Virus record (IMG/VR): IMGVR_UViG_3300031994_000001
Coordinates: 247,799 to 311,798 of that record
From: a virus
Lineage: Duplodnaviria; Heunggongvirae; Uroviricota; Caudoviricetes
Length of the DNA: 64,000 nucleotides
Direction: 5' to 3' (one strand)
Below the pieces are notes generated by a model, which did not search any database, was not told the DNA's origin, and saw only the letters and a program-made list of their open reading frames with translations. A program made the translations under genes and the position numbers. Position 1 is the stretch's first letter; the number at the start of each line of letters is the position of its first letter. Below, one piece after another: positions 1-64,000 of this stretch.

Positions 1-1
1 A

Positions 2-82
2 CACAAAGGCAACTGCAAATATTGCAAAATCAGACGCGAAATCGAACAAGACAGCCTTATAGCAAAACTTAAAAAACAATAG
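2..82 (+). CDS. 3' end of small hypothetical protein (partial; ...HKGNCKYCKIRREIEQDSLIAKLKKQ*)
   Basis: Open frame 2 from window edge to TAG at 80-82, 2 nt before next ATG. Confidence 0.45.
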   Translation, partial: HKGNCKYCKIRREIEQDSLIAKLKKQ

Positions 83-84
83 TT

Positions 85-561
85 ATGACACCACAAGACA
101 AAGAACTGCTTACAGCGGACATATTCGCAAGATTGCCGTATGGCGTTAAATTGAATTGTGTAATTGATTTCAGAAACGACCTCGAAACCCTTGAAAACAA
201 GGATGTCGTTGAATTTGTGCCAAAGGACATTGCGTTAAACTATAACGGCGTTGTCGTTTATCTTGAGGACAATGACGAGTTTGACCAAGACACAATGAAT
301 GCCATACAAGATTATGTCGAATCGGGATTTGTCACCATTGACAACCTTGTACCATATCTGCGCCCATTGTCAAGCGCAACAAAAAAAGAAAAGAAAGAGT
401 ATGATAAATTAAGAATGTCATTTTACAAAAACGTCAAAGATGCCTCTCTTGTTCTTATTGATTGGCTGAACGCCCACCACTTCGACTACCGTGGTTTGAT
501 TGAACTCGGAATCGCACTTAATGCGCCCGAAGGTATGTATTCAAAAGAAAATAATGCCTAA
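85..561 (+). CDS. Array paralog 1 (LPYG-KPYLRP-HFDYRGL family, function unknown)
   Basis: DIFARLPYG, PYLRPLSS, DWLNAHHFDYRGLIE. Confidence 0.9.
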   Translation: MTPQDKELLTADIFARLPYGVKLNCVIDFRNDLETLENKDVVEFVPKDIALNYNGVVVYLEDNDEFDQDTMNAIQDYVESGFVTIDNLVPYLRPLSSATKKEKKEYDKLRMSFYKNVKDASLVLIDWLNAHHFDYRGLIELGIALNAPEGMYSKENNA

Positions 562-575
562 ACTTAAATAATGTT

Positions 576-992
576 ATGACGACTAAAGATAAAGACCTTT
601 TAACGAAAGACCTTTGCGGCAGGTTGCCGTATGGCATTAAAGTAGAAGTCTGTATAAAAGACAAAGATATAAAATCTGTGGATAATGTAAAATATGACAC
701 AGTTGGCACTTACATTAGGTTAATAGATGACGAGAAATTTTCAGTCAAACCTTATATCCGCCCTATGTCAAGTATGACCGATGACGAAAGGGACGATATG
801 AGAGAAGAGTTGGAATGGGTTGAATCATTCGGAGAGAGGTTCTATGACAAAACCACAGAGTTCTATGATTGGATGAACGCCCACCACTTCGACTACCGTG
901 GACTTATCGAAAAAGGGTTGGCACTTGAAGCACCCGAAGATATGTATTCAAAAGAAGATATGCCTAAACTTAAAGAATATTATGACGACTGA
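576..992 (+). CDS. Array paralog 2
   Basis: DLCGRLPYG, KPYIRPMSSMT, DWMNAHHFDYRGLIEKGLALEAP. Confidence 0.9.
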   Translation: MTTKDKDLLTKDLCGRLPYGIKVEVCIKDKDIKSVDNVKYDTVGTYIRLIDDEKFSVKPYIRPMSSMTDDERDDMREELEWVESFGERFYDKTTEFYDWMNAHHFDYRGLIEKGLALEAPEDMYSKEDMPKLKEYYDD

Positions 993-1416
993 AGACAGAG
1001 ACCTTTTGATGAAAGACCTTTGCGGTAGGTTGCCGTACAAGGTGAGATGCAAATGCGTGAACGGCTTGGGCGGCGGTAAAACCGAAAAAGGCGTACTGAA
1101 ATATGTCGGCAACTGCTACGGTGTCATCAGCAATTACTACGAAGACGTGCCACTCCATTCGGGATTCGTGAACAACGTGTTCTATCCGATTGAGAATGTC
1201 AAGCCGTATCTCCGACCAATGTGGAGTATGACAAATGAAGAACAAAAAGAATTTGTAGGATTTCATTGTGTAAACTTATGCCCTATTATAATGAATGAAA
1301 TGCTCACATTGGAAAATGAAACCAAGATGTTTGACTGGCTCAACACTCATCATTTTGACTATCGTGGATTGATTAAAAAAGGTCTTGCATTGGTAGCACC
1401 CGAAGGAATGTATTAG
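982..1416 (+). CDS. Array paralog 3 (start reassigned to ATG 982)
   Basis: MTTEDRDLLMKDLCGRLPY...KPYLRP...DWLNTHHFDYRGLI. Confidence 0.9.
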   Translation: MTTEDRDLLMKDLCGRLPYKVRCKCVNGLGGGKTEKGVLKYVGNCYGVISNYYEDVPLHSGFVNNVFYPIENVKPYLRPMWSMTNEEQKEFVGFHCVNLCPIIMNEMLTLENETKMFDWLNTHHFDYRGLIKKGLALVAPEGMY

Positions 1417-1417
1417 T

Positions 1418-1702
1418 ATGAAAGGACAATCGTTACAAAGACAGTTCAATTACTTGAAAGAGAGACTTGATAATAAGGAAGGAACACGTATAATTGTGGA
1501 TGAAAACCCTTATTATGGATTTTATGCCGAGTGTGATTGTCTCTATCATACAGAACGACACGGTGATTGGGAATTGGTTATTGACGAAAAGATAAAAAAC
1601 TGTGACTCAAACTGTAAGGAATGTAAAGAATGTGGTTTGTGGAATAAGAAAGGGTATTATTTTATTCCTTGTTCAAATATTTGGAGAATAAGATTGGATT
1701 GA
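1418..1702 (+). CDS. Cys-rich hypothetical cargo protein
   Basis: 94 aa ORF, AT-rich, CxxxCxxCxxC cluster; stop lies in TGGATTGATT repeat. Confidence 0.7.
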   Translation: MKGQSLQRQFNYLKERLDNKEGTRIIVDENPYYGFYAECDCLYHTERHGDWELVIDEKIKNCDSNCKECKECGLWNKKGYYFIPCSNIWRIRLD

Positions 1703-1755
1703 TTCCGATGGGTCTGGCGTTGGCTGCACCCGAAGGAATGTATCAAATACAATAG
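1696..1755 (+). pseudogene. Orphan 3' fragment of an array paralog (GLIPMGLALAAPEGMYQIQ*)
   Basis: Direct translation of 1696-1755 matches the family C-terminal block but has no N-terminal part. Confidence 0.85.
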
Positions 1756-1758
1756 ATT

Positions 1759-2247
1759 ATGACAACAGAAGAAAAACAATTATTGGTGAAGGACATCTGT
1801 GCAAGGATTCCGTTTGGATTAAAATGCACAACAAAAGCAAACAGTTGGCAGGGCGCATATCAGATAAGGGGTTGTTTGGACGGCAAAATATTCCTTGACT
1901 GCCACGAATACAACGAGGGCGATGACGAATGGCTCGTTCAGAATATCGTCCCATATCTCCGTCCCATACAAAGTATGACCGATGAGGAAATGGAAGACTA
2001 TGCAAGATACAAATTCTCGTCAGACGAAATTTGGGAAATCGTTGATTTCAAACGGACGGGCAAGGGATTCATAAATGTAAACTGCAAGAACAGAAATGAC
2101 GCAAGCGCACAATGGACGTTCCAAGTCAATCAAAAAAGCCCGCTTGAAAACCATAAAGGCATTGATTGGCTCAACGCACGCCACTTCGACTACCGTGGGC
2201 TTATAAAAATGGGATTGGCTAAAAAAGCCGCCGAAGGAATCTATTAA
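1759..2247 (+). CDS. Array paralog 4
   Basis: DICARIPFG, PYLRPIQSMT, DWLNARHFDYRGLI. Confidence 0.9.
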   Translation: MTTEEKQLLVKDICARIPFGLKCTTKANSWQGAYQIRGCLDGKIFLDCHEYNEGDDEWLVQNIVPYLRPIQSMTDEEMEDYARYKFSSDEIWEIVDFKRTGKGFINVNCKNRNDASAQWTFQVNQKSPLENHKGIDWLNARHFDYRGLIKMGLAKKAAEGIY

Positions 2248-2258
2248 ACCGAACAGAT

Positions 2259-2639
2259 ATGACTGAAGAAGAAAAACAACTGCTTTTCACAGACCTATGC
2301 GCAAGACTGCCATACGGTGTGATATTAGACAACGGGGTAAAACTGCGTACAATAGACGCATTGACAAAAGTGATAAGCGGTGACGGCTCGGACAGAAATA
2401 TTGAGTTCGTCAAACCTTACCTGCGCCCAATGTCAAGCGTTACGGATAAGGAACAGTATGAATACGACCACGCAATAGAAAACAATAAATTCACTGGGTT
2501 CCGAGGCAGGATTATTTGGGGTTTGGATTGGCTGAACGCACATCATCTTGACTACCGTGGTTTGATAGAAAAGGGGTTGGCACTTGAAGCACCCGAAGGA
2601 ATGTATAAAACGCCAAACATAAAAAATCAAGAATTATGA
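2259..2639 (+). CDS. Array paralog 5
   Basis: DLCARLPYG, KPYLRPMSS, DWLNAHHLDYRGLIEKGLALEAPEGMY. Confidence 0.9.
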   Translation: MTEEEKQLLFTDLCARLPYGVILDNGVKLRTIDALTKVISGDGSDRNIEFVKPYLRPMSSVTDKEQYEYDHAIENNKFTGFRGRIIWGLDWLNAHHLDYRGLIEKGLALEAPEGMYKTPNIKNQEL

Positions 2640-3127
2640 CAGAGGACGACAAAAAACTTCTATTAAAAGACCTATCAGCGAGATTGCCGTACAATGTGAA
2701 AGTCTTGTGCAGTTACTATGACGACACAGATGACACAGAACCGACAGTAAAAACATTCACTCTCACCGAAATAAACACGGAGAACGGCAATCACCCATAT
2801 TGGATAGGTGGCGAACAGTTGCAGGATAGCGGTTTTTCCAACGGCACTACGTCTTTCGCCGTGAATATAGACGATGACTTGCAATACATCAAGCCGTACC
2901 TGCGACCAATCACAAGCATAACGGGGAACGAGGAGCGGGAAATAAGAAATTTCTTCAGAAAGTGTATTGACGATTTACACGGAAAATCAAGCGAGGAACA
3001 ATTTTTTCTTGGTTTTTGCCAAGACGCGGAATCACTTGACTATCTCAATATGCACCATTTAGATTATCGCGGTCTGATTGGGATGGGGTTGGCAATCGAA
3101 GCCCCCGAAGGAATGTATGAAATCTAA
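2636..3127 (+). CDS. Array paralog 6
   Basis: DLSARLPY, KPYLRP, DYLNMHHLDYRGLI. Confidence 0.9.
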   Translation: MTEDDKKLLLKDLSARLPYNVKVLCSYYDDTDDTEPTVKTFTLTEINTENGNHPYWIGGEQLQDSGFSNGTTSFAVNIDDDLQYIKPYLRPITSITGNEEREIRNFFRKCIDDLHGKSSEEQFFLGFCQDAESLDYLNMHHLDYRGLIGMGLAIEAPEGMYEI

Positions 3128-3131
3128 TGTT

Positions 3132-3335
3132 ATGACAAAGAACGAATTACACAGACTGATGAAGTTGCTTTCCTACAAGGAACAGCACAAGGATATTTTG
3201 AAAAAACTGCACAACGATGCACAGATAATCTACGATGGGTTTGCCACAGAGGGATTGGTTACAATCTATGAAATGTGCAGTGACGAATGCAAAGACAAAT
3301 TGGTTTCCATTCTATTGGAGACAATTCAACAATAA
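3132..3335 (+). CDS. Hypothetical cargo protein
   Basis: ATG 3132 just after paralog 6 stop; fills gap. Confidence 0.6.
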   Translation: MTKNELHRLMKLLSYKEQHKDILKKLHNDAQIIYDGFATEGLVTIYEMCSDECKDKLVSILLETIQQ

Positions 3336-3346
3336 AACATACAGTT

Positions 3347-3802
3347 ATGACAGAACAAGAAAAAGAATTGCTTATTAAAAATTATTGCGCGAGACTTCCT
3401 TACGGGTTGAAACTGAATTTCTACGCACGCGCAACAAACGAAAACGTGTTATGCACGCTGTTGGGTATCGAACCCGAAAGCGACAAACCCATAATCGCCA
3501 AAACGGACAACGGGTCGTTCACATTCACGCAAGACCACGTTAAGCCATACCTGCGCCCGCTCTCAACTATGAAGCAGGAAGAGTGTGACGAATGGGGTGA
3601 AATAATATATCAACCGTTAATAAAACTCGAACAATATGATTATGAAGGGCTTGGTGTGGAACGCGCACCATATTGCTTCGCGGAAAGTAACGCCAACGCT
3701 TTTGAATGGATGCTCAAAAAACAATTTGATTACGACCATTTAATCGAAAAAGGTCTCGCGCTCGAAGCCCCAGAAGGAATGTATGAACATAAAAGCGAAT
3801 AG
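3347..3802 (+). CDS. Array paralog 7 (start ATG 3347)
   Basis: YCARLPYG, KPYLRP, FDYDHLIEKGLALEAPEGMY. Confidence 0.9.
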   Translation: MTEQEKELLIKNYCARLPYGLKLNFYARATNENVLCTLLGIEPESDKPIIAKTDNGSFTFTQDHVKPYLRPLSTMKQEECDEWGEIIYQPLIKLEQYDYEGLGVERAPYCFAESNANAFEWMLKKQFDYDHLIEKGLALEAPEGMYEHKSE

Positions 3803-3804
3803 TT

Positions 3805-4407
3805 ATGACGCAAGAAGATAAAAAACTGTTGTTGACTGACATCTGCGCACGATTGCCATACGGATTGATGTTCGCCCTTTGGAACGATTACCGCAAAGAG
3901 TTCTGTTGGGAAGTGCAAGTTAGCGGATTGGAATACGCGAACGCAAAACCTATTTTCGTATTCGACAAACCATCTTATCGAAAACACGGCATAGAAACAA
4001 TCAAGCCATACCTGCGCCGCATATCGTCTATGATTGACGATGAAAAATCGGAGTACGCTAACTTTTGGAGTTATGACGAATATGACGAAGCCATACTCAC
4101 ACCCGAAGACGCTGTACGCTGCGGCGATTGGCTTGACGCTCATTTCTTCGACTATCGCGGACTGCTCGAAAAAGGATTGGCACTCGAAGCACCGAGCGGA
4201 ATGTATGCTGCCTTGAACAAAGAAACGCATACCCCGATGACCGTTGAGGAAGCAAAGGCGTTCATTCGTCAGCACAATGTGGTGCATCCGAGGTGCAGGC
4301 AATGCAAGGAAAGTTTCTGTGACGGCTGTGCCGAGATTGTTGACAGAGAACTCGTGAACGATGTCATAAGCGGCAAGATAAACGAAATCAACTGTTTTGA
4401 ATTTTAA
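3805..4407 (+). CDS. Array paralog 8 with C-terminal CxxC-x4-CxxC extension
   Basis: Family blocks plus HPRCRQCKESFCDGC tail. Confidence 0.9.
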   Translation: MTQEDKKLLLTDICARLPYGLMFALWNDYRKEFCWEVQVSGLEYANAKPIFVFDKPSYRKHGIETIKPYLRRISSMIDDEKSEYANFWSYDEYDEAILTPEDAVRCGDWLDAHFFDYRGLLEKGLALEAPSGMYAALNKETHTPMTVEEAKAFIRQHNVVHPRCRQCKESFCDGCAEIVDRELVNDVISGKINEINCFEF

Positions 4408-4411
4408 TGGT

Positions 4412-4873
4412 ATGGATAAAGAAAAAGAAAAGATAAAATACGCAGACATCTGTGCGAGGATTCCATACGGGGTGTATGTGTTTGTTGAAACAATCCCGAA
4501 AGACGACTGCGTGTGCAGGCTTTGGAAAACCGACTGCACGAATGCTGATGTGAGGAACAAATGTAAAACATACAATGTATCGCTTGACCATATCAAGCCC
4601 ATATTGAGACCGTTTAAAGATATGTCAACCGATGAGGTTGACAATCTCAACACCATACTGCAAAAATGCAAAATGACAGAACTTTCCGCTTCTAATGGTT
4701 CTGACGTGGCGCAGATTATGCAGAATCTGAACATAAGTGCAATGGCTGAAATATTGGACTACCTAAACTCAATTCACATTGACTACCGTGGTCTTATAAC
4801 AATGGGCATCGCCGTCAAGACCGAAAAATCAATAATAGAAAAATACATTAAAAAGGACACCAATGGCAACTAA
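4412..4873 (+). CDS. Array paralog 9 (subtype B)
   Basis: DICARIPYG, KPILRP, DYLNSIHIDYRGLI. Confidence 0.88.
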   Translation: MDKEKEKIKYADICARIPYGVYVFVETIPKDDCVCRLWKTDCTNADVRNKCKTYNVSLDHIKPILRPFKDMSTDEVDNLNTILQKCKMTELSASNGSDVAQIMQNLNISAMAEILDYLNSIHIDYRGLITMGIAVKTEKSIIEKYIKKDTNGN

Positions 4874-5111
4874 AAAAGAATTTACCGTCACCTACACCTA
4901 TATCAAAACGGATGACGGTACAAAAATGTTGAAAGCACCGCAATTCGGCGGCAACTACACGGAGCAGGAACGCGAGGAACTGCTTGACTACGTGTTGGAC
5001 ACGGAGATTTCCCTTACAAATCATTTTGAATGTCCCGCCGCTTACAGTCTGAAAAACGCTTGGGAATCATACAAGATGGAAAAAGAGTTGAAAAAGAAAT
5101 TCAAAAAATAA
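4863..5111 (+). CDS. Hypothetical cargo protein
   Basis: 82 aa ORF, translationally coupled. Confidence 0.65.
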   Translation: MATKKEFTVTYTYIKTDDGTKMLKAPQFGGNYTEQEREELLDYVLDTEISLTNHFECPAAYSLKNAWESYKMEKELKKKFKK

Positions 5112-5115
5112 CACT

Positions 5116-5328
5116 ATGGACAGTTACAATATAAAGGACAACAAGTTTGTTAGGAATATAAGCCCATTTGAGAGTGTGTATTTGAGAAATGATGTCATAG
5201 CATTCCTCAACCGTTGGTTGGAATACTATGAGGACAAACTTAAACGCGCACAAACAGACAAAGAAAAGTTGGAATATGAGGGGTCGGTCAACGCGATAAG
5301 AATATTGAAAGATGAACTTAAATCATAA
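5116..5328 (+). CDS. Hypothetical cargo protein
   Basis: 70 aa ORF in operon-like packing. Confidence 0.65.
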   Translation: MDSYNIKDNKFVRNISPFESVYLRNDVIAFLNRWLEYYEDKLKRAQTDKEKLEYEGSVNAIRILKDELKS

Positions 5329-5332
5329 AGTT

Positions 5333-5779
5333 ATGGCAGAAGAATATATACAATTCAAAAGAGGCTGCGTTTACAAGTCGCTGAAGGACTTTAGCAGAAT
5401 GAACCCCGATTGTTTCTGTGCAGGCGATTGGCTGTTCTCAAAGAACTGTATTTACCGTTGTGAGGAAGACGGCACGCTCAATGCCTGCGGCGGCACATAC
5501 AAAGACGAGAAAATGCCAATCGAATACGAGAAAGACTTTGTTCTTGTCGGGCATTACGATTACAAACTATGCGATTACGAACTGCGCAAGAAAGCAATGC
5601 AGGAGGCGTATGAAAAACGCTACTTCGACTTCGACAAATTCTATTCCGCATACTGCGAGATACTTGAACAGTTGGACGAAGAAAACAGCAAAATAGACGA
5701 AAAAACCATCAGATATATTGACGGGCAGGTCGGTCAGTATTTTGACGAATACGGCAGCGTCAGTGAAAGTCTTATATAA
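5333..5779 (+). CDS. Hypothetical cargo protein
   Basis: ATG 5333, phage-like codon usage. Confidence 0.7.
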   Translation: MAEEYIQFKRGCVYKSLKDFSRMNPDCFCAGDWLFSKNCIYRCEEDGTLNACGGTYKDEKMPIEYEKDFVLVGHYDYKLCDYELRKKAMQEAYEKRYFDFDKFYSAYCEILEQLDEENSKIDEKTIRYIDGQVGQYFDEYGSVSESLI

Positions 5780-5789
5780 ATTGTGTACT

Positions 5790-6191
5790 ATGCGTTCAGA
5801 CTACAATGAACTTGTTTGGAAAGACCTCTGTGGCAGATTGCCATACGGCGTAAGATGTTACGTTCCGACTCACGATGAGGTTATGCGGCTGACGGGTCAG
5901 CGGCTAAACTATCTGTGCTTTCACAAGGACAGTTTCGGATTGGATTACAGTCACGAGATTGAGACTGTGTTAGACCCGTGGAACAGCGACATTATCGTAA
6001 GACCATACCTGCGCCCGCTTTCAAGTATGACAAAGAAAGAAAAAAAAGAGTATGCCAACCTTGAAGAATACAACTACGTGCAAGCCGTTGATTGGATGTA
6101 CGAACACCATTTCGACTGCCGTGGTCTTATCGAAAAAGGATTGGCTTACGAAGCACCGAAAAATATGTACGCAAAAAGAAAAAGAATATGA
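5790..6191 (+). CDS. Array paralog 10 (start ATG 5790)
   Basis: DLCGRLPYG, RPYLRPLSSMT, HHFDCRGLIEKGLA. Confidence 0.9.
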   Translation: MRSDYNELVWKDLCGRLPYGVRCYVPTHDEVMRLTGQRLNYLCFHKDSFGLDYSHEIETVLDPWNSDIIVRPYLRPLSSMTKKEKKEYANLEEYNYVQAVDWMYEHHFDCRGLIEKGLAYEAPKNMYAKRKRI

Positions 6192-6577
6192 CAAACGAAG
6201 ATAAGTCGTTATTGTTTGCAGACCTTTGCGGCAGGTTGCCATACGAAGTTCAATGTGAATACACATCAATCCAAAAAGGGCTGGAACTGTGTAATGTAAT
6301 TGGAACATTGACTTGTGTTGAAAAAATTGTAAATGCCTATAAAGTTGAAGTGGATAGGCATTTGGTTGGTTTTTCCGACTTCAAACCATATCTCCGACCG
6401 TTATCCGATATGTCGGAGTTGGAATCTGTATATTACAACACAGCATTTGTATATAAGAAATTCCACGAAAAAACAGATTGGCTTAATGCCCATCATTTCG
6501 ACTACCGTGGATTGATTGAAAAAGGGTTGGCTCTTGAAGCCCCAAAAGATATGTACGAAAAAATAAAAAAGTTATGA
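6188..6577 (+). CDS. Array paralog 11 (start ATG 6188)
   Basis: DLCGRLPY, KPYLRP, DWLNAHHFDYRGLIEKGLALEAP. Confidence 0.9.
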   Translation: MTNEDKSLLFADLCGRLPYEVQCEYTSIQKGLELCNVIGTLTCVEKIVNAYKVEVDRHLVGFSDFKPYLRPLSDMSELESVYYNTAFVYKKFHEKTDWLNAHHFDYRGLIEKGLALEAPKDMYEKIKKL

Positions 6578-7014
6578 CAAACGAAGATATGCAACTTCTT
6601 ATGACCGACATCGCGCCGAGACTGCAACACAAGTTGAAATTTAAGGCGGAATCGTTCCACGACAATTACAAATTTGAGAACGATATTCTTGAATTGTGGG
6701 GCATAAACTATATATCGGGCGGTTGGATTATGTTGGATTTCAGAGGCTGTATGAATGTGACTGCCCCAATTGAGCGTTACAAGCCGTACCTGCGCCCTAT
6801 GTCAAGTATGACAAAGGAAGAATGCGAGGAATGTATGCCGTTGTTTGACGTGATGGATGACAACTACATACCCCACGAAGAATGGTCTTACCGTGCGTTT
6901 GATTGGCTCAACGCGCATCATTTCGACTACCGTGGACTGATTGAAAAGGGGTTGGCTATTGAAGCCCACGAAGGCATTTATGAAGTGAAAGGAGGTTCGG
7001 TATGCCAGTCATAG
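6574..7014 (+). CDS. Array paralog 12
   Basis: Degenerate first block (DIAPRL), KPYLRPMSSMT, DWLNAHHFDYRGLI. Confidence 0.9.
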   Translation: MTNEDMQLLMTDIAPRLQHKLKFKAESFHDNYKFENDILELWGINYISGGWIMLDFRGCMNVTAPIERYKPYLRPMSSMTKEECEECMPLFDVMDDNYIPHEEWSYRAFDWLNAHHFDYRGLIEKGLAIEAHEGIYEVKGGSVCQS

Positions 7015-7829
7015 CACCCGTGGTTTACCCTTATCTGTACGGCAATCTGTTTGACGGATGGGCGAGAATGGGCGAACTGAAAGCAAAGGAAGCCAACGAA
7101 CAATGGCATAAATCACTGAAATCAAAATTCATTGAAAGGTTCAACGCGCTCGGATTCAACATTATAGCAATGGATTCTTTGTCTTACGGGGCAAGGTGCT
7201 TTGTTGCAAGCAGGAAATACCCGAATCTGTATTCCTCATTCGAAGTATCGTTGGATAATGTGACGAACTCCGTCACTTGGAAATGCTATCTGAAGGAAAG
7301 GCATTGGAGTACATTTGATGTTAGCCTTACTAACTTGCTGTCTATGCTCGGTATGATGTCCAAAGTGACAAAGAAAGTCGGTCTGTTCGGTCTGTTCAGA
7401 AAAGAAGTTTCGCCCGAACCGCTTATGTCATTGGAACAATTCTACGAAACAGCGGAAATGTCATTCAAGGAAATCGGTGTCACGCCAACACCTTATAAAT
7501 TCATATACGAGGACAACAATGACGATGAAATACACGAGGAATTGGACAGAGACACAAATTGGTTCAGCTACCATTATGAAATGCTGCATTTCACTTTGGG
7601 CAAAGGCGATATTATTCCGTTGAACAACAAGGAACTTGATATGAAAACATTGGGTGAGATAGTCAAATACAACACGGGTCGCGACCTGCGTTATGACGAA
7701 TGTCCTTGCGGAATCCAAACGACTGCTATGGTGAAACACCATCTGAAGATAGATATGATGCAGTACAGACTTCTGCAAATGTTCAAGAACAACACAGTCG
7801 GCGAATCCATAAAATTACAAGCAAAATGA
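7002..7829 (+). CDS. Hypothetical cargo protein
   Basis: 275 aa ORF, no motif recognised. Confidence 0.75.
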   Translation: MPVIAPVVYPYLYGNLFDGWARMGELKAKEANEQWHKSLKSKFIERFNALGFNIIAMDSLSYGARCFVASRKYPNLYSSFEVSLDNVTNSVTWKCYLKERHWSTFDVSLTNLLSMLGMMSKVTKKVGLFGLFRKEVSPEPLMSLEQFYETAEMSFKEIGVTPTPYKFIYEDNNDDEIHEELDRDTNWFSYHYEMLHFTLGKGDIIPLNNKELDMKTLGEIVKYNTGRDLRYDECPCGIQTTAMVKHHLKIDMMQYRLLQMFKNNTVGESIKLQAK

Positions 7830-8314
7830 CAATAGAAGAAAAGAAACTTTTGGCAAGAGACCTTATCGGCAGAATCCCATACGGCGTGATGATTCGGCAC
7901 AATAATAGCGGGGTCGTGCGTGTGCTTCACGACATATCCGTTTACCCGAAATATGATGGCAACGATATATGCGACTATCTGTGCAACATTATGTTCTTTG
8001 GTAGGAGCATATCTGTCGAATATTTCAAGCCTATCTTGCGACCCGTATCGGATATGACAAAAGAGGAAATTGAGCATATCTGCAAAATATGCTATTTCGG
8101 CAATCCCGCAGACGACTATGACAAACACGACCATCGCGGTGTTGAGATTGTGTCATACATATACAAGAGTATGCAAGAACCGCACACGGATGTTACCTTT
8201 GACTTCGATGAGGTCGCCGAGATAACCGACTACCTCAACTCACGTCACATTGACTATCGCGGGCTTATCGAAAAGGGTCTTGCAATAAAATCCGAATCAA
8301 GCGAATATTTCTAA
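7826..8314 (+). CDS. Array paralog 13 (subtype B; start ATG 7826)
   Basis: DLIGRIPYG, KPILRP, DYLNSRHIDYRGLI. Confidence 0.9.
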   Translation: MTIEEKKLLARDLIGRIPYGVMIRHNNSGVVRVLHDISVYPKYDGNDICDYLCNIMFFGRSISVEYFKPILRPVSDMTKEEIEHICKICYFGNPADDYDKHDHRGVEIVSYIYKSMQEPHTDVTFDFDEVAEITDYLNSRHIDYRGLIEKGLAIKSESSEYF

Positions 8315-8330
8315 ATAAATTAAACAAATT

Positions 8331-8723
8331 ATGAAAGACATAGTAAAAACACAAAGACTTGAACAACAGTGTTGCCACTGTGACAATATTGAAAACGTAC
8401 TTAAATCCGCATCCGAAAGGTATAGAAAGATTCGTGCCGATGAGGAAGTGCTTATAGGTGAATACGGAGCGATTGTAAGACATATCAAATCATTCAAAGA
8501 CTACGAGTATTTCATTGACGCATTCTTCGACAAAGGAAACGACTATATTGAGTTGTATTCAAAGTTCAATATGGTTAGAATACACGGAAACTTTGTTGAA
8601 TTGAAGTATGAACCGATTTATGCAAGATATGACAAGAACAACTATTCTTTCGGAGTATGTACAATTGAGGATATTCTGAACATAGATAAAATCATTGAAA
8701 AACAGAAACAGAAATATTTGTGA
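8331..8723 (+). CDS. Hypothetical cargo protein
   Basis: 130 aa ORF. Confidence 0.7.
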   Translation: MKDIVKTQRLEQQCCHCDNIENVLKSASERYRKIRADEEVLIGEYGAIVRHIKSFKDYEYFIDAFFDKGNDYIELYSKFNMVRIHGNFVELKYEPIYARYDKNNYSFGVCTIEDILNIDKIIEKQKQKYL

Positions 8724-8724
8724 T

Positions 8725-8970
8725 ATGGCAAACACAAAGCACACCTATTATGTCGAATACGTGTACGAGTACGAAATCTTCCTGCCCGAAGACAACGAAT
8801 GGTTCAAGGACGAAATGTGCGATGCCAAAATCGTATGCGACCAACTGAAACGGGATATACCCAAGTATCTTAAAGAGAAAGTCCTTGAAGATTTGAAGTT
8901 CGACAACATAAGGAATTTCAAATTCAAGATAACGGATATGTACTTAACAAGTGACGATGCCCGTCTATGA
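8725..8970 (+). CDS. Hypothetical cargo protein
   Basis: ATG 8725 one nt after previous stop. Confidence 0.65.
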   Translation: MANTKHTYYVEYVYEYEIFLPEDNEWFKDEMCDAKIVCDQLKRDIPKYLKEKVLEDLKFDNIRNFKFKITDMYLTSDDARL

Positions 8971-8991
8971 TTTCGGATTTTTTATTATATT
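8971..8991 (+). promoter_or_regulatory. Putative phage-specific promoter motif TTNCG(N)A..TTTTTATTATATT
   Basis: Intergenic; same motif at 11156, 17896, 25625, 27282, 45783 and on minus strand 52559-52578. Confidence 0.65.
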
Positions 8992-9012
8992 CTTATATAA
9001 GTTATATATGCA

Positions 9013-9405
9013 ATGGACGAAAAAGATTTGACAATAAAAGATTTGTGCGCACGCATCCCATACGGCGTTATGGTTCACGTTCACATTGACAAAGATTGCA
9101 TTGACGCGCACAACCACATTTACAGCGATTATGACAGACCGCTTGACACCGAGTGTTTCAATTGGTATGTCGGGTTGGACGGCGTTACGCTGAAGCCGTA
9201 CTTGCGTCCTATGGAAGATATGGACAAAAACGAAAAAAGCGACTACCAATACATAACCGAGCAGTGGATGTACGATGCCGAACATACCATAAGCGAAAGC
9301 ATAGATTGGCTGAATGAGCGACATTTCGACCATCGTGGATTGATTGGGAAGGGTCTTGCGATTGAAGCACCGAAAGAAATGTATAAAAACAAATTAAAAT
9401 TATGA
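9013..9405 (+). CDS. Array paralog 14
   Basis: DLCARIPYG, KPYLRPMEDM, DWLNERHFDHRGLI. Confidence 0.9.
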   Translation: MDEKDLTIKDLCARIPYGVMVHVHIDKDCIDAHNHIYSDYDRPLDTECFNWYVGLDGVTLKPYLRPMEDMDKNEKSDYQYITEQWMYDAEHTISESIDWLNERHFDHRGLIGKGLAIEAPKEMYKNKLKL

Positions 9406-9614
9406 TACAAAGCAAGCAAAACGGTCATAGCATTGTTATTGACGGCAATATGGTAACTTACGATGGTGTCAAATACGAACTCCCAAAAAGAATATGGAAC
9501 AGAAACGGACGCTCGGTTGTCCAATCCAATGATAAGATATACATAGACGAGTACGTTTTCAAAGACGGTAAATTTCGTTGGTCTCTTATCGGTTTATTAA
9601 ACAGACTGTTCTGA
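9402..9614 (+). CDS. Hypothetical cargo protein
   Basis: 70 aa ORF, ATGA overlap. Confidence 0.65.
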   Translation: MIQSKQNGHSIVIDGNMVTYDGVKYELPKRIWNRNGRSVVQSNDKIYIDEYVFKDGKFRWSLIGLLNRLF

Positions 9615-9664
9615 TTGAAACTGTATAATTCAGAAAAATATGATATTCATTAAATACATCAACT

Positions 9665-10096
9665 ATGGAGAAAAATAAAGAAAACATTTTGTTTGCCGAC
9701 TTGGTTGCAAGACTGCCATACGGTGTAAAAATTGAAGTTGAGGCTTGGAACGAGGAGACCGAAAGTTCCGAAATGGTAGCCATACCAATCTATTCAGTAA
9801 ATACCGACAGATATTTCTATGCGTGTACTGACAGTGAAGAGATACAAATTCACATAGACGAAGTTCAACCGTACCTCCGAAAGATGTCAAGTATGACAGA
9901 AGAGGAAAAGGTAGAATATGACAAGTTGTGTTATAATTGCCAAGAGCAAGATAGCGTTGATTACAACATAACTCAACTTGATAGGACACAACTTATATAT
10001 GTTATTGATTGGCTCAACGCCCACCACTTCGACCATCGTGGTCTGATTGAAATTGGATTGGCACTTGAAGCCCCCGAAGATATGTATCAATTCTGA
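9665..10096 (+). CDS. Array paralog 15
   Basis: DLVARLPYG, PYLRKMSSMT, DWLNAHHFDHRGLI. Confidence 0.9.
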   Translation: MEKNKENILFADLVARLPYGVKIEVEAWNEETESSEMVAIPIYSVNTDRYFYACTDSEEIQIHIDEVQPYLRKMSSMTEEEKVEYDKLCYNCQEQDSVDYNITQLDRTQLIYVIDWLNAHHFDHRGLIEIGLALEAPEDMYQF

Positions 10097-10101
10097 TTGC
10101 T

Positions 10102-10530
10102 ATGACAAAGGAAGAAACTGAACTTCTCGTAAAGGATTTGAGCGCGAGAATAGCATACGGGGTGATTCTGAAAACGCCAAGCGGAAACGGCTATCTGTCC
10201 GACATACACCACACAATTTCTGATTGGAGAATCGGCGTGGAAGTAACTACAACGAAACGGTGCGTTTACAGCATAGATGAAGTCAAACCTTACCTGCGGA
10301 GTTTCGACTCTATCGAAATGGAAGAATGCGACAGAATCGAAGAAATGGTGTTTCCTATGGAAACTTGGGATGGTGAAATGCCCGCAGTCGTCAAAGTGAA
10401 TGACGCTCCGAAGTTGCTTGACTGCTATGACAGAATAATGGTGGACTACCGAGACTTGATTGAAAAGGGATTGGCTATAGAAGCCCCAGAAGGAATGTAT
10501 GACCTTATGATAAAAAACAACCAACTATGA
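10102..10530 (+). CDS. Array paralog 16
   Basis: DLSARIAYG, KPYLR, DYRDLIEKGLAIEAPEGMY. Confidence 0.88.
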   Translation: MTKEETELLVKDLSARIAYGVILKTPSGNGYLSDIHHTISDWRIGVEVTTTKRCVYSIDEVKPYLRSFDSIEMEECDRIEEMVFPMETWDGEMPAVVKVNDAPKLLDCYDRIMVDYRDLIEKGLAIEAPEGMYDLMIKNNQL

Positions 10531-11105
10531 TATACACTATTTTACTTGTTTTGTTCGTTATAGGTGTTTCGGCTTACATATACACAACGTTCAGAACAAT
10601 GAAAAAGAACGAGGAAAAGAAAGCCGAGCCGCCAAAGGAAAAATCCGAGGAAACGGATAATCCAAATAAGATGACCGCAAACCAAAAACTTGTGTATGCG
10701 GATTTGTGCGGCAGACTGCCATTCGGTGTGAAATGCGCCGTGTATTTCAAGAATCCGAGAAAGGACGGGTTTAACGGCTATATAACCGAACTCAACACGT
10801 ACCTGCTTGAAGAACTTGAGGATTTGGAATCAACCGAGGTTAAGGAGATAAAGCCGATTTTACGCAGGCTTGTTGATATGACCGAAGAGGAGCAGGCGAA
10901 CTTGAGAAAAGTAGCCCACGAAAAAGACGAAAAACTGTACCTTGAAGCGATAAACAGAAGCAAGATGGGGGACGGTTCTATGCGCGGAAAAGTCATAACC
11001 CATTTCGCCGCAGATTGGTGCAACGCGCACCATTTCGACTACCGAGGTTTGATTGACAAGGGGCTTGCCAATATGGTTGACGAAAAGTACAATCCTTACA
11101 ATTAA
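10527..11105 (+). CDS. Array paralog 17 with N-terminal transmembrane anchor
   Basis: Hydrophobic MIYTILLVLFVIGVSAYIY, charged linker, then family blocks. Confidence 0.9.
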   Translation: MIYTILLVLFVIGVSAYIYTTFRTMKKNEEKKAEPPKEKSEETDNPNKMTANQKLVYADLCGRLPFGVKCAVYFKNPRKDGFNGYITELNTYLLEELEDLESTEVKEIKPILRRLVDMTEEEQANLRKVAHEKDEKLYLEAINRSKMGDGSMRGKVITHFAADWCNAHHFDYRGLIDKGLANMVDEKYNPYN

Positions 11106-11107
11106 AG

Positions 11108-11137
11108 AAACGCGGTTGCAATGCAGCCGCGTTTTAT
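11108..11137 (+). terminator. Rho-independent terminator
   Basis: AAACGCGGTTGCA-A-TGCAGCCGCGTTT hairpin followed by T-rich tract. Confidence 0.7.
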
Positions 11138-11155
11138 TATTGAAAATTTTGTTCG

Positions 11156-11177
11156 TTTCGGATTTTTTTATTATATT
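11156..11177 (+). promoter_or_regulatory. Putative phage promoter motif (TTTCGGATTTTTTTATTATATT)
   Basis: Recurrent intergenic motif, directly after terminator. Confidence 0.65.
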
Positions 11178-11300
11178 ACATCAAAAGGAATTGTATGAGA
11201 GATTACAACAGCATATTCAACCGAGTACCGAGCGACCATTGCATAGTCGGCGGTATGTGCGTTCCGATAGGGCTGCTCACAAGTTCAAAAACGAAAAGCA

Positions 11301-11711
11301 ATGACAAAAGAAGAAAGAGATTATCTGTTCGCTGACGTTAGCGCGAGACTGCCTTACTCACCGATTTTTGATTACGGTGACGATGACGGCAAAGTGTTTA
11401 AACTCGGAGTGATAAATTACGAGTTTCTTGCCCATATGTATTTTCAAAATGTCAACAACAAAGACGCTGATATGCTTCGCCCGTATTTGCGTCCTATGTC
11501 AAGTATGACAGAAAAAGAAATGAGCGAATTAAGGCAATGGGGATGTTTGTGTATGACCCCCGATGGCTGTGTAGAAGACATTGGCGTATATGGTGCTATT
11601 CATAGTATTCCCGTTATAGATTGGCTCAACGCCCACCATTTCGACTATCGCGGTTTGATTGAAAAAGGGTTGGCACTTGAAGCCCTCGAAGGAATGTACG
11701 ACTTCAAATAA
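11301..11711 (+). CDS. Array paralog 18
   Basis: DVSARLPY, RPYLRPMSSMT, DWLNAHHFDYRGLIEKGLALEA. Confidence 0.9.
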   Translation: MTKEERDYLFADVSARLPYSPIFDYGDDDGKVFKLGVINYEFLAHMYFQNVNNKDADMLRPYLRPMSSMTEKEMSELRQWGCLCMTPDGCVEDIGVYGAIHSIPVIDWLNAHHFDYRGLIEKGLALEALEGMYDFK

Positions 11712-11717
11712 AGCATT

Positions 11718-12167
11718 ATGGAAAAGAACGAAATCGGAAGTTTAATTGACGACTTGGCGTTCAACGACATCTGTGCGAGAATACCATACGGATTGAAAAT
11801 TGAACGCATATACAAGATGAACGGCAAACGCCATCAAGAGACAATAGACATTGACATTGATAATGTCAGCGTTTTCTTCGAGTACATAGAAAAGGATTGG
11901 TACGAAAGCGTAAAACCCGTCCTGCGACCCATAGCAGATATGACACAAGCGGAGGTCAACAAAGTGTTTGACATTTTGAACATTGACGAGGAACACGGAG
12001 ATTGGCTCAAAGTGAACGATATCGGAATCCTGCGATTATTCACCGAGGCGGGCAAGGACTTGTACGAAATTGCAGCCGCTATGGACTATCTGAACAAAAT
12101 TCACATTGACTACCGCAACCTCATTGAAAAAGGATTGGCGGTCAAGGCAAGCAAAGGAACATATTAA
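11718..12167 (+). CDS. Array paralog 19 (subtype B)
   Basis: DICARIPYG, KPVLRP, DYLNKIHIDYRNLI. Confidence 0.9.
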   Translation: MEKNEIGSLIDDLAFNDICARIPYGLKIERIYKMNGKRHQETIDIDIDNVSVFFEYIEKDWYESVKPVLRPIADMTQAEVNKVFDILNIDEEHGDWLKVNDIGILRLFTEAGKDLYEIAAAMDYLNKIHIDYRNLIEKGLAVKASKGTY

Positions 12168-12179
12168 AACCCAAATATT

Positions 12180-12353
12180 ATGAGAAACGCTATCATTTAT
12201 TTTTGCTCAAACATTTTGAGAATTTTGATTTACTCCGTGATTGCATTGGTTTTCATTTCAATCGGAAATCTGTTCGGCGGAGTTAAGGACAACATTTCCG
12301 TATCGCTGCTCATCGGTTTCACTTGGGCTATTCTCAACGACATAGCGAACTGA
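12180..12353 (+). CDS. Small membrane protein (57 aa, below ORF-track cutoff)
   Basis: MRNAIIYFCSNILRILIYSVIALVFISIG...; two hydrophobic stretches; fills gap exactly. Confidence 0.55.
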   Translation: MRNAIIYFCSNILRILIYSVIALVFISIGNLFGGVKDNISVSLLIGFTWAILNDIAN

Positions 12354-12354
12354 T

Positions 12355-12837
12355 ATGACACGCAAGAAAGAATTACTCGCGGAAGAGCGGCTGCTATTTG
12401 AAGACCTATGCGGACGAATCCCATACGGCGTGATGCTATTTTACGAAAAATGGAACTATGATTTTGACAATTCTATGGGAATAGTCGAAAAACTGTTCGG
12501 CATTGACGGGAAATGGATATACACCGTTGACAGTTCGGGCAAGGTTGACAAGCATTCAATCCAAGAGCCTCTGCGGATAACAAGGTTCAAGCCGTACCTG
12601 CGTAAAATATCGGATATGACCGCAGAGGAATACGAGGACTTCTACAAGGCAGTCGCCACCGACAACAACAATCACCACGGTTGCGTGGTTGACGGAAAGC
12701 CAAAGATATTCACCCTCGGAATCAGAACGATGGCTTGGCTGAATGCCCACCACTTCGACTACCGAGGTCTTATCGAAAGAAAATTGGCATTGGATGTCAA
12801 GGAAACATCAAACCCATATAAAGAAAAGGAACAATGA
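12355..12837 (+). CDS. Array paralog 20
   Basis: DLCGRIPYG, KPYLRK, WLNAHHFDYRGLI. Confidence 0.9.
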   Translation: MTRKKELLAEERLLFEDLCGRIPYGVMLFYEKWNYDFDNSMGIVEKLFGIDGKWIYTVDSSGKVDKHSIQEPLRITRFKPYLRKISDMTAEEYEDFYKAVATDNNNHHGCVVDGKPKIFTLGIRTMAWLNAHHFDYRGLIERKLALDVKETSNPYKEKEQ

Positions 12838-13343
12838 GACAACGTGCTGTATTCGCTGGGTCATTCGACCCGTTCACAATGGCTCACTTGGAGATATGCC
12901 GAAAAGCGAGCGACTTTTTCAAAGTGACTGTGCTTATTTGTGTCAACCCGAACAAAAGCAACAGTATGTTCACGGCAGAGGAACGCAAGGAAATGATTGA
13001 CCTTCTGTTCAAAGACACAGACCTTGTTGATGTTGACATCTGCTACGGTCTGCTCGCAGACTACTGCAAGTCACACAACATAAAGTATGTTGTCAGAGGT
13101 CTGCGCTATACCAACGCGATAGAGGAAATCGAACTTGCCAACATATACCACGAGGACGGCGTTGAAACCGTTATGTTCCCGCTGTGTGACGGCAAGTATG
13201 CCAATGTATCTTCAACCCGCATTAGGGAATATATCAAATACGGTTGGAATTGGAAACGGTTTGTCCACCACAAACTTCACGCTATGATAGAGGAAAGTCT
13301 GCAACGCCGCAGCCTTTGTGAACGAGAACTGATAAACAAATAA
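12834..13343 (+). CDS. coaD: Phosphopantetheine adenylyltransferase-like nucleotidyltransferase
   Basis: AVFAGSFDPFTMAH, NPNK, ER..MI, VVRGLR, VETV, VSST motifs of PPAT. Confidence 0.85.
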   Translation: MRQRAVFAGSFDPFTMAHLEICRKASDFFKVTVLICVNPNKSNSMFTAEERKEMIDLLFKDTDLVDVDICYGLLADYCKSHNIKYVVRGLRYTNAIEEIELANIYHEDGVETVMFPLCDGKYANVSSTRIREYIKYGWNWKRFVHHKLHAMIEESLQRRSLCERELINK

Positions 13344-13353
13344 CAACTGCGAT

Positions 13354-13560
13354 ATGGCTGACTACATTGTAACATACCAAAGACGCGAGCAATACGACTG
13401 CCAAGGAAACTGCGGGGTAAAAACCGTGGCAAAGGCATTTAACGGCAGCACAACGCTCGAAGAGGTTGCCAAGTGGGTAAAAGACACGGCAGGTGTGTTC
13501 TGCAACCAACCGAATGTAATTGACAACCCGAAAATAATCGGAATAGGAGACGATAATTAA
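13354..13560 (+). CDS. Hypothetical protein
   Basis: 68 aa ORF in operon packing. Confidence 0.6.
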   Translation: MADYIVTYQRREQYDCQGNCGVKTVAKAFNGSTTLEEVAKWVKDTAGVFCNQPNVIDNPKIIGIGDDN

Positions 13561-13563
13561 ACT

Positions 13564-14100
13564 ATGACAAAAGAACAGAAAAAACGGCTTATCAACGACT
13601 TGTGTTGCAGACTTCCATTCCAACCAATCGCATATTTCTATTTGGAGTTCAATATGGATGGTGTCAAGGAAGACGGATATTGCAGGATTCGTTCAGTCAA
13701 CATAGAACGGGAAACCGTTGACACTGACTGCGGCGAGTTCTCGTTGGATGACATCAAACTCTGCCTGCGCAGGCAAAGCCAAATGACAGACGAGGAACGT
13801 GAAGAATATGAGAATGCCATTGAATACCGAAGCGATTACGACAAATACGATTGGCTTGCGGAACACCACTTCGACTTCCGTATGCTGATTGAGGATAATA
13901 TCGCAATCGAAGCGGATGACGTTATAAGAGACGAACTCGGACTAACAACAAAGCCTGCCGAAGACCCGTACAAAACACCCGTGCATATCGAAATGTTAGA
14001 TAAAGACGGTATGGTGGTATCGGAAAACGACTACCTCGGTATAATGCTGCCGTCAGACAATCCGAATGAAATCAGCCTATCATTAAAACCAATAGAATAA
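13564..14100 (+). CDS. Array paralog 21 with C-terminal extension
   Basis: DLCCRLPF, KLCLRRQSQMT, DWLAEHHFDFRMLI. Confidence 0.85.
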   Translation: MTKEQKKRLINDLCCRLPFQPIAYFYLEFNMDGVKEDGYCRIRSVNIERETVDTDCGEFSLDDIKLCLRRQSQMTDEEREEYENAIEYRSDYDKYDWLAEHHFDFRMLIEDNIAIEADDVIRDELGLTTKPAEDPYKTPVHIEMLDKDGMVVSENDYLGIMLPSDNPNEISLSLKPIE

Positions 14101-14486
14101 TGGACAACAGAGAAAAACAACTGCTCACCGCCGAAACGTGCGCAAGAATGATGTACGGCGTAAAGGCGAAGTCGAACCAATCAGAGGTTGTGTTCACCGT
14201 CCTGCGAGGCGGCAACTACGATGATGAGGAACAGTATTTCATTCCCGACAATTTGGGGTTTGCATTCAAGATTGACGAGTTCAAACTTCTGCTGCGCCCT
14301 ATGTCATCTATGTCTGACGATGACGATATGCACCGTTGCGCGTTCTTGGACGATATTGAGGGCGGTGTCGCGGAGGCTATTCCAAACTACATCGAATGGC
14401 TCAACCAAAACCACTACGACTACCGTGGTTGGATTGAAAAGGGGTTGGCACTCGAAGCACCCGAAGGAACTTACAACTTAAAATAA
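14100..14486 (+). CDS. Array paralog 22
   Basis: TCARMMYG, LLLRPMSSM, WLNQNHYDYRGWIEKGLALEAPEG. Confidence 0.88.
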   Translation: MDNREKQLLTAETCARMMYGVKAKSNQSEVVFTVLRGGNYDDEEQYFIPDNLGFAFKIDEFKLLLRPMSSMSDDDDMHRCAFLDDIEGGVAEAIPNYIEWLNQNHYDYRGWIEKGLALEAPEGTYNLK

Positions 14487-14491
14487 ACGAT

Positions 14492-14713
14492 ATGACACTA
14501 CTTACATTCATAACAATTCTCACAATCGCTGACGTGTTGGCATTGATTGCCGACTTGGTGATTCTTTACAAATACTGCGATGCGGGTTTTCTCGGCTATC
14601 CCGATGAATGGCACTCGCCGAAAGCGGAAAAAGCGCATTACGCGCTTGCAACGGCAGTCTTGGTGCTGTCAATCATAATCACTGTGCTAATGGTAATTTT
14701 TGGCAATAAATAA
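14492..14713 (+). CDS. Small two-TM membrane protein
   Basis: Two hydrophobic helices. Confidence 0.7.
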   Translation: MTLLTFITILTIADVLALIADLVILYKYCDAGFLGYPDEWHSPKAEKAHYALATAVLVLSIIITVLMVIFGNK

Positions 14714-14721
14714 CAAGAAAA

Positions 14722-15135
14722 ATGGAAAACACGAAAGTATCAAAAAACATCGTCTATCTCGTGGACATTATCCAAAAGGAGATAAACAAACAATGCTGCC
14801 TACCCGAAGGCTACAACGCAGACCTCGAACTCGAAGACAATGACAAGGAACTGCTCGGACTGAAAGTCATCGGAATCACAGTCACCGACAAAGACGGCAA
14901 CCAAGTCGGCGGCGTGTTCAAAGACGAAAAGGAGGTCGCAGCATACTTCAAGTCAATGCAGCATATCAGCGGAGACACACTCGCTGACGAATATGTCAAG
15001 GGCGTGCAAGAAGTCAACCCATACCCAACTTGGGATTTGGTAAGGACTGCGTTCTGCGCTGGAATGAACGAGCAGCGAATCCAAACCAAAAAGTACGAGC
15101 AAATGCTGAACACTCTGAAAGAGGATGATGAATAA
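14722..15135 (+). CDS. Hypothetical protein
   Basis: 137 aa ORF. Confidence 0.75.
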   Translation: MENTKVSKNIVYLVDIIQKEINKQCCLPEGYNADLELEDNDKELLGLKVIGITVTDKDGNQVGGVFKDEKEVAAYFKSMQHISGDTLADEYVKGVQEVNPYPTWDLVRTAFCAGMNEQRIQTKKYEQMLNTLKEDDE

Positions 15136-15166
15136 AAAAAGAGGGCTGAATTTCAGCCCTCTTTTT
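15136..15166. terminator. Bidirectional terminator between convergent genes
   Basis: AAAAAGAGGGCTGAA-T-TTCAGCCCTCTTTTT perfect inverted repeat. Confidence 0.85.
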
Positions 15167-15180
15167 ATATCATTTGTTGA

Positions 15181-15651
15181 TTACCATTCTTCAATTCCCT
15201 CTTTTTCAAAATCTTCTTTTGTTACGGGGACTTCTTTTATGATTGACATTTGAAATACAAAAGACCTTAATTCTATTTTGTCGTTATTGTAGTCATCCCA
15301 TTCCTTTTGTGTAGGTTCTTTAAAATTCCACGATACTTGAATTGAAGACATTGCTGTATATTCTGCAATCAAACTTCCATCTTTCATTTCTGTAAAATGC
15401 AAGTTGTCTGGATTGAATTTATGTCCGTCACATCTTCCATTTATGAATTTTTCAATGCAATGCAATATAGTAACACCATTGCCAATAGGCGTACTATTTG
15501 TTTCTTCGGACATATTTGGGTCTTCACCGTTTGAGTGATGATTATTGTTCATAATTGTATGAACATTGGTTATCTTGTAATAGCCATTTTCCATACTCTC
15601 ATTTACAGATTGAGTTTTTATCATCTCGTCAACTCTTTTAATATGTGTCAT
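15181..15651 (-). CDS. Putative internal head protein (MTHIKRVDEM...VNES N-terminus)
   Basis: Shared N-terminal motif; TATAAATA at 15671-15678 upstream. Confidence 0.6.
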   Translation of the reverse strand: MTHIKRVDEMIKTQSVNESMENGYYKITNVHTIMNNNHHSNGEDPNMSEETNSTPIGNGVTILHCIEKFINGRCDGHKFNPDNLHFTEMKDGSLIAEYTAMSSIQVSWNFKEPTQKEWDDYNNDKIELRSFVFQMSIIKEVPVTKEDFEKEGIEEW

Positions 15652-15678
15652 AACAGTCTTATATTTTTAATATTTATA

Positions 15679-17397
15679 CTACTTGTTTTCCCTAACATCT
15701 TCGTAGTTTGATTTAAGTGCGGGCTTGTATTCACGCCTGCTCAAATAAACACGTTGCTTCAAGTTGTTCGGGTTGTCGGTGTCAACCTCGTCCATATAGA
15801 TTTCAAAACCCGTCACAACGTACCAACCGCTCAAACTCTCGTTAAGGGTTTCCGCAGCCTTGTTAAGCGGGTCGGCTGCACCGTTTGTGGCGAACTCGCT
15901 GTAAACACCCGCCTTAATTGCCTCATTCTTGCCTTCCTCGGTGTCAAGGTCAAACCTCGGTGTTGTATCGCTTTGAATTGACGGGTGGTCTTTGAGATTG
16001 AGCGTTTCGCCTTTCTCGTTTTCAAGAACAGCATCCTCCTTCAGATTCGGATTCTCCGTAAGCGCACCCTGCCCCATATCGTTTTTCTCGAACACAATGA
16101 GTTTGATTCTCGAAAACCTTGTTATCGAAGGATTCACCGCAGGCAGTTCCACAACCATACCGAACTTTTCCATATCGCCCAAATTCATTCGGTTGTTGAC
16201 CTCGGCGTAATAGTAGTTATCGTCCATATGGTCGTTCACTATGCCGCTGAACGTGTATGTCTTCAAGTTCTCAACAAGTTCGGAAGCATTGCCGTCAATA
16301 AGCATACCCTTGTTCAAAGGCATCATACCCTCCGTGTTCGGATTGTTCACCGTGACGGGAATATCCATATATTCCTGCGAAGCGTACTTCCACCATTGGG
16401 CGTACTTCACATATCCGTCAAGCAGACTGCCGCCTGGGGAGTTGACCTCCGAATAATTGTCATAGTAGGGTGTCCAACCCGACAGATACTTGCTGTTGTT
16501 CAGTTCGTACCAATACTTGTGCCGCCTGCCTTTCCAATCGCTTATATCCTGCTCCTCATCTTCTACCGTGTTGGCTTCATCGGCTGCTTCGGAGTTCTCG
16601 TCAGCGAAGTATGCTGTCTTGTATGCGTAGCAATACTCGTTTTCCTCAATCTGCGAGAACAGCCTTGAGACCTCAACAAAGTTGAGGTTGTAGAATTGGT
16701 CTATGAAAGCGGTAAAGAACGAATCGTCATCCTTGTATGCGTGACGGGCAATACTCTGCATAAAACTCTCAACGGAGCTGTAGCCGTTTATCCACAGTTG
16801 GGCATCGTCCGTGTTGTCAATGTTGGAAGCGAATCCGAGTCCCAACTCCTCGGATATGTCGAACAGCGAATCGTATGAAGTTCCGCTGCAAAACATATTC
16901 TTTCTGAAATACAGTTTCGGCACGTTGAGTTGCGCCGTTATGACAAATGAACTTGAACTGCCCGTGACAACCGAGCCTACAAACCCGTCACGCTCCTTTG
17001 TGTTCGTCACAATGTAGTCCATTCTTATCGGGCGGTATATCTTTTCATCCCCGATTGTCGCCACATAAACGCTTATGATAGAGCCGTCCGTTGCATAATA
17101 CTTGCCTTTTATCTCGTTGTTCGGGTCGGCTACAACTAATTCCATAGACGGAATGAAGTCCGTGAAACGCAACTTGAAACTGATTATGTTCTGCGGCTGA
17201 ACCACAAACGACTTGTTAAGCCTTATCATTGGCAGAAAGGCATAGCGTTTCGACTCATCGCCGAAAGCCTGCGGATATTCCTCCTTAATCGCGTGTTCGT
17301 CACCCGATTCGGTGTTGGGTATAATCAGTTTCTCCGTTTTGACTGTCGGTTCGAGACGCTGATAAATCTTCAAATCGTCAAGTGTGTAGTCTGCCAT
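15679..17397 (-). CDS. Large putative virion structural protein (baseplate/tail-like)
   Basis: 572 aa acidic protein in late minus-strand block; no exact family recognised. Confidence 0.45.
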   Translation of the reverse strand: MADYTLDDLKIYQRLEPTVKTEKLIIPNTESGDEHAIKEEYPQAFGDESKRYAFLPMIRLNKSFVVQPQNIISFKLRFTDFIPSMELVVADPNNEIKGKYYATDGSIISVYVATIGDEKIYRPIRMDYIVTNTKERDGFVGSVVTGSSSSFVITAQLNVPKLYFRKNMFCSGTSYDSLFDISEELGLGFASNIDNTDDAQLWINGYSSVESFMQSIARHAYKDDDSFFTAFIDQFYNLNFVEVSRLFSQIEENEYCYAYKTAYFADENSEAADEANTVEDEEQDISDWKGRRHKYWYELNNSKYLSGWTPYYDNYSEVNSPGGSLLDGYVKYAQWWKYASQEYMDIPVTVNNPNTEGMMPLNKGMLIDGNASELVENLKTYTFSGIVNDHMDDNYYYAEVNNRMNLGDMEKFGMVVELPAVNPSITRFSRIKLIVFEKNDMGQGALTENPNLKEDAVLENEKGETLNLKDHPSIQSDTTPRFDLDTEEGKNEAIKAGVYSEFATNGAADPLNKAAETLNESLSGWYVVTGFEIYMDEVDTDNPNNLKQRVYLSRREYKPALKSNYEDVRENK

Positions 17398-17398
17398 T

Positions 17399-17662
17399 TT
17401 AGTTGATTTTACGGTAATTCTTCGGTACGGCGTAATTGAAATAGTTTCTGATGTACTTGACGCTCTCCACCAAGTTCACCATAAAGTCGTTGAGGTGGTC
17501 AAGGAATCCCGCAAGTTTCTCGTTTGCGTACAGATATTTTGACAACGAGTTTCTAATCAAGGTTTTCGAGTAATCGTAGCCTTGATACAGAACATTCCAA
17601 TCGTCATATCTGATTTGCTCTTTGGGATGCACAAATCCCTTGTATTTGTTCACGTTTTCCAT
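17399..17662 (-). CDS. Hypothetical protein
   Basis: 87 aa ORF coupled to neighbours. Confidence 0.7.
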   Translation of the reverse strand: MENVNKYKGFVHPKEQIRYDDWNVLYQGYDYSKTLIRNSLSKYLYANEKLAGFLDHLNDFMVNLVESVKYIRNYFNYAVPKNYRKIN

Positions 17663-17666
17663 ATCA

Positions 17667-17873
17667 CTATTTCATATCTTTCACCTTCTTTATACGAGGT
17701 TTGCGTTTTTTCTTCTTTTTAAGATAGTCGGCGAAATCGCTGACTTGTTTTTTTGTCATACCGTTTGCCGCGTCCCTAACGGATTGGCTCACTTCCTTTT
17801 TCTTCACGTCACCGTTCTGCACGGCTCTTACAAGTTTGAAGAAATTTTGCTGTTTTTTACTTACACTCGGCAT
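17667..17873 (-). CDS. Small basic protein, DUF3008-like
   Basis: MPSVSKKQQNFF...MTKKQVSDFA pattern; TATAAATA at 17933-17940. Confidence 0.55.
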   Translation of the reverse strand: MPSVSKKQQNFFKLVRAVQNGDVKKKEVSQSVRDAANGMTKKQVSDFADYLKKKKKRKPRIKKVKDMK

Positions 17874-17944
17874 AGAAAAAATTTTTTGTAGCAGTTTTCC
17901 GAATTTTTTATTATATTATCGTAACCACCTTATATTTATAAGTT

Positions 17945-18298
17945 ATGAATAAATTGCCATCAGAAAGGGGAATCCACCCAATCTACGAAAAGACAACCGA
18001 GGCTTGGAAAATGATTTACCAAGGCAAGGACAAAATTTTGAAGTGCATCAAATCTTCCAACACAGTTGGGCAGTTCGAGACCTGCGCCAATATGATTCGC
18101 AATTTCAGAGAAATGGTTTTCAGCAAATACGGCATACCGAAAGACGGGTTCACCGAGCAAACATTGCTTCAACGGATTGGCTTTTGGAAAGAGAAAGACG
18201 TTGCCCGCGAACTAATCTGCGAGGGTATGAAGTGTGCCAACAGAGAAATGGTTATGACACTTGCTCGTGTCAGAAAGGAGACTGTCGGTGACATTTAA
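17945..18298 (+). CDS. Hypothetical protein
   Basis: 117 aa ORF downstream of promoter motif 17896-17917. Confidence 0.7.
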   Translation: MNKLPSERGIHPIYEKTTEAWKMIYQGKDKILKCIKSSNTVGQFETCANMIRNFREMVFSKYGIPKDGFTEQTLLQRIGFWKEKDVARELICEGMKCANREMVMTLARVRKETVGDI

Positions 18299-18461
18299 GG
18301 GTGTGCTTCTTATAACAGTTGTTCTCGTCATACTGAAAATGACGGACACAATCAAATGGAAATGGCGTTGGGTATTGTCCCCTCTGTGGATTTACCTGCT
18401 TGTGGTGCTTTTTATGTGCGCCTGCCTTATCCTAATCGGCTGTTGGGTTGAAATTTTCTAA
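18261..18461 (+). CDS. Small membrane protein (LK..D.I.W.W.WVLSPLW type)
   Basis: Two TM helices with WxWxWVLSPLW motif common in phage small membrane proteins; exact start uncertain. Confidence 0.65.
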   Translation: MLVSERRLSVTFKGVLLITVVLVILKMTDTIKWKWRWVLSPLWIYLLVVLFMCACLILIGCWVEIF

Positions 18462-18472
18462 AACATCATATT

Positions 18473-18910
18473 ATGAATCATCGTGATTATTTGATAAAAA
18501 CAGCGCGTGCCGTTGAGGTAATCAATACCGTCAGCCAACTTTTCGGTATTGAAATGAGCGAGATTCTGAACGCCCAAGAATCGGCTGACACCAACACCAT
18601 CATATCGGCACTCAACATAGCGAAAAAACACATTGACCGAGAAATCGAACATATCAAAACCGTTGACGAAGAATACAAGGATGACCTCGCATACGAAACA
18701 TTCGTCAACGAATGCCGCAATGCGGGCGAATCGCCCCGTGTTTTGAGTTGGAATGACATACCCAACAAGGCGCGTGCGGAAATCTACGACAACTACAAGC
18801 GTTATGTCCGCGATTTAGGTGTAGTCACCAACGCGGAGTTCAACAAATATATGACACTTGCAACAGAACAATTCAAAAGAAAATACAACATAGATAAAAT
18901 AGAACTGTAA
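18473..18910 (+). CDS. Hypothetical protein
   Basis: 145 aa ORF. Confidence 0.7.
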   Translation: MNHRDYLIKTARAVEVINTVSQLFGIEMSEILNAQESADTNTIISALNIAKKHIDREIEHIKTVDEEYKDDLAYETFVNECRNAGESPRVLSWNDIPNKARAEIYDNYKRYVRDLGVVTNAEFNKYMTLATEQFKRKYNIDKIEL

Positions 18911-18916
18911 CACATT

Positions 18917-21142
18917 ATGCGAAACGAAAGTATAGCAACAAGAAAAAGCAGGGTGAAAAAAAGCACAACTGCAATCAAACCGCAAACCGACCAAAACGAA
19001 ATGTCGGTCATAAAAGAAAAAGAAATCCGTCTTACCAACGCGCAAGCGCAGTTAAAAAAAGAGTTCATCGGGATTGACAATGTTATTGACAGCATTGTAT
19101 CGAACATACGGGTATGGTATCTGTTCCCGAAAATGATTTCAAAACCGCTCGTCATCAACCTATGGGGTTTGACTGGCTGCGGCAAGACGAGCCTTGTGAA
19201 CAGACTTTGCGAATTGCTTGAAATCCACGACAAAACAATCTGCTACAACCTCGCAAAACTTGATGAGGACAACTCAACCGAACTTGAAGACAACATAACG
19301 GAAAACATCCCGAACAAGGAGCGCAACCCCGTGTTCATATTCGATGAGTTCCAATTCGCCGCAACCAAGTCGGAGGACGGCAAAGAAAAGGACAACAAGA
19401 CCGCATTGAAAACCATTTGGGAAATCATTGACAGCGGCATATTCAGAGCGAAGTTGGAGCGTTACGTTATGTCCCACTTTGCTGAAATCATATTCCTATC
19501 GTCCTATATGGATAAATCGGGTGTCACGATAAAGAAAGGCAAACTCGTGAACATAGAGCGCGTCATAGGTTCGACAAAATCCGAACACACAAAGGACGAC
19601 AAACAAAAGGACACAATCCCCATTGACACAATCACAGATATTAAAATGGTGATTGACCGCTACTTCAACTATGACGAAAAGCAATATGACGAAAACGACC
19701 CCACAAGCAGTTGGTGCGAGGTAGCCGACAGATACATAAAAAACAAAAAGAACCTTTGGTTCTCGGCGCAAACCATAAGCACGCTCTACACAATGTACTA
19801 CCTCATCATTGACGACAGTATGCAACTCTATATGTTCGAGAAAATGCTGACAGAAATGACGATAAAGGACTTGATGCAGTTCCTATACAAACTCGAAACA
19901 AAGGCTAAAAGCGGATTCAGCCACGATTACAGCGGCTCGCTTGTGTTCGTAATCGGCAATGTTGACGAGGCTTACACCATAAGTTACAACGTGAACCCCG
20001 ATATGGATGCCGACCAATTCCACGAAATCACGAGCAAGTTGAGTATGGTTGACATCAAGGAGGCTTTGCAGGAGAGATTCCGCAACGAGCAAATCGCCCG
20101 TCTCGGAAACATTATGCTTATGTACCCGTCATTCTCATCGGAGAATTTCACGAACATTATCAAACTGCGCCTTGAGCAATACAAGAAGCGCGTGCTTGAA
20201 AACTTCGGAATCAACATTGGGTTTGACGAGAGCATTGTTGATGTCATATACAAAGACGGCGTGTTCCCGACACAAGGAACAAGACCCGTGTTTTCAAGCG
20301 TGTACGAAATTGTGGAAACCAAGTTGCCGCACATTATGCTGCACGCCTACGAAAACAACAACTGCAACATCGAACTCATCACACTGTCATACGCCGACAA
20401 CAAGGTAATCGCCGAAATAACGCAGAAAAACGGCGGCGAAAAACAGCGCATAGAGTTCAAGCAGGAACTCAAAATCGAAGACCTGCGTAAGAACAAGCGT
20501 GACGAACAGCAGGCTCTTACCGCAGTACACGAAAGTATGCACTTCGTTATGTACGCCAAACTGTTCGGAAAAATCCCCGATAAACTCGTGTCGAACTGCG
20601 TGTCGGACAACGCCAACGGGTTTATGATGCCGTCACGGGACGACAAGCACTTCATCAGCAAGAACGAATACCTCGCCCACATACAAGTCGCAATCGCGGG
20701 ATATGTGGCGGAGAAACGAGTGTTCGGCTGCGATGAGATTTCCTCTGGCGCAAGCAACGACCTGCTCCACGCAACCATTGACGCTATGGATATGGTCAAG
20801 AACTACGGTATGTTTTCCGACATTGTGCCTCCCTGCGTTTACACCTATCTGCAAGACGCACAAAGCACAAGCGGCGGATGCTTGGTGAACAATGATTACG
20901 ACAACAGCGTAATTTCCGATGTTGTCAAACAAATAATCCGCGACTGTGAAAACAGCGTTAAACTCACGATGGACGACCCCGAATGGTACAATATGTTCGT
21001 GAAATCCTCAAAGTACCTTTTCGACAACGTATCAATGCCGAAAGATGTTATGCGCCAACTCTACGAGGAAGTGAGCGAGGAAAAACGCAGCAGATTCCTG
21101 CGCAGCGAAACCTACTACCGAGACAGACTGCAAAACCTCTGA
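18917..21142 (+). CDS. AAA+ ATPase fused to peptidase M41 (FtsH-type protease domain), no TM anchor
   Basis: Walker A GLTGCGKT, Walker B FIFDE, HESMH, AGYVAE, SSGASNDL..AT..A..MV..YGM. Confidence 0.85.
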   Translation: MRNESIATRKSRVKKSTTAIKPQTDQNEMSVIKEKEIRLTNAQAQLKKEFIGIDNVIDSIVSNIRVWYLFPKMISKPLVINLWGLTGCGKTSLVNRLCELLEIHDKTICYNLAKLDEDNSTELEDNITENIPNKERNPVFIFDEFQFAATKSEDGKEKDNKTALKTIWEIIDSGIFRAKLERYVMSHFAEIIFLSSYMDKSGVTIKKGKLVNIERVIGSTKSEHTKDDKQKDTIPIDTITDIKMVIDRYFNYDEKQYDENDPTSSWCEVADRYIKNKKNLWFSAQTISTLYTMYYLIIDDSMQLYMFEKMLTEMTIKDLMQFLYKLETKAKSGFSHDYSGSLVFVIGNVDEAYTISYNVNPDMDADQFHEITSKLSMVDIKEALQERFRNEQIARLGNIMLMYPSFSSENFTNIIKLRLEQYKKRVLENFGINIGFDESIVDVIYKDGVFPTQGTRPVFSSVYEIVETKLPHIMLHAYENNNCNIELITLSYADNKVIAEITQKNGGEKQRIEFKQELKIEDLRKNKRDEQQALTAVHESMHFVMYAKLFGKIPDKLVSNCVSDNANGFMMPSRDDKHFISKNEYLAHIQVAIAGYVAEKRVFGCDEISSGASNDLLHATIDAMDMVKNYGMFSDIVPPCVYTYLQDAQSTSGGCLVNNDYDNSVISDVVKQIIRDCENSVKLTMDDPEWYNMFVKSSKYLFDNVSMPKDVMRQLYEEVSEEKRSRFLRSETYYRDRLQNL

Positions 21143-21162
21143 TAAATAGCAAAAATACAACT

Positions 21163-22068
21163 ATGGCGAAAACAATAGAAGTTGATGGCAAGACCATCAC
21201 ATTGAAAGAAAGCAAGCGGATGAAAAAAGCCGCTGAACACTATTTCAGAGTGGCTTCCTCACTCGGTCTCACACTCGAAATGGAACTCAACACAAAAGTA
21301 AAGATTCTCTTGGATGCAGGCGTAAAGGCTATGCGTGCAATGAACGAGGAACTTGACAACATTGTTGACGAGGACTACACAACCGTATCGGAGGTGCTTC
21401 AGATTCCCGTGTCGAAACAGCAATACACGGAGTTTGTCACAATCCTTACGAAAATCAAGACGGGCGAGTTCACCGACAAAAACAGAGAGCGTTACGAGGC
21501 GAATGTGAAACAAAAGATGTTCGACCAATGTATGCGTGAGAAATTCTTGGACACCGTTATCAACTCATACGAGGAAAAGGTGCAGGTTCCAGACTTCGGG
21601 GGATTGGCTAATTTCAACATCGGCTCAAATGATGACGAAGAGTTCAGCGAGGTCATTGAAAAATCCGTTGAGCGCAATATGAACGCCACCGAGGTACACC
21701 GCAAACTCATAGTTTCCTACTCACTCGCTTTCGAGTACATCACAGAGTGCAAGTACAGCGCAAAGGAGTTCAAAAATATGCTTGATTGGAAATACTTCTG
21801 CGGCGGAATCCCGACAGAGAAAAGCAAGCCGAAACTCTTTGACTTGTTCTACAAGTTTATGAAGGCTGTCAGACTGTGCGAAACATTCAACGTGAACGAC
21901 CACGAAAGTCTGCTGTACGAAATGGGTCTCAACTTGGAAACCACCGAGCCTATGCCTCTCGGAGACCACTTCGATTGGTGGGATGCCGAAACCATTATGA
22001 GATACTGCCCGACTGCAAAGGAAGATTATCTTGATTACCTCAACGAAAAACGACACAGAAATGATTAA
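21163..22068 (+). CDS. Hypothetical protein (start ATG 21163)
   Basis: Long ORF with genome-typical codon usage. Confidence 0.75.
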   Translation: MAKTIEVDGKTITLKESKRMKKAAEHYFRVASSLGLTLEMELNTKVKILLDAGVKAMRAMNEELDNIVDEDYTTVSEVLQIPVSKQQYTEFVTILTKIKTGEFTDKNRERYEANVKQKMFDQCMREKFLDTVINSYEEKVQVPDFGGLANFNIGSNDDEEFSEVIEKSVERNMNATEVHRKLIVSYSLAFEYITECKYSAKEFKNMLDWKYFCGGIPTEKSKPKLFDLFYKFMKAVRLCETFNVNDHESLLYEMGLNLETTEPMPLGDHFDWWDAETIMRYCPTAKEDYLDYLNEKRHRND

Positions 22069-22558
22069 GTACGTACCCGAAGATACAAGCGTTGTGTTCT
22101 CCGAAATACCAGATGAGGTAACGCTTGCATTCAACATAAGCAACTGCCGCAACCGCTGCAAAGGTTGCCACACACCGTATCTCCAAACGGATACGGGCGA
22201 GGAACTTACTGAATGCGTTGTTGACGAACTCATAGCAAAGAACGCAGGGATTACCTGCGTTTGCTTTATGGGTGAAGGCAATGACGAGGAGGCTCTATAC
22301 CGAATGGCAAAGCATATAAAAGCCAAACACAGCGGATTGAAACTCGGCATATATTCGGGCAGAGATGATGTTGAGCGTTGGTATGGCGAGACATTCGACT
22401 ATATCAAATTGGGTCGCTATGACGAAACTATGGGCGCGATAAACAAGGTCGGTACAAACCAACGGCTATACAAAAGAACATTCAACCCAAATGACATAAC
22501 CAAAATCGGAGAGGGATGGCAAAACATAACGTCAAAAATGCAGAAAGCGAATTTGTAA
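22061..22558 (+). CDS. nrdG: Anaerobic ribonucleotide reductase activating protein
   Basis: VVFSEIPDE, CRNRCKGCH radical-SAM motif, FDYIKLGRY, TNQRLY. Confidence 0.88.
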   Translation: MIKYVPEDTSVVFSEIPDEVTLAFNISNCRNRCKGCHTPYLQTDTGEELTECVVDELIAKNAGITCVCFMGEGNDEEALYRMAKHIKAKHSGLKLGIYSGRDDVERWYGETFDYIKLGRYDETMGAINKVGTNQRLYKRTFNPNDITKIGEGWQNITSKMQKANL

Positions 22559-23540
22559 AGCATATCATATATTGTATAAATTCCCGCCAATACGCCATAA
22601 TCAATATGGATTTGGACGGAATTATGTGCTATGCCATTGCAAAAATATTCCAACCGAATATGGAAATTGCTGGTTATAGCGATTCGGCTACACAATTTTT
22701 CAAAGCAAAATATGCGAAAATCGCAAATACTGTTTGCCTTGACTTGTACTGCAAGACAAAAGGTCTCGCCTGCATAGACAACCATATAATTGACATAGTA
22801 ATCCGTACCATAGAGGAAGAGTTCAAGTACAACCCGAATATCGTAAAAAACAAAACATTAGAAAACTACACGGAAAAATACCCGTTTTCAACATTCATAC
22901 TACTGTGCGCCGTGTTTGACAACATAGGTTGGCACGGATTCAACTTGGACACAGTTGTCTGCTATTACGAAAACCAACCAATTTACTTATGAGAACTGAT
23001 ATTGAGGGCTGACGACACACTATGCACTTCAAGAATGAACTATATAGAAAACGCCGAAAATTGGTGGGAATGGCTTTTAAGCATAGCGGGAAAGGACGGT
23101 ATGCTCTATAAGATATACCAAAAGGTTATGTCATTCAGCAAAGAGCAAGCCAATGAAAAAAAAAAAATCCGCATAACAAAGTTCTCAAAAAATATTTCCA
23201 CACAGAAACCGATGACGGTTTTTTGACACTATGCGACAACTACCACATTTTCAACGAAACAATACTTGACGCATTCAGACTTGGCTATGAATATCCGCAT
23301 CCACAAAACTTGACACGGCACGCTTTTATAAAGATAGTGTTCAAGACTTCCGACAGCGACCTTATGGACAGAATAATAAACGACAATGACGTGTTCTCAT
23401 ACGCATTTGTCGCAAAAGACAGATTGTCCGTAAGTATCACCGAAAGCAGCAAGCCAAAGTTTGACAAAATTAGATGCACAGAAAAATTGTACGATTTTCC
23501 ATTGGATGAAATCGAAGGTATAGATACCAAACATTATTAA
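22516..23540 (+). pseudogene. Interrupted DHH-like phosphoesterase (in-frame TGA 22990-22992; frameshift at A12 run 23156-23167)
   Basis: DLDG, IDNH, NPN, KYPFST motifs; three ORFs join into one reading across the two lesions. Confidence 0.55.
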
Positions 23541-23541
23541 G

Positions 23542-24554
23542 CACATACATAACTTATATAAAATAATATGACAGACAACTATACAAGATTATCAAAAATT
23601 CAAAAATTTTCTGAAGAATTGATTAAGTTGCAAGAAAGCATTACAACTATTGATAATGAAATTTCAATAGCAGAAAACAATATAGAACAAGAAAAAGAAA
23701 AAATAAGCCAAGAAATAGAAAAAATAGTTAGTCTTTTATCAAAAAAGAAAAACAATATTTTGAAAATTAAACAAGTAAATGCAAAAATCAATAGCATAAA
23801 AAACGAAATAGCCGAATCCAAAGGTGCAAAACCTATTTGTGTTGGATATGTACGATTGTCAAAAAAAAGTGAAAAAAATTTTGAAAGACAATATCACACA
23901 ATATATGATTCAAATTTTAATATTGTGAAAGTCTTTAAAGAAACAATATCAGCACATAACATAGAACTATCAAAAAGGCTTTTGGATGAATGTATAGACT
24001 ATTGCTATGAAAATGGAATACTGCTTATTGTCGTGTCAGAAGCAGGAAGATTGAGTAGAAACAGACACTTGTTTGAAGAAATACGTGCTAAACTTATTGA
24101 TAAATGTATAAATGTCTATTCGTGTAGCGAACATATATATCTTTTTGATAATGAGTTTAATTTGAATGCCGAATTTTACAATAAAATAATTGATGCAGAG
24201 AAAGAAATTGAACAAATACATAACAGATTAGCACAAGGACGTGAATTATACAAAGCAAAAGGCGGAACACTTGGGAGAAGAAAGGGTAGTGGAAAAACAT
24301 TAGAACAATTGCAAAATGAATATCCAAACCAAATATCTCTTTTACGAGAAGGTGTATCAATAAGAAAAGTTGCACATATAACTGGAATAAGTGTTTCAAC
24401 CGTCCAACGATTAAAACGAGAGTTCAAAATAACAAAGCAAAAAGATTATGTTAATGTTGAACCTATAACACACAACACAAATATTAAACAAAAAAATACA
24501 ATATCTGATAAAAAATTATTCTAACTTCAATAAATCACATACATAACTTATATA
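23542..24554 (+). mobile_element. Putative minimal integrated element: serine recombinase gene bounded by 19-bp direct repeats
   Basis: CACATACATAACTTATATA at 23542-23560 and 24536-24554; interior markedly more AT-rich than flanks. Confidence 0.65.
23568..24524 (+). CDS. Serine recombinase (resolvase/invertase family) with N-terminal coiled coil and C-terminal HTH
   Basis: GYVRLS..RQ, ETISA, GRLSRN, LGRRKG, SIRKVAHITGISVSTVQR. Confidence 0.88.
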   Translation: MTDNYTRLSKIQKFSEELIKLQESITTIDNEISIAENNIEQEKEKISQEIEKIVSLLSKKKNNILKIKQVNAKINSIKNEIAESKGAKPICVGYVRLSKKSEKNFERQYHTIYDSNFNIVKVFKETISAHNIELSKRLLDECIDYCYENGILLIVVSEAGRLSRNRHLFEEIRAKLIDKCINVYSCSEHIYLFDNEFNLNAEFYNKIIDAEKEIEQIHNRLAQGRELYKAKGGTLGRRKGSGKTLEQLQNEYPNQISLLREGVSIRKVAHITGISVSTVQRLKREFKITKQKDYVNVEPITHNTNIKQKNTISDKKLF

Positions 24555-24556
24555 TA

Positions 24557-25615
24557 ATGGATTTGACGGTAAACAAGAATGTGTGGAACAACTACTCCGA
24601 GGAAGAAAAGGAGCGGTTCGCCGATGCTGTGTTCAAGCATTACAGAGCATCGGGATTCCCGTATTTTCCGTCAGACCACGGGTTCAGAAAAGCGGAACTT
24701 GAAAAGTTCACCGACTTCCCCTATATGAAACTGCTTGACGGAAAGAACATCGGGCAGTCTATGCACGGGCTTTCGTTCTGTTGGAGTTATATGCCGCACG
24801 CATATTCAGTGAAGTGCAACAATATGCGCACACCGCTCGAAACATACAACGATGACGAACTGTTCAAGCAGGTGATACGCAAACGTATGAAAATGGGTGA
24901 CACGGTTACGCCAAACGGAATCCGCAAGATGCTCAAAATATTCACGGGTACGCAATGCGTGTCGAACTTCAGACCGACAGCGGCTGCTGTGTTTTACGAG
25001 TTGTTCGGTAAGGGCAAAACCGTTTGGGATATGTCCTGCGGCTACGGGGGTCGTATGCTCGGAGCAATGCGGGCAGGCGTGAAGAAATACATTGGAACAG
25101 AACCCTGCACAGAGACATTTGACGGACTGTGCGCCATACTTGACGAGTTCCCGCAATTCAAGGCAAAAACCGAATACGAACTACACAAGGTCGGCTCTGA
25201 ATGCTTCAAACCCGAAAGCGGCTCGCTTGACCTATGCTTCACTTCGCCGCCTTATTTTGACACGGAGAAATACTCTGATGACGAAACGCAATCCTACATA
25301 AAATACAGCACACCTTCTGAATGGATGAACGGGTTTATGAAAGACACACTTGAAAACTGCTACAACGGATTGAAGTCTGACGGTGTGTTGGCTGTGAACA
25401 TAGCGAATGTGAAAAGTTATCCTACAATAGAAAAAGATATGGTTAAGGTCGCTGAATCAATAGGGTTCAAACACAACACGATTATGCGCTACGCACTTTC
25501 TCTGCTTTCTTCCGACAGAGCAAGCAAGTTCAAATATGAGCCGATATATATTTTCACAAAGGACAGCAGGTCTGACTTGGTTGACAGTATGAGCCGAATA
25601 AAGGCACTTTTTTGA
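24557..25615 (+). CDS. SAM-dependent DNA methyltransferase (N4C/N6A type)
   Basis: WDMSCGYGGRMLG (SAM motif I) and FTSPPYF (motif IV). Confidence 0.8.
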   Translation: MDLTVNKNVWNNYSEEEKERFADAVFKHYRASGFPYFPSDHGFRKAELEKFTDFPYMKLLDGKNIGQSMHGLSFCWSYMPHAYSVKCNNMRTPLETYNDDELFKQVIRKRMKMGDTVTPNGIRKMLKIFTGTQCVSNFRPTAAAVFYELFGKGKTVWDMSCGYGGRMLGAMRAGVKKYIGTEPCTETFDGLCAILDEFPQFKAKTEYELHKVGSECFKPESGSLDLCFTSPPYFDTEKYSDDETQSYIKYSTPSEWMNGFMKDTLENCYNGLKSDGVLAVNIANVKSYPTIEKDMVKVAESIGFKHNTIMRYALSLLSSDRASKFKYEPIYIFTKDSRSDLVDSMSRIKALF

Positions 25616-25665
25616 TGGGCAATATTCCGAAATTTTTATTATATTGTAGTATAAGATTCAAAATT

Positions 25666-26139
25666 ATGAACGCCAAGCAAGAACAACTCTTTAAGAAGTG
25701 CATTTTTGAAAAAGTGCCGTACAATATTCTGTGCGAGTGCAAGACAAAGAACGGGGAGTCCACCGACAGTTACAGATGCACCCTTACACCGATGGTGGCT
25801 GCTTCTTTCTTCCAAGGCGAGGAAATGGACGGCGGCAACATAGTCACCGAAATCAAACCATATCTGCGGCAGATGGAATGTATGAGCAAATCGGAGGAGA
25901 TTGAATACGATAGCACATTCAACCACCTCGAAGGTCTCGGCGCGATTGAGACGTTAGCCACATTTGATTGGCTGAACGCAAACGGATTCGACTACCGTGG
26001 AATCATACATTTGGGTCTCGCATACCCCGCCACGGATGAGGTCACTGAAATTTACAGACGCAATTACGCCAACTACATACAAGAGAAGGATTCGCTTGAC
26101 AAAAACGGATTCGGTATGCAAATGACTATTGACTTATAA
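25666..26139 (+). CDS. Distal copy of the array paralog family (start ATG 25666)
   Basis: KVPY, KPYLRQM, DWLNANGFDYRGII; own promoter motif 25625-25645. Confidence 0.85.
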   Translation: MNAKQEQLFKKCIFEKVPYNILCECKTKNGESTDSYRCTLTPMVAASFFQGEEMDGGNIVTEIKPYLRQMECMSKSEEIEYDSTFNHLEGLGAIETLATFDWLNANGFDYRGIIHLGLAYPATDEVTEIYRRNYANYIQEKDSLDKNGFGMQMTIDL

Positions 26140-26153
26140 CCAAACCAAAAATT

Positions 26154-26489
26154 ATGACAGCCGAGGAAAAACTTATGGCAATCAGAGATGCGTTTGAAAA
26201 ATCATTTGTGCATCTCGCCAACGCTACATATCAATTTGAGGGTTGTGCATTGTCAAAGAAACGTGATTGGACAAAGGAGTGGATGGATTGGATTGTGAAA
26301 TTGATAGAGGACGACCCAGAGACGATAGGGGAGGAAAGCACCCAATATCTTACGGATGACGAAGTTCTCGAAGTGGCAAGAAAAATGGCATACGGCATAC
26401 AACTGACGAAATTTCCAAATGCCCTTCAAGTTTACATCAGAGGATTCCAAGACGGGCAATGGTGGAGAAAAGAGCAAGAAAAAAGTTGA
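26154..26489 (+). CDS. Hypothetical protein
   Basis: 111 aa ORF. Confidence 0.7.
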   Translation: MTAEEKLMAIRDAFEKSFVHLANATYQFEGCALSKKRDWTKEWMDWIVKLIEDDPETIGEESTQYLTDDEVLEVARKMAYGIQLTKFPNALQVYIRGFQDGQWWRKEQEKS

Positions 26490-26553
26490 TAACTTTGTTG
26501 ATAACTTTTTTTGAAACTATATCACGGCATAAAAAATAATTGTATTTTTGCAG
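26484..26553 (+). promoter_or_regulatory. Bacteroidota-type promoter (TAnnTTTG at 26543-26550) with tandem GTTGATAAC boxes
   Basis: Same architecture and spacing at 28047 and 46545. Confidence 0.75.
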
Positions 26554-26569
26554 CATAAAAACAAACGGT

Positions 26570-26836
26570 ATGAAAGTAGAATTAAAGCAAATCATTGAAC
26601 AGTTGACCGAACTTGTCGGTCTCGAAGATGGCTATAAAGTAGCCGCATTGGTTGACACCAAGACAAACGTGGTTGAAGGTTGGTATGTCGTCAAGGTTCT
26701 TGAGGACGGTAGAATCATTCCAATCGAAACTCTGAACTTCAAAACCGTCAAAGAAATGATGGAATGCTCACAGAACGACAACCATCTGATTTCCTCATAC
26801 ATCAAGAAAAACAAAGACACGAAATTATGTCAATAG
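26570..26836 (+). CDS. Hypothetical early protein (start ATG 26570)
   Basis: First ATG after promoter. Confidence 0.7.
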   Translation: MKVELKQIIEQLTELVGLEDGYKVAALVDTKTNVVEGWYVVKVLEDGRIIPIETLNFKTVKEMMECSQNDNHLISSYIKKNKDTKLCQ

Positions 26837-27216
26837 TGATACTCATTTTAGGCGTTGTACTTGTATTGCTTATGGCATACGGTGCTATTGTTTGTTCCCC
26901 TCTTTACGAGTGTATGCCGTTTTGGTTCAGCAGGGACGAGTGGAAGGTTTGGAAACAATGCTACAACGACAGCGTGGAAAGCGGCTATTCCGAAACCCAC
27001 ACTTATGAGGGGAAAACCTATTTGGAAAAGCACTACTATTTTTCAAACGGCAAATACGAGGCTCTTGTATTCAAAATAACAAACAGACCAATGGAATGCG
27101 CCATATTCGACAGAGAATCAAGAGACTGCGTGTTCTGCTCGTTTTGGAAACACCACTCCAACAAACTTATGGAAAAACTGCTTCAAATTGACATTCCCCA
27201 CAAAACATTTGAATAA
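26827..27216 (+). CDS. Hypothetical protein with N-terminal TM helix (start ATG 26827)
   Basis: MSIVILILGVVLVLLMAYG. Confidence 0.7.
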   Translation: MSIVILILGVVLVLLMAYGAIVCSPLYECMPFWFSRDEWKVWKQCYNDSVESGYSETHTYEGKTYLEKHYYFSNGKYEALVFKITNRPMECAIFDRESRDCVFCSFWKHHSNKLMEKLLQIDIPHKTFE

Positions 27217-27253
27217 ATACTCCATCATCTGTTAAATGTAATCTTGTTGACTG

Positions 27254-27280
27254 AACCCCGCGCAATGCGGGGTTTGGTTT
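27254..27280 (+). terminator. Rho-independent terminator
   Basis: AACCCCGC-GCAAT-GCGGGGTT hairpin plus T-rich tail. Confidence 0.6.
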
Positions 27281-27320
27281 GTTTGCGAAATTTTTATTAT
27301 ATTGTATAAAAAAAACTATT

Positions 27321-28043
27321 ATGAAAAAGAAAGAATTTTATATCATCGGATGCGATGACCTCAAAATCAAGGACAAGGTTGAGTTGAGCGAAAACGAACT
27401 GAAGATTGTGAAGTTCCTGCCGCTCGCAAAGGCTATGGTTGCATTGGTGTTTTTCATTGTCATAATGCTCGCCTTGCAACTGACCATCAATCAGAAAATC
27501 GAAATGAACAAAATGGCAACGGCACACGTGTTCGAGGTTGAAGCACTTATTTCAGAATTAGATTCCGTCACATACTGCTATGACGAGAGCGTGCGTATGA
27601 ACGACCTGCACGATGCCATATACGATGCTATTATGGGAGACCCTCACGAAAAGCCGACAAAGGAAAATGTGTGGAACTTCATACAGAAGTGCAACACTTG
27701 GTATCCCGACATCATTATGGCGCAGGCTGTGCAAGAAAGCGGGTGCGGTAACAGCGCGGTAGCCAAACGCTGCCACAATCTGTTCGGTATGACGAAACCC
27801 AATGCACGGAAACTGCGCTGCGATATAAACCGTCACAACAAGTCGGAGCAGTATGCCGAGTACAATAATTGGAAAATGAGTATCATTGACCGCATACTTT
27901 GGGACAGATGGGTGTTCAGACACACCAAGGGAATCCCGTCAAGAGACGTTTACCTATGCAAAATAGGAACGGTGTACAACACGGAAACCGAGGGCTACGC
28001 CCAACACATAGACAAGGTTTCGCGCAGTTATCAGACCGATTGA
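27321..28043 (+). CDS. Membrane-anchored glucosaminidase/lysozyme-like hydrolase (GH73-like)
   Basis: TM helix, coiled coil, then IIMAQAVQESG..S......NLFGM motif. Confidence 0.75.
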   Translation: MKKKEFYIIGCDDLKIKDKVELSENELKIVKFLPLAKAMVALVFFIVIMLALQLTINQKIEMNKMATAHVFEVEALISELDSVTYCYDESVRMNDLHDAIYDAIMGDPHEKPTKENVWNFIQKCNTWYPDIIMAQAVQESGCGNSAVAKRCHNLFGMTKPNARKLRCDINRHNKSEQYAEYNNWKMSIIDRILWDRWVFRHTKGIPSRDVYLCKIGTVYNTETEGYAQHIDKVSRSYQTD

Positions 28044-28046
28044 CGC

Positions 28047-28116
28047 TGTTGATAACTTTGTTGATAATTTTTTTATAAAAAGTGTGCTATGTATAAAAAT
28101 TTTTGTATTTTTGCAG
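28047..28116 (+). promoter_or_regulatory. Bacteroidota-type promoter (TATTTTTG 28106-28113) with tandem TGTTGATAA boxes
   Basis: Conserved architecture, three copies in window. Confidence 0.75.
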
Positions 28117-28132
28117 TGTCATTCAAAAAGCA

Positions 28133-29314
28133 ATGAGTATGAATACAGAGACAATGAAACAAGCCGCTTCAATCGCCGAACTCAAATCGGCTTACCGCAA
28201 ACTCGCATTTGAAAACCATCCCGACCGTGGGGGCAGCGAGGAAGCAATGAAAGAAATCAACAGCGTTTTCACAGCCTGCTTCGACAGACTGAAAGGAAAG
28301 GTTGTCACAAAGGCTGACAGCGAGGACTTCGGAACAGCCAAGACCGCCCGCGAATATACGGACTTCGTTTACAACGAGTACCGTTGGGAGGGTAGCCGAT
28401 ACGACAGAAGTCTGTCGCTCTCCGAAATCTGCAAGAAAATCAAAGACTATGCGGCAAAGAGATTCCCTACCTGCAAGTTCAGTGTGCGCAAAGACGGATA
28501 TCGCTCAATTGACATTTCCCTTATGTCTGGCGACTTCAACGCCTATGCCACAGACAAGGACAGAGAACTCAATTATCGAAGTTACAACCACTATCATTCC
28601 GACATCAACACGGAATTTTCCTCCCGTTGCAACGAGGTTCTTCGTCTCGTCAGCGAATACGCCGAATCATACAACTACGACAATTCCGACATTATGACAG
28701 ATTACTTCGATGTAAACTTCTATCTCAATGTGAGTGTGGGCAAGTTCAACAAGGCATACGTAAACACGTCAACAGTAATCAACGGAGAAAAGATAGCCAA
28801 GACCGAAACCGAGAAGAGTGTTCAAAAAGCACTCGGCACGAACAATTGGGTGTTCAAGACAACGGTTGCCAAGGTTGAGGACTACTTCATCTGCGAGCGC
28901 GGCGACAACCCATACGCGCATTACTATTCACAGTACAGTTTGGTACAAGCCAAGTTGGATAAACTGAACGCTGCGGGCATCAAGGCTGAATCCTTCAGAC
29001 ACGCAATCAGAATCACGAATTGGGAGGAAATCGCCAAGCAGATTGAGAGCGAGAGAGCCGCTATGGTCACAAAGTCGGAAACGAAACCCGAAGTGAAGTC
29101 CGAACCCGCACAAGAGGTGAAGTGCGGTGAAGTCAGAATCATTGACTACTCTGAACGCGCAATCGCCGTAATCGGCGACACCAAACCCATCAAGGGTCTG
29201 CTCAAATCAGCAGGCGGCAGTTTCAACTCAAAACTCTCCTGCGGCTGCGGTTGGGTGTTCAGCAAGAAAAGACGCAGCGAGGTTGAACAGATAGTCAAAA
29301 ACGCATCAAAATAA
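28133..29314 (+). CDS. J-domain protein fused to LPD29-like polyvalent-protein domain
   Basis: LKSAYRKLAFENHPDRGG J-domain; FPTCKFSVR...YNYDNSDIMTDYFDVNFY; C-terminal DYSERAIAVIGDTKPIK domain. Confidence 0.7.
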   Translation: MSMNTETMKQAASIAELKSAYRKLAFENHPDRGGSEEAMKEINSVFTACFDRLKGKVVTKADSEDFGTAKTAREYTDFVYNEYRWEGSRYDRSLSLSEICKKIKDYAAKRFPTCKFSVRKDGYRSIDISLMSGDFNAYATDKDRELNYRSYNHYHSDINTEFSSRCNEVLRLVSEYAESYNYDNSDIMTDYFDVNFYLNVSVGKFNKAYVNTSTVINGEKIAKTETEKSVQKALGTNNWVFKTTVAKVEDYFICERGDNPYAHYYSQYSLVQAKLDKLNAAGIKAESFRHAIRITNWEEIAKQIESERAAMVTKSETKPEVKSEPAQEVKCGEVRIIDYSERAIAVIGDTKPIKGLLKSAGGSFNSKLSCGCGWVFSKKRRSEVEQIVKNASK

Positions 29315-29321
29315 TACCGCT

Positions 29322-29651
29322 ATGATAATCAAAATCAAATGTGTCGGGGAGACACGGATAATCAACACGAAACATATCGTTGAAATCGTGTTCTATGAAA
29401 TGAAAGACAGCAGCGAAGATGCCCAAATCAGCATATTCTACGACTGCTGTGAAGAACCGAGCGTCATTAAGGGCAGAACCGATGAAATACGCAGATTGCT
29501 CAACTTCATAGAAAATAAGTTGAGTGACACGGAACGAATCGAAACATTCACTTTTGCCGAAGAAAGCAAACGGGAATATGACAGAAAATTCGATGTTATG
29601 TTTCCCGAAGAACATATCGGCGACCTATACGTCCCGAAATCGAAAGTATAA
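29322..29651 (+). CDS. Hypothetical protein
   Basis: 109 aa ORF. Confidence 0.7.
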   Translation: MIIKIKCVGETRIINTKHIVEIVFYEMKDSSEDAQISIFYDCCEEPSVIKGRTDEIRRLLNFIENKLSDTERIETFTFAEESKREYDRKFDVMFPEEHIGDLYVPKSKV

Positions 29652-29669
29652 ATACAAAAAATATCCAAT

Positions 29670-30392
29670 ATGAAAATTGAACGCATAGACGAATATTCAC
29701 GCCACGAAAAACACAGATTCACGAGAAACGCCATAGGCTCGCTTCTCGGAAAGGGAAAGGCTATCAAGGATTTCACCGTTCTGACGAGTGCAAATCCCGA
29801 TTCAAAGCCATTAACCGATAAAGAAAACGACAAACTGTTTGCCGATTTGAAGAAAAGCCTCAAAAGCGGCAGATATGTTTGGATTGAGCAGAAAGGTCAC
29901 TTCGGCGGAAACACCGAGGATTCCCTCTTCATTCTGAATATGCCGTTGGATTCAAAGGGCTATCCCGCAGTGTCGGCATATTATGCGGGCAAATATGAAC
30001 AGACATCGTTCATTTACGGAACTGTCATTGACGGTGAACTTCATTCGTTCTACTACGAGAAAAAGTATATTGACAAAAAGTACGACAAAAAGGAAAACCC
30101 CTATGTTCTCGTTGAGGAAACTGTCGGAATCAAAGATGCTTCAAGCGAGGACGACTATTCAATCATCGGCAAGAACTTCAAGTACACAATACCGTTCAAG
30201 ATTTTCGGCAACGTGGACAACAAGATTGTTGAGTGCATCAACAACTTCAATGACCGATTCGAGAAAAAGGCGGGTTACAAAAACACATTCGACAGCATCT
30301 TGCGTATGGTGACGGAAAGTGTCGGGCAAGCGGGATACTACTACCGAAGCATATACGGTGAACTCCTTGACGGAGTTGTCGTTGAAGATTAG
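29670..30392 (+). CDS. Putative late/internal head protein (MKIERIDE N-terminus)
   Basis: TATAAATA at 29647-29654; LTSANP...EN motif reminiscent of DUF3293. Confidence 0.55.
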   Translation: MKIERIDEYSRHEKHRFTRNAIGSLLGKGKAIKDFTVLTSANPDSKPLTDKENDKLFADLKKSLKSGRYVWIEQKGHFGGNTEDSLFILNMPLDSKGYPAVSAYYAGKYEQTSFIYGTVIDGELHSFYYEKKYIDKKYDKKENPYVLVEETVGIKDASSEDDYSIIGKNFKYTIPFKIFGNVDNKIVECINNFNDRFEKKAGYKNTFDSILRMVTESVGQAGYYYRSIYGELLDGVVVED

Positions 30393-30420
30393 AAAAAGGC
30401 GGCGCACAGCCGCCTTTTTT
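30393..30420 (+). terminator. Rho-independent terminator
   Basis: AAAAAGGCGGC-GCACA-GCCGCCTTTTTT. Confidence 0.8.
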
Positions 30421-30471
30421 AATTATGTTGTATAACACGCAATTATAAATATAAAAATAACGCATTATTGT

Positions 30472-32166
30472 ATGAAATGGAAATTTAACCCTAAAACGGG
30501 AAGAATGGAGCAGGAGAAACGGACGGGTGTCGAAGTGTCGGCAAGGCAGGGCGGCATTATGGTTGAGGATTTCGACAGCCACATCCAATTTCTGATAAAT
30601 TACGGAACGAGCAAAATCACGCATTGTTTCGGATGCAAGCCGACAGACATACATCTGTTTGACGATAGCAACGCACGCGCCATAGCCGAGCGTGTAAGGA
30701 GAATCGGCACGGGTCGCGGCATAGACAAATCTCTGTTCGATTACAGAGCGTATTCAGCAAAAAACAAAAATTTCAATATGACCGAGAATAATCATTCAAA
30801 TGACGAGCAATTCTTCAACGATTTGCACAAAGATTCAACGGCGTACCAATACAGACAATACATTGAGGAACGCCTTAACGAACTTATGCCGAGAACCGAG
30901 GCTGTGAATGAATCAACGGACACCGAGGAAGCCAACAACGACTTCAGCAAAATCCACACAGACAAAGCCCCGAAGGTAAAAGGATATTTCAAACTCATTT
31001 CATTGAGGTATATGAAAAGCGTCAAGGACATCAAGAAAATGTGCATTGAGTACATTAACACATACATTGATTCTTGTATGAATGTCGCTATGAAGATGAA
31101 AGACGACCAAGTGAAACTCGTTGATTCAGTCAACAGTTTGGCAAAGGACTTGAACTTCGCGGCAAAGGGCGCAAGCACAAAAGACACGGAAAAAACCTCC
31201 GACAACTTGAAGGGCGTTCTGTTCCTCACGGGCGACAAAGCGTTACTTGACAAACTCAACGCAATCTTGGAGAAAATTAAACTCCGTTCAAACAAGTCCG
31301 AACAACTCCGTAATTGGGCTAAACTTATGATTGAGCAGTCCAAAATAGTTGCCAACGAAATCGTGTTCAAGGAAACCAACAAGATGATTAAGGACGAAAA
31401 CGAGCGCGAAAAGGCGGAAGCCGCACAGAAAAAGGCTATGGAGGAAGCACAGAAGCAGTACGAGCAAGACAACAACGAAGTCAACAAGCAGGCAAAGGAA
31501 GAGGAACGCGAAGCCAACCTGCTTGGCGGAGACCCGTCAGAAGCCACCTCGAAGATAACGACAGATGACTTGAAAGAAGTCGGCAAACTCACGACAGACG
31601 ACTTTGAGAAAGCCGAACCCGTAACCGATAAAGATAACAAAGAGGACAGCGGCGAAAAGAGCGAACTCCAAAAGAACATTGAGGGATGGATGAGCAAATA
31701 CGGCGACCCGTCCGAAGATGTTTACAAAAAGTACAAGGAAGTCCTTGACGCTAAAAAAGACGCAGGCGGCGATGACTACACAAACGCCGAAAAGCAGTTC
31801 TTGTTCGGAGCGATTTGGGCAGACCACACCGACATCAAGAACGATGACGTTCCCGCTCCCGCATACATAGTTTATATATGTTCGAACTGCGAGGCACTTC
31901 GCCAAGCATTGTCAAAACACCAAATGTCCGACAGCGAATATGTCGAACTCGGCAAATACAAGATTGACGGTCTTGACGGCGACAAACTTCTCAAAGACAG
32001 CAACGCTGTTGGCGACACCAAAGCGTTCTATGAGAAAGCGGGCAAAGAGTGGAAATATTTCTTCTCAAAAGAATACACTGAAGTCAAGGATAAATCCGAG
32101 AAATCAAACGAATCACGCTACGTTATGTCCTCTGAAGATTTCATTAACGAAAAGTACAACAGATAA
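30472..32166 (+). CDS. Large charged coiled-coil late protein (probable virion component)
   Basis: TATAAATA 30444-30451; VNES/SNES/INE sites resembling head-protease cleavage sites. Confidence 0.6.
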   Translation: MKWKFNPKTGRMEQEKRTGVEVSARQGGIMVEDFDSHIQFLINYGTSKITHCFGCKPTDIHLFDDSNARAIAERVRRIGTGRGIDKSLFDYRAYSAKNKNFNMTENNHSNDEQFFNDLHKDSTAYQYRQYIEERLNELMPRTEAVNESTDTEEANNDFSKIHTDKAPKVKGYFKLISLRYMKSVKDIKKMCIEYINTYIDSCMNVAMKMKDDQVKLVDSVNSLAKDLNFAAKGASTKDTEKTSDNLKGVLFLTGDKALLDKLNAILEKIKLRSNKSEQLRNWAKLMIEQSKIVANEIVFKETNKMIKDENEREKAEAAQKKAMEEAQKQYEQDNNEVNKQAKEEEREANLLGGDPSEATSKITTDDLKEVGKLTTDDFEKAEPVTDKDNKEDSGEKSELQKNIEGWMSKYGDPSEDVYKKYKEVLDAKKDAGGDDYTNAEKQFLFGAIWADHTDIKNDDVPAPAYIVYICSNCEALRQALSKHQMSDSEYVELGKYKIDGLDGDKLLKDSNAVGDTKAFYEKAGKEWKYFFSKEYTEVKDKSEKSNESRYVMSSEDFINEKYNR

Positions 32167-32169
32167 ACT

Positions 32170-32571
32170 ATGCTTAACATACAACCTTTGACAAAACAAG
32201 ACTTGACATCCAAATACTTGGATGTCAGTCTTGATTTTTTGACGGGCATTAGGGATAGTATCGTAAAGAAGTTCCAAAAATTCGAGCAGGAACATACCAC
32301 AATGGAGGAAAGGTGTTGGGAAAACACATTCACCGTGGATTATGACAGAAAGGCGAAAGCAAATATTCTGACAATAAGGTATGTTACTTGGGATAATACG
32401 GACAAAGAGGAATTTATCGAAAAACTGTCGCATTACTTCACTATGAATGTCGCCCATTTTTGGGATATACTTCCGAATGTTGTATTCAAGGTGAAGTCCA
32501 AAAAAGAAGATTCCTACGACTTATACGCATACAAAATGATGAGGGGAAACCCAATATTGTTGAAGATATAA
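32170..32571 (+). CDS. Hypothetical protein (LNIQP motif N-terminus)
   Basis: MLNIQPLTKQDL shared with 36748, 36335 and 55286 proteins. Confidence 0.7.
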   Translation: MLNIQPLTKQDLTSKYLDVSLDFLTGIRDSIVKKFQKFEQEHTTMEERCWENTFTVDYDRKAKANILTIRYVTWDNTDKEEFIEKLSHYFTMNVAHFWDILPNVVFKVKSKKEDSYDLYAYKMMRGNPILLKI

Positions 32572-32598
32572 ATAATTGAAATTCTTAAACAAACACAA

Positions 32599-32853
32599 AT
32601 GAATTACGAAGAAATCAACGAAGAATTGTACAGTCAGTTGTCCGAGATAATCATTGATAACGGATATGAACTTGACATTAGTGAACTTGACTTCATTTCC
32701 TTCGGTATGCCAGTCACAAGCGTAGGCATAGACGAAAACGGAAAACTCTACTTCTATTCAAACGAGACTATTGACGAGATACCCGTTGAAGTCCAACTTG
32801 AATCCGATGATTACATTGAATTGGCAAACAAAATAATTGAATACTACGAATGA
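32599..32853 (+). CDS. Acidic hypothetical protein
   Basis: 84 aa ORF; TATAAATA 32567-32574. Confidence 0.7.
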   Translation: MNYEEINEELYSQLSEIIIDNGYELDISELDFISFGMPVTSVGIDENGKLYFYSNETIDEIPVEVQLESDDYIELANKIIEYYE

Positions 32854-33065
32854 AAAGAGTGTTAAGATTTTTGAAATCCCTCATACGCTACATATTCACG
32901 GGGCATTTCCAAAACGTGTCGTTTGACGAATACGCAAAGAGAATTGAGATATGTTCAAAGTGCGACAAAATCAACCAACACAACTATTCCTGCGGCGTAT
33001 GCGGATGCTATATGGACAAGAAAGCCAAATGGTCAACAGAGTGCTGCGAACTTGAAAAATGGTAG
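32850..33065 (+). CDS. Small Cys-rich (zinc-binding) protein
   Basis: R..IC..C...CGVCGC...K......C...KW pattern. Confidence 0.7.
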   Translation: MKRVLRFLKSLIRYIFTGHFQNVSFDEYAKRIEICSKCDKINQHNYSCGVCGCYMDKKAKWSTECCELEKW

Positions 33066-33103
33066 CACACCGCCCGTATAAATATATAGAACATTTTATC
33101 AAT

Positions 33104-35113
33104 ATGAACGAAAATCTTTTGAGACTTATCTATTCCCACAAGAAATGCGAATTGTCTGACGAGCAGATATTGAGCGTTCTTTTGGGTATGGGCATTGTAG
33201 ATACCGTTGCCAAGGCGCATCTCGAATACTACAACAAAAACATCGCAAAGAAAAAAGACCCAATGGAAACCGATGAACTGAAACTTGACAGAAGTTTCGA
33301 GGTAAGCGGCGACACCAAAAAGAATATAAATATAAAAGAAAATAATACATCCACTATGAAGAAATTAAATACTATTCAGTTATATGAAAATTTGACCAAC
33401 GCAGCACGCGAACTTCACGAGATGGCTACTGCAAAGTCAAATGCTTCATATTCAGCGGTGACTGCTTATTCAATCATCGAAAAGGCTTTGGCTTCTATGC
33501 CAACGGAGGTTTCATTGATTGTCAGCAGAATGAAAGCAGGTCTGCCTGGCGCGGACGAATCCAAACTCAACCCCGCACTAAAATACGAGGTTGCTGAAAG
33601 CGTTTACAATATGCTCAACAATTCAAGTTACCTCGTTCCCGTCAAGGTTCTCTGCGAGTATATCAGCGAGAGTATGAAAGAGGACAAATGGGGCTATGTC
33701 GCTGCCAAGATGATGAGCATCTGCGGCGCGAAGTCTGCCAACAATATGTACGCTGCCGTTTACGAGCAACTGTCAAACGCTCTCAACGGTGACAACATCT
33801 ACGAGGATTTGAAGAAAATCGCTTCCGAATCCGAGTTTTGGTGCAGCGAATCAAAGCAGGTTATCGCCCTTATGGAATCAGAGGAATACAGCAAGACCAA
33901 CGAAATCAACAAGACTGTCGTTGAAAACAGCGGATTCTCTATGGTCGCTATGTTCTCACCGATTCTCGAAAACGAGGATTCTGTCTGCTTCAACCTCTAC
34001 GGAAAGAACTATATGATGAAAGACGGGAAGGTCAACGAGTGCCAAGTTTCCGACAAACGCTACAATGACGTTGTGAACGGTCTCTGCCTTATGAGTTACA
34101 ATCAGAAGGACGACACCTTGGAATACTACGGTGCAAACGGCAAGGTTCTCGAATATCACTTGAACGAAGGCAAAATCACTATCGGAAAGAACGACCTTAC
34201 CGAGAACTCATCTCTTGATTTGAGAAACAGTCTCGCTATCAGCGGTCTTTTCAACAACTCAACAATCGGTGATGCCGACATTCTTACCAAGATGTTCGAG
34301 AGCAAGGATATGATTGGCAGACTTGACAGTTGTATCAATCTGAAATCCGAAATCGAAGCAGGTTTGTTCCTTACCCTCATTTCAGTTGAGGAAGGCTACT
34401 ATGTGAACACAGTCAACTACAATACCTTGGTGAACGAAATGAAGTATTTCAAGACAGCAACCGCTACCAAGAACTTTATCAAGGAATCATTCAACTATGA
34501 CGCTACTGCAATCCTCAAGGAAGCCCTTAAAGCCGAGGGTGACAAGTTCGCTGCCATTATGGAGCAACGCAACACCATCCAAGACAGAATCAACTTCCTC
34601 AAAGGAAAACGCGGTGAGATTATGGCGAAGATTGAGGCTCTGCCATCAAATGTTGATTCGGCAAACCTCGTTGAAGCCCTCAACTTGCTTGAATGCGAAA
34701 TCAAGGACAACGAATGCTCTCTCGCCGACACATACAAGAACTTCGACCTCGGCAACAACGTACCCGTCAAAGTGTGCAATGTTGTGGGAACTTTGAACCC
34801 AGGCGATGTGGTGTATGTTGACGCTGCCGTATTCACAGCAACTCCCGAATGCACAACAATCAGCGTGACCGACCCCAAAACGGGTTCAGCAATCGTTCTT
34901 AACAAATCAGACATCGTGTTTGATTTGAACCACCCGTCACCCGAAGCACCTGCAACTCCCGAAGGTGAAGGCGGTTGCGAGGGAGGCTGCAAAGGCTGCG
35001 ATTGTAAAGGCGGCTGCGAGGGCGGCTGCGAGGGCGGCTGCAAAGAAAAACCTGCCGTAGCACCAACAAGCGGCGTTGACGGCGAGCAGGTTTTGATTGG
35101 TGAAAACGAATAA
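33104..35113 (+). CDS. Large late protein (probable head/structural) with C-terminal Gly-Cys repeats
   Basis: TATAAATA 33077-33084; multiple I/L-x-E sites; GGCEGGCKGCDCKGGCEGGCEGGCK tail. Confidence 0.65.
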   Translation: MNENLLRLIYSHKKCELSDEQILSVLLGMGIVDTVAKAHLEYYNKNIAKKKDPMETDELKLDRSFEVSGDTKKNINIKENNTSTMKKLNTIQLYENLTNAARELHEMATAKSNASYSAVTAYSIIEKALASMPTEVSLIVSRMKAGLPGADESKLNPALKYEVAESVYNMLNNSSYLVPVKVLCEYISESMKEDKWGYVAAKMMSICGAKSANNMYAAVYEQLSNALNGDNIYEDLKKIASESEFWCSESKQVIALMESEEYSKTNEINKTVVENSGFSMVAMFSPILENEDSVCFNLYGKNYMMKDGKVNECQVSDKRYNDVVNGLCLMSYNQKDDTLEYYGANGKVLEYHLNEGKITIGKNDLTENSSLDLRNSLAISGLFNNSTIGDADILTKMFESKDMIGRLDSCINLKSEIEAGLFLTLISVEEGYYVNTVNYNTLVNEMKYFKTATATKNFIKESFNYDATAILKEALKAEGDKFAAIMEQRNTIQDRINFLKGKRGEIMAKIEALPSNVDSANLVEALNLLECEIKDNECSLADTYKNFDLGNNVPVKVCNVVGTLNPGDVVYVDAAVFTATPECTTISVTDPKTGSAIVLNKSDIVFDLNHPSPEAPATPEGEGGCEGGCKGCDCKGGCEGGCEGGCKEKPAVAPTSGVDGEQVLIGENE

Positions 35114-35137
35114 CCACGAACACCTTTCTATATAAAC

Positions 35138-35171
35138 GAAGAAGCCCGATGAGATTTCATCGGGCTTCTTC
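35138..35171. terminator. Hairpin terminator between convergent genes
   Basis: GAAGAAGCCCGATGA...TCATCGGGCTTCTTC inverted repeat. Confidence 0.75.
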
Positions 35172-35202
35172 ATTATCCAATCAATGAAAATATCGTTCAA
35201 TT

Positions 35203-35748
35203 CTATGACCCAAACAATGTGTCGTTTATAGTATTAATTACATTAAGAGTATTGTTGAGACTTATTGATGAAGTATCACTTGCGTACATTTTCATAGTCA
35301 TATTATCTTTGTCAATCATACAATCATAATTCATTGAAGCAGGCAATCTTTTGTCAAAACCCCAACTATAATATATTTTGTTGCCATCTACTGTCTTAAA
35401 CAAATCTTCGCCGTCATCCCCTATATTGTTAACGTGATTTTCAATGTATTTACAAACACTATCAGCATCAAGTTTTCCATCCACCTTTTTGAACATCATT
35501 TCTGGAACATCGTCTTGAATGTCTCTGCTTACGATTTCTTTATAAATCGCATTCGCTTCCATCACATATCCTTTATCTAAACAAATCATATAATATGCTT
35601 TAAGTTTTTCATCAGAACACGCTTTTACATTTTGCCTTCGCTGTCCTTTATGCCATTGCTCCATTTTGTTAATTTTTGTACTTTCATTTGAAGCACTTGA
35701 CATTTCATAAATTTTTGATATATATTGTTCCGAATTAAATATATCCAT
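35203..35748 (-). CDS. Putative internal head protein (start ATG 35748)
   Basis: MDIFNSEQY...IYE..SNES N-terminus; AT-rich. Confidence 0.6.
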   Translation of the reverse strand: MDIFNSEQYISKIYEMSSASNESTKINKMEQWHKGQRRQNVKACSDEKLKAYYMICLDKGYVMEANAIYKEIVSRDIQDDVPEMMFKKVDGKLDADSVCKYIENHVNNIGDDGEDLFKTVDGNKIYYSWGFDKRLPASMNYDCMIDKDNMTMKMYASDTSSISLNNTLNVINTINDTLFGS

Positions 35749-35753
35749 AACCG

Positions 35754-36344
35754 TTATATATCTTTCACAAAGCGCACGGAGAATCCGTTTTGCGCATTCA
35801 TTCTGACAAGTGGCATTTTCCAATATCCGTCATATATGATGTCAATGAAATACGATTCGTCAACCCTGCCTGCATCAATAATGTCGTCAATCAGTATGCA
35901 AGCCTCCTTACCTACACCAACAGTATCAACGGTGTAGTATGAAAAATAGCCGACCATTTTTGCATCGAAACCGAACTCGTTAGTACAGCCGTCATAGTCG
36001 GTTGAAACGAGTTTGCTTATATTGTCATAACCAACTGTATCGTACAAGTTGTCATAATCGCTCTTTGTCGGAATACGCCAACCGTTAGGCACGATTTTTC
36101 TCGCCCCTACGAGTGTGTAGTAAATTTCCTTGCCTTTCTTGAAATAATCAACATTAGGCTGCAAATAAGAACCGTTTGCCGCGTATAATGTTTTCACATT
36201 CTCGGCACACCATTCAAGGTTGCCGATAACAACACTTTTCATTTTCAAACCGTTTGCAGTGTTGTAAAGCCTTTCCTTTGTGATTGGCTTTATATCCAAT
36301 TTCTCATTGAATTGTTCTATACTTAATACTTTCATAGTTGTCAT
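35754..36344 (-). CDS. Fibrobacter succinogenes major paralogous (FISUMP)-like domain protein
   Basis: VIGNLEWCAEN, YYT, PNGWRIPT..D, GFDA...G, GFSVRFVKD. Confidence 0.7.
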   Translation of the reverse strand: MTTMKVLSIEQFNEKLDIKPITKERLYNTANGLKMKSVVIGNLEWCAENVKTLYAANGSYLQPNVDYFKKGKEIYYTLVGARKIVPNGWRIPTKSDYDNLYDTVGYDNISKLVSTDYDGCTNEFGFDAKMVGYFSYYTVDTVGVGKEACILIDDIIDAGRVDESYFIDIIYDGYWKMPLVRMNAQNGFSVRFVKDI

Positions 36345-36748
36345 AATTTTTGAAAATCAGAGGCATCAAACAAAATGTCTTCCATAACGAATGATTCGTG
36401 TCTTATTGCAAGCCCCAAGCACCTTAAAAACAAATAGTGACCGTCAGCATTGCCGATTGAATCCAAATATTTTATAGCCTCGTCCGCCGTATAGTATTTT
36501 CCACTCCTATCATAAGCAAAAACACAATGTTCATCCAACGCCATTTGGAACACTTCCATATCATCGTCATCGTAATTGCAAGACTCCTTCAAAAACGATT
36601 TGTCGTAATCATTCAGCGTATATTCCAACGCCATATTGGAACTTTGCTTTTCCGCAGCCGCTTTCGCAAATTCAGACAGCCTCGCTTTTGACACGGGTTG
36701 AATGTTCAGTTTCTCCGCAACGTATGTCTCATATCCGAGTATTTTCAT
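36341..36748 (-). CDS. Putative internal head protein
   Basis: MKILGYETYVAEKLNIQPVSKARL N-terminus. Confidence 0.65.
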   Translation of the reverse strand: MKILGYETYVAEKLNIQPVSKARLSEFAKAAAEKQSSNMALEYTLNDYDKSFLKESCNYDDDDMEVFQMALDEHCVFAYDRSGKYYTADEAIKYLDSIGNADGHYLFLRCLGLAIRHESFVMEDILFDASDFQKL

Positions 36749-36787
36749 AAGTCGTATTTATGAGTTATATATAAGTCAAACCACAAC

Positions 36788-38194
36788 TTACTGTATCTTG
36801 TCGGTGACGAGATATGTGTTGTTCGGGTCTATGCTCACCATATTTCCGAGCAATGAAAGAAATGCGTTGCCGAGAACAATCTTCGTATCCTCGTCACGGT
36901 TCACCTTGACCTTGAACATAATGTTCTTATATGAGGCATCGTTGAAATCCAATCTTGCACTGATGAGGTAACTGCGGTTCATATCGGGTTCAAGCAATGT
37001 TCCTATCACGTTCCTTATGATAGTCTTATCGCCCACACAGAATGAAACCTTGTTGCCGTCCTCATTGTATGCTGCGGATTTGGTTGAAATGACATTGATG
37101 TCAGTGTTCATATCGAACATAATGTCGGTGTCGCAGTCAATATCGTCAAACACAAGTTTAGCCGATTCAACGCTACCGATTGTGGTCACGTTGTTGTTGA
37201 TATACTTAAACTTCTTTAAGAAGTCGAATATGTAGTTCACGGGGGAAACTTCCGAAACGGAAGAAATACCCTTAACACCTGGCGATGCGTTCACCTCAAT
37301 AATGTAGTTCTCGCCCGTGTTCTTGTCAACAATCATATCAACGCCGCACCAACGACATTTGACTGCGGCAGCGGTCTTGATTGCAAGTTCCTTCTGCTCG
37401 TCACTCAACTCGAACTTTTCGATAGTTCCACCGAGGCTGAAATTGGTTCTGAAGTCACCGTCAATCTTGTTACGGCGCATAACGCCGATAATCTCGAATG
37501 ATTCAGTGTTGTTTGAAATCCTGCTGTATGACTTGTTGAACACGTGGATACGGAGGTCGTAATCGGATTCGATTTTGTTTTGCAACAGAATCTCCGCATT
37601 CGGAACGAGTTTGAATATGGTTTCGAGTGTTGACTTCAGACTCATATAGGAATCTATGATGAACACGCCTATACCTTTCTTTCCGTCAAGAAGTTTGCAC
37701 ACCACAGGAAAGTTGCCGCCAATAAATTTCACCTTCTTTTCAAGTCTGTCAATGTCGTCAGCAGTCACAACTGTTGTGGCGGGTGTCGGGATATTCTCCG
37801 CAGACAGCACTTTGTATGTCGTGTACTTGTTCTCACAGTTCTCGTAACTGTCAAGGCTGTTTATGACGAAGAAACCTCTGTTCTCGAACTCCTTTAAGAA
37901 GTTCTTTGTGCGTGAGTTTTTGAGAATGGTAAGACGCGGCAGGATAATTGTGTTGTTCGTGCTGATTGCCACGGATTTGTCTGTGTCGTTGAGAATGTAG
38001 TTTTTCTCGTCCTTTCTCTCCAACGAAGCCGTCTCTGGGTTCGCATACAAGAACGTAATCCCGTATTCCGCACACTTCTCTTTCAACATTTTACAGAATG
38101 TTGAGTTGGTTATTGAACTCAAATAAAGCAACTGAACGGTGTCAATTTTTTTGGACTCCGTTATCAAACTATATGTTTGTGATAAAGTTTTCAT
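36788..38194 (-). CDS. rimK: RimK-family ATP-grasp ligase with C-terminal degenerate retropepsin-like (RimB-like) domain
   Basis: NKY.TY..L....IPTP.T, FPVVCK..DG..GIGV, DLRI, DFRTNFSLGG, GVDM, IEVNASPG. Confidence 0.8.
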   Translation of the reverse strand: MKTLSQTYSLITESKKIDTVQLLYLSSITNSTFCKMLKEKCAEYGITFLYANPETASLERKDEKNYILNDTDKSVAISTNNTIILPRLTILKNSRTKNFLKEFENRGFFVINSLDSYENCENKYTTYKVLSAENIPTPATTVVTADDIDRLEKKVKFIGGNFPVVCKLLDGKKGIGVFIIDSYMSLKSTLETIFKLVPNAEILLQNKIESDYDLRIHVFNKSYSRISNNTESFEIIGVMRRNKIDGDFRTNFSLGGTIEKFELSDEQKELAIKTAAAVKCRWCGVDMIVDKNTGENYIIEVNASPGVKGISSVSEVSPVNYIFDFLKKFKYINNNVTTIGSVESAKLVFDDIDCDTDIMFDMNTDINVISTKSAAYNEDGNKVSFCVGDKTIIRNVIGTLLEPDMNRSYLISARLDFNDASYKNIMFKVKVNRDEDTKIVLGNAFLSLLGNMVSIDPNNTYLVTDKIQ

Positions 38195-38215
38195 ACAAAA
38201 ATTCTTTCTTTTTAT

Positions 38216-38223
38216 TATTTATA
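38216..38223 (-). promoter_or_regulatory. T4-like late promoter TATAAATA
   Basis: Exact T4 late consensus upstream of rimK; also at 15671, 17933, 29647, 30444, 32567, 33077, 45096, 54742, 60393. Confidence 0.65.
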
Positions 38224-38255
38224 AGTGATAGATTTGAACTAATACAAAAAGCAAT

Positions 38256-39050
38256 ATGGAACAATTCAACTTAAATTATCACGTAATAGACAGATGCAAC
38301 AAGAATTGCATTGCCTGCGGTCACTATGCCCCGCTTGCCAAACCGACAGACGAGGGAGTGAGTGTTGAGGATTTCCGCAAAGACCTTGAACTTTGCAGTT
38401 TTCTGAAACCATACATCAACACCTTTTACTTGACGGGCGGCGAGCCTACGCTTCACAAGAATCTGAAGGAAATCATTGAAATCGCCGCGCAATGGCACGA
38501 CAATGTGGTGCTTATCACAAACGGTCTGAACATTGACCTTCTTCGGGAAAACGCAGAGTTCATCAAAAAGAACAACATTCTGCTGTCTGTAACCAATTAC
38601 AGTCAAAAACGGGTGCAGGAAATCGCGGACATTTTCGGCTATATCGAAAGTATGCACATTCCGAATCTTGACAAAGACGGAAACCGTGTCAAATTCAACA
38701 CAAAGCAACTTTCGATAAAAGAGGTCAACCCGCAGGTGGAATACTGCGACAGAGGGCTGTGTGTGCAATACAGATACGGAAAACTGTATATGTGCCAAGT
38801 AGCAGCAAACCTGCATTTGTTCAAAGCACACTTCGGCGATGCCGTGTCAATGTTCACAGACGAAGGAACTTATGTTGACTTGAACGAGACGCAGGATTTG
38901 AATGTAATCGAAAACCTGCTGTTCAAGAAATTCCCTAAACTTTGCAGGCACTGCAACGAGGCGTTCTACCAACACGATTTGAAAGACAATTCCCAACCGA
39001 TTTGTGCAAGCAGGCAAAGTCTGTCCGAATGGGTTGAGGATGTACAATAG
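38256..39050 (+). CDS. Radical SAM protein
   Basis: CNKNCIAC, TGGEPTLH, ITNG, C-terminal Cys cluster. Confidence 0.85.
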   Translation: MEQFNLNYHVIDRCNKNCIACGHYAPLAKPTDEGVSVEDFRKDLELCSFLKPYINTFYLTGGEPTLHKNLKEIIEIAAQWHDNVVLITNGLNIDLLRENAEFIKKNNILLSVTNYSQKRVQEIADIFGYIESMHIPNLDKDGNRVKFNTKQLSIKEVNPQVEYCDRGLCVQYRYGKLYMCQVAANLHLFKAHFGDAVSMFTDEGTYVDLNETQDLNVIENLLFKKFPKLCRHCNEAFYQHDLKDNSQPICASRQSLSEWVEDVQ

Positions 39051-39077
39051 AAAATCACAATATGTTTAATTAAAAAT

Positions 39078-40400
39078 TTGTATGAAATGACAGATGAAGT
39101 AATTAAAAAAATCAATGAAAAGAGGGCAGAATTAGATGCCATCTACACAAAGTACCACAATTGGGAACAAGGTACGAAGATTATGATTAACTCATTCTAC
39201 GGGGGATTGGCAAACCCGTATATGTACTTTTTCGACCCCGCGTTGGCAGAGTGCATTACGAAGCAGGGAAAGAACGCCATTCTCTACGCGGAAGCGAACA
39301 TCAACGACTACTTCCACAACTATTGGTACGATGACAAAGAGACCCACGAAAAAATGGGCATAACAGTATCAAAACCCGTCAAAAAGCAGGTGACGGTTTA
39401 CATTGACACCGATTCGGTGTACTCGCAACTTGACGAGGTAATCTCAACTACGGATTGGTGTATGAATCCAGAAAAGAATTGGATTATCAGCGCGAAGTAC
39501 ACAGACGGCAAGACATTCACACGGACATTCTGCGGAAAGAAGTCAAAGGAATACATTATAGACTATTTCAAGTTAAACAGCCCCGAAGTCGAATCATACG
39601 AAATAAAGCCCATAAACGGCGAACCAAAGGACTTTGCCCTGCTGCTTGACGAAGTGTTCCTCGCAGACTATTTCAAGCGTATTTTCGAGCGTTACGCGAA
39701 AGGAATCAACGCCGACAACTACCTCAACTTTGAACTTGAAACCTATTCCGATGCGGGAATTTGGCTCTCGAAGAAAAAGTATATGCAGAACATACGTTGG
39801 ACTGATTCTATGCCGAGACACGACATTCTTGACAATTTCAGCAAAATCAAGTCAAAGGGTGTCGAACTCATACAAGCGTCAAGCCCGACATTCGCAAGAA
39901 AGAAACTCTCATACCTTGTGAAATGGATTTTCGAGAGGGAAAAATTCGACTTGAAATTGTTTGTCGCCGAACTGAAGAAAATCAAAAAGGAATTGGAACT
40001 CTCCAACATTGACGACATCTGTTGGAACAAAAAAGCAACTGGTTATATGAAGTGGGTCATTGACGACACGAAAGAACTCGTTATGAAGAAAGGCACGCCA
40101 ATCACCACCAAGGGAATCGCATACTACAACTATCTGTTGGAACACAACAGACAGTACAAAAAGAAATATTCGAGGCTCACGGAGGGCAACAAGTGCAAAT
40201 ACTACTACTGCAAGGGACAGACTTCAGAGATGTTTGCATACGACCCAGGCAACTACCCGATTGAGTTCGCACCGAAAGTTGACACGGACACTATGTTCGC
40301 CAAGACAATACTCAACCCAATCAACAGAGTCGTAAAGGCTTTGGGCTATGACGAGATTCCAAACGACTTGGTTATTTTAAGTAAATCGGCACTATTCTAA
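39078..40400 (+). CDS. Family B DNA polymerase, C-terminal subunit (fingers-palm-thumb; gp43B-like)
   Basis: KIMINSFYG, YIDTDS, KKKY, KSKGVE motifs. Confidence 0.9.
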   Translation: MYEMTDEVIKKINEKRAELDAIYTKYHNWEQGTKIMINSFYGGLANPYMYFFDPALAECITKQGKNAILYAEANINDYFHNYWYDDKETHEKMGITVSKPVKKQVTVYIDTDSVYSQLDEVISTTDWCMNPEKNWIISAKYTDGKTFTRTFCGKKSKEYIIDYFKLNSPEVESYEIKPINGEPKDFALLLDEVFLADYFKRIFERYAKGINADNYLNFELETYSDAGIWLSKKKYMQNIRWTDSMPRHDILDNFSKIKSKGVELIQASSPTFARKKLSYLVKWIFEREKFDLKLFVAELKKIKKELELSNIDDICWNKKATGYMKWVIDDTKELVMKKGTPITTKGIAYYNYLLEHNRQYKKKYSRLTEGNKCKYYYCKGQTSEMFAYDPGNYPIEFAPKVDTDTMFAKTILNPINRVVKALGYDEIPNDLVILSKSALF

Positions 40401-40413
40401 AAAGGAGGTCACT

Positions 40414-41895
40414 ATGTTAATGGATTATATGCAAGTGGGAGACACAATCAGCGTTTCGTATTTTGACAAAAACGGAAAAACGCAAATTAAGGATATTCCT
40501 TTAAGCGAGGAACAGATGTTCAATTGGGAATACTGCAAGCCATACAACTTAAAGAATGCCGACAAGAAATACACAAGTTGGGACGGCAAGCCCGTTGTGA
40601 AAGTCAAGCCGAAGGACGGCAAACTTTCACCGTTCAGATTGGCTGAAATCATTGACGACCTGCCTAAAGAAACGTATGACGAGATTTTTGAATACAACCT
40701 GCCGCAGACATACTTCGTTGATATTGAGACGAAAATTGACCCGACTTTGACTGTCAAGGAATCTGCGGAAGTCGCTCGCCAACCGATAACCCTTATCGGT
40801 ATCGCCACGCCAAACAGAGGAATCATCGTATTGAGTTCGGGCAAAGACCTAACACCATACGAGCAGAAGCAAATACAAGCGGACATAACAAGGCACACCA
40901 AACCGTTTGGCGTGAACTTCAAATTCCAATTCAAATGCTTCCCCGATGAGACCTCTATGCTGAAGCAGTTTATGCACCATATGGTAAAGAAATTCCCCGT
41001 TATGAGCGGGTGGAACTTCGTTGACTTCGACTGGAAATACATAACCAACCGCTGCAAGAAATTCGGCATTTCAATCGCAAAGGCTTCACGCATCGAAAAG
41101 GTTATAGGCAAAGACAAAAATATGCCTGCACACGCCTGCATATTGGATTATATGCAATGCTATTCCAAATGGGACACTTCCGTATCACAGAAAGAGAATT
41201 TGAAATTAGACCAAGCGGGTGAAGACGTACTCGGTATCAAGAAAGTTCACCACGATGGCACGCTTGACGATTTGTATAACAACAATTTCAAGGACTATGT
41301 GTACTACAACGCCATTGACTGCGCATTGGTTGAAATGCTGCACGAAAAACTTGGCGTATCGTCAATCGGAAACACTCTGACATACATCGCCCAATGCCCG
41401 ACTACAAGAATGTTCTCACCCGTGTCATTGACCGAGAGTATCCTTGCACGCAACTACTACAAGATAAACAGAGTGCTGCCCGTTGTCAAAAAGGACAACA
41501 AACAAGAGGGATATGACGGCGCATACGTCAAAGCACCTATTGTCGGATTGCACAGATTCTGCATATGCAACGACTTTGCGTCTCTGTACCCGAACATTAT
41601 TAGGGAATTGAATTTAAGCCCAGAGACATTTTTGATGAAACTCGAAGAGACCGACCTCGAAGCAAAACGGCAGAAACTCGCAGAGGGATTCATTGTTTCC
41701 GAAAGCGGTTGCGTGTTCTCGAAGGATGCGGGTGTATTCAGCACTCTTGTCGGAGAGGTTTATAACAAGAGAAAGTCATACAAAAAAACCGCAGTCAACG
41801 CGGCAATCAAGTCAAGGTTGCTTGAAGATTTGCTAAAACGCACAGATTTGAGTGACGAGGAGGCGTTGCGGGAATATGAAAAAATTGTCGCGTAA
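40414..41895 (+). CDS. Family B DNA polymerase, N-terminal subunit (3'-5' exonuclease + motif A; gp43A-like)
   Basis: VDIET, GWNFVDFD, YNAID, YDGAYV, DFASLYPNII. Confidence 0.9.
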   Translation: MLMDYMQVGDTISVSYFDKNGKTQIKDIPLSEEQMFNWEYCKPYNLKNADKKYTSWDGKPVVKVKPKDGKLSPFRLAEIIDDLPKETYDEIFEYNLPQTYFVDIETKIDPTLTVKESAEVARQPITLIGIATPNRGIIVLSSGKDLTPYEQKQIQADITRHTKPFGVNFKFQFKCFPDETSMLKQFMHHMVKKFPVMSGWNFVDFDWKYITNRCKKFGISIAKASRIEKVIGKDKNMPAHACILDYMQCYSKWDTSVSQKENLKLDQAGEDVLGIKKVHHDGTLDDLYNNNFKDYVYYNAIDCALVEMLHEKLGVSSIGNTLTYIAQCPTTRMFSPVSLTESILARNYYKINRVLPVVKKDNKQEGYDGAYVKAPIVGLHRFCICNDFASLYPNIIRELNLSPETFLMKLEETDLEAKRQKLAEGFIVSESGCVFSKDAGVFSTLVGEVYNKRKSYKKTAVNAAIKSRLLEDLLKRTDLSDEEALREYEKIVA

Positions 41896-41918
41896 CCGAT
41901 TGATTTAGCAATACAAAC

Positions 41919-41949
41919 AGAAAAGGGGTTGAATTTCAACCCCTTTTCT
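41919..41949. terminator. Bidirectional terminator
   Basis: AGAAAAGGGGTTGAA-T-TTCAACCCCTTTTCT perfect inverted repeat. Confidence 0.85.
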
Positions 41950-42563
41950 TATGAAAACCATTGTTTCAGATATGATATGATACAGCAAATGTCTTTCTGT
42001 TTCTTCGGCGGCGTTCCGTTGCTGTCAACCTTTGTTTCAGCGGTCTGCTGTGTAGGTTTCGTTTCCGCCTGCGTTTGTTGAACAGTCGCCTGCTGCCTGT
42101 CGTCTATGTCAATCGAATCAATCCACTCTTTTACATTGAAGCAAGGGCAAGCCTTGTTGTCAAATTCATAGTGACCGTGGAATGTAGCCTGCGGATATTT
42201 CTTGTGCAGGTACTTGCATAGTTCAGCCATTGCAGCCAACTGTTTCGGGTTTCTCGTGTCTTTCGCTTTCTTGTTCTTATCAAGCCCACCGACATAGCAT
42301 ACACCGATGGATTTTGAGTTATGCCCCGAAACGTGCGCACCAACGCAATCTTCGGGTCTGCATTCCCATATAACACCGTTTATGTCAATCACGTAATTGT
42401 AACCTATGCCCGCCCAACCTTTGCTTAAATGAAGCGAGTGTATGGCAGGTATTGTGTAGTCAACGCCCTCAACTGAAGCCGTGCAATGGAGTATGATTTC
42501 CGTTGTCACTTTCCTTTTTGAAAGCGTGTTCTTGAATTTGAGGTTAGCCTTGCGTATTTCCAT
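41949..42563 (-). CDS. N-acetylmuramoyl-L-alanine amidase (T7 lysozyme-like endolysin)
   Basis: IILHCTA, GWAGIGYNYVI, GAHVSGHN..SIGVCYVGG, GH....KACPCF. Confidence 0.92.
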   Translation of the reverse strand: MEIRKANLKFKNTLSKRKVTTEIILHCTASVEGVDYTIPAIHSLHLSKGWAGIGYNYVIDINGVIWECRPEDCVGAHVSGHNSKSIGVCYVGGLDKNKKAKDTRNPKQLAAMAELCKYLHKKYPQATFHGHYEFDNKACPCFNVKEWIDSIDIDDRQQATVQQTQAETKPTQQTAETKVDSNGTPPKKQKDICCIISYLKQWFS

Positions 42564-42565
42564 AA

Positions 42566-43069
42566 CTAATCTTCACAAGATTCTCTGAAATGGTGCGGAT
42601 GTATAGGTCTTTGGACATCGGGAATGCCGTCACCGTCAACGTCAGCAAAATCGTAAGCAGCCCTTTCGGTCACAACCTCGTTGTGCATACTTTCAATCTG
42701 TTTCAGTTTTTCCTCCAAGTCTCTCGGCGGTTTTCTATGCGGACATTCGTTGACAACGCATTTAGTCCAAGTCAAGTCGTTTATGGCAAGTCTCTGCTGT
42801 CCCTCTATTTCGATAGCCACTTGTAATTTGTTCTGCAAAGTATTGATTTTCTCCCTTGCTGCCGTAAGTTCGCTTTTAGTCTCGTTATAGATACGAATCC
42901 ATTCGTCATTGGTTGATTTTTGATTCTCCAAGTCTTTCGTCAGAACATCTTTTTCCATAGCAGCCGCTTCAGCAGCACGAAGTCTCTTGTTTTGCTTGTA
43001 GAACAATATACCACCACCACCAAGTAATGCGGCTATAAGCCCCGTTAATGCTATAATTATTTCAGTCAT
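42566..43069 (-). CDS. Membrane-anchored coiled-coil protein next to endolysin (holin/spanin-like)
   Basis: N-terminal TM helix then coiled coil; immediately upstream of amidase. Confidence 0.5.
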   Translation of the reverse strand: MTEIIIALTGLIAALLGGGGILFYKQNKRLRAAEAAAMEKDVLTKDLENQKSTNDEWIRIYNETKSELTAAREKINTLQNKLQVAIEIEGQQRLAINDLTWTKCVVNECPHRKPPRDLEEKLKQIESMHNEVVTERAAYDFADVDGDGIPDVQRPIHPHHFRESCED

Positions 43070-43117
43070 TTTCAGTAATATATTGTTTACTGCGCAACAG
43101 CGCAAAGGTATGAGGGA

Positions 43118-45061
43118 TTAGAAACCTCTCATACCTTTCTTTGTGCGACCCAAAACGCTTGAAATATGGTCTTCCTGCGCCTTGATGTCTTGATTCCAAG
43201 TCTTTGCGGAATCGGTGTCAACTCTTTCAACAACCAAGGTTGCTTCGCGGAGGTCGCGAGTAGCCCAGAAGTGATTGATTTCGTTTGTGGTCTTGAGGTT
43301 GTAGAATTTAGCCTCGTTAAGAATTTCCTCTTTTCTCTTGTCGGAAAGAGCAGCCCATTTTTCCTTGCAGATTTCTGGCATATTCTCAACAATGTCAAGT
43401 CCTTTCTTTGACTCATAGACATTCTTCCAAACCATATTGGCTTGTGCCTCGTTCTTGACATTGGCTAACTTCATAGCCTCGGCAATCATATCTTGTGTCT
43501 CGCTTGGCAGAGTGTTGAACTCGTTTTGACGGTTCTCTGAAAGGAGAGACAAGAAATTGTTTTCGGGAATCTGCTCCTCTTGTTTCTTAATGAGGGCATC
43601 AAGTTTCTCGGTGATTGCTGACTTGTAAGCATCGTTGGAGACATTCTTCTCAACAACGGAAGCAGCCTTGCCGCCGTTGTTCTGCTTGCTGCCTGCACCT
43701 GCACCTGCATTCTCGAACAGTTGTTCGGTCTTGTTGGTGTTGACTTCGAGTTGTTCAGCGAGATAGTCGTTGTGAGCGAAGTTTTGGTTCAGTTTTTCAG
43801 CCAAGTAGTCATTATGGTCGAAATTCTTTTGCAGTTGCTCTGCAAGGTAGTCATTGTGTTCGAAGTTCTGTTGGAGTTTTTCAGCCAAGTAATCGTTATG
43901 GTCGAAATTCTTTTGCAGTTGTTCAGCAAGGTAATCATTGTATTTTGAAATGACTGACATTTTCTCTGCCAAGTAATCATTATGAGCGAAGTTCTGCTCA
44001 AGTTTCTCGGCGAGATAATCGTTATGCTTGTAATTCTCTTCGAGTTTTTCTGCGAGATAATCGCTGTGGTCGGCAGTCTTTTGTAACTGCTCTGCGAGAT
44101 AATCGCTGTGCTTGATGGTCTTATCAACCTGCTCTGCGATGTACTCGCTGTAATTGATAGCGTTTTCAACGTGTTCAGCGAGATAGTCACTATGGTCGGC
44201 GGTCTTTTGCAACTGCTCTGCGAGGTAATCGCTATGGTCGGCAGTCTTTTGAATTTGACCAGCAAGATAATTCATATAGGCTTTCATATTGCCAATCTCT
44301 GACAAATCGAAACCTTGTGCCGCACCCTCATTGACACCGCCGAGACGGGTTTCAATGTTAGTGATGGTTTTTTTCATACCTTCAAGAATACCCGCGATAT
44401 ACTCGGTGTACTTTTGAAAATCGGCAACATTGACATTTTGCTTTTCATTTACATTTACTGTATCCATATTGTCTTTAGTATTTTTTTCTTTATTTGTTGA
44501 ATCGTATTCAAAAATGTAAACATTGTCATCATCTCCAAAGCCATAAGCCTCGTTCACGCGCCTCAATTCAGCGTTCTCGAAGCCTGGGTCTGCAACCAAG
44601 TCATAGGTAAACAGTTTTTCCAAGGTCACTTGACCCGTATTCGGGTTGATTTGACCTGCCGCACGGGAAGAGATGTGCAACGGAATACCATCACGAACAA
44701 GGGCTTGGGCTTGTTTGCCTGCGTCCGTGTTGAGAAGGCGTATCTTACCGATGATACGGTTGTTCTCCTTGTCGTATTCGAGTTTTTCTATAACGTGTGA
44801 AGCGTTCTTCAAAGAAACATCGAAATTTGTCGGATGGTCAAGTTCGCCGAGAAGTGTGTGGTTCTGCACTTTCGGCAACAGTTCATTCATCTTCGGGATG
44901 AAGTCAGAAGCCTCATAGATACGCCCGTTGCGGTTTCTTACCTTAAACTCCGTAAAGATACCTTCAAGGTAGATGCTGTCGCTTGCTGATGGGTTTTCAT
45001 TTTCGCAAATCCTCACCTCGCCCGCACGCTCTATGATAAGAAGTTTTTTATTTGATTCCAT
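43118..45061 (-). CDS. Prohead core protease (gp21-like) fused to scaffold-like repeat domain
   Basis: LEGIF....NRNGRIY, LGELDHP, ASHVI, ISSRAAG, YDLVADPGF; TATAAATA at 45096-45103. Confidence 0.9.
   Translation of the reverse strand: MESNKKLLIIERAGEVRICENENPSASDSIYLEGIFTEFKVRNRNGRIYEASDFIPKMNELLPKVQNHTLLGELDHPTNFDVSLKNASHVIEKLEYDKENNRIIGKIRLLNTDAGKQAQALVRDGIPLHISSRAAGQINPNTGQVTLEKLFTYDLVADPGFENAELRRVNEAYGFGDDDNVYIFEYDSTNKEKNTKDNMDTVNVNEKQNVNVADFQKYTEYIAGILEGMKKTITNIETRLGGVNEGAAQGFDLSEIGNMKAYMNYLAGQIQKTADHSDYLAEQLQKTADHSDYLAEHVENAINYSEYIAEQVDKTIKHSDYLAEQLQKTADHSDYLAEKLEENYKHNDYLAEKLEQNFAHNDYLAEKMSVISKYNDYLAEQLQKNFDHNDYLAEKLQQNFEHNDYLAEQLQKNFDHNDYLAEKLNQNFAHNDYLAEQLEVNTNKTEQLFENAGAGAGSKQNNGGKAASVVEKNVSNDAYKSAITEKLDALIKKQEEQIPENNFLSLLSENRQNEFNTLPSETQDMIAEAMKLANVKNEAQANMVWKNVYESKKGLDIVENMPEICKEKWAALSDKRKEEILNEAKFYNLKTTNEINHFWATRDLREATLVVERVDTDSAKTWNQDIKAQEDHISSVLGRTKKGMRGF
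43733..44278 (-). repeat. 13 x 42-bp (14 aa) coding tandem repeat, consensus HNDYLAEQLQKNFD
   Basis: Counted in translated ORF. Confidence 0.9.
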
Positions 45062-45211
45062 ATTTGTAAAATATTATCGGCAAGTTTTTATTATATATTT
45101 ATATGGTCGGTATTTCGCAAAAACGACACCGAACCGAGACGGATTCATTGACCCGCAATGCTCCGTGATTATATTATTTATAACAAGATAAATTAAAAAA
45201 ATAAACACTAT

Positions 45212-45748
45212 ATGGCAATAGAAATAACAAAGCAAGGAAGAACGGAAAACAAATGGAAAGTTGAAGTCGTCTGCGAAAGATGCGAATGCGAGTTCAAATG
45301 TGACAACACGGATTTCCAACACGGCAGAATAAAATGTCCAAACTGCGGAAACGAGATAGAGTATGCAAATACAATCACTGCAAAAAAAGCATCGCAAGAA
45401 CATTCGCTCACCGAAATGAGAATTGACACCATAACAGACCTTTCCTTTAACGAAATTGATTTTGAAAAAATACACAAGTATATGAAATGGTCAAAATGGA
45501 AATGGGCTACATCAAAATCAGACGATGGCGTTCCAACAATAGACGAACTGAAAAGCCAAGTCAGAGATTTGATTGCCGATGCAATCAAAAGAAAAACCAC
45601 AATATCAACTGGGGGGTTCACCGTAGAATACAGAGAATACGAGGAAAACGAAGAAGACCCGTCAACAATAGGTGTTATTGTTTCATTCAACTGCGGACGT
45701 GTTACAGTTGACATAAACAAAGACACATTGGAAGCTGTGTATTTTTAA
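45212..45748 (+). CDS. Zinc-ribbon-containing hypothetical protein
   Basis: CERC...CPNCG. Confidence 0.7.
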   Translation: MAIEITKQGRTENKWKVEVVCERCECEFKCDNTDFQHGRIKCPNCGNEIEYANTITAKKASQEHSLTEMRIDTITDLSFNEIDFEKIHKYMKWSKWKWATSKSDDGVPTIDELKSQVRDLIADAIKRKTTISTGGFTVEYREYEENEEDPSTIGVIVSFNCGRVTVDINKDTLEAVYF

Positions 45749-45827
45749 TACGGATTCATTTTTCAGTCTTGCGCATTTGTAATTTGCGAATTTTTTATTA
45801 TATTCAATTATAACAAATAAAACAAAA

Positions 45828-46136
45828 ATGACAAGACGAGAATTGGAAAATATGCCGTGTGTCCAAAAGACAATGCAATTCGGCAAATACAAAGGAATGC
45901 GCGTTCTTGACGTGATTGACAAAGACGCATCATATATTGTATGGTGCATAAAAAATGTGAACGGGTTTGAACTTGACGAAAAATTAGACAAAGAAATTGT
46001 AGCACAATACAAACGTCACCAACAGAATCTGCACAATGACACGAATCAAACGCTGCACTTGATAAAAGTACACGGTATGCACGCATCCGAAGCAATTGAC
46101 TACATTGAAAACGATGAAATGCCAAAACCATTCTGA
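45828..46136 (+). CDS. Small protein with FGKYKG motif (exodeoxyribonuclease X C-terminal/DUF3820-like)
   Basis: MQFGKYKG...DASYIVW. Confidence 0.65.
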   Translation: MTRRELENMPCVQKTMQFGKYKGMRVLDVIDKDASYIVWCIKNVNGFELDEKLDKEIVAQYKRHQQNLHNDTNQTLHLIKVHGMHASEAIDYIENDEMPKPF

Positions 46137-46138
46137 CT

Positions 46139-46525
46139 ATGGAAAATGTAAAACCTATAAACGCCAAGAGCAAAGACACGGCTAACAAATTGAGCAAAGC
46201 CTTGTGGAAAATCGGCATTGAGAACTTTGTCGGTATCAATATAAGAAAATACGATAGATGGAGATGGATGTGCCAATATGTAGTGCGTATAAAAATAAAC
46301 AGTTTCGGCGGGGCATACGCAGAGTTCAGACATAATTGGGAAACATACGACACGGCTTTCGACCTTGCCGTAATATACGAGGTTGGCAAAACAAAGATTG
46401 ACCCTAACAAACTGTTCTCAATAAAAGATGAACTGAACAGCATAATAAACAAGGCAAACAAAGTGTCGGACAATACACTGTTCGACCGCTCATTGTGTTT
46501 CAGATACAAGGAAACGCAGTTTTGA
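46139..46525 (+). CDS. Hypothetical protein
   Basis: 128 aa ORF. Confidence 0.7.
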   Translation: MENVKPINAKSKDTANKLSKALWKIGIENFVGINIRKYDRWRWMCQYVVRIKINSFGGAYAEFRHNWETYDTAFDLAVIYEVGKTKIDPNKLFSIKDELNSIINKANKVSDNTLFDRSLCFRYKETQF

Positions 46526-46544
46526 CTGTCGAAGCAGTTTTTTG

Positions 46545-46614
46545 TGTTGATAACTTTGTTGATAACTTTTTCCGAAAAAAATACTGCAAGTATAAAAATT
46601 TTGTATTTTTGCAG
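46545..46614 (+). promoter_or_regulatory. Bacteroidota-type promoter (TATTTTTG 46604-46611) with tandem TGTTGATAAC boxes, heading pncA operon
   Basis: Conserved architecture, three copies. Confidence 0.75.
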
Positions 46615-46640
46615 CGTAATAAAGAATAAAACAATAGTGT

Positions 46641-47231
46641 ATGAAAAACATTCTAATCATAGTTGACGCGCAAAACGACTTCTGCCACGAAAAAGGCGCG
46701 TTGAGCAACAAGGAAGCCTGCGAAGCGGCAGACAACATTATCAAAATGCTGAACAAAACGGCGTTTGACAAAATCATCTGCACGATGGATACGCACGGCG
46801 ACAATTACAGCGAAACTTCCGAGGGCAAACATCTGCCGATTCCGCATTGCAAGAAAAACACTTGGGGATGGAAGATACGCGAGGACTTGTACCAAGAACT
46901 TTACAACCAACAGAACGTATCGTTCTTGGAGAAAGACAAATTCTCACCGTACCCAACGCAACTGTGGACGAAAGTCGGAATCGTTGACAAGCACGACAAG
47001 ATTTATGTGTGCGGTCTTTGTACCGACATCTGTGTCATAAGCACGGCATTCGCGGTGAAGAACAGTATGGAGCCAGAGGTTTATCTGATTGAGAACTGCT
47101 GCGCGGGAAGCACCCCCGAAAACCATTTCTTCGCCGTCAGCGTTATGAAGTCCTGCCACATCAACATCATCAAGGGCGAACTGCCGCCAATCGGAATCAC
47201 AGACGAAAACAACAAAACCCAAACAGTATAA
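46641..47231 (+). CDS. pncA: Nicotinamidase (isochorismatase family)
   Basis: IIVDAQNDF, DTH, HC..NTWG, GLCTDICV; adjacent to pncB. Confidence 0.88.
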   Translation: MKNILIIVDAQNDFCHEKGALSNKEACEAADNIIKMLNKTAFDKIICTMDTHGDNYSETSEGKHLPIPHCKKNTWGWKIREDLYQELYNQQNVSFLEKDKFSPYPTQLWTKVGIVDKHDKIYVCGLCTDICVISTAFAVKNSMEPEVYLIENCCAGSTPENHFFAVSVMKSCHINIIKGELPPIGITDENNKTQTV

Positions 47232-47251
47232 CAATCAAAACCCAATCAGTT

Positions 47252-48442
47252 ATGTTACAGCACATTTTAGACACGGACTTATACAAGTTCAGCACGAGTT
47301 ACGCCTATTTCAAACTCTATCCGAATGCGGAAGGCACTTTCGAGTTCAAAGACCGCAACAAGGAACTGTGGAACGACCAAAAGGACTTGTTCCTCGAAGA
47401 GTTTGGAAAAGCGTTGAAAAACGCCGAGTTATGCACCTTGGGAAAGGCTGCAAAGAATTGGTGCATCAAGAACATCCCCTACATCCCACGCACCTATTGG
47501 GAATGGCTCACCACGTTCAAATTCGACAAGAACAAGGTCGAATACTACTTCGACACCGAGGGTGTGTTCCATTGCACGGTGACGGACAAACTCTACAAGG
47601 TCACGTTCTACGAGATTCTGATTCTCTCAACATTCTCCGAAATCAGAAACAAAATCTTCGAGTACCATTTCGGCTGCGTCCCGAAGCAGGAGGACATTAT
47701 CGCACGAATCAACGAGAAAATCAACTACGCCAACAAGAACGGCATTGTGTTCAGCGAGTTCGGCACACGCAGAAGATACAGCAGCGATGTGCAGGAAATC
47801 ATCATCAGCGAACTGTGCGAAAATTCCAAGACCTGCGCAGGCACTTCAAATGTGTTCTTCGCTATGAAATACGGTATGAAGCCTATCGGCACATTCCCGC
47901 ACGAATGGGTTATGTTCCACGGCGCAATCTTCGGCTACAAGCGTGCCAACTATTTGAGTTTGGAGGATTGGATTGACGTGTACCAAGGAGACCTCGGCAC
48001 GGCACTCATTGACACCTACACGACCGATTCGTTCCTCAATACGCTCACCAAGAAGCAGGCTCACCTGCTGTCGGGATTCAGACAAGACAGCGGCGATGAG
48101 TTTGAGGTCGGCGATAAAATCCTGCAACGGGTGAAGTCATTCGGCATTGACCCGAAGTCGAAACTCATTGTATTCAGCAATGCGCTTGATTTCCCGAAGG
48201 CTAAACTCGTCAACGACCACTTCAAAGACAAGTGCAAAGTCAGTTTCGGCATCGGAACTAACCTCACAAACGACACTGGTGTTCCGTGGAATCCCGCCAA
48301 TATCGTTATGAAACTCTTGAAATGCCGCCTTGACGAAAACAGCGAATGGGAGGATTGCATCAAAATCAGCGATGACAAGGGCAAATTTATCGGCAACCAA
48401 GAGGAAGTCGAAATCGCAAGAAAGCAACTCAAACTGAAATAG
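47252..48442 (+). CDS. pncB: Nicotinate phosphoribosyltransferase
   Basis: LDTDLYK, EFGTRRR, GTSNV, GT.PHEW, RQDSGD, FGIGTNLTND, KISDD.GK. Confidence 0.93.
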   Translation: MLQHILDTDLYKFSTSYAYFKLYPNAEGTFEFKDRNKELWNDQKDLFLEEFGKALKNAELCTLGKAAKNWCIKNIPYIPRTYWEWLTTFKFDKNKVEYYFDTEGVFHCTVTDKLYKVTFYEILILSTFSEIRNKIFEYHFGCVPKQEDIIARINEKINYANKNGIVFSEFGTRRRYSSDVQEIIISELCENSKTCAGTSNVFFAMKYGMKPIGTFPHEWVMFHGAIFGYKRANYLSLEDWIDVYQGDLGTALIDTYTTDSFLNTLTKKQAHLLSGFRQDSGDEFEVGDKILQRVKSFGIDPKSKLIVFSNALDFPKAKLVNDHFKDKCKVSFGIGTNLTNDTGVPWNPANIVMKLLKCRLDENSEWEDCIKISDDKGKFIGNQEEVEIARKQLKLK

Positions 48443-48443
48443 T

Positions 48444-48635
48444 ATGAAACTGCGCGATATAGACGACAGAATTTGGTGGAGACACATACGCCTTGACAGT
48501 ATCAACAAGCGCAGGAGACTAAAACTCCTGCGCACGGGCAAGGGTACTGACGAGCAACTGCAACTCGCCGCCGTCTGCATCAAGTTAGACAATTCACTTA
48601 TGAAATATGCAACAAAACAAATCAAATCAAAGTAA
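48444..48635 (+). CDS. Small basic hypothetical protein
   Basis: 63 aa, tightly packed in operon. Confidence 0.6.
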   Translation: MKLRDIDDRIWWRHIRLDSINKRRRLKLLRTGKGTDEQLQLAAVCIKLDNSLMKYATKQIKSK

Positions 48636-48636
48636 T

Positions 48637-49152
48637 ATGAAAAACTGCGAATGTTACGACAAAAACGGTAACTTCCTCGGTTGGTTCAGCAGGTCTGTCG
48701 CCGTGGTAGCGATTACCGTTCTCAAAGAAAACGACAAAATCTATGTTCTCGCCTCGCAGAGAGGAACGGGTACACCCGACAAGGAACTTATCGGCAAATG
48801 GAATCTCACCTGCGGATACCTTGACTTCAACGAAACGGGTATGGAAGCCGTAGCCCGCGAAACCTTTGAGGAAACGGGTGTTGACATCAAGAACGAAATC
48901 ACGAAACTTCTGTTCGTCAACACAGACCCGAACAGAGACAAACGTCAAAACGTCACACTCCGCTACGGTGTACTGCTGAAAGGCAGAAAAGAGTTCTACG
49001 AGAAACAGTTCTCGCACGAACACAACGAGACCGATGAGGTCGGTGAAATCCGTTTCATTGACATCAACGACCTTGACAAATACGATTGGGCGTTCAACCA
49101 CAACGAAATCCTGCGTAGTATGTTGGACACCATTCTCAAATTTGACGAATAA
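48637..49152 (+). CDS. Nudix hydrolase (ADP-ribose pyrophosphatase-like)
   Basis: Nudix box GYLDFNETGMEAVARETFEETGV; WAFNH. Confidence 0.85.
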   Translation: MKNCECYDKNGNFLGWFSRSVAVVAITVLKENDKIYVLASQRGTGTPDKELIGKWNLTCGYLDFNETGMEAVARETFEETGVDIKNEITKLLFVNTDPNRDKRQNVTLRYGVLLKGRKEFYEKQFSHEHNETDEVGEIRFIDINDLDKYDWAFNHNEILRSMLDTILKFDE

Positions 49153-49169
49153 CATCAAAAACAAAAGTT

Positions 49170-49772
49170 ATGGTTGACAATTTTGAAAGACTGAACAGTC
49201 TGCTCACATTTGAAAGTGAGGACGACTTCTATATGCTTCAAATTATGAAGCGCAGAAAGGAGAATCCCGAAATGGACAAAAACTCAATCGCCATCAAAAC
49301 GGTGTATCTCCACAGAAAAGACCAACTGCTTGACTTGAAGGAGGATTTGATTTTCCTCGCCAACAGAGACAACGCGAGAATCTATCTTAATCCGAACCGC
49401 AAGTCATTCAAGAACTGCACGCTCGCCTCCCTCAAAGAGTTTGCCGACAGAATCGCAAAAGAGGACTACTACAAGCCGTACAAGATTTTCGATTCCGTTG
49501 CAGGCTCGGCAGGCTCGAAGAAAGCCGTTTGGGTCATTGACCTTGATTGGGACGAAATCGGCGACTGCGACCGTCTGAAATTCGTTACCGAAATGTGCGA
49601 CTTCGTGAACTCGCTGCAACCGATTGACGTTGCCGAAAAGGTACTCCTCGTAAACGAGACCAAGAACGGCACTCACATTCTCACCACCTCGTTCAACAAG
49701 CAGGCATTCGGCGACAAATACCCCAAAATCCAAGTACACAAGAACAATCCTACATTAGTTTACTGCAAATAA
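49170..49772 (+). CDS. Hypothetical protein, possible AEP-fold (VIDLD, TKNGTH, H motifs)
   Basis: hhDhD and xxGxH motifs in AEP-like order. Confidence 0.4.
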   Translation: MVDNFERLNSLLTFESEDDFYMLQIMKRRKENPEMDKNSIAIKTVYLHRKDQLLDLKEDLIFLANRDNARIYLNPNRKSFKNCTLASLKEFADRIAKEDYYKPYKIFDSVAGSAGSKKAVWVIDLDWDEIGDCDRLKFVTEMCDFVNSLQPIDVAEKVLLVNETKNGTHILTTSFNKQAFGDKYPKIQVHKNNPTLVYCK

Positions 49773-49773
49773 T

Positions 49774-51198
49774 ATGAGTTACTTATTCACTTCGGAATCC
49801 GTATCAGAAGGGCATCCCGACAAAATGTGCGACCAAATATCGGACGCTTTATTGGATGCTTATCTAACCCAAGACCCCGATTCAAGGGTCGCTTGCGAAA
49901 CGCTCGTCACACGCGGTCTTGTTGTGTGCGCGGGAGAAGTAAGCAACAATGAACTCGAACCCATACACATTGACGATATAGTCAGAAACACCATTGCTGA
50001 AATCGGCTACACGAAAAGCGAGTATGAGTTCGACAGCAAATCCTGCGGCGTAATCACAGCAATACACCAACAGTCTCCCGACATCGCACGCGGTGTCGTT
50101 GGACGCATATGCACCGAATTGCAAGGCGCAGGAGACCAAGGCATTATGTTCGGATATGCTTGCAATGAGACGGAAAACTATATGCCTATCACGTTGGAAC
50201 TCGCCAATATGCTTATGCGTGAATTGGCTGCAATCCGAAAGGAAGGCAAGGAAATGACCTACCTGCGACCCGATTCAAAAGCGCAGGTGACAGTAATGTA
50301 TTCCGATGACGGAAAGCCGCTGTGTATAAACACCATTGTTCTGTCAACGCAGCACGACCCATTCAGCGATGGTGACAACGCTATGCAGGAACAAATTGAG
50401 AACGATGTACGCGAAATACTGATACCGAGAGTTGTCAGCAAACTCCCCGAAAAGTCACAGAAACTGTTTGACGAAGATTTCAAACTGTTAGTGAATCCAA
50501 CGGGGAGGTTTGTCCTTGGCGGGCCGAGCGGGGACACGGGACTCACGGGTCGCAAGATAATCGTTGACACCTACGGCGGACACGGTGCGCACGGGGGCGG
50601 CGCGTTCAGCGGAAAAGACCCGTCAAAGGTTGACCGTTCCGCAGCATACGCGGCACGCTATATCGCCAAGAATATCGTTGCGGCAGGACTGTGTGACCGC
50701 TGCCTTGTGCAAATTGCATACGCAATTGGATGTACGTACCCAGTCGGTTTCTATATCAACACATTCGGCACTCTGAAATTTAAAATGAGTGACGGAGAGT
50801 TCGCCAAAAGAATACGGGAATTGGTACATTTGAGACCATATGACATCATTGAGAAATTCCAACTCAAAAACCCGATTTACAAAGCGACTGCCACATACGG
50901 ACACTTCGGCAGGACACCGTATAAAAAAACCGTTGAGGTTCACTATCGTGACAAGTTCACATACAAAGACCCGAAAAGCGGAAAGTATGTCAAGGAAATA
51001 ACGTTCTTCCCGTGGGAGGAACTTGACCTAATCCCCGAACTGCAAAAGGTGTTCTGCTGTGACAACTGCGAAAAGTTCAAAGTTGTAGTTCCAGACAGTG
51101 CAAAGGATATACATATACGCCACTGCTCCGAACTGCGAATCAATCTATGTGAAAGGACAAAACCCTGCAAATACTTCAAGATAAAAGATGTGTTTTAA
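49774..51198 (+). CDS. metK: S-adenosylmethionine synthetase with Cys-rich C-terminal extension
   Basis: FTSESVSEGHPDK, GAGDQG, DTGLTGRKIIVDTYGG, GGGAFSGKD. Confidence 0.95.
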   Translation: MSYLFTSESVSEGHPDKMCDQISDALLDAYLTQDPDSRVACETLVTRGLVVCAGEVSNNELEPIHIDDIVRNTIAEIGYTKSEYEFDSKSCGVITAIHQQSPDIARGVVGRICTELQGAGDQGIMFGYACNETENYMPITLELANMLMRELAAIRKEGKEMTYLRPDSKAQVTVMYSDDGKPLCINTIVLSTQHDPFSDGDNAMQEQIENDVREILIPRVVSKLPEKSQKLFDEDFKLLVNPTGRFVLGGPSGDTGLTGRKIIVDTYGGHGAHGGGAFSGKDPSKVDRSAAYAARYIAKNIVAAGLCDRCLVQIAYAIGCTYPVGFYINTFGTLKFKMSDGEFAKRIRELVHLRPYDIIEKFQLKNPIYKATATYGHFGRTPYKKTVEVHYRDKFTYKDPKSGKYVKEITFFPWEELDLIPELQKVFCCDNCEKFKVVVPDSAKDIHIRHCSELRINLCERTKPCKYFKIKDVF

Positions 51199-51227
51199 CG
51201 CATCGATTGTTTTTCCATAATAATGCG

Positions 51228-51315
51228 AAAGCCGTGCCAAAAGCACGGCTTTTTTAGTCTCATATATAAGTTATACATAACAAAAGCAAAGGGAGCGTTA
51301 AAAAACGCCCCCTTT
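51228..51315. terminator. Two hairpin terminators between convergent metK and helicase
   Basis: AAAGCCGTGC-CAAAA-GCACGGCTTTTTT and AAAGGGAGCGTT...AACGCCCCCTTT. Confidence 0.7.
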
Positions 51316-51330
51316 GCACTACGTTCAACT

Positions 51331-52551
51331 TTACCAAAGGTTGTGTTCAACCTCGTTCATATTTTCCTCCGTATTCGGTCTTATACCCGCGTTAGGTCGG
51401 AGATGCCTCATACCCAACCTTGAATCCACATCGGCAAGTTCAATAGCCTCATCGGAGTTCTCTCGGTATATTCTGAATGCGTCCTTTATGCGCATTTTCT
51501 TGTACTCAATATCCATTTCCATTTTCGTATTCTTGCCTTCGCCGTCCCTTATCTTCAGAATCTTCAACAGATATTTGTCGTTGGTACGCATATCGGAGTT
51601 CTGTATGATACCGAACATTGTGTCGCAGGTGTGCAGCAAGCCCGAAGATTCGGCAATATTGCCTATTGTTATGTCATCGCTGTCAAACGCGCCTCTGTTG
51701 GTCTGTGTGGCTGTCACGATAAGGCATTCCTGCCGCACGGCGATTGCACGCAAATCCTCTGAAATCTGCTTTATCTTGTTATACAAATCCTCGGAGTTGA
51801 GATTTCGGTAGTTCGCCATAATATTGATATAGTCAATCACCACCACGTCAACCTTGAACCCAAGGACTTCTTGGATTGTCTTGATATAGTTTTCAACATC
51901 AATGGTCGTACAGCAGGAAGTAGGGTATTCCTTGATAAACAGCCTGCCCATAGGGATATGCTGATTCCTGCGAGCCTCCGCCAACCGCTCGCCTATGAAA
52001 TTGGCATCCTTTGAAAGTTTGTCGTATTCGTCAATGCTTATGTCAAGCAGGTTAGCACCCATACGCTTGATTACCTTCTTGGCACTCATCTCGCAAGTTA
52101 TGAACAGCACGTTCTTTCCGTTCCTAACGAAGTTCACAGCATCATTACAAAGGAATATACTGTTGTGGCAGAGGAATCCGTTTACATAGTATCTGTGTTC
52201 GTCAGTACCGACTTCAATGTCATACATATTTTCGCATTCACCCGTCTGTTCAACATCAACAACAAGTTCAACACCGTCCTCCGTCTGTATATGGTCGGGG
52301 CGACTGTCTTTGTTGAGGTCTTTGGCAAACACCTCATCGTATTCAGTATCGAAGAAAATATGCGTGTCAGCGCAGCGTATGCTCTTGCCTCTGTCGGTCT
52401 TTACATTGTAAACATCGTATGGTACTGTCTTTCCTATCGCTTTGATTGGAGCATATCCTTTGTCAGTAAGCACTTCCCAATCCTCAAGGTCAAAAACTTT
52501 TTCAAATTTCTTTTCATTCATATTAGTCGTATTGCTATTGTGATAGTTCAT
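51331..52551 (-). CDS. Split intein C-fragment fused to C-terminal half of gp41/DnaB-like replicative helicase (start 52551 or 52521)
   Basis: Intein CADTH (block B), MYDIEV (F), YYVNGFLCHN|S (G); then VLFITCEMS, VVIDY, TATQTNR, AES, K.RDG helicase motifs; Walker A GK absent. Confidence 0.9.
   Translation of the reverse strand: MNYHNSNTTNMNEKKFEKVFDLEDWEVLTDKGYAPIKAIGKTVPYDVYNVKTDRGKSIRCADTHIFFDTEYDEVFAKDLNKDSRPDHIQTEDGVELVVDVEQTGECENMYDIEVGTDEHRYYVNGFLCHNSIFLCNDAVNFVRNGKNVLFITCEMSAKKVIKRMGANLLDISIDEYDKLSKDANFIGERLAEARRNQHIPMGRLFIKEYPTSCCTTIDVENYIKTIQEVLGFKVDVVVIDYINIMANYRNLNSEDLYNKIKQISEDLRAIAVRQECLIVTATQTNRGAFDSDDITIGNIAESSGLLHTCDTMFGIIQNSDMRTNDKYLLKILKIRDGEGKNTKMEMDIEYKKMRIKDAFRIYRENSDEAIELADVDSRLGMRHLRPNAGIRPNTEENMNEVEHNLW
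52162..52521 (-). other. Atypically split intein C-fragment (~120 aa)
   Basis: No block A/Cys1 in this ORF; contains blocks B, F, G; ends His-Asn before Ser+1 at 52159-52161. Confidence 0.85.
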
Positions 52552-52581
52552 TTTTATAAATATAATAAATTTTGGAAAAAA

Positions 52582-52701
52582 ATGTTTGCCGAAGACGAAT
52601 ATGGTGAATGCAGCGAGTGCGAGTGCGGCGGTTGCCCGTACTATCCGAACTGCGATGGTTGCCCCGTAAGAACGGCAAGCGATTCAGATTCAAACAACTA
52701 A
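52582..52701 (+). CDS. Tiny Cys-rich acidic peptide (39 aa)
   Basis: MFAEDEYGECSECECGGCPYYPNCDGCPVR... Confidence 0.45.
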   Translation: MFAEDEYGECSECECGGCPYYPNCDGCPVRTASDSDSNN

Positions 52702-52712
52702 AACCGAACAAT

Positions 52713-53279
52713 ATGTCAAAAAAACTGAAAGCGTACAAACTGAAAGACACCCTTCCGTACAACTTGAAAAACGAGAAGGCTTTAAGTAACTATGTATCAG
52801 AACTTGCAGACAATATGTCTGCGTGCAAGGACAAATTCATAGCCCTTGCCATATCAGTACCGAATGACATCTGCCCCAAAACAACAAACGACCCGATTTC
52901 CTATGTCGCTAATATGGCAGACACATACCTCAACAATTTCAACTCGAACATAGACTGCTATTCCCAATGTGTCATAATCAACGAATGCACTACACGGGAA
53001 TACACACCCACAAACATTGAATTTGTCGTATCAAGCGAAATCGAAACATACAAAGAGGCTGAAAAGGCATTGGCTGAACTTGTTATGCGTGAAAGCGACA
53101 CGATAAACAAACTGAAGGCTCTGTTCTATGCCACGCCCAACACCATAGTCGGCGGCAACATAAGCCCGTTTGAATACGTCATAGGAAAAACGGCAGAATA
53201 TTTTGACGAACTGCTTGACATCCACGAGCAGATAACCTCCATATCGCTTCTTGTTGACAACCTATGCCTGCAAGAATAA
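52713..53279 (+). CDS. Hypothetical protein (start ATG 52713)
   Basis: Long ORF; looks like two internally similar halves. Confidence 0.7.
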   Translation: MSKKLKAYKLKDTLPYNLKNEKALSNYVSELADNMSACKDKFIALAISVPNDICPKTTNDPISYVANMADTYLNNFNSNIDCYSQCVIINECTTREYTPTNIEFVVSSEIETYKEAEKALAELVMRESDTINKLKALFYATPNTIVGGNISPFEYVIGKTAEYFDELLDIHEQITSISLLVDNLCLQE

Positions 53280-53310
53280 AAGAGAATAAAGGAGAATAAA
53301 GAAGAATAAA
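53273..53310 (+). repeat. 4 x AGAATAAA with 10-bp period
   Basis: Copies at 53273, 53283, 53293, 53303. Confidence 0.8.
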
Positions 53311-53318
53311 AGACAACA

Positions 53319-53861
53319 ATGAAAATCCTATCATTCGATGAGTTCAAGTCAATAAACGAATCAATCACCCTCAAAGCAATAGAAGAGGGTATGGTTGTCG
53401 TGTACTCCAAGAACGGCAAGGAGACCAACTACCAATATTGGATTTGCCTCACGGACAAAGAAAACATAAAGAAATATGTGGATTCCTTGAAATGGAACAA
53501 CGACATAACCGATGCCGACAGAAAGAGAATGAAAGGTATGTCGAAAATACTCGTTGCCCACTACAACGGAAGTTGCGACTACATAGAAATTGATGATGTT
53601 CTCATAAACAACATATCCTACATCTACAATCCGAAACTCAAACCGAAGGATATGCTTGACAAAAACACGCTCAAAGACCTGCGTGACGAATGTTCGGACA
53701 AGAATCTTGTTTACTCGAAAGACGTTGACTTGAAGAATATGGTGTTGAGCAAACCCGATGTTCCGTTTATGAACTACGGTCTGCGGCTAAACGACTATAT
53801 GGGCGTTTCAAGAGGCGAGATGACCTACGACTTGGGCGGCGTTTACGGAGTAAGATATTAA
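53319..53861 (+). CDS. Putative internal head protein (MKILSFDEFKSINES)
   Basis: Capsid-targeting-like N-terminus. Confidence 0.65.
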   Translation: MKILSFDEFKSINESITLKAIEEGMVVVYSKNGKETNYQYWICLTDKENIKKYVDSLKWNNDITDADRKRMKGMSKILVAHYNGSCDYIEIDDVLINNISYIYNPKLKPKDMLDKNTLKDLRDECSDKNLVYSKDVDLKNMVLSKPDVPFMNYGLRLNDYMGVSRGEMTYDLGGVYGVRY

Positions 53862-53918
53862 ATGTTATTCATTTGATTCAACCTTGAAATAGCATAAACT
53901 AACCAAAGAAAACAAAAT

Positions 53919-53947
53919 AAAAAGGCTCAATGATTTGAGCCTTTTTT
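53919..53947. terminator. Bidirectional terminator
   Basis: AAAAAGGCTCAA-TGAT-TTGAGCCTTTTT. Confidence 0.8.
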
Positions 53948-53959
53948 GTTGTTTGCTGA

Positions 53960-54211
53960 TTACGGGCGAAGCACAGTCAAACTTCCGTCAACACCAACCT
54001 CTTCAAGTCGAAGATTCGGATATTTCGTGCCGTCAATGTCTTTGCTGTGGTATTCATCATAGATAAGTTTCGCTTGATTGACGGTTTCCCTTGATATGCT
54101 GACCCTGCCTTCGCCATCATCATAAGAGACTTGGTAATAAACTCTGTTGCTCCAAAAACCGTCACTTCTTTTTACGGTTTCCATTTCGTCAATTTTCATT
54201 ATGTGTGTCAT
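53960..54211 (-). CDS. Putative internal head protein (MTHIMKIDEM)
   Basis: Shared N-terminal motif. Confidence 0.65.
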   Translation of the reverse strand: MTHIMKIDEMETVKRSDGFWSNRVYYQVSYDDGEGRVSISRETVNQAKLIYDEYHSKDIDGTKYPNLRLEEVGVDGSLTVLRP

Positions 54212-54229
54212 ATACAATACAATATTTTC

Positions 54230-54727
54230 TTATTTGACTTCACCCTTGAAGTCCTCCCATTTCAAATCGGAAGGCTTGAACACGTCCTGCCCGTATTTGA
54301 TTATCTTGTTTCCGTTCTCACCGATTGAGATGACATTCAAAGACATTTTGGAACTCTTGTCCTTATTAGCCTTGAATATACTCTCAAAAAACGGAGCAGC
54401 CTTTTCTTTTAAGTCATAATTGTTGAACGGAGTAACTGACTTATACTCGAAGCGAAGATTCAGATAATCGGATGCTTTCTCGTCATATACAAATGGCTCA
54501 AAATTGTCAAGGGCTGTTTTTGTAAGACTTTTAAGATAGTTCTCAATATCCTTTCCGAGTTTTTTTGTCAGATTCTCGGCGGATTTGTAATCGCCGTTAA
54601 GTTTGAACTTCATATAATCGGATTCAAGCCCAGGGCTGATAAAGATGTTCATAACAGTCTTTATGCTTTTGTCAAGTGCCTCGTTCACGGGATTGCCTTC
54701 AAACTCGTTAAATTTCAAAATGTTCAT
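54230..54727 (-). CDS. Putative internal head protein (MNILKFNEF...VNEA; start ATG 54727)
   Basis: Shared N-terminal motif; TATAAATA 54742-54749. Confidence 0.65.
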   Translation of the reverse strand: MNILKFNEFEGNPVNEALDKSIKTVMNIFISPGLESDYMKFKLNGDYKSAENLTKKLGKDIENYLKSLTKTALDNFEPFVYDEKASDYLNLRFEYKSVTPFNNYDLKEKAAPFFESIFKANKDKSSKMSLNVISIGENGNKIIKYGQDVFKPSDLKWEDFKGEVK

Positions 54728-54752
54728 AACAGTTATTTTATTATTTATACGG

Positions 54753-55286
54753 TTAGTCGTTATTCTCACCATTGAAAAAGGCGAATACCTCTTGTATCTG
54801 CTCATCACCCCAATTCTTTATGAATCCCTTTGAATCAATAGTAATGGCAAAATAATCACCATATCCGTTTTCGTCAATCTGAAGGAATTTAGGAACATAC
54901 TCGTACTTTTTAGTTTCAACAACCTTGTTACCTTTCAAAAGTGAATATACACCGCTGTCAACAACCTTGAAGTAAATCTCAACGGGTCTGTCATCCCAAC
55001 CCTTTATACATCCTTGTTTAATATCCAAGTCCCAAACAATTTCGGAATCACCGCCTTTGAACACGTCAACCGTCTTGCCAAATATGTATTCATTGGTCTC
55101 AAAAAGCGATTGTGATTCCTCACCTTCAAACTTGCACATATACGAACCCGAAGAAATTTCTATACGAACAGTGTCTCCGCTTTTGTCGCGCATATTCATT
55201 TGTTCAAGTCGTTCCTTTGTAACGGGCTGTATGTTAAGTCTCTCGTTACATTCTTCCATTTCGTCAATTCTCTTAATGTGTGTCAT
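54753..55286 (-). CDS. Putative internal head protein (MTHIKRIDEM...LNIQPVTKERL)
   Basis: Carries both shared N-terminal motifs. Confidence 0.65.
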   Translation of the reverse strand: MTHIKRIDEMEECNERLNIQPVTKERLEQMNMRDKSGDTVRIEISSGSYMCKFEGEESQSLFETNEYIFGKTVDVFKGGDSEIVWDLDIKQGCIKGWDDRPVEIYFKVVDSGVYSLLKGNKVVETKKYEYVPKFLQIDENGYGDYFAITIDSKGFIKNWGDEQIQEVFAFFNGENND

Positions 55287-55288
55287 AA

Positions 55289-56905
55289 TTATAATATTGT
55301 GTTTTTCGTTATCGTTATAATCGTTCCGTCATTGAGTTTTATTGTGTCACCCACATTGGCGAGATAATCAATAACTATCGTTCTGCCGTCAGCGAGTTTG
55401 AGTGTTGTATTACCCGTGTCAATGTCGTATTCAGTACCGCTGTCAATATCGTATTCAGTACCCCAATCAATATCGCTTTCTTCCGCGTCTTTCATAAATT
55501 CGGCGATAAGTTCGTCATCGTCATAGCCCGAATCTTCAACTATATCCTCTTCTTTTAGATAATAGTAGTGTTTGCCCGAACTGTCCGTATATGAACCTCC
55601 GTTCTTTTCATAGCCGCCAACCCAATAACTTTTCTTTGTCTGACCATCCTCAACGTATGTCCTGCCGTAACCTTTCCTGCAATAACACTTATATCCTTTG
55701 ACCTTGACCTCATAATTAACATAGTCAACGTCAAGGTCGGCATACATATAGCCCGCAAGTTTGGTCTCGCCCTCGGTTTTCGGCTTGATATGTTCGAGAT
55801 ACCATTTCTGCCGTCTGCGCAAACTCTTGACCGCTTTCTTGAACTGTTTGTCGGCTTCGCCTTTCTGCGCCTCGAATTTGTCAACCATATTCTTAAACGC
55901 GGAAATGAGGTCTTTTATTGAAAATCCGATTGCTGTCGCTATGGCGATTATCTCCTTTATGTAATTGGCGATTTTCATAATATCGCTCATCACCTTTTTG
56001 AAATCCTCCATAAACACCGTCACCTTGTAGCCTGGGTTCGGTATCCCCGCAGCAGCACCCGTGACTATGACATCGGGATTCGGTATCTTCGCCACCAAGG
56101 TAGCCATATCAACAACAAGTTCCTTGAAAGATTCGGTAAAGTTGTCAAACACTCTGTCTATCTTATCACATTCAGCCTCAACAAACTTGTCACCCTCACC
56201 CGTTGTGAAATAATCCTTGACCGCCTGCCAAGCGTCCTTTACCATCTTAACGGTATCTTTGAACAACTTGACTGTATCGTCAACGAATTTGCGCAATTTG
56301 GCGACTTCCTTATTCACATAATCCGTGTATTGCTTAACCAAACCAAGTTTCTGCGCTTCCATCATAACGGATTTCATTTTAGCCTTTTTAGACTCCGTTG
56401 CATCTTCCGCTTCCTTGCTGACCTTTGCCTTCATATCGGCATCAATCTTCTTGAACTTCTGTTTCACGGTATCAATGCCCGATTCTTCTTTGGCATCGGC
56501 AAGGACTGTATGGTATTCTTCTTCAAGCGAATGCTTCTCGTGTATCATTTCAGACAATTCCTCATTGTCGGAATTATAGTCAAGTTTTCCGACACGGGCT
56601 TCCGCTATCTTTGTATTGAGTTCATCTATCTGCGGTTGATATTTCTCACGAGCCTTTGTAACGAGGTCATTGTATTTTGTCAACGCCTCGGTGTATTCAT
56701 CTGTGTATAAACTGTTGCTTCCGACCTTGCCCGATTTCTCCTTCAGTTTGTACAACTCCTCGGCAAGTGCCTGCGTATCGGGCATAGGAGGCATCTCAAA
56801 ATTAGGCAACTGCGGCATCTGCGGCAGTTTCAATCCCAATTTATCAATGTATTTTACTATAAGCAAACCCTTTATCGCAGGTCTGAACGGTGTAGTTAGT
56901 GCCAT
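55289..56905 (-). CDS. Large helical/coiled-coil putative structural protein
   Basis: 538 aa in late minus-strand block. Confidence 0.6.
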   Translation of the reverse strand: MALTTPFRPAIKGLLIVKYIDKLGLKLPQMPQLPNFEMPPMPDTQALAEELYKLKEKSGKVGSNSLYTDEYTEALTKYNDLVTKAREKYQPQIDELNTKIAEARVGKLDYNSDNEELSEMIHEKHSLEEEYHTVLADAKEESGIDTVKQKFKKIDADMKAKVSKEAEDATESKKAKMKSVMMEAQKLGLVKQYTDYVNKEVAKLRKFVDDTVKLFKDTVKMVKDAWQAVKDYFTTGEGDKFVEAECDKIDRVFDNFTESFKELVVDMATLVAKIPNPDVIVTGAAAGIPNPGYKVTVFMEDFKKVMSDIMKIANYIKEIIAIATAIGFSIKDLISAFKNMVDKFEAQKGEADKQFKKAVKSLRRRQKWYLEHIKPKTEGETKLAGYMYADLDVDYVNYEVKVKGYKCYCRKGYGRTYVEDGQTKKSYWVGGYEKNGGSYTDSSGKHYYYLKEEDIVEDSGYDDDELIAEFMKDAEESDIDWGTEYDIDSGTEYDIDTGNTTLKLADGRTIVIDYLANVGDTIKLNDGTIITITKNTIL

Positions 56906-56929
56906 ATTGTGTAAAGTTTATGGATTATA

Positions 56930-58687
56930 TTACAGTTTTCCAAGTGTTTTTACTGGTCCGCTCGGTGAATTTTTCGGATTCTGTTCCAATCTACCAAGTG
57001 TCTTTGTGGGTTGTTGCGGTGCGCCTTGGTTCAATTCCAAACCGCCGAGTGTCTTGGTCGGTGCTTGGTTTCCACCCGCATTGAGTTCAACGCCCCCAAG
57101 CGTCTTTGTGGAAGAATTGCTCTTTTTCTCAACCAACTCAACACCACCGAGATTCTTCGCAGGCGTTTGATTTCCGCCTGCATTCAACTCAACGCCGCCG
57201 AGTGTCTTTGTGGAAGAATTGTCTTTCCGTTCATTCAGTTCAACGTTACCGAGAGAACCGCTGTTCGCAGGCTGCGGCGGACGCTCCCCGCGAGTTGTCG
57301 GATTCAAATCCGTGTTTCCGAGAACTTTTGTCTCGCCGCCGTTGTTGTCACCAAAACGCTCCCTTGCATAGTCGTCAATCTTTTCCATAACATATTCCTT
57401 GCCGCGTGAGATATACGGGCTTGCGAGCGCGTGGAGACCTCCGTTTGATATTGACGAAACCATATTGGCAACCATACCCGCCCAACTTTCGTCATAGACG
57501 TTTCCCATTTGTGTGCCAGAGGTGAGGTAGTTGAACACCATAGCACCCGCCTTTTTCAAGAATCCGCCTATGTTAAGCGTATCTTCGTATGCGTTACCGA
57601 ACACCTCATCCTCGGAATATGTAAATTCAGCCCCCGCATTGTCTATATAATTATCGTAATCAGCATCACTTTCACTCTTCCCGACACCGTTCAACGCACT
57701 TATGTCAAGGGTGTCGTAATATGCTCGATGAGCGTTTTCAGCGTCATATTCAAGGAAGTCGGCAAGTGAAGCGACCGATATCTGCAAGTCGGCATAGTTG
57801 AATGTGAAATCAAACTTTGTCTCGTTCACCTCATTGTTGACCGTTGTCGAAAACGATTGACCGCACTCGTCAATGTCAATGGTACAATCCTTGAAAACGA
57901 ACAGCACAGTTGACATATTGGCAACAACATCGCTGTTGGCAGCGGCGTTCATTTTTTCCTCCGTTGTCAGACCTGGGGGTATGATATTCCTCAAATCGTG
58001 CAAAAGAATGTAACAGTTGAACCTTATGAGATTATGCGGTATGTTCATTCTTCTGTACTTGTGGCTGAACACAGCGTTGTAATATGCGTCAAACAACGCG
58101 GTCATACGCAAATCCATAGATTCAAGGCAGGTAATCTTTATCTTGTTGTCTGTCGCGCCGAGAAAAGAATCCTTCTTGTTTGTATAGTATTTCTTATAGG
58201 CATCTTGCAAACCTTCAACCGTTTGGAATGTATATTGGTGAGCCTTGCAGATTTCCCAAAAGCCGTAAACGAAACTGTAAAGATTTGCGTATTCTTCGGG
58301 AAACAACATATTGGTGGCGGTGACATTGTTGTACTTTTCCGTAAATGCGTTTTTGTTCAACTTAACGTCCTCGTCAGTCATACCGCCGCCGTCCATACTT
58401 GAATCACCCTTTACGCAAGATTCAAGGTAATTCAACGCGCCATACTGTCTGTCAGTCTCAAAGTCATAGTAATTGTAACCGTCACTCTCTTTCGTGGCGA
58501 ACAAACCCGATGGTTCGGGAACAATACCGAACACGAATGCCAAATGGCTTGGGTCATCCATTCCATTGACAATCTTGTTGTATCCCTTTAATGCAGAAAC
58601 ATATCTTCCACCCAAAAGGAATTTAGACACACTTGTCTTATATGTGTTCCTTCCACTCTGACGATATTTGTTCGATTCCACTAACAT
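56930..58687 (-). CDS. Putative structural protein with C-terminal ~17-aa repeats (TKTLGGVEL)
   Basis: 585 aa; repeats read directly. Confidence 0.65.
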   Translation of the reverse strand: MLVESNKYRQSGRNTYKTSVSKFLLGGRYVSALKGYNKIVNGMDDPSHLAFVFGIVPEPSGLFATKESDGYNYYDFETDRQYGALNYLESCVKGDSSMDGGGMTDEDVKLNKNAFTEKYNNVTATNMLFPEEYANLYSFVYGFWEICKAHQYTFQTVEGLQDAYKKYYTNKKDSFLGATDNKIKITCLESMDLRMTALFDAYYNAVFSHKYRRMNIPHNLIRFNCYILLHDLRNIIPPGLTTEEKMNAAANSDVVANMSTVLFVFKDCTIDIDECGQSFSTTVNNEVNETKFDFTFNYADLQISVASLADFLEYDAENAHRAYYDTLDISALNGVGKSESDADYDNYIDNAGAEFTYSEDEVFGNAYEDTLNIGGFLKKAGAMVFNYLTSGTQMGNVYDESWAGMVANMVSSISNGGLHALASPYISRGKEYVMEKIDDYARERFGDNNGGETKVLGNTDLNPTTRGERPPQPANSGSLGNVELNERKDNSSTKTLGGVELNAGGNQTPAKNLGGVELVEKKSNSSTKTLGGVELNAGGNQAPTKTLGGLELNQGAPQQPTKTLGRLEQNPKNSPSGPVKTLGKL

Positions 58688-60146
58688 TCTTGATGGCGTT
58701 GTTTTTCATAAATGCCTCAACCGCATTGTTGTCAAATACATCGTGTATGCGTTTGAGCATTTCATTTTCTTTATCTTTGTATTTATATTCTTTATATTTG
58801 CCATCAAGTGACATATTGTTGTAAGTCATACCCAAAGAGCAACAATATTTGTAGTAGTCGTAAAAACCGTCAATGAGAGGCTTCAGATTCCTGCGCTTCA
58901 CTTCGCAGGTCGTTTTCTCTATACCAAGTTTTCTTTTGTAATTGGAAACGCTTTGCGGGGTAACACCGATAACATCGGCAATAACACGATTGAACTTCGC
59001 CGTGTTTCTCACATAAATCGGATTGTCGTGGATAAAATTCGCCATAATGAGCATATTCTTGAACTCCTTGTATTTGCGCTGCGCTATTGAGTTGTCAAGT
59101 TGCTGCTGTGTGTATGGTTGGTATGTGAGGTCGGGGTCATAGGTTTCGACCGCATTGTCGTATGCCGACTTGAAGTCACGCTCAAATTCCTCATCGGTAT
59201 ATGGCTCTGATTTGTTCAGTTTCTTTCTGTACTCGTCCAAACGCGCATAAGCAATCTCCCTGCATTTGTCATAGGATATTTCACCGTTGTACTCACGCAA
59301 AATCGTGTATGCGCACTCCCTTGTGAATTTGTTTCGGCTCTTGCACATAAGCAAGTCGTCCTCTATGTTCACGGAAGAACGGGAATCGGCTATCTTACCC
59401 AACTCCGTTTTCTTCCTTTTACGAAGTTTCAAGTCTGAAATGAATGTGCCAATGTCATTGTATTGCCTGCACAAATTACCCAAATCATACAGTTCGGCAA
59501 TTTCGCTATCTGAACATCTGTTGATTACGGTCGTCAAATTATTGTATATGTCCTCGAACCCGTATGACAGTACTTTCGGGGGCATAGTATCAACCCAACC
59601 GTTGCCGACACTCCAATATGACTTGAAGTCGGAACTGTTGTAAAAGACATTCTTGATATGCCAACCCGTAAACTGCGAATCCCCGTTCATAAGAATCCGA
59701 AGCAATTTTATTGCGTTGAGGTACATTCTGTGAAACTCTGTCGGTTTCATTTTCACATCGCTGCCGCGACCCTCTCGTTTCTTCACAATAACGCCCTCTT
59801 TCAAAAACCAATACAATTGGATATGGTTGTTCGCCCTATGCACTTGATAAGCACTCGGCAACGGAAGCCCGATTATAATGCAGATGTCGGCTACATTGTC
59901 AATAATCTCACTCGGAGACGCATTCGGACAGTTGTCAACGTCAACGACAAGAACATCCCGTATGTAGTGATTCCTCCCCGTTGTGACTTGCAGATAATCC
60001 CTCAAATCGGAACGCAATATGTCAACATAGGATTTGTTTGAATCCTTGACAACATAATAAGTGCGCTTGTCGTTCTTTCCACGAGCGACATCCATACACC
60101 TGCTGTATAAGCCGTACCTGCGGCTCTTTGACAATTTAGCACCCAT
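58638..60146 (-). CDS. Plasmid-replicase-like (ColE2 Rep / AEP primase) protein with PriCT-like and HTH regions
   Basis: VLVVDVD, LPLP, NNHIQLYW.L, GDSQFTG..IKN, SRN, IADVIGVTPQSVSNY. Confidence 0.65.
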   Translation of the reverse strand: MGAKLSKSRRYGLYSRCMDVARGKNDKRTYYVVKDSNKSYVDILRSDLRDYLQVTTGRNHYIRDVLVVDVDNCPNASPSEIIDNVADICIIIGLPLPSAYQVHRANNHIQLYWFLKEGVIVKKREGRGSDVKMKPTEFHRMYLNAIKLLRILMNGDSQFTGWHIKNVFYNSSDFKSYWSVGNGWVDTMPPKVLSYGFEDIYNNLTTVINRCSDSEIAELYDLGNLCRQYNDIGTFISDLKLRKRKKTELGKIADSRSSVNIEDDLLMCKSRNKFTRECAYTILREYNGEISYDKCREIAYARLDEYRKKLNKSEPYTDEEFERDFKSAYDNAVETYDPDLTYQPYTQQQLDNSIAQRKYKEFKNMLIMANFIHDNPIYVRNTAKFNRVIADVIGVTPQSVSNYKRKLGIEKTTCEVKRRNLKPLIDGFYDYYKYCCSLGMTYNNMSLDGKYKEYKYKDKENEMLKRIHDVFDNNAVEAFMKNNAIKNVSGIEQISSEWKEHI

Positions 60147-60388
60147 TACACTTGATTTATGTAAACCCCCGTCTCTTTTGTTTTAAGTATATACGCAGTC
60201 TCCGTCATAGGAAACGCGCCGAAGGTTTCCTCGGTCGCAAGACTTGTGATTACATAACGGTTATTGTCGGCATCACATTGGACAACACAGTTCTCGAATG
60301 TGAAACGCAACACCATATTGTAGGTGTAAACCTTGACAATGCTCCGCATATTGGCATCGCCCGTATTTCTATCTTCAAATAATACCAT
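60146..60388 (-). CDS. Hypothetical protein
   Basis: 80 aa, TAATG overlap with next gene. Confidence 0.65.
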   Translation of the reverse strand: MVLFEDRNTGDANMRSIVKVYTYNMVLRFTFENCVVQCDADNNRYVITSLATEETFGAFPMTETAYILKTKETGVYINQV

Positions 60389-60395
60389 ATCCTAT

Positions 60396-61052
60396 TTATA
60401 TTTTTCTAATGACATAATTGATGTCGAACCTAATGAGTTTCATTATGGTTTCAGCATCCTTGTTCAAATGTATAGTGACATTCCCTTCGTCATCAATCGA
60501 AGACGTGACTGAAGGTTTCAACGCAGGAACGTCAATGTCGTATGCAGGGTGATAATATTTGTTGTCATCGTCAAATGTGAATATATCTTTGTAACCACAC
60601 AGTTCACTATGAACAACTTGCATTTCCTGCATAACATAAGTTTCGAGTTCGGCAGCGTTGTACTGCGAATGAATATAATCGTATATTCTTTCGAACATAC
60701 GAAGCGAAAGCCTGCTTGCAAATTCCTCGTATGCCGTACTTCTGCGATACAGTTCAGCCAACTGCGTCTGCATCTCCACAAGTCTCCTATCGGTCAACTT
60801 AAATTGCTTTACAAACGCCATTTCGGGCATCATTTCCCCATAGCAATATAGGCAATATGACTTGGTTTCATTTGTGACGCGGGCAGTAAGCCAACCGTCA
60901 CCTGCGCAAACGCCTTCGAGATTCTTTAACGGAATTGTCTTATATGTGATTGCGTGAGGAACATTCTGCTCGTCAAGATAGTAAAAGACACTCCAATCGG
61001 CATAGCGACCTTCGTTAATACCATAATCGAAAAAAACCAAATTTGATTCCAT
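60396..61052 (-). CDS. Hypothetical protein
   Basis: 218 aa ORF. Confidence 0.7.
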   Translation of the reverse strand: MESNLVFFDYGINEGRYADWSVFYYLDEQNVPHAITYKTIPLKNLEGVCAGDGWLTARVTNETKSYCLYCYGEMMPEMAFVKQFKLTDRRLVEMQTQLAELYRRSTAYEEFASRLSLRMFERIYDYIHSQYNAAELETYVMQEMQVVHSELCGYKDIFTFDDDNKYYHPAYDIDVPALKPSVTSSIDDEGNVTIHLNKDAETIMKLIRFDINYVIRKI

Positions 61053-61222
61053 TATAAATAAATTACTTTTTTGGTGTTAGTTAAGATTTTTCTTTTCTAT
61101 TCTTCCATTTTTCTACAATCCGCAAGGTGAGTCAGAAAAAAGACCGAGCAACGCCCGCGTCCCCGAAACCCCCTCAAATTGTTGTTTCAACTTCGGTTGT
61201 CACGGCAGAGGGGGTGGGGCGG

Positions 61223-61399
61223 TCAAACTGTCAAAATCACTTCTGACGCGCTTTTTTCCGCCAAATGCCTTTCGACTTTACTTTTACACAAAGCCTTACG
61301 TATTTGTTCATTGGCTTTTTCCAATGCTTTCGGGTCAACCTCCCTAACCTTATCCTTATGTTCAGCAGCATATTGCCTCAATGATTTTATGTGTTTCAT
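61223..61399 (-). CDS. Small basic protein (58 aa, [10 protein letters not shown]...; below ORF cutoff)
   Basis: ATGA overlap with gp46 stop; open to TGA at 61223-61225. Confidence 0.55.
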   Translation of the reverse strand: MKHIKSLRQYAAEHKDKVREVDPKALEKANEQIRKALCKSKVERHLAEKSASEVILTV

Positions 61400-63036
61400 A
61401 TTTCTACAAAATGTGAAAAACCGTTGCTCTTTTCAATCTCTATCGTTTTGTCAACAAAGGACGAATCCAACACGGCGTGGTGGACTATATACATATTGAT
61501 TCCGTTGTCCTTTGAAAACCCGTTAAATATCTTCAGCAATTCATTGCAACTCGCAACATCAATTCCCGACAGCACCTCGTCCAAGAACAGAACATTTATG
61601 TCCGAAATTTTGGTCTTGATTATGTGCAGGAAAGCAAGTGTGACGGCAATGTCAATTTTCTTACGCTCACCCGTTGAAAGACACTTGTACTTAACGACCT
61701 CGCCGAGATAGAAAATGGTACAGTCGTATGTGTTGTCAAACACGATTCGGTAGTTGATTCCGACTTTCTCACAGATGTCAATTATACTGCTGTTTATATA
61801 AGGGACATATATATCAGATATGTACTGTTTCAGCCCCTTTTCCGAAAAGATGTTCAGCACTATTTCAAGCAACTGCTTCTTTCCGCCGAGGGTTCTCAAA
61901 TTTTCAAGAAGCGGACGTTTCTTTTCCTCAATATCGGAAATGAGTTTGCGCATATCTGCGGCAACCTCATCGTTCTTATTTTTCTCCGCGTTGATTTTGG
62001 TTTCCAACGAACCTTTCCTCACTTTGAGATTGGTTATCTCCGTCACCTGCCTGCTTTTTGTCCTATTGACATCCTGCCATTTCTTGACAGCCTCGTCTTT
62101 CTTCGCGGACACTTCCCTTTCCGCCTTGACCGCCTCATTCAGTTTTTTCTCCAAGTCGTCCATCTCGTGAACGTGTTTGTCGTCCGTCAAGTCAGAACCG
62201 CAAGTGGGGCATTTGCCTTTTTTCAGAAGGTCTATCTTTTTGCGGAGCGCGGGCATATCGCTCGTAACATTCGCATACTCAACACTGTATTCGTTGACTT
62301 CCTTGTTATACTGTTCGACCAACGCGCTATTTTCCTTGTACGACTTGGCTGTCTCAACAAGGAGTTTATTGGTTTCCTCAAGTTCAGCCTCCATAGCAGA
62401 AGTGTCAACCTGCTCGTTTTCCAACTTTGAGATTTTGCCTTTGATTGACTCTATCGAAGTGTCATATCCGTCAATGGTTGTGTTGGCATCCAATATAGCA
62501 GTCTTGACCTCTTTCAGTTTTTCCTTTACCTTGAATGCCGCCGAGTTGATTACCGTGTAACCGAATATGCGGTCTATAATTTCCCTCTTTTCGGCAGGCG
62601 TAAGTTTTACAAACGACTTGAACACATTGACTGACAATATGATAGAGTTCTTGAAGATATTGTATTGCATTTTGAACACCTCATCTTCAAGATATTTCTG
62701 CACATTGCTTTTGCCCGCCGTGTTGAGTTCCTTTCCGTCAACAAACGCCTCGAACAGATTGGGTGACAACCCTCTGTGTATGAACACGTGTTTGCCGTCA
62801 CAATCCAAATCAATCTCACCCTCAAAGTGCTTGTTCACTCGGTTCGGTATATCACTCTGCGTGAAGTCGTCAAGTTGACCGTAGAGCATATAGATAATAA
62901 AATTGGCAATGCTCGTCTTGCCAGCCCCGTTCTGACCGCAGATGAGGTTCAATCCGCTGTCGGTATCAAAGGACATTTCATTCCAAGCATTGCCCCAACT
63001 TGTAAAGTTGCGCCACCTAATTCTGTTAATCTTCAT
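61396..63036 (-). CDS. Recombination endonuclease ATPase subunit (T4 gp46 / SbcC / Rad50-like)
   Basis: GQNGAGKT, coiled coil with CPTC hook, LSTGE, LFLDE, H-loop. Confidence 0.92.
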
Positions 63037-63262
63037 TGTTCACAACGACCTTTTTTCTGTAAACGATTCTTCCGTTGGTCAAGTCGTACACGCTCATTTC
63101 CACCGTCACCTCGTCACCGACCAAAATCCGTATGTTATGGCTTCGGATTTTGCCGCCGAGGTAAGCAGTGATTTCGTGTCCGTTGTCAAGGGCAACCTTG
63201 TACTTGCCGTTGCTCAAATCCTGCAAGACAACACCTTCGGACTTAATCAATCCTTGTTTCAT
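63026..63262 (-). CDS. infA: Translation initiation factor IF-1
   Basis: EGVV...[22 protein letters not shown]...[24 protein letters not shown]. Confidence 0.93.
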
Positions 63263-63900
63263 ATTTTCCTTATATTTTCCTTATTTTTCTTCAATTTGTC
63301 ACGCCACTCATAAAGGTTGAGCGCGTGTTTCAGCAACATAACGACAGCCTCATTGTCCGCGTGCAACCCAGCCTTTAGGTTTGATTCAAACGCTTCCAAC
63401 GCCTCGTCAATCGTACAATTTAATGTATCGGGGCAGGTTCTTACCGCCATTGGAACTGAATCATCACAATCGGCTGCATCGTCTTCCGTGTAAACACATT
63501 CGGGGACATACATATTCGCCTCCCAACGGGTGATGAGTTCCTTAATATATATGAATATGTGCGGACTGCTGTTTCCGAACCTATTCATAACATAGGTTAT
63601 GGAATTTTCAAGGTGCGGGCTATTCATCCTGCAAATAGGAATCCAAATGCGGTGTCCGTCTTTGTCAAATGTACCCCTGCGGATTGAAGTGCGTATCTCT
63701 GCAAACGGGCTGTCCGTATAGACGCACATATCCTTCATTTTCTCCTTGTTGTCAGAGATTCTGATATACTCATTGCCGCCGTCAACAAAATAGTCGTCAC
63801 CGTTCTTATCCGTATGCTGCACGTAGTCGTGCGTGTAGTACGAAGTCAGAACCGTGCCATCGGGGGTCTGCCATCTGTTGAGCAAAAGTTTTCTTTCCAT
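63259..63900 (-). CDS. Conserved-looking phage hypothetical protein (TPDGT.L.S...HDY...VDGG.EY)
   Basis: 213 aa ORF. Confidence 0.7.
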
Positions 63901-64000
63901 TATTCTTCCTCCACTTGTTCATATTGGACATCGCCGTATGCCATATCCTTGATACGCAGGTTTTCCGACACGGCTATCGAATCCATATCCTCGTCATTTA
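63900..64000 (-). CDS. 3' end of hypothetical protein (partial)
   Basis: Open frame from window edge ending TAA overlapping next ATG. Confidence 0.5.
   Translation of the reverse strand, partial: NDEDMDSIAVSENLRIKDMAYGDVQYEQVEEE

Follow-up and report, generated by a model that had tools for sequence, protein, structure and literature searches.

A tandem gene family in a rumen jumbo phage

The source phage is a rumen jumbo phage with a 413-kb record, of which we analysed a window of 64,000 nt. Based on HMM searches and alignment, positions 85-14486 of this window hold 22 intact paralogs on the plus strand, with 14 non-family ORFs interspersed among them, and one distal copy lies at 25666-26139 (Table 1). 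An array of 22 paralogs with a distal copy and unrelated cargo between units had been proposed in an earlier note on this DNA and is thus confirmed. The genes encode a previously undescribed family of small acidic proteins. By HMM, we found 45 family domains in the genome, arranged in two arrays plus the distal copy and accounting for 20.1 kb, or 4.9% of the genome. Array A (genome 85.6-99.6 kb, minus strand) has 15 copies, two of which are fused within one ORF, and array B (genome 242.7-262.3 kb, ~20 kb) has 29. Array B extends past the window edge, and the window region holds the larger part of the 45-copy family. The 45 genomic copies have a median length of 144 aa and a median pI of 4.9, and 44 of them are acidic. 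In relatives of the source phage, the copy number is 27, 16, 5, and 4. We also noticed an FtsH-like AAA+/M41 gene 4.4 kb downstream.

At most gene junctions in the array, neighbouring ORFs are −17 to +16 nt apart, without a promoter or stem-loop; the window array has only two promoter-like sites and one hairpin. Virion-type genes on the minus strand are preceded by the motif TATAAATA, which does not occur in the 20 kb of array B; array segments and the distal copy instead have TTTTTATTATAWW upstream. If the temporal class that we assume for the promoter motif is correct, the family proteins would be made early or in mid-infection. They may act together as a repertoire.

Table 1. Family genes and associated features in the window
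Feature	Position	Strand	Basis or remark
Family copy 1, 158 aa	85..561	+	ORF, HMM, alignment
Family copy 2, 138 aa	576..992	+	ORF, HMM, alignment
Family copy 3, 144 aa	982..1416	+	HMM, alignment
Cargo ORF, 94 aa, Cys-rich, without family match	1418..1702	+	Between copy 3 C3 and orphan C3 remnant
Orphan C3 3' half, reads ..GLALAAPEGMYQIQ*	1696..1756	+	Recombination footprint
Family copy 4, 162 aa	1759..2247	+	ORF, HMM, alignment
Family copy 5, 126 aa	2259..2639	+	ORF, HMM, alignment
Family copy 6, 163 aa	2636..3127	+	ORF, HMM, alignment
Family copy 7, 151 aa	3347..3802	+	HMM, alignment
Family copy 8, 200 aa, Cys-rich C-terminal tail	3805..4407	+	Alignment; weak IBR_1 match
Family copy 9, 153 aa	4412..4873	+	HMM, alignment
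Family copy 10, 133 aa	5790..6191	+	HMM, alignment
Family copy 11, 129 aa	6188..6577	+	HMM, alignment
Family copy 12, 146 aa	6574..7014	+	ORF, alignment
Family copy 13, 162 aa	7826..8314	+	HMM, alignment
Promoter-like motif TTCGGATTTTTTATTATATT	8972..8993	+	Upstream of copy 14; one of 25 genome sites
Family copy 14, 130 aa	9013..9405	+	ORF, alignment
Family copy 15, 143 aa	9665..10096	+	ORF, alignment
Family copy 16, 142 aa	10102..10530	+	ORF, alignment
Family copy 17, 192 aa, N-terminal hydrophobic segment; family domain from 10671	10527..11105	+	ORF, alignment
Hairpin, 8-bp stem and T run	~11108-11141		Upstream of motif 11157..11179; read by eye
Promoter-like motif TTCGGATTTTTTATTATATT, second array site	11157..11179	+	Upstream of copy 18
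Family copy 18, 136 aa, structure-predicted copy	11301..11711	+	ORF, alignment
Family copy 19, 149 aa	11718..12167	+	ORF, alignment
Family copy 20, 160 aa	12355..12837	+	ORF, alignment
Cargo ORF, cytidylyltransferase-like	12834..13343	+	PF01467, E 5e-17
Family copy 21, 178 aa, C-terminal extension	13564..14100	+	ORF, alignment
Family copy 22, 128 aa	14100..14486	+	ORF, alignment
Bidirectional terminator-like hairpin, 14-bp stem	15136..15166	.	Closes plus-strand array block
Serine recombinase (resolvase) gene	23568-24521		1.1 kb upstream of distal copy
Distal family copy, 157 aa	25666..26139	+	Just downstream of resolvase and DNA methylase genes; HMM, alignment

Constant blocks, variable inserts, and predicted fold

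Alignment of 23 sequences verified the architecture read by the earlier note, i.e., three constant blocks (C1, C2, and C3) with two unalignable inserts, V1 (20-85 aa) and V2 (13-58 aa). In this alignment, M1, R64, D115, and A125 are invariant, and R16, P61, L63, E73, R117, L119, I120, and G123 are at least 90% conserved. All 45 domains sit in intact ORFs, and the only C-block match outside them is one orphan C3 fragment. In an all-versus-all blastp with the inserts from the 45 copies (E ≤ 1e-3), 0 of 990 V1 pairs and 1 of 990 V2 pairs matched. An AF2 model of copy 18 has a pLDDT of 83 and a pTM of 0.76, with pLDDT values of 91-97 for the C blocks and 59-78 for the V regions; viral clusters in the ESM Atlas with other inserts superpose on this model with TM scores of 0.75-0.82 over 117-125 of 136 residues. 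Based on these models, each protein is predicted to be one alpha/beta domain, of which C1, C2, and C3 are confidently predicted parts, V1 is a beta-rich sub-module, and both V1 and V2 are hypervariable.

At an E value ≤1e-3, the family comprises 8,905 clusters at 50% identity among 1.84 billion representatives in sequence databases. None of the 23 members matches an NCBIfam model or a PADLOC anti-phage defence model, the eight window copies scanned against Pfam are unmatched apart from the weak IBR_1 match in copy 8, and the PDB holds neither a sequence nor a fold match. The profile of PHROG 10841 (function unknown) is matched by all eight copies tested (E 7e-7 to 4e-3), mostly over partial stretches, suggesting a weak but consistent membership; this PHROG has no annotation, reported array, or reported shuffling, and the rumen jumbo-phage branch is far larger. 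Among the deposited phages in INPHARED, the sole match is a hypothetical protein of Cellulophaga phage phi13:1 (weak by tblastn, 31.7% identity, E 0.02). DUF6794 (PF20594) was rejected as the identity of the family, being absent from all eight window copies scanned. We notice that DUF6794 occurs as a C-terminal fusion in some homologues (P0183 and P0215) and in one ESM Atlas cluster.

Reassortment of V1 and V2 between phage lineages

Reassortment was analysed in a set of 507 non-identical domains of the family drawn from numerous phage contigs. The set is a convenience sample of top HMM hits and loci found via one C3 peptide pattern, and some domain pairs are non-independent since the removal of near-identical contigs was incomplete. 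Between phage lineages, V1 and V2 combine almost independently of each other. V1 is at least 85% identical in 75 non-identical domain pairs, only 12 of which have detectable V2 similarity; of the V1 clusters with several members, 76 of 84 are combined with two or more V2 clusters, and 86 of the 94 V2 clusters likewise with two or more V1 clusters; and in 33 domains each half matches a different partner at ≥80%. The V1 of copy 3, for example, is joined to different V2 modules in other phages: to that of copy 18 in P0155, which was found in two independent assemblies, to that of copy 15 in P0153, and to a further one in L036_7693, a three-part mosaic with junctions at C2 and the end of C3. The V2 of copy 15 is paired with other V1 modules in L045, P0153, and P0193, the V2 of copy 18 with at least three others (P0155, P0191, L001, L002, and L003), and P0188/L087 consists of the V1 of copy 18 and the V2 and C3 of copy 12. 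A homologue of copy 2 carrying both modules was found in L028 (V1 97% at the amino acid level).

Exchange tracts start and stop inside C1, C2, and C3. Within family domains, we counted 173 ends of patches of ≥80% identity, of which 32 lie in C1, 41 in C2, and 54 in C3; V1 has only 7, though it makes up 28% of the nucleotides, and V2 has 16, 14 of them at the C2-adjacent edge. Identity profiles fall to or climb from baseline within C2 and decay within C3. Together, the domain pairs, patch ends, and mosaics support the earlier proposal of a modular shuffling or import of V1 and V2, with exchange at the constant blocks. The exchange observed is between phage lineages and not among copies of the source array, and two domains of one contig share a V module as seldom as domains of different contigs do. 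Rumen jumbo phages have in common a very large pool of V modules, which are discrete alleles. Pooled dN/dS among shared modules is 0.18 for V1 and 0.16 for V2 (~0.17), indicating purifying selection and, therefore, stable alleles that are reshuffled rather than hypermutated segments.

Array copy number and content vary widely among relatives because the same junctions also move whole genes, C-terminal tails, and cargo ORFs. The tail of copy 8 recurs on a different family gene in L036 at 86-100% nucleotide identity, and a patch at 1331-1752, around the Cys-rich cargo ORF, is common to L002 and L041 at 90-92%. In L088/L089, a C3 end matching the orphan C3 terminates an intact gene directly 5' of the copy 4 homologue.

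The earlier note also described C3 as conserved at the DNA level. This is true for the five examples it named (83% mean column identity), but across the family the conservation is weak: identical residues use the same codon at a frequency of 0.486 versus 0.38 expected from codon usage, and nucleotide identity is 0.626 versus 0.599 in synonymous-shuffled controls. Our data do not support the related view that the DNA sequence of the C blocks is conserved so that they can serve as recombination substrates, as their synonymous sites are near saturation and likeness within a genome is about that between genomes (synonymous identity in C1/C2/C3 of 0.45/0.40/0.48 within the genome versus 0.475/0.425/0.44 between contigs); moreover, C-block synonymous identity reveals neither a neighbour effect nor homogenisation among copies within the genome.

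Mechanism of exchange and candidate functions

Could the diversity have arisen without exchange? Ordinary ancient paralogy, in which copies diverge in place by mutation with fast V regions, fits the uniqueness of each V1 and V2 within the genome, the nearly saturated synonymous sites of the C blocks, and the lack of within-genome homogenisation or an adjacency effect; however, many proteins match one partner in one half and another partner in the other half, at 80-100% identity, V1 sharing and V2 sharing are almost uncoupled, patch ends concentrate at the C blocks, and the dN/dS of shared V modules is not that of fast drift, making this history extremely improbable. It is also hardly credible that the mosaics are artefacts of metagenome assembly in which the assembler switched copy or strain at a C block. 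The comparison set does consist entirely of short-read metagenome assemblies, and some chimeric genes come from low-coverage contigs of 0.7-1.9 kb. However, exact matches between copies are at most 28 nt long and so never reach 31 nt, the parents of chimeras have just 9-18 nt in common where they are joined, which is below assembler k-mers, P0155 was assembled twice, and the same mosaic pattern is seen on contigs of 100-390 kb. Moreover, shared patches are 86-96% and not 100% identical and, therefore, derive from diverged lineages. A dedicated diversification machine, be it site-specific recombination at C blocks, e.g., by the serine recombinase encoded at 23568-24521, programmed cassette switching of the pilin or VSG type, or re-integrating excised mini-circles, would explain why exchange is so common compared with point divergence and tightly confined to blocks of ~40-80 nt that offer poor homology for RecA-type exchange; the distal copy has a resolvase gene 1.1 kb upstream, and the order at the L087 junction (copy 18 V1-copy 12 V2) is that of a circle or duplication junction, not a deletion. 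We nevertheless consider such a machine very unlikely: there are no silent or partial cassettes besides the one orphan fragment, no reverse transcriptase, and no direct or inverted DNA repeats beyond what the protein motifs impose, crossovers are scattered across the blocks and not at a single site, and the resolvase lacks any link to the arrays.

The earlier note saw no reverse transcriptase in the array, and, in agreement, PF00078 (RVT_1) has 0 matches in the whole 413-kb record. A UvsX/RecA-like gene (68.6 bits) and an SbcC-like gene are present in the genome, and RecT was not found in a genome search. Because of the missing reverse transcriptase and the presence of the UvsX/RecA-like and SbcC-like genes, general homologous recombination is the simplest driver, and this gene content is consistent with the phage machinery that the note had favoured. 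We propose that ordinary phage recombination (UvsX-like and SbcCD-like genes) acts on the short, imperfect C-block homology left by protein conservation (exact matches of 9-28 nt, ~70% identity), that exchange would occur during co-infection, and that selection would retain new combinations; a dedicated diversity generator would not be required. As this homology is short and ~70% identical, simple RecA-type recombination should be inefficient, and a helper mechanism is possible.

Constant-variable-constant layouts in which conserved blocks guide segmental exchange are found in polymorphic toxin C-terminal cassettes, Neisseria pilE/pilS, and Borrelia vlsE, systems with one expression site and silent partial cassettes that switch within a genome. 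The family has the same layout; however, its copies are all complete and presumably co-expressed, and exchange is seen between genomes. Pilin/vls-type variation was rejected since the 45 domains all belong to intact ORFs and we saw no within-genome gene conversion. The tandem arrays of ASFV MGF360/505 and the poxvirus gene accordions hold host-interaction genes, vary in copy number between strains, and expand by local duplication; the present arrays likewise differ in copy number between strains, but they are mosaic below the gene level, and module sharing within a contig is rare. A diversity-generating retroelement (DGR) was rejected because the genome lacks a reverse transcriptase and its V1 and V2 inserts do not resemble one another; a template/variable repeat pair differing mainly at adenines was not found, and modules shared between phages are under purifying selection. 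The gp38 tail-fibre adhesins of T-even-type phages have hypervariable segments between conserved glycine-rich core motifs (Trojet et al. 2011, PMC3157838), with chimeras formed by recombination in or near these motifs and a segment pool common to phages (PMC3157838; Tetart et al. 1998, cited therein). The family resembles gp38 in its conserved core blocks, hypervariable inserts, recombination in or near the blocks, and large shared pool, but gp38 is a single-copy virion receptor-binding protein with four modules, while the family has up to 45 copies in a non-virion context with two modules each; we detected no sequence or fold relation to gp38 and no Pfam or PHROG adhesin match, and the array lacks TATAAATA. 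In PeSL (promoter-early stem-loop) cassettes of T4-type hyperplastic regions, short repeats between small accessory ORFs of large lytic phages mediate shuffling, insertion, deletion, and possibly the formation of mini-circles (Arbiol et al. 2010, PMC2839356). Here too, short repeats drive modular shuffling of small accessory genes in large phages; however, PeSL repeats are non-coding and regulatory and whole ORFs are exchanged, while the blocks of the family are coding and sub-gene modules are exchanged. PeSL-type shuffling was rejected, as breakpoints lie in coding blocks and adjacent genes mostly overlap or are ≤16 nt apart.

With regard to function, the constant core may do one conserved job, e.g., docking or catalysis, while the choice of a variable target in the host or a competitor would depend, copy by copy, on V1 and V2; host defence or takeover targets are the most likely. 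The antibody-like repertoire of binders against host defence suggested by the earlier note is consistent with circumstantial evidence, namely, small acidic proteins, a non-late promoter context, and accessory neighbours. Overall, we consider it probable that the family is a non-virion, target-recognising repertoire of 45 copies in which V1 and V2 are exchanged at C blocks by ordinary phage recombination.

Alternatively, the proteins could be enzymes or regulators, with the invariant Arg, Asp, Glu, and His in C1-C3 building a catalytic or nucleic-acid-binding site and V1/V2 tuning the choice of substrate. Charged or polar side chains predominate at the invariant and near-invariant positions (R16, R64, E73, D115, R117, and an HH pair); they would suit an enzyme active site or a docking surface equally well, and, as the fold has no solved relative, nothing counts against catalysis. 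However, Pfam, NCBIfam, PADLOC, and PDB sequences or folds point to no catalytic family, and 45 co-resident, non-redundant, strongly acidic copies fit a recognition repertoire better than a single chemistry, so that we regard this alternative as rather unlikely. A bolder form of the recognition repertoire, which we judge distinctly unlikely, is combinatorial recognition across phages, in which the core would dock onto a single conserved effector or machine, V1 and V2 would jointly specify many different host-defence or competitor-phage targets, and the C blocks would have been shaped as exchange points or would be aided in this role by a dedicated activity. If so, hundreds of V1 and V2 specificities would make up a library that rumen jumbo phages share and recombine as a community, much like a modular immune-receptor repertoire on the viral side. 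A candidate effector in such a scheme would be a phage-encoded protease or nuclease, e.g., the FtsH-like AAA+/M41 protein.

A family of paralogs in two arrays

The source virus record (413,021 bp, rated complete by CheckV) contains 45 domains of the family in the whole genome, based on an HMM built from the copies, and these total 20.1 kb, or 4.9% of the genome. The ORFs and their alignment confirm the description in the earlier note of 22 tandem paralogs and a distal copy with three constant blocks and two variable inserts; the 22 ORFs are intact and lie on the + strand at window positions 85-14,486. The proteins are 125-207 aa long (median, 144 aa), and 44 of the 45 are acidic (median pI, 4.9; net charge, about -10). 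Gene spacing in the arrays is tight, with overlaps or gaps of a few bases. Interspersed in the window array are 14 unrelated ORFs, one of which has a family match. The hairpin that closes the array separates the + strand block from convergent minus-strand genes. In copy 17 alone, the family domain is preceded by a hydrophobic, transmembrane-like stretch at the N-terminus and a linker rich in Lys and Glu (window 10527-10670), and two small hydrophobic cargo ORFs are found within the array (window 12180-12353 and 14492-14713). In array A, the Tpt1 region is 98.6% identical to contig L041 over 1 kb.

Features of the arrays and their surroundings
Feature	Window position	Other coordinates	Strand	Remark
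Array A		85.6-99.6 kb of genome	-	15 copies, two fused in one ORF
Tpt1/KptA RNA 2'-phosphotransferase		genome 92960-93475; L076 8960-9475	-	Inside array A; E 4e-42
DUF285/BspA-like repeat protein		genome 93584-94222; L076 9584-10222	-	Inside array A
Array B		242.7-262.3 kb of genome		29 copies; last 22 inside the window
Orphan C3 remnant ending ..EGMYQIQ	1696-1756			Between cargo ORF 1418-1702 and copy 4
Cytidylyltransferase-like cargo ORF	12,834-13,343			Sole interspersed ORF with a family match
Bidirectional terminator-like hairpin	15,136-15,166			Strong; perfect 14-bp stem; closes the array block
Distal family copy	25,666-26,139			One copy, outside arrays A and B
TTCGGATTTTTT(T)ATTATATT sites	8972-8993, 11157-11179, 17897, 25633, 45785			Promoter-like motif

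Searching 1.84 billion cluster representatives with the family profile produced 8,905 matches at E<=1e-3 and 3,957 at E<=1e-10, none of which carries a name; a few homologues are fused to DUF6794. From IMG/VR contigs, many of them 100-410 kb, we took 75 loci. Family copy number in five related records was 27, 16, 5, 4, and 4 (the last in a fragment, 32% complete). Matches in the prokaryote genome collection all came from rumen "MAG" records (cattle RUG bins, yak rumen, and red deer); copy 18 as query gave nine such loci, while copy 11 had no match in this collection. The family is present on the 410,106-bp scaffold ONIZ01000001.1 (loci L081/L083), which was deposited as "uncultured Firmicutes bacterium isolate RUG343"; the IMG/VR virus record IMGVR_UViG_2799112330_000002 (loci L058/L065) is also 410,106 bp long. 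The RUG343 scaffold is evidently the genome of a jumbo phage that was entered as a bacterial MAG, and the other rumen "MAG" matches are probably the same kind of mis-binning. Among the deposited phages in INPHARED, copy 5 weakly matched Cellulophaga phage phi13:1, the one match obtained; the array (megablast) and copy 18 (tblastn) had none.

The family copies match PHROG 10841, a profile with no assigned function. Pfam gave only sub-threshold noise for eight copies, and NCBIfam and PADLOC gave zero matches for 23. In a profile search of PDB sequences, the best E was 0.23; with Foldseek, no PDB fold was found at E<=0.001, and BFVD returned only uncharacterised phage proteins (best E, 0.014). 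A language-model search of named ESM Atlas clusters gave no usable match. In a VIA-align comparison with 48,161 chains, the best Z was 2.8, and three MazG-like chains scored at the noise level (Z 2.0-2.5). None of these comparisons pointed to a function. We found no published description of the family in the literature on jumbo and rumen phage paralogs, phage multigene families, and DUF6794.

Constant blocks, variable inserts, and predicted fold

The consensus sequences of the constant blocks are M-T-x-E-E-K-x-L-L-x-x-D-L-C-A-R-L-P-Y-G (C1), K-P-Y-L-R-P-M-S-S-M-T-x-x-E (C2), and D-W-L-N-A-H-H-F-D-Y-R-G-L-I-E-K-G-L-A-L-E-A-P-E-G-M-Y (C3). In the family alignment, M1, R64, D115, and A125 are invariant, and eight more positions are at least 90% conserved. 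The inserts between the blocks vary in length (V1, 20-85 aa; V2, 13-58 aa) and in sequence: in all-against-all blastp of the 45 genomic copies, no V1 pair and one V2 pair reached E<=1e-3, and clustering at 50% identity returned 45 V1 clusters and 45 V2 clusters.

AlphaFold2 gave a confident model of copy 18 (pLDDT 83; pTM 0.76), in which C1 forms a helix, V1 beta strands and short helices, C2 a strand and a helix, V2 a loop, and C3 a long helix with short strands. The per-block pLDDT was 91-97 for the C blocks and 59-78 for the V regions. ESM Atlas clusters of viral hypothetical proteins superpose on this model with TM 0.75-0.82 over 117-125 of 136 residues despite having other inserts, suggesting that one predicted topology seems to be kept by the whole domain, including the inserts. 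The model of the two-domain fused copy (L076:6452-7249) is of low confidence (pLDDT 68.5; pTM 0.44).

Reassortment of V1 and V2

The earlier note proposed that V1 and V2 modules are shuffled at the C blocks, and this idea is supported by chimeric genes, near-independent assortment of the two inserts, and the positions at which similarity between copies ends. Chimeras are evident among the database protein matches. P0188 combines C1-V1-C2 of copy 18 with V2-C3 of copy 12; P0155 and P0153 join the V1 of copy 3 to the V2 of copy 18 and copy 15, respectively; and in P0191, the V2 of copy 18 follows a new V1. Among the loci, L036_7693 (on a 361-kb contig) consists of three parts, i.e., C1 and V1 of copy 3 (90-96% nucleotide identity), a V2/C3 of foreign origin, and a tail that matches the Cys-rich one of copy 8 (86-100%). 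In L088/L089, a gene that joins the V1 of copy 3 to the V2 of copy 18 and whose C3 ends in ..EGMYQIQ lies directly 5' of the copy 4 homologue; at the same place in this genome, the V1 of copy 3 is followed by a different V2 and a complete C3, after which come the cargo ORF 1418-1702, the orphan C3 remnant with the same ending, and copy 4. This difference is a replacement with the left crossover in C2 and the right crossover in C3. L002 has a third combination, the V2 of copy 18 with the cargo ORF 1418-1702. In L041, array A and array B patches lie within about 3.3 kb of each other.

To quantify assortment, we used a pool of 535 domains (45 from this genome, 221 from the loci, and the rest from database matches; 507 non-identical) cut by HMM state into C1, V1, C2, V2, and C3. 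V2 similarity was detectable in only 12 of 75 pairs with V1 at least 85% identical; conversely, 12 of 82 pairs sharing V2 at this level were also similar in V1. At the 50% level, V2 was also shared by 13 of 270 V1-sharing pairs, with ~0.7 predicted under independence. A small amount of linkage between V1 and V2 persists, with ~95% of it gone. Consistently, 76 of the 84 multi-member V1 clusters have more than one V2 cluster partner, and 86 of the 94 multi-member V2 clusters have more than one V1 cluster partner; in 33 domains, the two halves have different partners, each with >=80% identity to its own half and no relation to the other. The 507 domains fall into 358 V1 clusters and 331 V2 clusters and, therefore, the pool is far from sampled out. 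The pooled dN/dS of shared modules was 0.18 for V1 (31 pairs) and 0.16 for V2 (29 pairs); the shared modules are functional and conserved, not hypermutated.

To locate crossovers, we compared all loci and the genome against each other using blastn at >=80% identity. Of 173 distinct patch ends inside family domains, 32 fall in C1, 41 in C2, and 54 in C3; only 7 are in V1, which makes up 28% of the nucleotides, while V2 has 16, of which 14 are within five states adjoining C2, and the tail has 23. Averaged identity profiles give the same picture: pairs that share only V1 have an identity of 0.75-0.88 through C1, V1, and the first C2 codons, drop to the family baseline (~0.7) within C2, and reach 0.27-0.38 in V2. 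For pairs that share only V2, identity climbs from the baseline inside C2, is 0.89-0.91 across V2, and returns to the baseline inside C3.

We considered whether these patterns could arise in other ways. We rejected assembly chimeras, which would require longer shared stretches than those present: exact matches between copies reach 28 nt at most, none share >=31 nt, and at the junctions of P0188, P0155, and P0153 the inferred parents have only 18, 12, and 9 nt in common, less than the k-mers that assemblers use. Moreover, P0155 is present in two independent assemblies, and the identity of L087 to this genome is 98.8% over the first half and 95.6% over the second, so that its source is a related strain and not a mis-join of this genome. 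The earlier note saw no reverse transcriptase in the array; this holds for the whole genome, which also has no silent cassettes, and we rejected both a DGR and pilin-type switching. Modules are shared in 1 and 2 of 1,579 within-contig pairs, no more often than between contigs; therefore, the arrays are collections of distinct alleles and not recent local duplications, and we reject a local gene accordion. The genome has no RecT and carries a RecA/UvsX-like gene and an SbcC-like gene.

The earlier note also argued that the C blocks are kept alike as DNA. The five C3 examples that it named do have 83% mean column identity; family-wide, however, C3 nucleotide identity was 0.626 vs 0.599 in controls with randomised synonymous codons. 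At identical residues, the same codon was used at frequencies of 0.435, 0.381, and 0.486 in C1, C2, and C3, compared with 0.34, 0.30, and 0.38 expected from codon usage, while V1 and V2 were at chance level. The longest exact run in C3 has a median of 9 nt, and runs of >=20 nt occurred in 3.5% of pairs vs 0.26% in the synonymous-randomised controls. C-block synonymous identity was not higher within the genome than between contigs, and neighbouring copies were no more alike than distant copies; therefore, there is no concerted evolution inside the array. Across the family, there is little sign that the C blocks are held alike as DNA, the effect is small, and this argument is not established.

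Expression, possible function, and neighbouring genes

The motif TATAAATA occurs 111 times in the genome vs 37 expected. Its sites in the window are immediately 5' of minus-strand virion-type genes, e.g., that for the head maturation protease, and it was not found in the 20-kb array B. A second, distinct, promoter-like motif, TTCGGATTTTTT(T)ATTATATT, occurs at 25 genomic sites. It stands before the distal copy, at the head of each of the two arrays, and before array segments in the window (8972 and 11157); it is also present before non-structural operons, 20-60 nt upstream of start codons. The two motifs probably represent different temporal promoter classes and, based on their placement, we assume that the arrays would not be expressed late. 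A scan for sigma-70-type promoters gave 40 sites vs 34.7 expected.

We infer that the family may serve as a recognition repertoire against variable host or competitor factors, because this would fit the small size, strong acidity, and non-virion context of the proteins, the 45 non-redundant co-resident copies, the freely reassorting V modules under purifying selection, and the RNA-repair and nucleotide-metabolism neighbours. The main functional rival is a catalytic core with a specificity tuned by V1 and V2. If the targets of such a recognition repertoire are host defence systems, it would be among the largest counter-defence repertoires known; if not, the family remains a major, uncharacterised part of rumen phage genomes. 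In either case, these small, scaffolded variable proteins form a ready-made library that could be screened for targets.

In architecture and evolution, the closest analogue is the gp38 adhesin of T-even-type phages, in which hypervariable segments lie between conserved glycine-rich motifs and chimeras are made by recombination in or near these motifs (PMC3157838); at the array level, it is the PeSL cassettes of T4-type phages (PMC2839356). The rumen phage family differs from gp38 and PeSL in being a multigene family of non-virion proteins, in having recombining blocks that themselves encode parts of the protein, and in having two modules near linkage equilibrium across a very large pool. Jumbo phages have many unexplained multigene families. 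This one is unusually large, with at least 8,900 sequence clusters, up to 45 copies, and 5% of a genome, and lacks a Pfam model or solved fold, and its evolution is clearly readable, with crossovers confined to three short coding blocks. We conclude that this very large and undescribed phage protein family undergoes a process of a known kind, motif-guided segment shuffling, and that it offers a natural, well-sampled case of short, diverged coding homology supporting sub-gene exchange between co-infecting phages.

Several other genes in the neighbourhood were observed. Immediately 5' of the distal copy are genes for a serine recombinase (Resolvase and HTH_7) and an N6/N4 DNA methylase (window 23568-25615, +), and an FtsH-like protein with an AAA+ ATPase and a Peptidase_M41 domain is encoded 4.4 kb downstream of the array (window 18917-21142, +). 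Upstream of array B, in L077 1786-4955 (genome 234786-237955), two ORFs have by eye the look of a CCA-adding/poly(A) polymerase-family nucleotidyltransferase (555 aa) and of a Thg1-like tRNA-His guanylyltransferase (288 aa). A RimK-like ATP-grasp protein (window 36788-38194, -) corresponds to the PHROG "ribosomal protein S6 glutaminyl transferase". Two adjacent ORFs (window 39078-40400 and 40414-41895, +) share the family B DNA polymerase between them in an order that looks permuted: the later polymerase segment (profile 150-237) is in the upstream ORF, while the earlier one (profile 16-138) is in the downstream ORF, together with the exonuclease domain.

Follow-up and report, generated by a model that had tools for sequence, protein, structure and literature searches.

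How does a small gene come to lie in a tandem array of paralogs, between an intact family member and a family tail that has no head? The question is raised by a locus near the start of a 64,000-nucleotide window, the whole stretch of DNA analyzed here, which comprises bases 247,799–311,798 of a 413,021-bp IMG/VR phage record (43% GC, CheckV completeness estimate 100%). The original prediction described a scar left by a foreign segment that brought a replacement 3′ end and a cargo gene and entered via the constant blocks of the family. Comparison with related contigs makes it probable that this region of the 413-kb phage is a mosaic whose parts were joined by recombination at the constant blocks of its tandem paralogs.

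Paralog array, cargo gene and headless tail

The phage genome encodes ~35 paralogs of a 125–200-aa family in two arrays. Members are built from three constant blocks, C1 (..DLCARLPYG), C2 (KPYLRPMSSMT) and C3 (DWLNAHHFDYRGLIEKGLALEAPEGMY), with two segments in between, V1 and V2, that are unalignable. The features used below are as follows (window positions unless marked as genome positions).

Genome 86–99 kb, minus strand: paralog array 1
Genome 242–261 kb, plus strand: paralog array 2
982..1416, plus strand: paralog 3, intact, 144 aa, with C1, V1, C2, V2, C3 and stop TAG; weak match to phrog_10841
981..1245, plus strand: head module C1-V1-C2, common to relatives with other V2 segments
1246..1330, plus strand: V2a module, AT-rich (29% GC)
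1365..1413, plus strand: upstream C3-tail copy, left member of a 49-nt repeat, GLIKKGLALVAPEGMY
1401..1713, plus strand: cassette core (last tail codons, TAG, one base, cargo ORF, first 10–13 nt past the cargo stop)
1418..1702, plus strand: cargo ORF, 94 aa, with invariant Cys 62, 66, 69, 72 and 85
1695..1704, plus strand: junction 10-mer, overlapping the TGA stop of the cargo ORF
1696..1725, plus strand: 5′ part of the orphan tail (GLIPMG...), which comes with the cargo and is without counterpart in cargo-free alleles
1726..1755, plus strand: 3′ part of the orphan tail (..APEGMYQIQ, stop), the resident paralog-3 end in cargo-free relatives
1759..2247, plus strand: paralog 4, downstream neighbour also in empty-site alleles
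11301..11711, plus strand: paralog without cargo; its V2-C3 corresponds to that of the pre-cargo paralog in contigs L010 and L038

The paralog family had no match in Pfam and matched phrog_10841, a PHROG without assigned function, weakly (E 1.7e-7 to 1e-3), most of the profile being spanned in one of four matches (paralog 4). An AlphaFold model of paralog 3, built from a 35-sequence alignment (pLDDT 83.5), predicts an N-terminal helix, a small β-barrel as far as C2, and a pair of helices that terminate in C3. Foldseek against the PDB returned nothing for this model at E below 0.001, and the top hit of a VIA-wide fold search (Z 5.2, Tudor-like) was under the informative level. The cargo had no match in Pfam or PHROG. 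Its model is likewise a predicted helix plus small β-barrel (pLDDT 79.6), and its best matches were Sm/Hfq/WYL-like (Z 5–6.4; top Z 6.4 for designed SH3, Hfq and WYL in the VIA-wide search), which is not diagnostic. Since the fold matches of both cargo and paralog fall below the informative level, no function was assigned. The shared helix-plus-small-barrel layout raised the option that the cargo is a diverged paralog head, which was rejected at the sequence level (hhalign probability 0.05%).

Homologues of the cargo with 47–99% identity occur in metagenomic phage contigs, and more distant ones stand alone with no paralog nearby, for example in a contig of 24% GC, beside an RNA ligase. These stand-alone homologues and a dN/dS of 0.15–0.4 against diverged homologues mark the cargo as a real, independent gene. 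A cargo profile found no relative in the genome_contigs database, two further IMG/VR scans returned just the two contigs already found, and blastn of 900–2300 against 50,697 GenBank phages gave no match.

Behind the cargo, frame 1696–1755 reads GLIPMGLALAAPEGMYQIQ up to a stop codon, a C3 tail without a head. As the original prediction had it, the 10-mer TGGATTGATT occurs at 1365–1374 in paralog 3 and again at 1695–1704 over the cargo stop; the 330-nt spacing places the orphan tail in the frame of paralog 3. The 10-mer is found five times in the window versus 0.27 expected, an excess that follows from its place in the conserved C3 block, and two of these copies lie in the C3 of other paralogs (6508, 9336). 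It opens a 49-nt direct repeat (1365–1413 versus 1695–1743, 82% identical) in register with C3. We considered the 10-mer as a target-site or insertion duplication and discarded that option: the repetition is C3 paralogy, and contigs L010, L036 and L041, which have the same arrangement, are without an exact repeat at the tail start, while L009 repeats a different, longer stretch. Among the ~40 significant C3 tails detected by nhmmer in the 413-kb genome, the one at 1696–1755 is the only truly headless one, with no head match upstream, which bears out the predicted orphan tail. The wider claim that the locus illustrates how the array generally acquires cargo did not hold: the main array contains several other ORFs without a C1 motif, none of which has a headless tail behind it.

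The predicted AT-rich stretch was also recovered. Positions 1246–1702 have 33.7% GC versus an array mean of 41.8% (sd 3.1), within the lowest 0.7% of array windows and the lowest 3.6% of genome windows (V2, 29% GC; cargo, 33% GC and 29.5% GC3). The shift begins at ~1245, the end of the homology shared with relatives of the gene head. V2a has 28–29% GC in both the window genome and contig L048 (28% in L048), and the cargo has 29–37% in every context. As each is AT-rich wherever it is found, the stretch consists of two intrinsically AT-rich modules, linked in no other sampled phage.

Alleles with and without the cargo

Searching with the paralog-3 protein gave the informative close contigs; paralog-4 orthologues from IMG/VR reached 44% identity or less and did not help with synteny. 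Sampling was thin, comprising two IMG/VR contigs and a few short metagenome contigs. Two pairs of phage contigs, L054/L055 and L056/L057 (flanks 91–96% identical), carry the same paralog-3 head with a different V2-C3, no cargo and no orphan tail. Their gene ends in ..EGMYQIQ and a stop, with paralog 4 three bases later (plus paralogs 5 and 6 in L054), and the cargo-free alleles found end in IEKGLALEAPEGMYQIQ. Window positions 981–1217 correspond to L054 2327–2563 at 94.5% identity and 1726–3150 to L054 2703–4127 at 96.2%; between the matched blocks lie 509 nt in the window versus 140 nt in L054, and L055, L056 and L057 are alike. Identity of the head module is 94.5% to L054/L055 (981–1217), 90% to L011, 85% to L015 and 81% to L013, and L056/L057 match at 90.7% over 740–1242, a span that includes it. 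Homology to L054 and L056 ends at C2 (~1217–1245) and resumes at 1726, inside the orphan tail; 1726–1775 is identical in both and there closes the intact paralog. The empty allele that had been predicted thus exists as a paralog 3 closing in ..EGMYQIQ without cargo, but its strict form was not found, a degenerate pattern for a full gene with the exact orphan tail having 0 matches in IMG/VR.

The AT-rich V2a module occurs without the cargo. Contig L053 has the same head with V2a (95% over 747–1425); its tail is normal, the cargo is absent and another gene lies downstream. L048 carries V2a (78%) behind another head, again with no cargo; the latter was found with the second of two search patterns for the V2a core, the first degenerate pattern having 0 matches. 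The pairing of head and V2a is also present in the more diverged P0014 and is therefore old; there, a V2a-like segment is followed by a similar LIKK..LALVAPE.MY tail. Another V2 segment, V2c, occurs without cargo in L056 and in the window at 11301–11711. The V2-C3 of this second paralog (218 nt) matches L010/L038 at 86–87%, with V2 nearly identical and the divergence mostly in C3, and no cargo follows it in the window.

The cargo, in turn, occurs with four other V2 segments. The junction before it (C3, TAG, one base, ATG) is the same in L009 (=L035), L010 (=L037), L036, L041 (=L042), L026 and L038, and a headless tail starts from the identical base after it in L009, L010, L036, L041 and L026 (the L038 contig ends early), beginning GLIPMG, GLIPIG or GLIHIG. 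Bases 1696 to ~1713 always accompany the cargo. Homology of these five contigs to the window by blastn is confined to ~1331–1755. Upstream of the cassette lie at least five different V2 segments, and the genes downstream of it are mutually unrelated, namely paralog 4 and proteins of 480, 134, 64, 44 and 196 aa. Since the junction is identical in at least five other contexts, it was not made in the window's genome, and the unit of C3, stop, cargo and headless tail is older than the window's event. The predicted entry of a segment via the constant blocks is accordingly borne out by the breakpoints in C2 and C3 but not by the cargo/tail junction, which is older and shared by at least six contexts. 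Donors fared similarly: other phages carry a unit corresponding to 1331–1752, but no sampled donor has the whole 1230–1702 segment, V2a and cargo being together, among sampled phages, solely in the window.

Sequence conservation within the unit is uneven. The cargo is 97–99% identical to those of L009, L010, L036 and L041, whereas the cassette flanks match these loci at 76–79% (C3 head), 56–67% (upstream tail) and 62–75% (3′ part of the orphan). This difference suggests that the cargo/tail junction most likely arose once and that the C3-derived flanks have since undergone exchange or conversion on many occasions, up to the edges of unique sequence. In the window (81%) and in L009 (90%), no other tail compared is closer to either of the pair than the two are to each other, a pattern expected of flanking repeats that undergo mutual conversion. 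In L010, L036 and L041 the entire C3 head comes along with the cargo, which puts the left breakpoint there at the V2/C3 border. Overall, breakpoints fall in C2 (1217–1245), at the V2/C3 border (~1331) and in the interior of the C3 tail (~1714–1726). The orphan tail itself is a hybrid, given that the junction and its 5′ part are shared across contexts while 1726–1755 is the resident end in relatives: the 5′ part travels with the cargo and the 3′ part is the resident gene end, so that no more than the 3′ third of the orphan counts as displaced resident tail.

Three further contigs bear on how the junction first formed. In L040, a paralog tail, TAG and one base are followed by a cargo ending in TGGATTGA; no orphan comes after it, and the next gene is unrelated. 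In L039 the cargo (84% protein identity) is followed two bases later by a complete paralog, and in L023 (53% protein identity) by one after 40 nt. As the L040 cargo ends in TGGATTGA without a tail behind it, the junction bases are native to the cargo gene; C3 has the same bases in its RGLI codons. With this microhomology of 8 nt, illegitimate joining of the native cargo end to the RGLI codons would create the junction, and one such event is probably its simplest origin. A paralog downstream of the cargo may thereby have lost its head, starting from the arrangement of L039 and L023, which would be the simplest version and take one event; alternatively, a piece made of tail and cargo may have been joined to another C3. 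Paralogs do decay by internal deletion: in L011, such a deletion and a nonsense codon have left an orphan tail of separate origin.

The same process could be invoked for the window itself, a full paralog between cargo and paralog 4 having lost its head in place at a 10-nt microhomology with nothing inserted. The full paralogs directly after the cargo in L039 and L023 fit such a relic, as do the microhomology bases native to the cargo in L040 and the internal-deletion relic of L011, and the hybrids of L054 and L056 could fuse the paralog-3 head with the body of the lost gene. Against it, at least five other contexts have exactly the same junction and 5′ tail part, the L054 and L056 tails depart from the orphan over its 5′ two thirds, and in these relatives the orphan's last 30 nt are the paralog-3 end itself. 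Nor do close relatives hold an extra paralog between paralogs 3 and 4; a deleted full paralog with no empty-site allele, the outcome that the original prediction had set against itself, is not what they contain. We consider deletion in place improbable for the window's allele, and prefer the deletion account for the first origin of the cassette.

Proposed movement of the segment

Under recombination at the constant blocks, a unit that carries a full C3 and a stop codon would leave the recipient gene intact. Its headless tail would serve as a right-hand homology arm to the C3 tail of any paralog, with C2 or the C3 head as the left arm, and ordinary (homeologous) phage recombination, through a putative recombinase, could place the cargo behind any paralog or remove it. 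The window lineage may have received V2a, C3, cargo and tail from a donor, in which case we infer a single donor segment of 1246–1713; alternatively, the relatives may have lost the cargo. The balance tips only slightly towards gain, on composition, the cargo being AT-rich against a 43%-GC genome. In L054 and L056, V2-C3 is in each case a 91% copy of another array member (window 6391–6543 and 11496–11689), and these relatives may therefore be derived by conversion, with the cargo lost there. The exchange points are the same two constant blocks whether the change was a gain or a loss. A Campbell-type single crossover did not fit: the tail identity matrix gives no single clean crossover with any sampled donor, so several conversion events must be assumed.

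A bolder proposal, which we regard as doubtful, makes the headless tail the working right arm of a recombinase-independent cassette; together with the full C3, it would allow the in-frame entry of the cargo into any of the >30 paralogs, and its exit, possibly via 330-bp circles. If true, the constant blocks would double as a docking system for accessory genes. With only one of ~40 C3 tails headless, such an arm function, here as in the recombination account above, is not a general feature of the array.

Less probable still is an active cassette whose tail copies are themselves recombination sites, a 330-bp circle of tail and cargo being excised in frame and reinserted into any C3 tail, comparable to integron cassettes and PeSL mini-circles. 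The exact 330-nt spacing would allow excision to restore an intact paralog, the unit lies behind at least five different V2 segments, and the PeSL mini-circles (PMC2839356) provide a phage precedent. However, the excision product, a full gene with tail IPMGLALAAPEGMY, was found neither in IMG/VR nor among the six closest protein relatives read; the tails are without the reciprocal pattern of a single crossover; and the left breakpoint in L010, L036 and L041 lies at the V2/C3 border and not in the tail. A recombinase is absent from the unit, and a 330-bp circle would be unusually small.

The conservation of the orphan tail could also reflect its expression, for instance if ribosomes slipped by -1 towards the end of the cargo ORF and so fused the C3 tail to the cargo protein, a reading to which we give very little credence. 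The frame is open for 16 codons upstream, and all six versions (6/6) run without indels to a stop 1–3 codons past MY. Yet the upstream openness is trivially shared, the cargo being 97–99% identical across loci, and an open frame is expected anyway if variants come by conversion from functional tails. By reading, no canonical slippery heptamer was found in 1648–1702, on which ground the -1 frameshift was rejected, and no ATG lies in that frame. The residues vary (GLELKAPKDMY, APEWMY), RNA folding of 1640–1775 is unremarkable (z -2.0), and in L010/L037 the cargo has a nonsense codon while the tail is unchanged. Two other translational routes were rejected: a T4 gene-60-type bypass (GGA to GGA) has no stop after the first GGA and a gap of 330 nt, and stop-codon read-through leads to another frame.

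A chance repeat or an assembly artefact at a repeated block has practically negligible probability: a single 10-mer recurring within ~600 nt by chance is not unusual and a C3 repeated >30 times invites mis-assembly, but the repeat is 49 nt long at 82% identity in C3 register, and at least six independent samples or sources (IMG/VR, JGI, ENA and a WGS record) assemble the same arrangement.

Relation to known mosaic systems

Recombination at the constant blocks has counterparts among known mobile and mosaic systems. The resemblance to integron cassettes, suggested by the original prediction, extends to a promoterless small gene that is located at a repeated array site and found at different array positions. 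It fails at the mechanism: no integrase lies in or beside the unit, the unit is bounded by simple homology to a coding block, and no core is duplicated at both ends in all copies, the 10-mer being repeated in the window alone. No attC-type structured site was detected in a single RNA fold of 1640–1775, and no Pfam recombinase was found among the nine ORFs between 85 and 5779. Integrative elements that target tRNA, tmRNA or gene ends carry a 3′ end that keeps the target intact, and the original 3′ end is orphaned at the far junction. Such islands and prophages share the anatomy of the window's locus, an intact target and a displaced orphan 3′ end; they differ in that the unit here is 330 nt with a sole ORF of 94 aa and no integrase, its movement probably being by general and not site-specific recombination. 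Remnants of microhomology deletion, of which L011 gives an example, likewise present a headless 3′ fragment joined at 8–10 nt native to both partners, whereas the fragment here recurs in several phages with differing surroundings, and resident tails have exchanged with its 3′ part.

The closest described system is PeSL shuffling, by which closely related large T4-type phages gain, lose and replace small non-essential genes via short, many times repeated conserved sequences in hyperplastic regions (Arbiol et al. 2010, PMC2839356; Comeau et al. 2014, PMC4122927). As in that system, the module lies between two repeat copies and close relatives differ in small accessory genes. In contrast to the PeSLs, the repeats here are the coding blocks C2 and C3, not an intergenic promoter and stem-loop, and one flank is a headless gene fragment. 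Promoter-like sites around the unit are at chance level (5 versus 4.0 expected), as are terminator-like sites (2 versus 1.5), none of them at the unit ends. The locus displays the marks of modular shuffling: varied contexts, breakpoints at repeated conserved sequences, and alleles with and without the module. In lambdoid phages, mosaicism arises by relaxed homologous recombination that leaves traces at module borders (De Paepe et al. 2014, PMC3945230). There, too, the exchanged fragment is nearly identical between phages and its borders are short diverged homologous stretches, although that study concerns temperate lambdoid phages with Rad52-like recombinases. The locus is a well-resolved instance of this known phage mosaicism, with no new mechanism.

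The comparisons indicate that the constant blocks are real crossover points and that V1, V2 and cargo recombine independently, the alleles differing among phages that are 94–96% identical in the flanks. For a very large uncultivated phage with hyperplastic paralog arrays, the locus provides base-level breakpoints of accessory-gene exchange in these arrays. In such a constant-variable-constant architecture, the blocks may persist partly because they promote shuffling.

Exchange and gene content within the array

Window 3805-4407: paralog 8, whose C-terminal half recurs in the metagenomic phage contig L011, in a hybrid gene at 5001-5621.
Window 4412-4873: paralog 9, with an orthologue at L011 5594-5870 (the same in L012).
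Genome 86-99 kb, minus strand (beyond the window): here the paralog family forms a second array.

The C-terminal half of paralog 8 is 93% identical in L011, where it is attached to the head of paralog 3, showing once more an exchange at the constant block C2. Paralog 8 has no stop after ..GMY and instead runs on into a 65-aa Cys-rich extension (..RCRQCKESFCDGC..), an extra module fused in frame to C3. Gene content also differs upstream of paralog 3. Where the window carries paralog 2 (576-992), L054, a close relative that lacks the cargo gene, has a 77-aa Cys-rich ORF between paralogs 1 and 3 (2080-2313), which was found in L011 too; this is a second presence/absence difference between the window and L054, one gene upstream. 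Within the genome, the C3 tail of paralog 3 finds its closest match in the second array (97522-97572, 88%).

Tail remnants and decay

The L011 orthologue of paralog 9 carries a nonsense codon (TGG to TGA) and an internal deletion that joins V1 to the C3 tail out of frame: a second orphan tail, of independent origin and produced by decay. Another tail remnant may be present in L039, a contig with a cargo homologue: a decayed C3-tail-like stretch (1087-1199, ..IGFALEAPE*), itself preceded by a 71-aa Cys-rich ORF, lies immediately 5' of that homologue.

The cargo gene and its surroundings

Structure models of paralog 3 (982-1413) and of the cargo (1418-1699) predict a similar layout for the N-terminal half of the paralog and for the cargo: a helix at the N-terminus, then a small barrel of five strands, the last of which falls at C2 or at the C-terminus. 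Profile comparison of the two detected no sequence-profile similarity.

In L040, a phage of 33% GC, six overlapping 74-92-aa paralogs stand in tandem at 318-1762, immediately 3' of the cargo homologue. They belong to another family (C-termini ..IKEYEPV / ..KEYETI) and seem to make up a separate kind of small-gene array. The paralog 5' of the cargo in L026 differs by one base within an A-run (540-576), which is a frameshift or else an error of sequencing; its tail reads ..EAKKRNVLV*, with the stop overlapping the cargo ATG.

In L010, codon 68 of the cargo gene is an in-frame TAA (6202-6204). L037 is identical there; the two records, fetched separately (IMG/VR and the JGI metagenome collection), are otherwise 96% identical. 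The headless tail 3' of this TAA-bearing gene is unchanged in both. This phage seems able to do without the cargo gene, which looks like a pseudogene here.

Follow-up and report, generated by a model that had tools for sequence, protein, structure and literature searches.

A replicative helicase of a huge phage predicted to be joined from the products of two distant genes by an atypically split intein

The C-terminal half of a replicative helicase was identified in the window, i.e., the stretch of 64,000 nucleotides that was analysed (coordinates such as 51331-52551 are in window numbering), which is part of a record of 413,021 bp for a phage of ruminant guts (IMG/VR IMGVR_UViG_3300031994_000001). 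Together with an N-terminal half that is encoded 74.6 kb away in the same genome, it very probably makes up one helicase, the two parts of which would be joined by a class-1 intein that is naturally split at an atypical, N-proximal position. This supports the interpretation of an earlier note on this DNA, and trans-splicing between the products of distant genes is predicted. The features of both halves (C-half and N-half, carrying the intein pieces IntC and IntN, respectively) were as follows:

51331..52551, minus strand: C-half gene including the stop codon, with IntC at aa 1-130 and the helicase C-extein at aa 131-406 (ORF, Pfam, PHROG 19)
52162..52551, minus strand: IntC, 130 aa from Met1, or 120 aa if Met11 (52519-52521) is the start (family alignment, profile matches to solved inteins)
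52360..52374, minus strand: block B, C60-A-D-T-H64 (sequence; Cys60, Ala61, Asp62, and His64 invariant in the family)
52162..52227, minus strand: blocks F and G, M109..D111..H119..N124..H129-N130 with the terminal Asn (alignment)
52159..52161, minus strand: Ser+1 codon at the Walker A Ser/Thr position, GxxxxGK/S, the slash marking the splice site (in-silico splice junction, alignment to 8dtp)
51331..52158, minus strand: remainder of the C-extein, i.e., the RecA-like helicase core after Walker A, and the stop codon (profile match to T4 gp41, 8dtp)
51286..51317, minus strand: intrinsic terminator directly 3' of the stop codon (14-pair stem with 8 GC pairs, T tail)
52552..52583, no strand: divergent intergenic region, AT-rich, 32 nt (sequence)
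G000:C1:374980-375678 of the phage genome, minus strand (same strand as the C-half): N-half gene, 232 aa, with the helicase N-extein and IntN (PHROG 19, IntN profile)

The C-half ORF was intact and comprised 406 aa. It had previously been placed at 51331-52578; the ORF is real, but the gene's strand does not code in the 27 nt past the start codon (52552-52578), and a small divergent ORF begins on the opposite strand at 52584. Met11 could be the true start, which would leave an IntC of 120 aa as in close relatives. The terminator (51317-51286) was graded strong. Two putative motifs were located in the intergenic region, TTTATTATA on the minus strand 10 nt 5' of the C-half ATG (58 occurrences in the whole genome), and TATAAATA on the plus strand, facing the small ORF. 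A scan for the sigma-70 consensus gave no minus-strand promoter upstream of the C-half, and the claim that the gene has its own promoter motif was thus not upheld; no motif common to the upstream regions of the C-half and of the N-half operon was seen by eye. The flanking genes were unrelated to the helicase, as had been stated before, the neighbours being a SAM synthetase gene and ORFs of unknown function, and neither an endonuclease domain nor an endonuclease gene was present in or beside the C-half ORF.

The small divergent ORF (52584-52703, plus strand) encodes a Cys-rich protein of 39 aa with 9 Cys and the motifs C-x-x-C-x-C-x-x-C and C-x-x-C; its ATG lies 23 nt downstream of TATAAATA, and an in-frame deletion of 6 nt at 52613 was present in the goat and pig strains. 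The SAM synthetase-like gene (49774-51198, plus strand, 474 aa) carries a Cys-rich C-terminal extension of ~75 aa, for which we know of no counterpart in cellular MetK.

The intein region at the start of the C-half, described before as about 120 aa with blocks B, F, and G and lacking block A, was confirmed as 130 aa counted from Met1, and block A with Cys1 was absent from the C-half ORF. Block F reads M109-Y-D111-I-E-V and is followed by H119, and Ser131 stands directly after the end of block G (H129-N130). Across 26 C-half homologues (49-87% identity to the query), the residues C60, A61, D62, H64, M109, D111, N124, H129, N130, and S131 were invariant, the catalytic ones among them (H64, D111, H129, N130, and S131) over a range of 49-93% identity, and H119 was present in the window IntC and in the family consensus, with another residue in its place in some aligned members. 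While the block B His (His64) is thus invariant, Ala stands in CADTH where the canonical TxxH has Thr, which is a point against activity. At the equivalent place, VidaL has CAFNH, and this intein was reported as splicing-active (PMC13014065).

The Pfam model Intein_splicing covered the C-half at profile positions 24-88 and 121-155 of 155 only and scored 25.4 bits against a gathering threshold of 35.8. This is expected because the C-half holds only a piece of the intein, and membership was hence based on family profiles and PDB matches. The IntC family profile matched the solved inteins VidaL (6vgv, E 5e-8), gp41-1 (6qaz), CatC (6dsl_B, E 2.2e-5), and NrdJ-1, and within the 413-kb genome it hit the C-half ORF alone (E 9e-61; second-ranked ORF 0.46), which places the assignment of the C-half far beyond chance. 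In the AlphaFold2 model of the isolated C-half, confidence was moderate overall and low in block G (pLDDT 40-52); a poorly defined block G is expected where the IntN is missing, and is not proof.

Ser+1 had been described as leading into the sequence that follows Walker A in replicative helicases, and three profile comparisons, all beginning after Walker A, agreed with this. DnaB_C matched the C-half from profile position 37 of 255 (E 9.7e-15), PHROG 19 (DnaB-like helicase) matched from position 367 of 621 through 582 (E 1.5e-51), and the family profile matched T4 gp41 (8dtp) at chain residues 203-461 (E 2e-52), with Ser131 aligned to Ser204 of the latter (K203-S204 in ...GK-S-L-G-L-C...).

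A partner gene coding for a helicase N-half that ends in ...GK-C plus an IntN of 15-40 aa had been predicted, and its absence from the genome had been named as evidence to the contrary. Such a gene was found in the same genome at G000:C1:374980-375678. Its product consists of a 196-aa N-extein ending in ...C-Y-V-G-Q-S-N-I-G-K and a 36-aa IntN, which begins with C-V-C-A-E-S-E-I and runs to the stop codon. The block A nucleophile Cys1 (Cys197 of the N-half) stands directly after the N-extein and was invariant in an alignment of 27 N-halves (homologues with 32-93% identity to the query). A single ORF of the genome was matched by the IntN family profile (E 1.6e-19; all others > 0.4). AlphaFold2 modelled the N-half with a helical N-domain at residues 7-141 (pLDDT about 86-91 over 11-130) and the IntN with strands at 203-207 and 214-218 and a helix at 219-227, followed by five residues and the stop. 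In this model, the split falls after helix alpha1, as in S2-type inteins, and not directly after strand beta2. The sizes are likewise those of an atypical split, with block A only in the 36-aa IntN and block B in the 130-aa IntC. Since the IntN of known atypically split inteins spans 15-37 aa (PMC13014065), 36 aa is at the long end of the range, and the proposal of the earlier note that this intein is a new tool candidate was not supported as written.

The N-half gene is flanked by a recA-like gene upstream and an SbcD-like gene downstream and sits in a tightly packed cluster of recombination and replication genes. A search of the genome with PHROG 19 gave three matches, namely the C-half (367-582), the N-half (162-366), and a weak third one, which is the P-loop of the recA-like gene beside the N-half (E 6.3e-4). 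DnaB_C passed its cut-off once in the genome, the other match being again the recA-like P-loop (E 0.04). The helicase formed from both halves is, judging from these searches, the genome's only DnaB/gp41-type replicative helicase. An additional helicase on unsampled DNA is unlikely because the record, which is classed linear, is 100% complete according to CheckV.

Joining of both exteins in silico yielded a helicase of 472 aa with the junction GQSNIGK/SIFLCNDA, which restores a regular Walker A motif (GQSNIGKS); the joined protein is colinear with both T4 gp41 and the intein-free orthologues. The PHROG 19 ranges of the halves (162-366 and 367-582) abut across the junction, and only after in-silico splicing was the full set of gp41/DnaB features present, i.e., a helical N-terminal domain and a RecA-like core with an intact Walker A. 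This junction was compared with three kinds of homologues. The nearest GenBank phages, in which the helicase gene is uninterrupted, were the huge phages LR756500-LR756504 and Prevotella Lak megaphages; the intein-free orthologue of LR756500.1 (435-aa ORF) reads ...GQSGIGKSIWLCNDA..., with GQSGIGKSIW at the junction. Among 80 IMG/VR loci encoding the N-domain, 76 were contiguous and intein-free, reading ...GK/SI[FWY]LAND, and four ended 34-36 aa past GK/C. The third comparison was with P0193, a contiguous homologue of 615 aa that comprises helicase plus intein. The concatenated N-half and C-half aligned to it with 39% identity over 585 aa (E 4e-147) and with no gap at the break, which lies in the linker after the first intein helix. 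By these three independent comparisons (GenBank phages, IMG/VR orthologues, and P0193), the predicted junction is correct.

In the proposed mechanism, the helicase is broken inside Walker A (GQSNIGK/S), and the N-half product would be supplied from the gene 74.6 kb away. The 36-aa IntN (a beta hairpin and one helix) would dock on the partly folded 130-aa IntC and thereby complete the HINT fold. Cys1 would then form a thioester to be attacked by Ser+1, cyclisation of Asn130 would free the intein pieces, and an O-to-N shift would leave a normal Lys196-Ser peptide bond, the product being the 472-aa helicase with an intact P-loop. We infer that splicing occurs and is required for ATPase and helicase activity. 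Separate transcription of the halves followed by trans-splicing might, in addition, time or gate helicase assembly and thereby place the onset of replication under a post-translational checkpoint. This idea derives from the position of the N-half in the replication cluster and from the C-half being monocistronic, with its own terminator, in a metabolic-gene setting, and in contexts that differ among relatives; it is considered unlikely. Contigs from a sheep-gut RNA library were 100% identical to segments of the C-half gene, which is only a hint of transcription, carried-over DNA being possible.

Three other readings of the two genes were weighed. That the split is an artefact of assembly or gene calling, the real gene being contiguous or the contig a chimera of two phages, might be suspected of a metagenomic assembly classed linear, and reads showing a contiguous cis-intein gene had been named as counter-evidence. 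The assembly around 52500-52700 was compared with contigs from gut runs of other studies (pig 7.6 kb, cattle 3.9 kb, goat 2.6 kb). The pig and cattle contigs cover 50900-53300 and the goat contig reaches 52871, all without a joint, so that these independent assemblies rule out an assembly artefact. Furthermore, the top 119 homologue clusters begin at the same place, 45 N-half homologues are encoded by short ORFs that match the N-half in length, all 26 aligned N-half homologues end 30-45 aa past GK/C, and a second genome (93% complete) carries both halves 157 kb apart. An artefact thus has virtually no chance of being the explanation. DNA nearly identical to 50900-53300 was also seen in sheep, goat, pig, and cattle gut runs of at least eight studies, which indicates that the phage lineage is widespread in livestock.

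Very unlikely, too, is a state of decay, in which a selfish element broke the helicase gene, both pieces lost their function, and replication relies on the host DnaB or another phage helicase. Against this, both ORFs are intact, their catalytic residues are invariant across many clusters, and the variants listed inside the C-half gene among the goat, pig, and cattle assemblies were synonymous in 20 of 20 cases (six of these in the IntC), i.e., 20 synonymous to 0 non-synonymous between independent assemblies, a pattern of purifying selection on the C-half gene. The dispersed state has also been retained across a clade, one member of which is a 388-kb phage with an IntC identity of 53%. What speaks for decay is that splicing is a prediction, that the halves are distant and in unrelated contexts, and that a large genome has room for unrecognised helicases; against the last point, no second DnaB_C domain passed the cut-off in the genome. 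It is highly improbable that the intein pieces are a dimerisation device only, holding together a two-chain helicase without covalent splicing. Although fragments of split inteins are generally known to associate tightly ahead of the chemistry, the break lies between the Walker A Lys and Ser, and an unspliced complex would hence retain ~166 intein residues inside its P-loop; moreover, Cys1, the penultimate His, the terminal Asn, and Ser+1 are invariant, though needed only for the chemistry. Trans-splicing of the two products into one helicase is therefore the preferred reading.

The occurrence of the intein family was surveyed with the C-half, for which 2224 homologues were found, with an N-terminal IntC in 119 of the 120 best clusters. 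A search with the IntC only gave 278 IMG/VR loci as well as 1406 representative proteins at 50% clustering (675 at E <= 1e-10). Among the best 150 representatives, the IntC starts within the first ~50 residues in most (split) and is internal in ~25 (contiguous). Short-N/long-C inteins had been called rare in the earlier note, which does not hold for the relatives of the window IntC, these being abundant in phage metagenomes. Host proteins of the family, with the insertion site after GK, include the helicase, SbcC/gp46-like proteins, TerL, and other ATPases.

Further split or contiguous inteins were recorded at other loci. One relative (IMG/VR 3300036670_000250; L097, L099, L100; 70 kb) carries three atypically split inteins of the family, one each in the helicase (adjacent halves), TerL (where a nuclease-like ORF precedes the C-half), and an SbcC/gp46-like ATPase. 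A TerL homologue of 613 aa (P0186) is interrupted by two contiguous inteins, which follow the Walker A GK and the Walker B D-E, respectively. At L161, L166, L171, and L109 (at 6251), the IntC family is fused to other C-exteins, one of which starts with T-L-I-A-K-K-L-A (about 251 aa, possibly a clamp-loader-type ATPase) and another with T-A-K-T-F-A-M-L (about 331 aa). In the cultured Vibrio phage vB_VmeM-32 (L015, KU160494.1), an unannotated fractured helicase was found at 1029-1727, 1830-2966, and 2938-4104, comprising an N-half (...AGVN/C and a 27-aa IntN), a 378-aa ORF, and a C-half with an IntC ending in HHN/TGKS. Its intein site is three residues upstream of that of the window phage; the annotation gives a HintC domain to a neighbouring 'RecA-like' fragment, which is flanked by a gene for a SegG-like nuclease.

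Helicase arrangements were read in IMG/VR records. Adjacent halves, 145-443 bp apart, were found at L106, L111, and L164, and halves with one gene between them (gap 1.2-2.1 kb) at L098, L104, L109, L113, L140, and L149. The intervening ORF, scanned in L098 and L140 only, matched PHROG 3339 'homing endonuclease' (E 1.7e-5) and PHROG 22677, weak matches that suggest a nuclease. Dispersed halves occur in a genome of 387,654 bp (93% complete), with the N-half at 166.8 kb and the C-half at 324.5 kb, i.e., 157 kb apart, and an IntC with 53% identity to that of the window phage. In the closest relatives of the window phage, the contigs that carry the N-half (106-192 kb) lacked the C-half. In a tree of the C-exteins (quick search with a long-branch warning), the dispersed halves and those with no partner nearby formed one clade (support 100), and the adjacent and nuclease-bearing alleles were scattered among intein-free ones with at least five changes, which is the pattern of a mobile element.

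Where the helicase of relatives is unsplit or its halves are adjacent, a small ORF and then an SbcD-like gene follow downstream, in the same order as at the N-half of the window phage; homology between the small ORFs after the helicase locus in the window genome and in a relative (G003) was not demonstrated (BLASTP E 0.12). The neighbours of the C-half vary among relatives. From gene order (recA-like gene upstream, SbcD-like gene downstream), the N-half appears to be at the ancestral position, and the C-half therefore appears to be the relocated piece. The arrangement differs from that of a fractured gene, in which adjacent halves enclose a free-standing nuclease gene, as the halves are 74.6 kb apart with a nuclease beside neither of them.

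This state likely goes back to a contiguous mini-intein at the same site. A free-standing homing-endonuclease gene, of the kind still carried by some relatives, probably caused the break in the loop that follows the first intein helix. In the lineage of the window phage, loss of the nuclease gene and relocation of the C-half from the ancestral locus would then have taken place. The series agrees with the gene-breaking model of Dassa et al. 2009 (PMC2677866), with nuclease loss and rearrangement as later steps.

Atypically split inteins and fractured gp41 helicases are already established (PMC13014065, PMC10189870, PMC11766414, PMC2677866). What is specific to the window phage is a separation of 75 kb within a complete megaphage genome, together with the evolutionary series in which it stands; in a search of the accessible literature, no paper linking split inteins with huge phages was found. 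The phage provides a complete natural case in which the only replicative helicase of a huge phage is predicted to depend on trans-splicing across 75 kb (157 kb in a relative). At this one site, the intein is absent in some genomes and contiguous in others, and where it is split, the halves enclose a nuclease gene, are adjacent, or are dispersed; this series documents the origin of fractured genes and their subsequent decay into dispersed split genes. The family also holds hundreds of natural short-IntN pairs of the Cys1/Ser+1 type that could be screened for use in protein engineering. In current annotation, such half-genes are unlabelled or mislabelled (e.g., as 'KaiC/RecA-like ATPase'), or unannotated as in Vibrio phage vB_VmeM-32.

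Compared with known systems, the intein resembles AceL-TerL, GOS-TerL, and the consensus Cat-TerL in architecture, with a short IntN holding block A only, a long IntC with blocks B, F, and G, a split after the first helix, and insertion in the P-loop of a phage ATPase; the sequence of CatC (structure PDB 6dsl) is related according to the profile match given above, and relatives of the window phage bear the same intein family in TerL. These inteins have an S2 split after alpha1 with an IntN of 25-37 aa and an IntC of ~104 aa (PMC13014065, PMC11766414). In contrast to AceL-TerL and GOS-TerL, the host protein in the window phage is the replicative helicase instead of the terminase, the halves are 75 kb apart, and the catalytic pair is Cys1/Ser+1 instead of Cys/Cys (AceL) or Ser/Cys (GOS) (PMC13014065, PMC11766414).

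Among solved inteins, VidaL was the best match and has the block B pattern C-A-x-x-H, an H-R-Y-Y motif, and Ser at +1 in common with the window intein, at low sequence identity. Its full name, VidaL T4Lh-1, presumably denotes a T4-like helicase as host. VidaL (PDB 6vgv, 6vgw) differs in its IntN of 16 aa and S1 split after strand beta2 (PMC13014065), against 36 aa and an S2-like split in the window phage.

As in the fractured gp41 genes, a phage gp41-type helicase is encoded by two genes, and relatives of the window phage show both nuclease-bearing and nuclease-free states. In gp41-1 to -7, the split is the canonical one, which leaves the IntN long. Dassa et al. 2009 described gp41-1 to gp41-9 as split inteins of such genes, usually with a free-standing nuclease gene between the halves (the gp41-7 locus being without one), and gp41-1 to -7 occupy another site, position 356 of P-SSM2 gp41 (PMC2677866). 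Unlike in these loci, the halves of the window phage are non-adjacent, with a nuclease gene at neither.

With the Ssp and Npu DnaE inteins, the window phage shares an essential replication enzyme that is encoded by two genes at separate loci and completed, as predicted here, by trans-splicing. Among inteins whose halves lie at separate loci, that of cyanobacterial DnaE is the classic case, and it is canonically split, with an IntN of about 100-120 aa, in the polymerase of a cellular host. The intein of the window phage, by contrast, is atypically split and lies in a phage helicase. Broken DnaE genes in separate loci of cyanobacteria were also treated by Dassa et al. (PMC2677866).

PolB16 OarG, an atypically split intein mined from a sheep gut metagenome (PMC10189870), comes from the same kind of habitat as the window phage and is likewise hosted by a phage-type replication enzyme. 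It matched the family profile of the window intein weakly (E 1.4e-3) and differs from it in its 15-aa IntN (S1), its cysteine-independent Ser1/Ser+1 chemistry, and its location in PolB.
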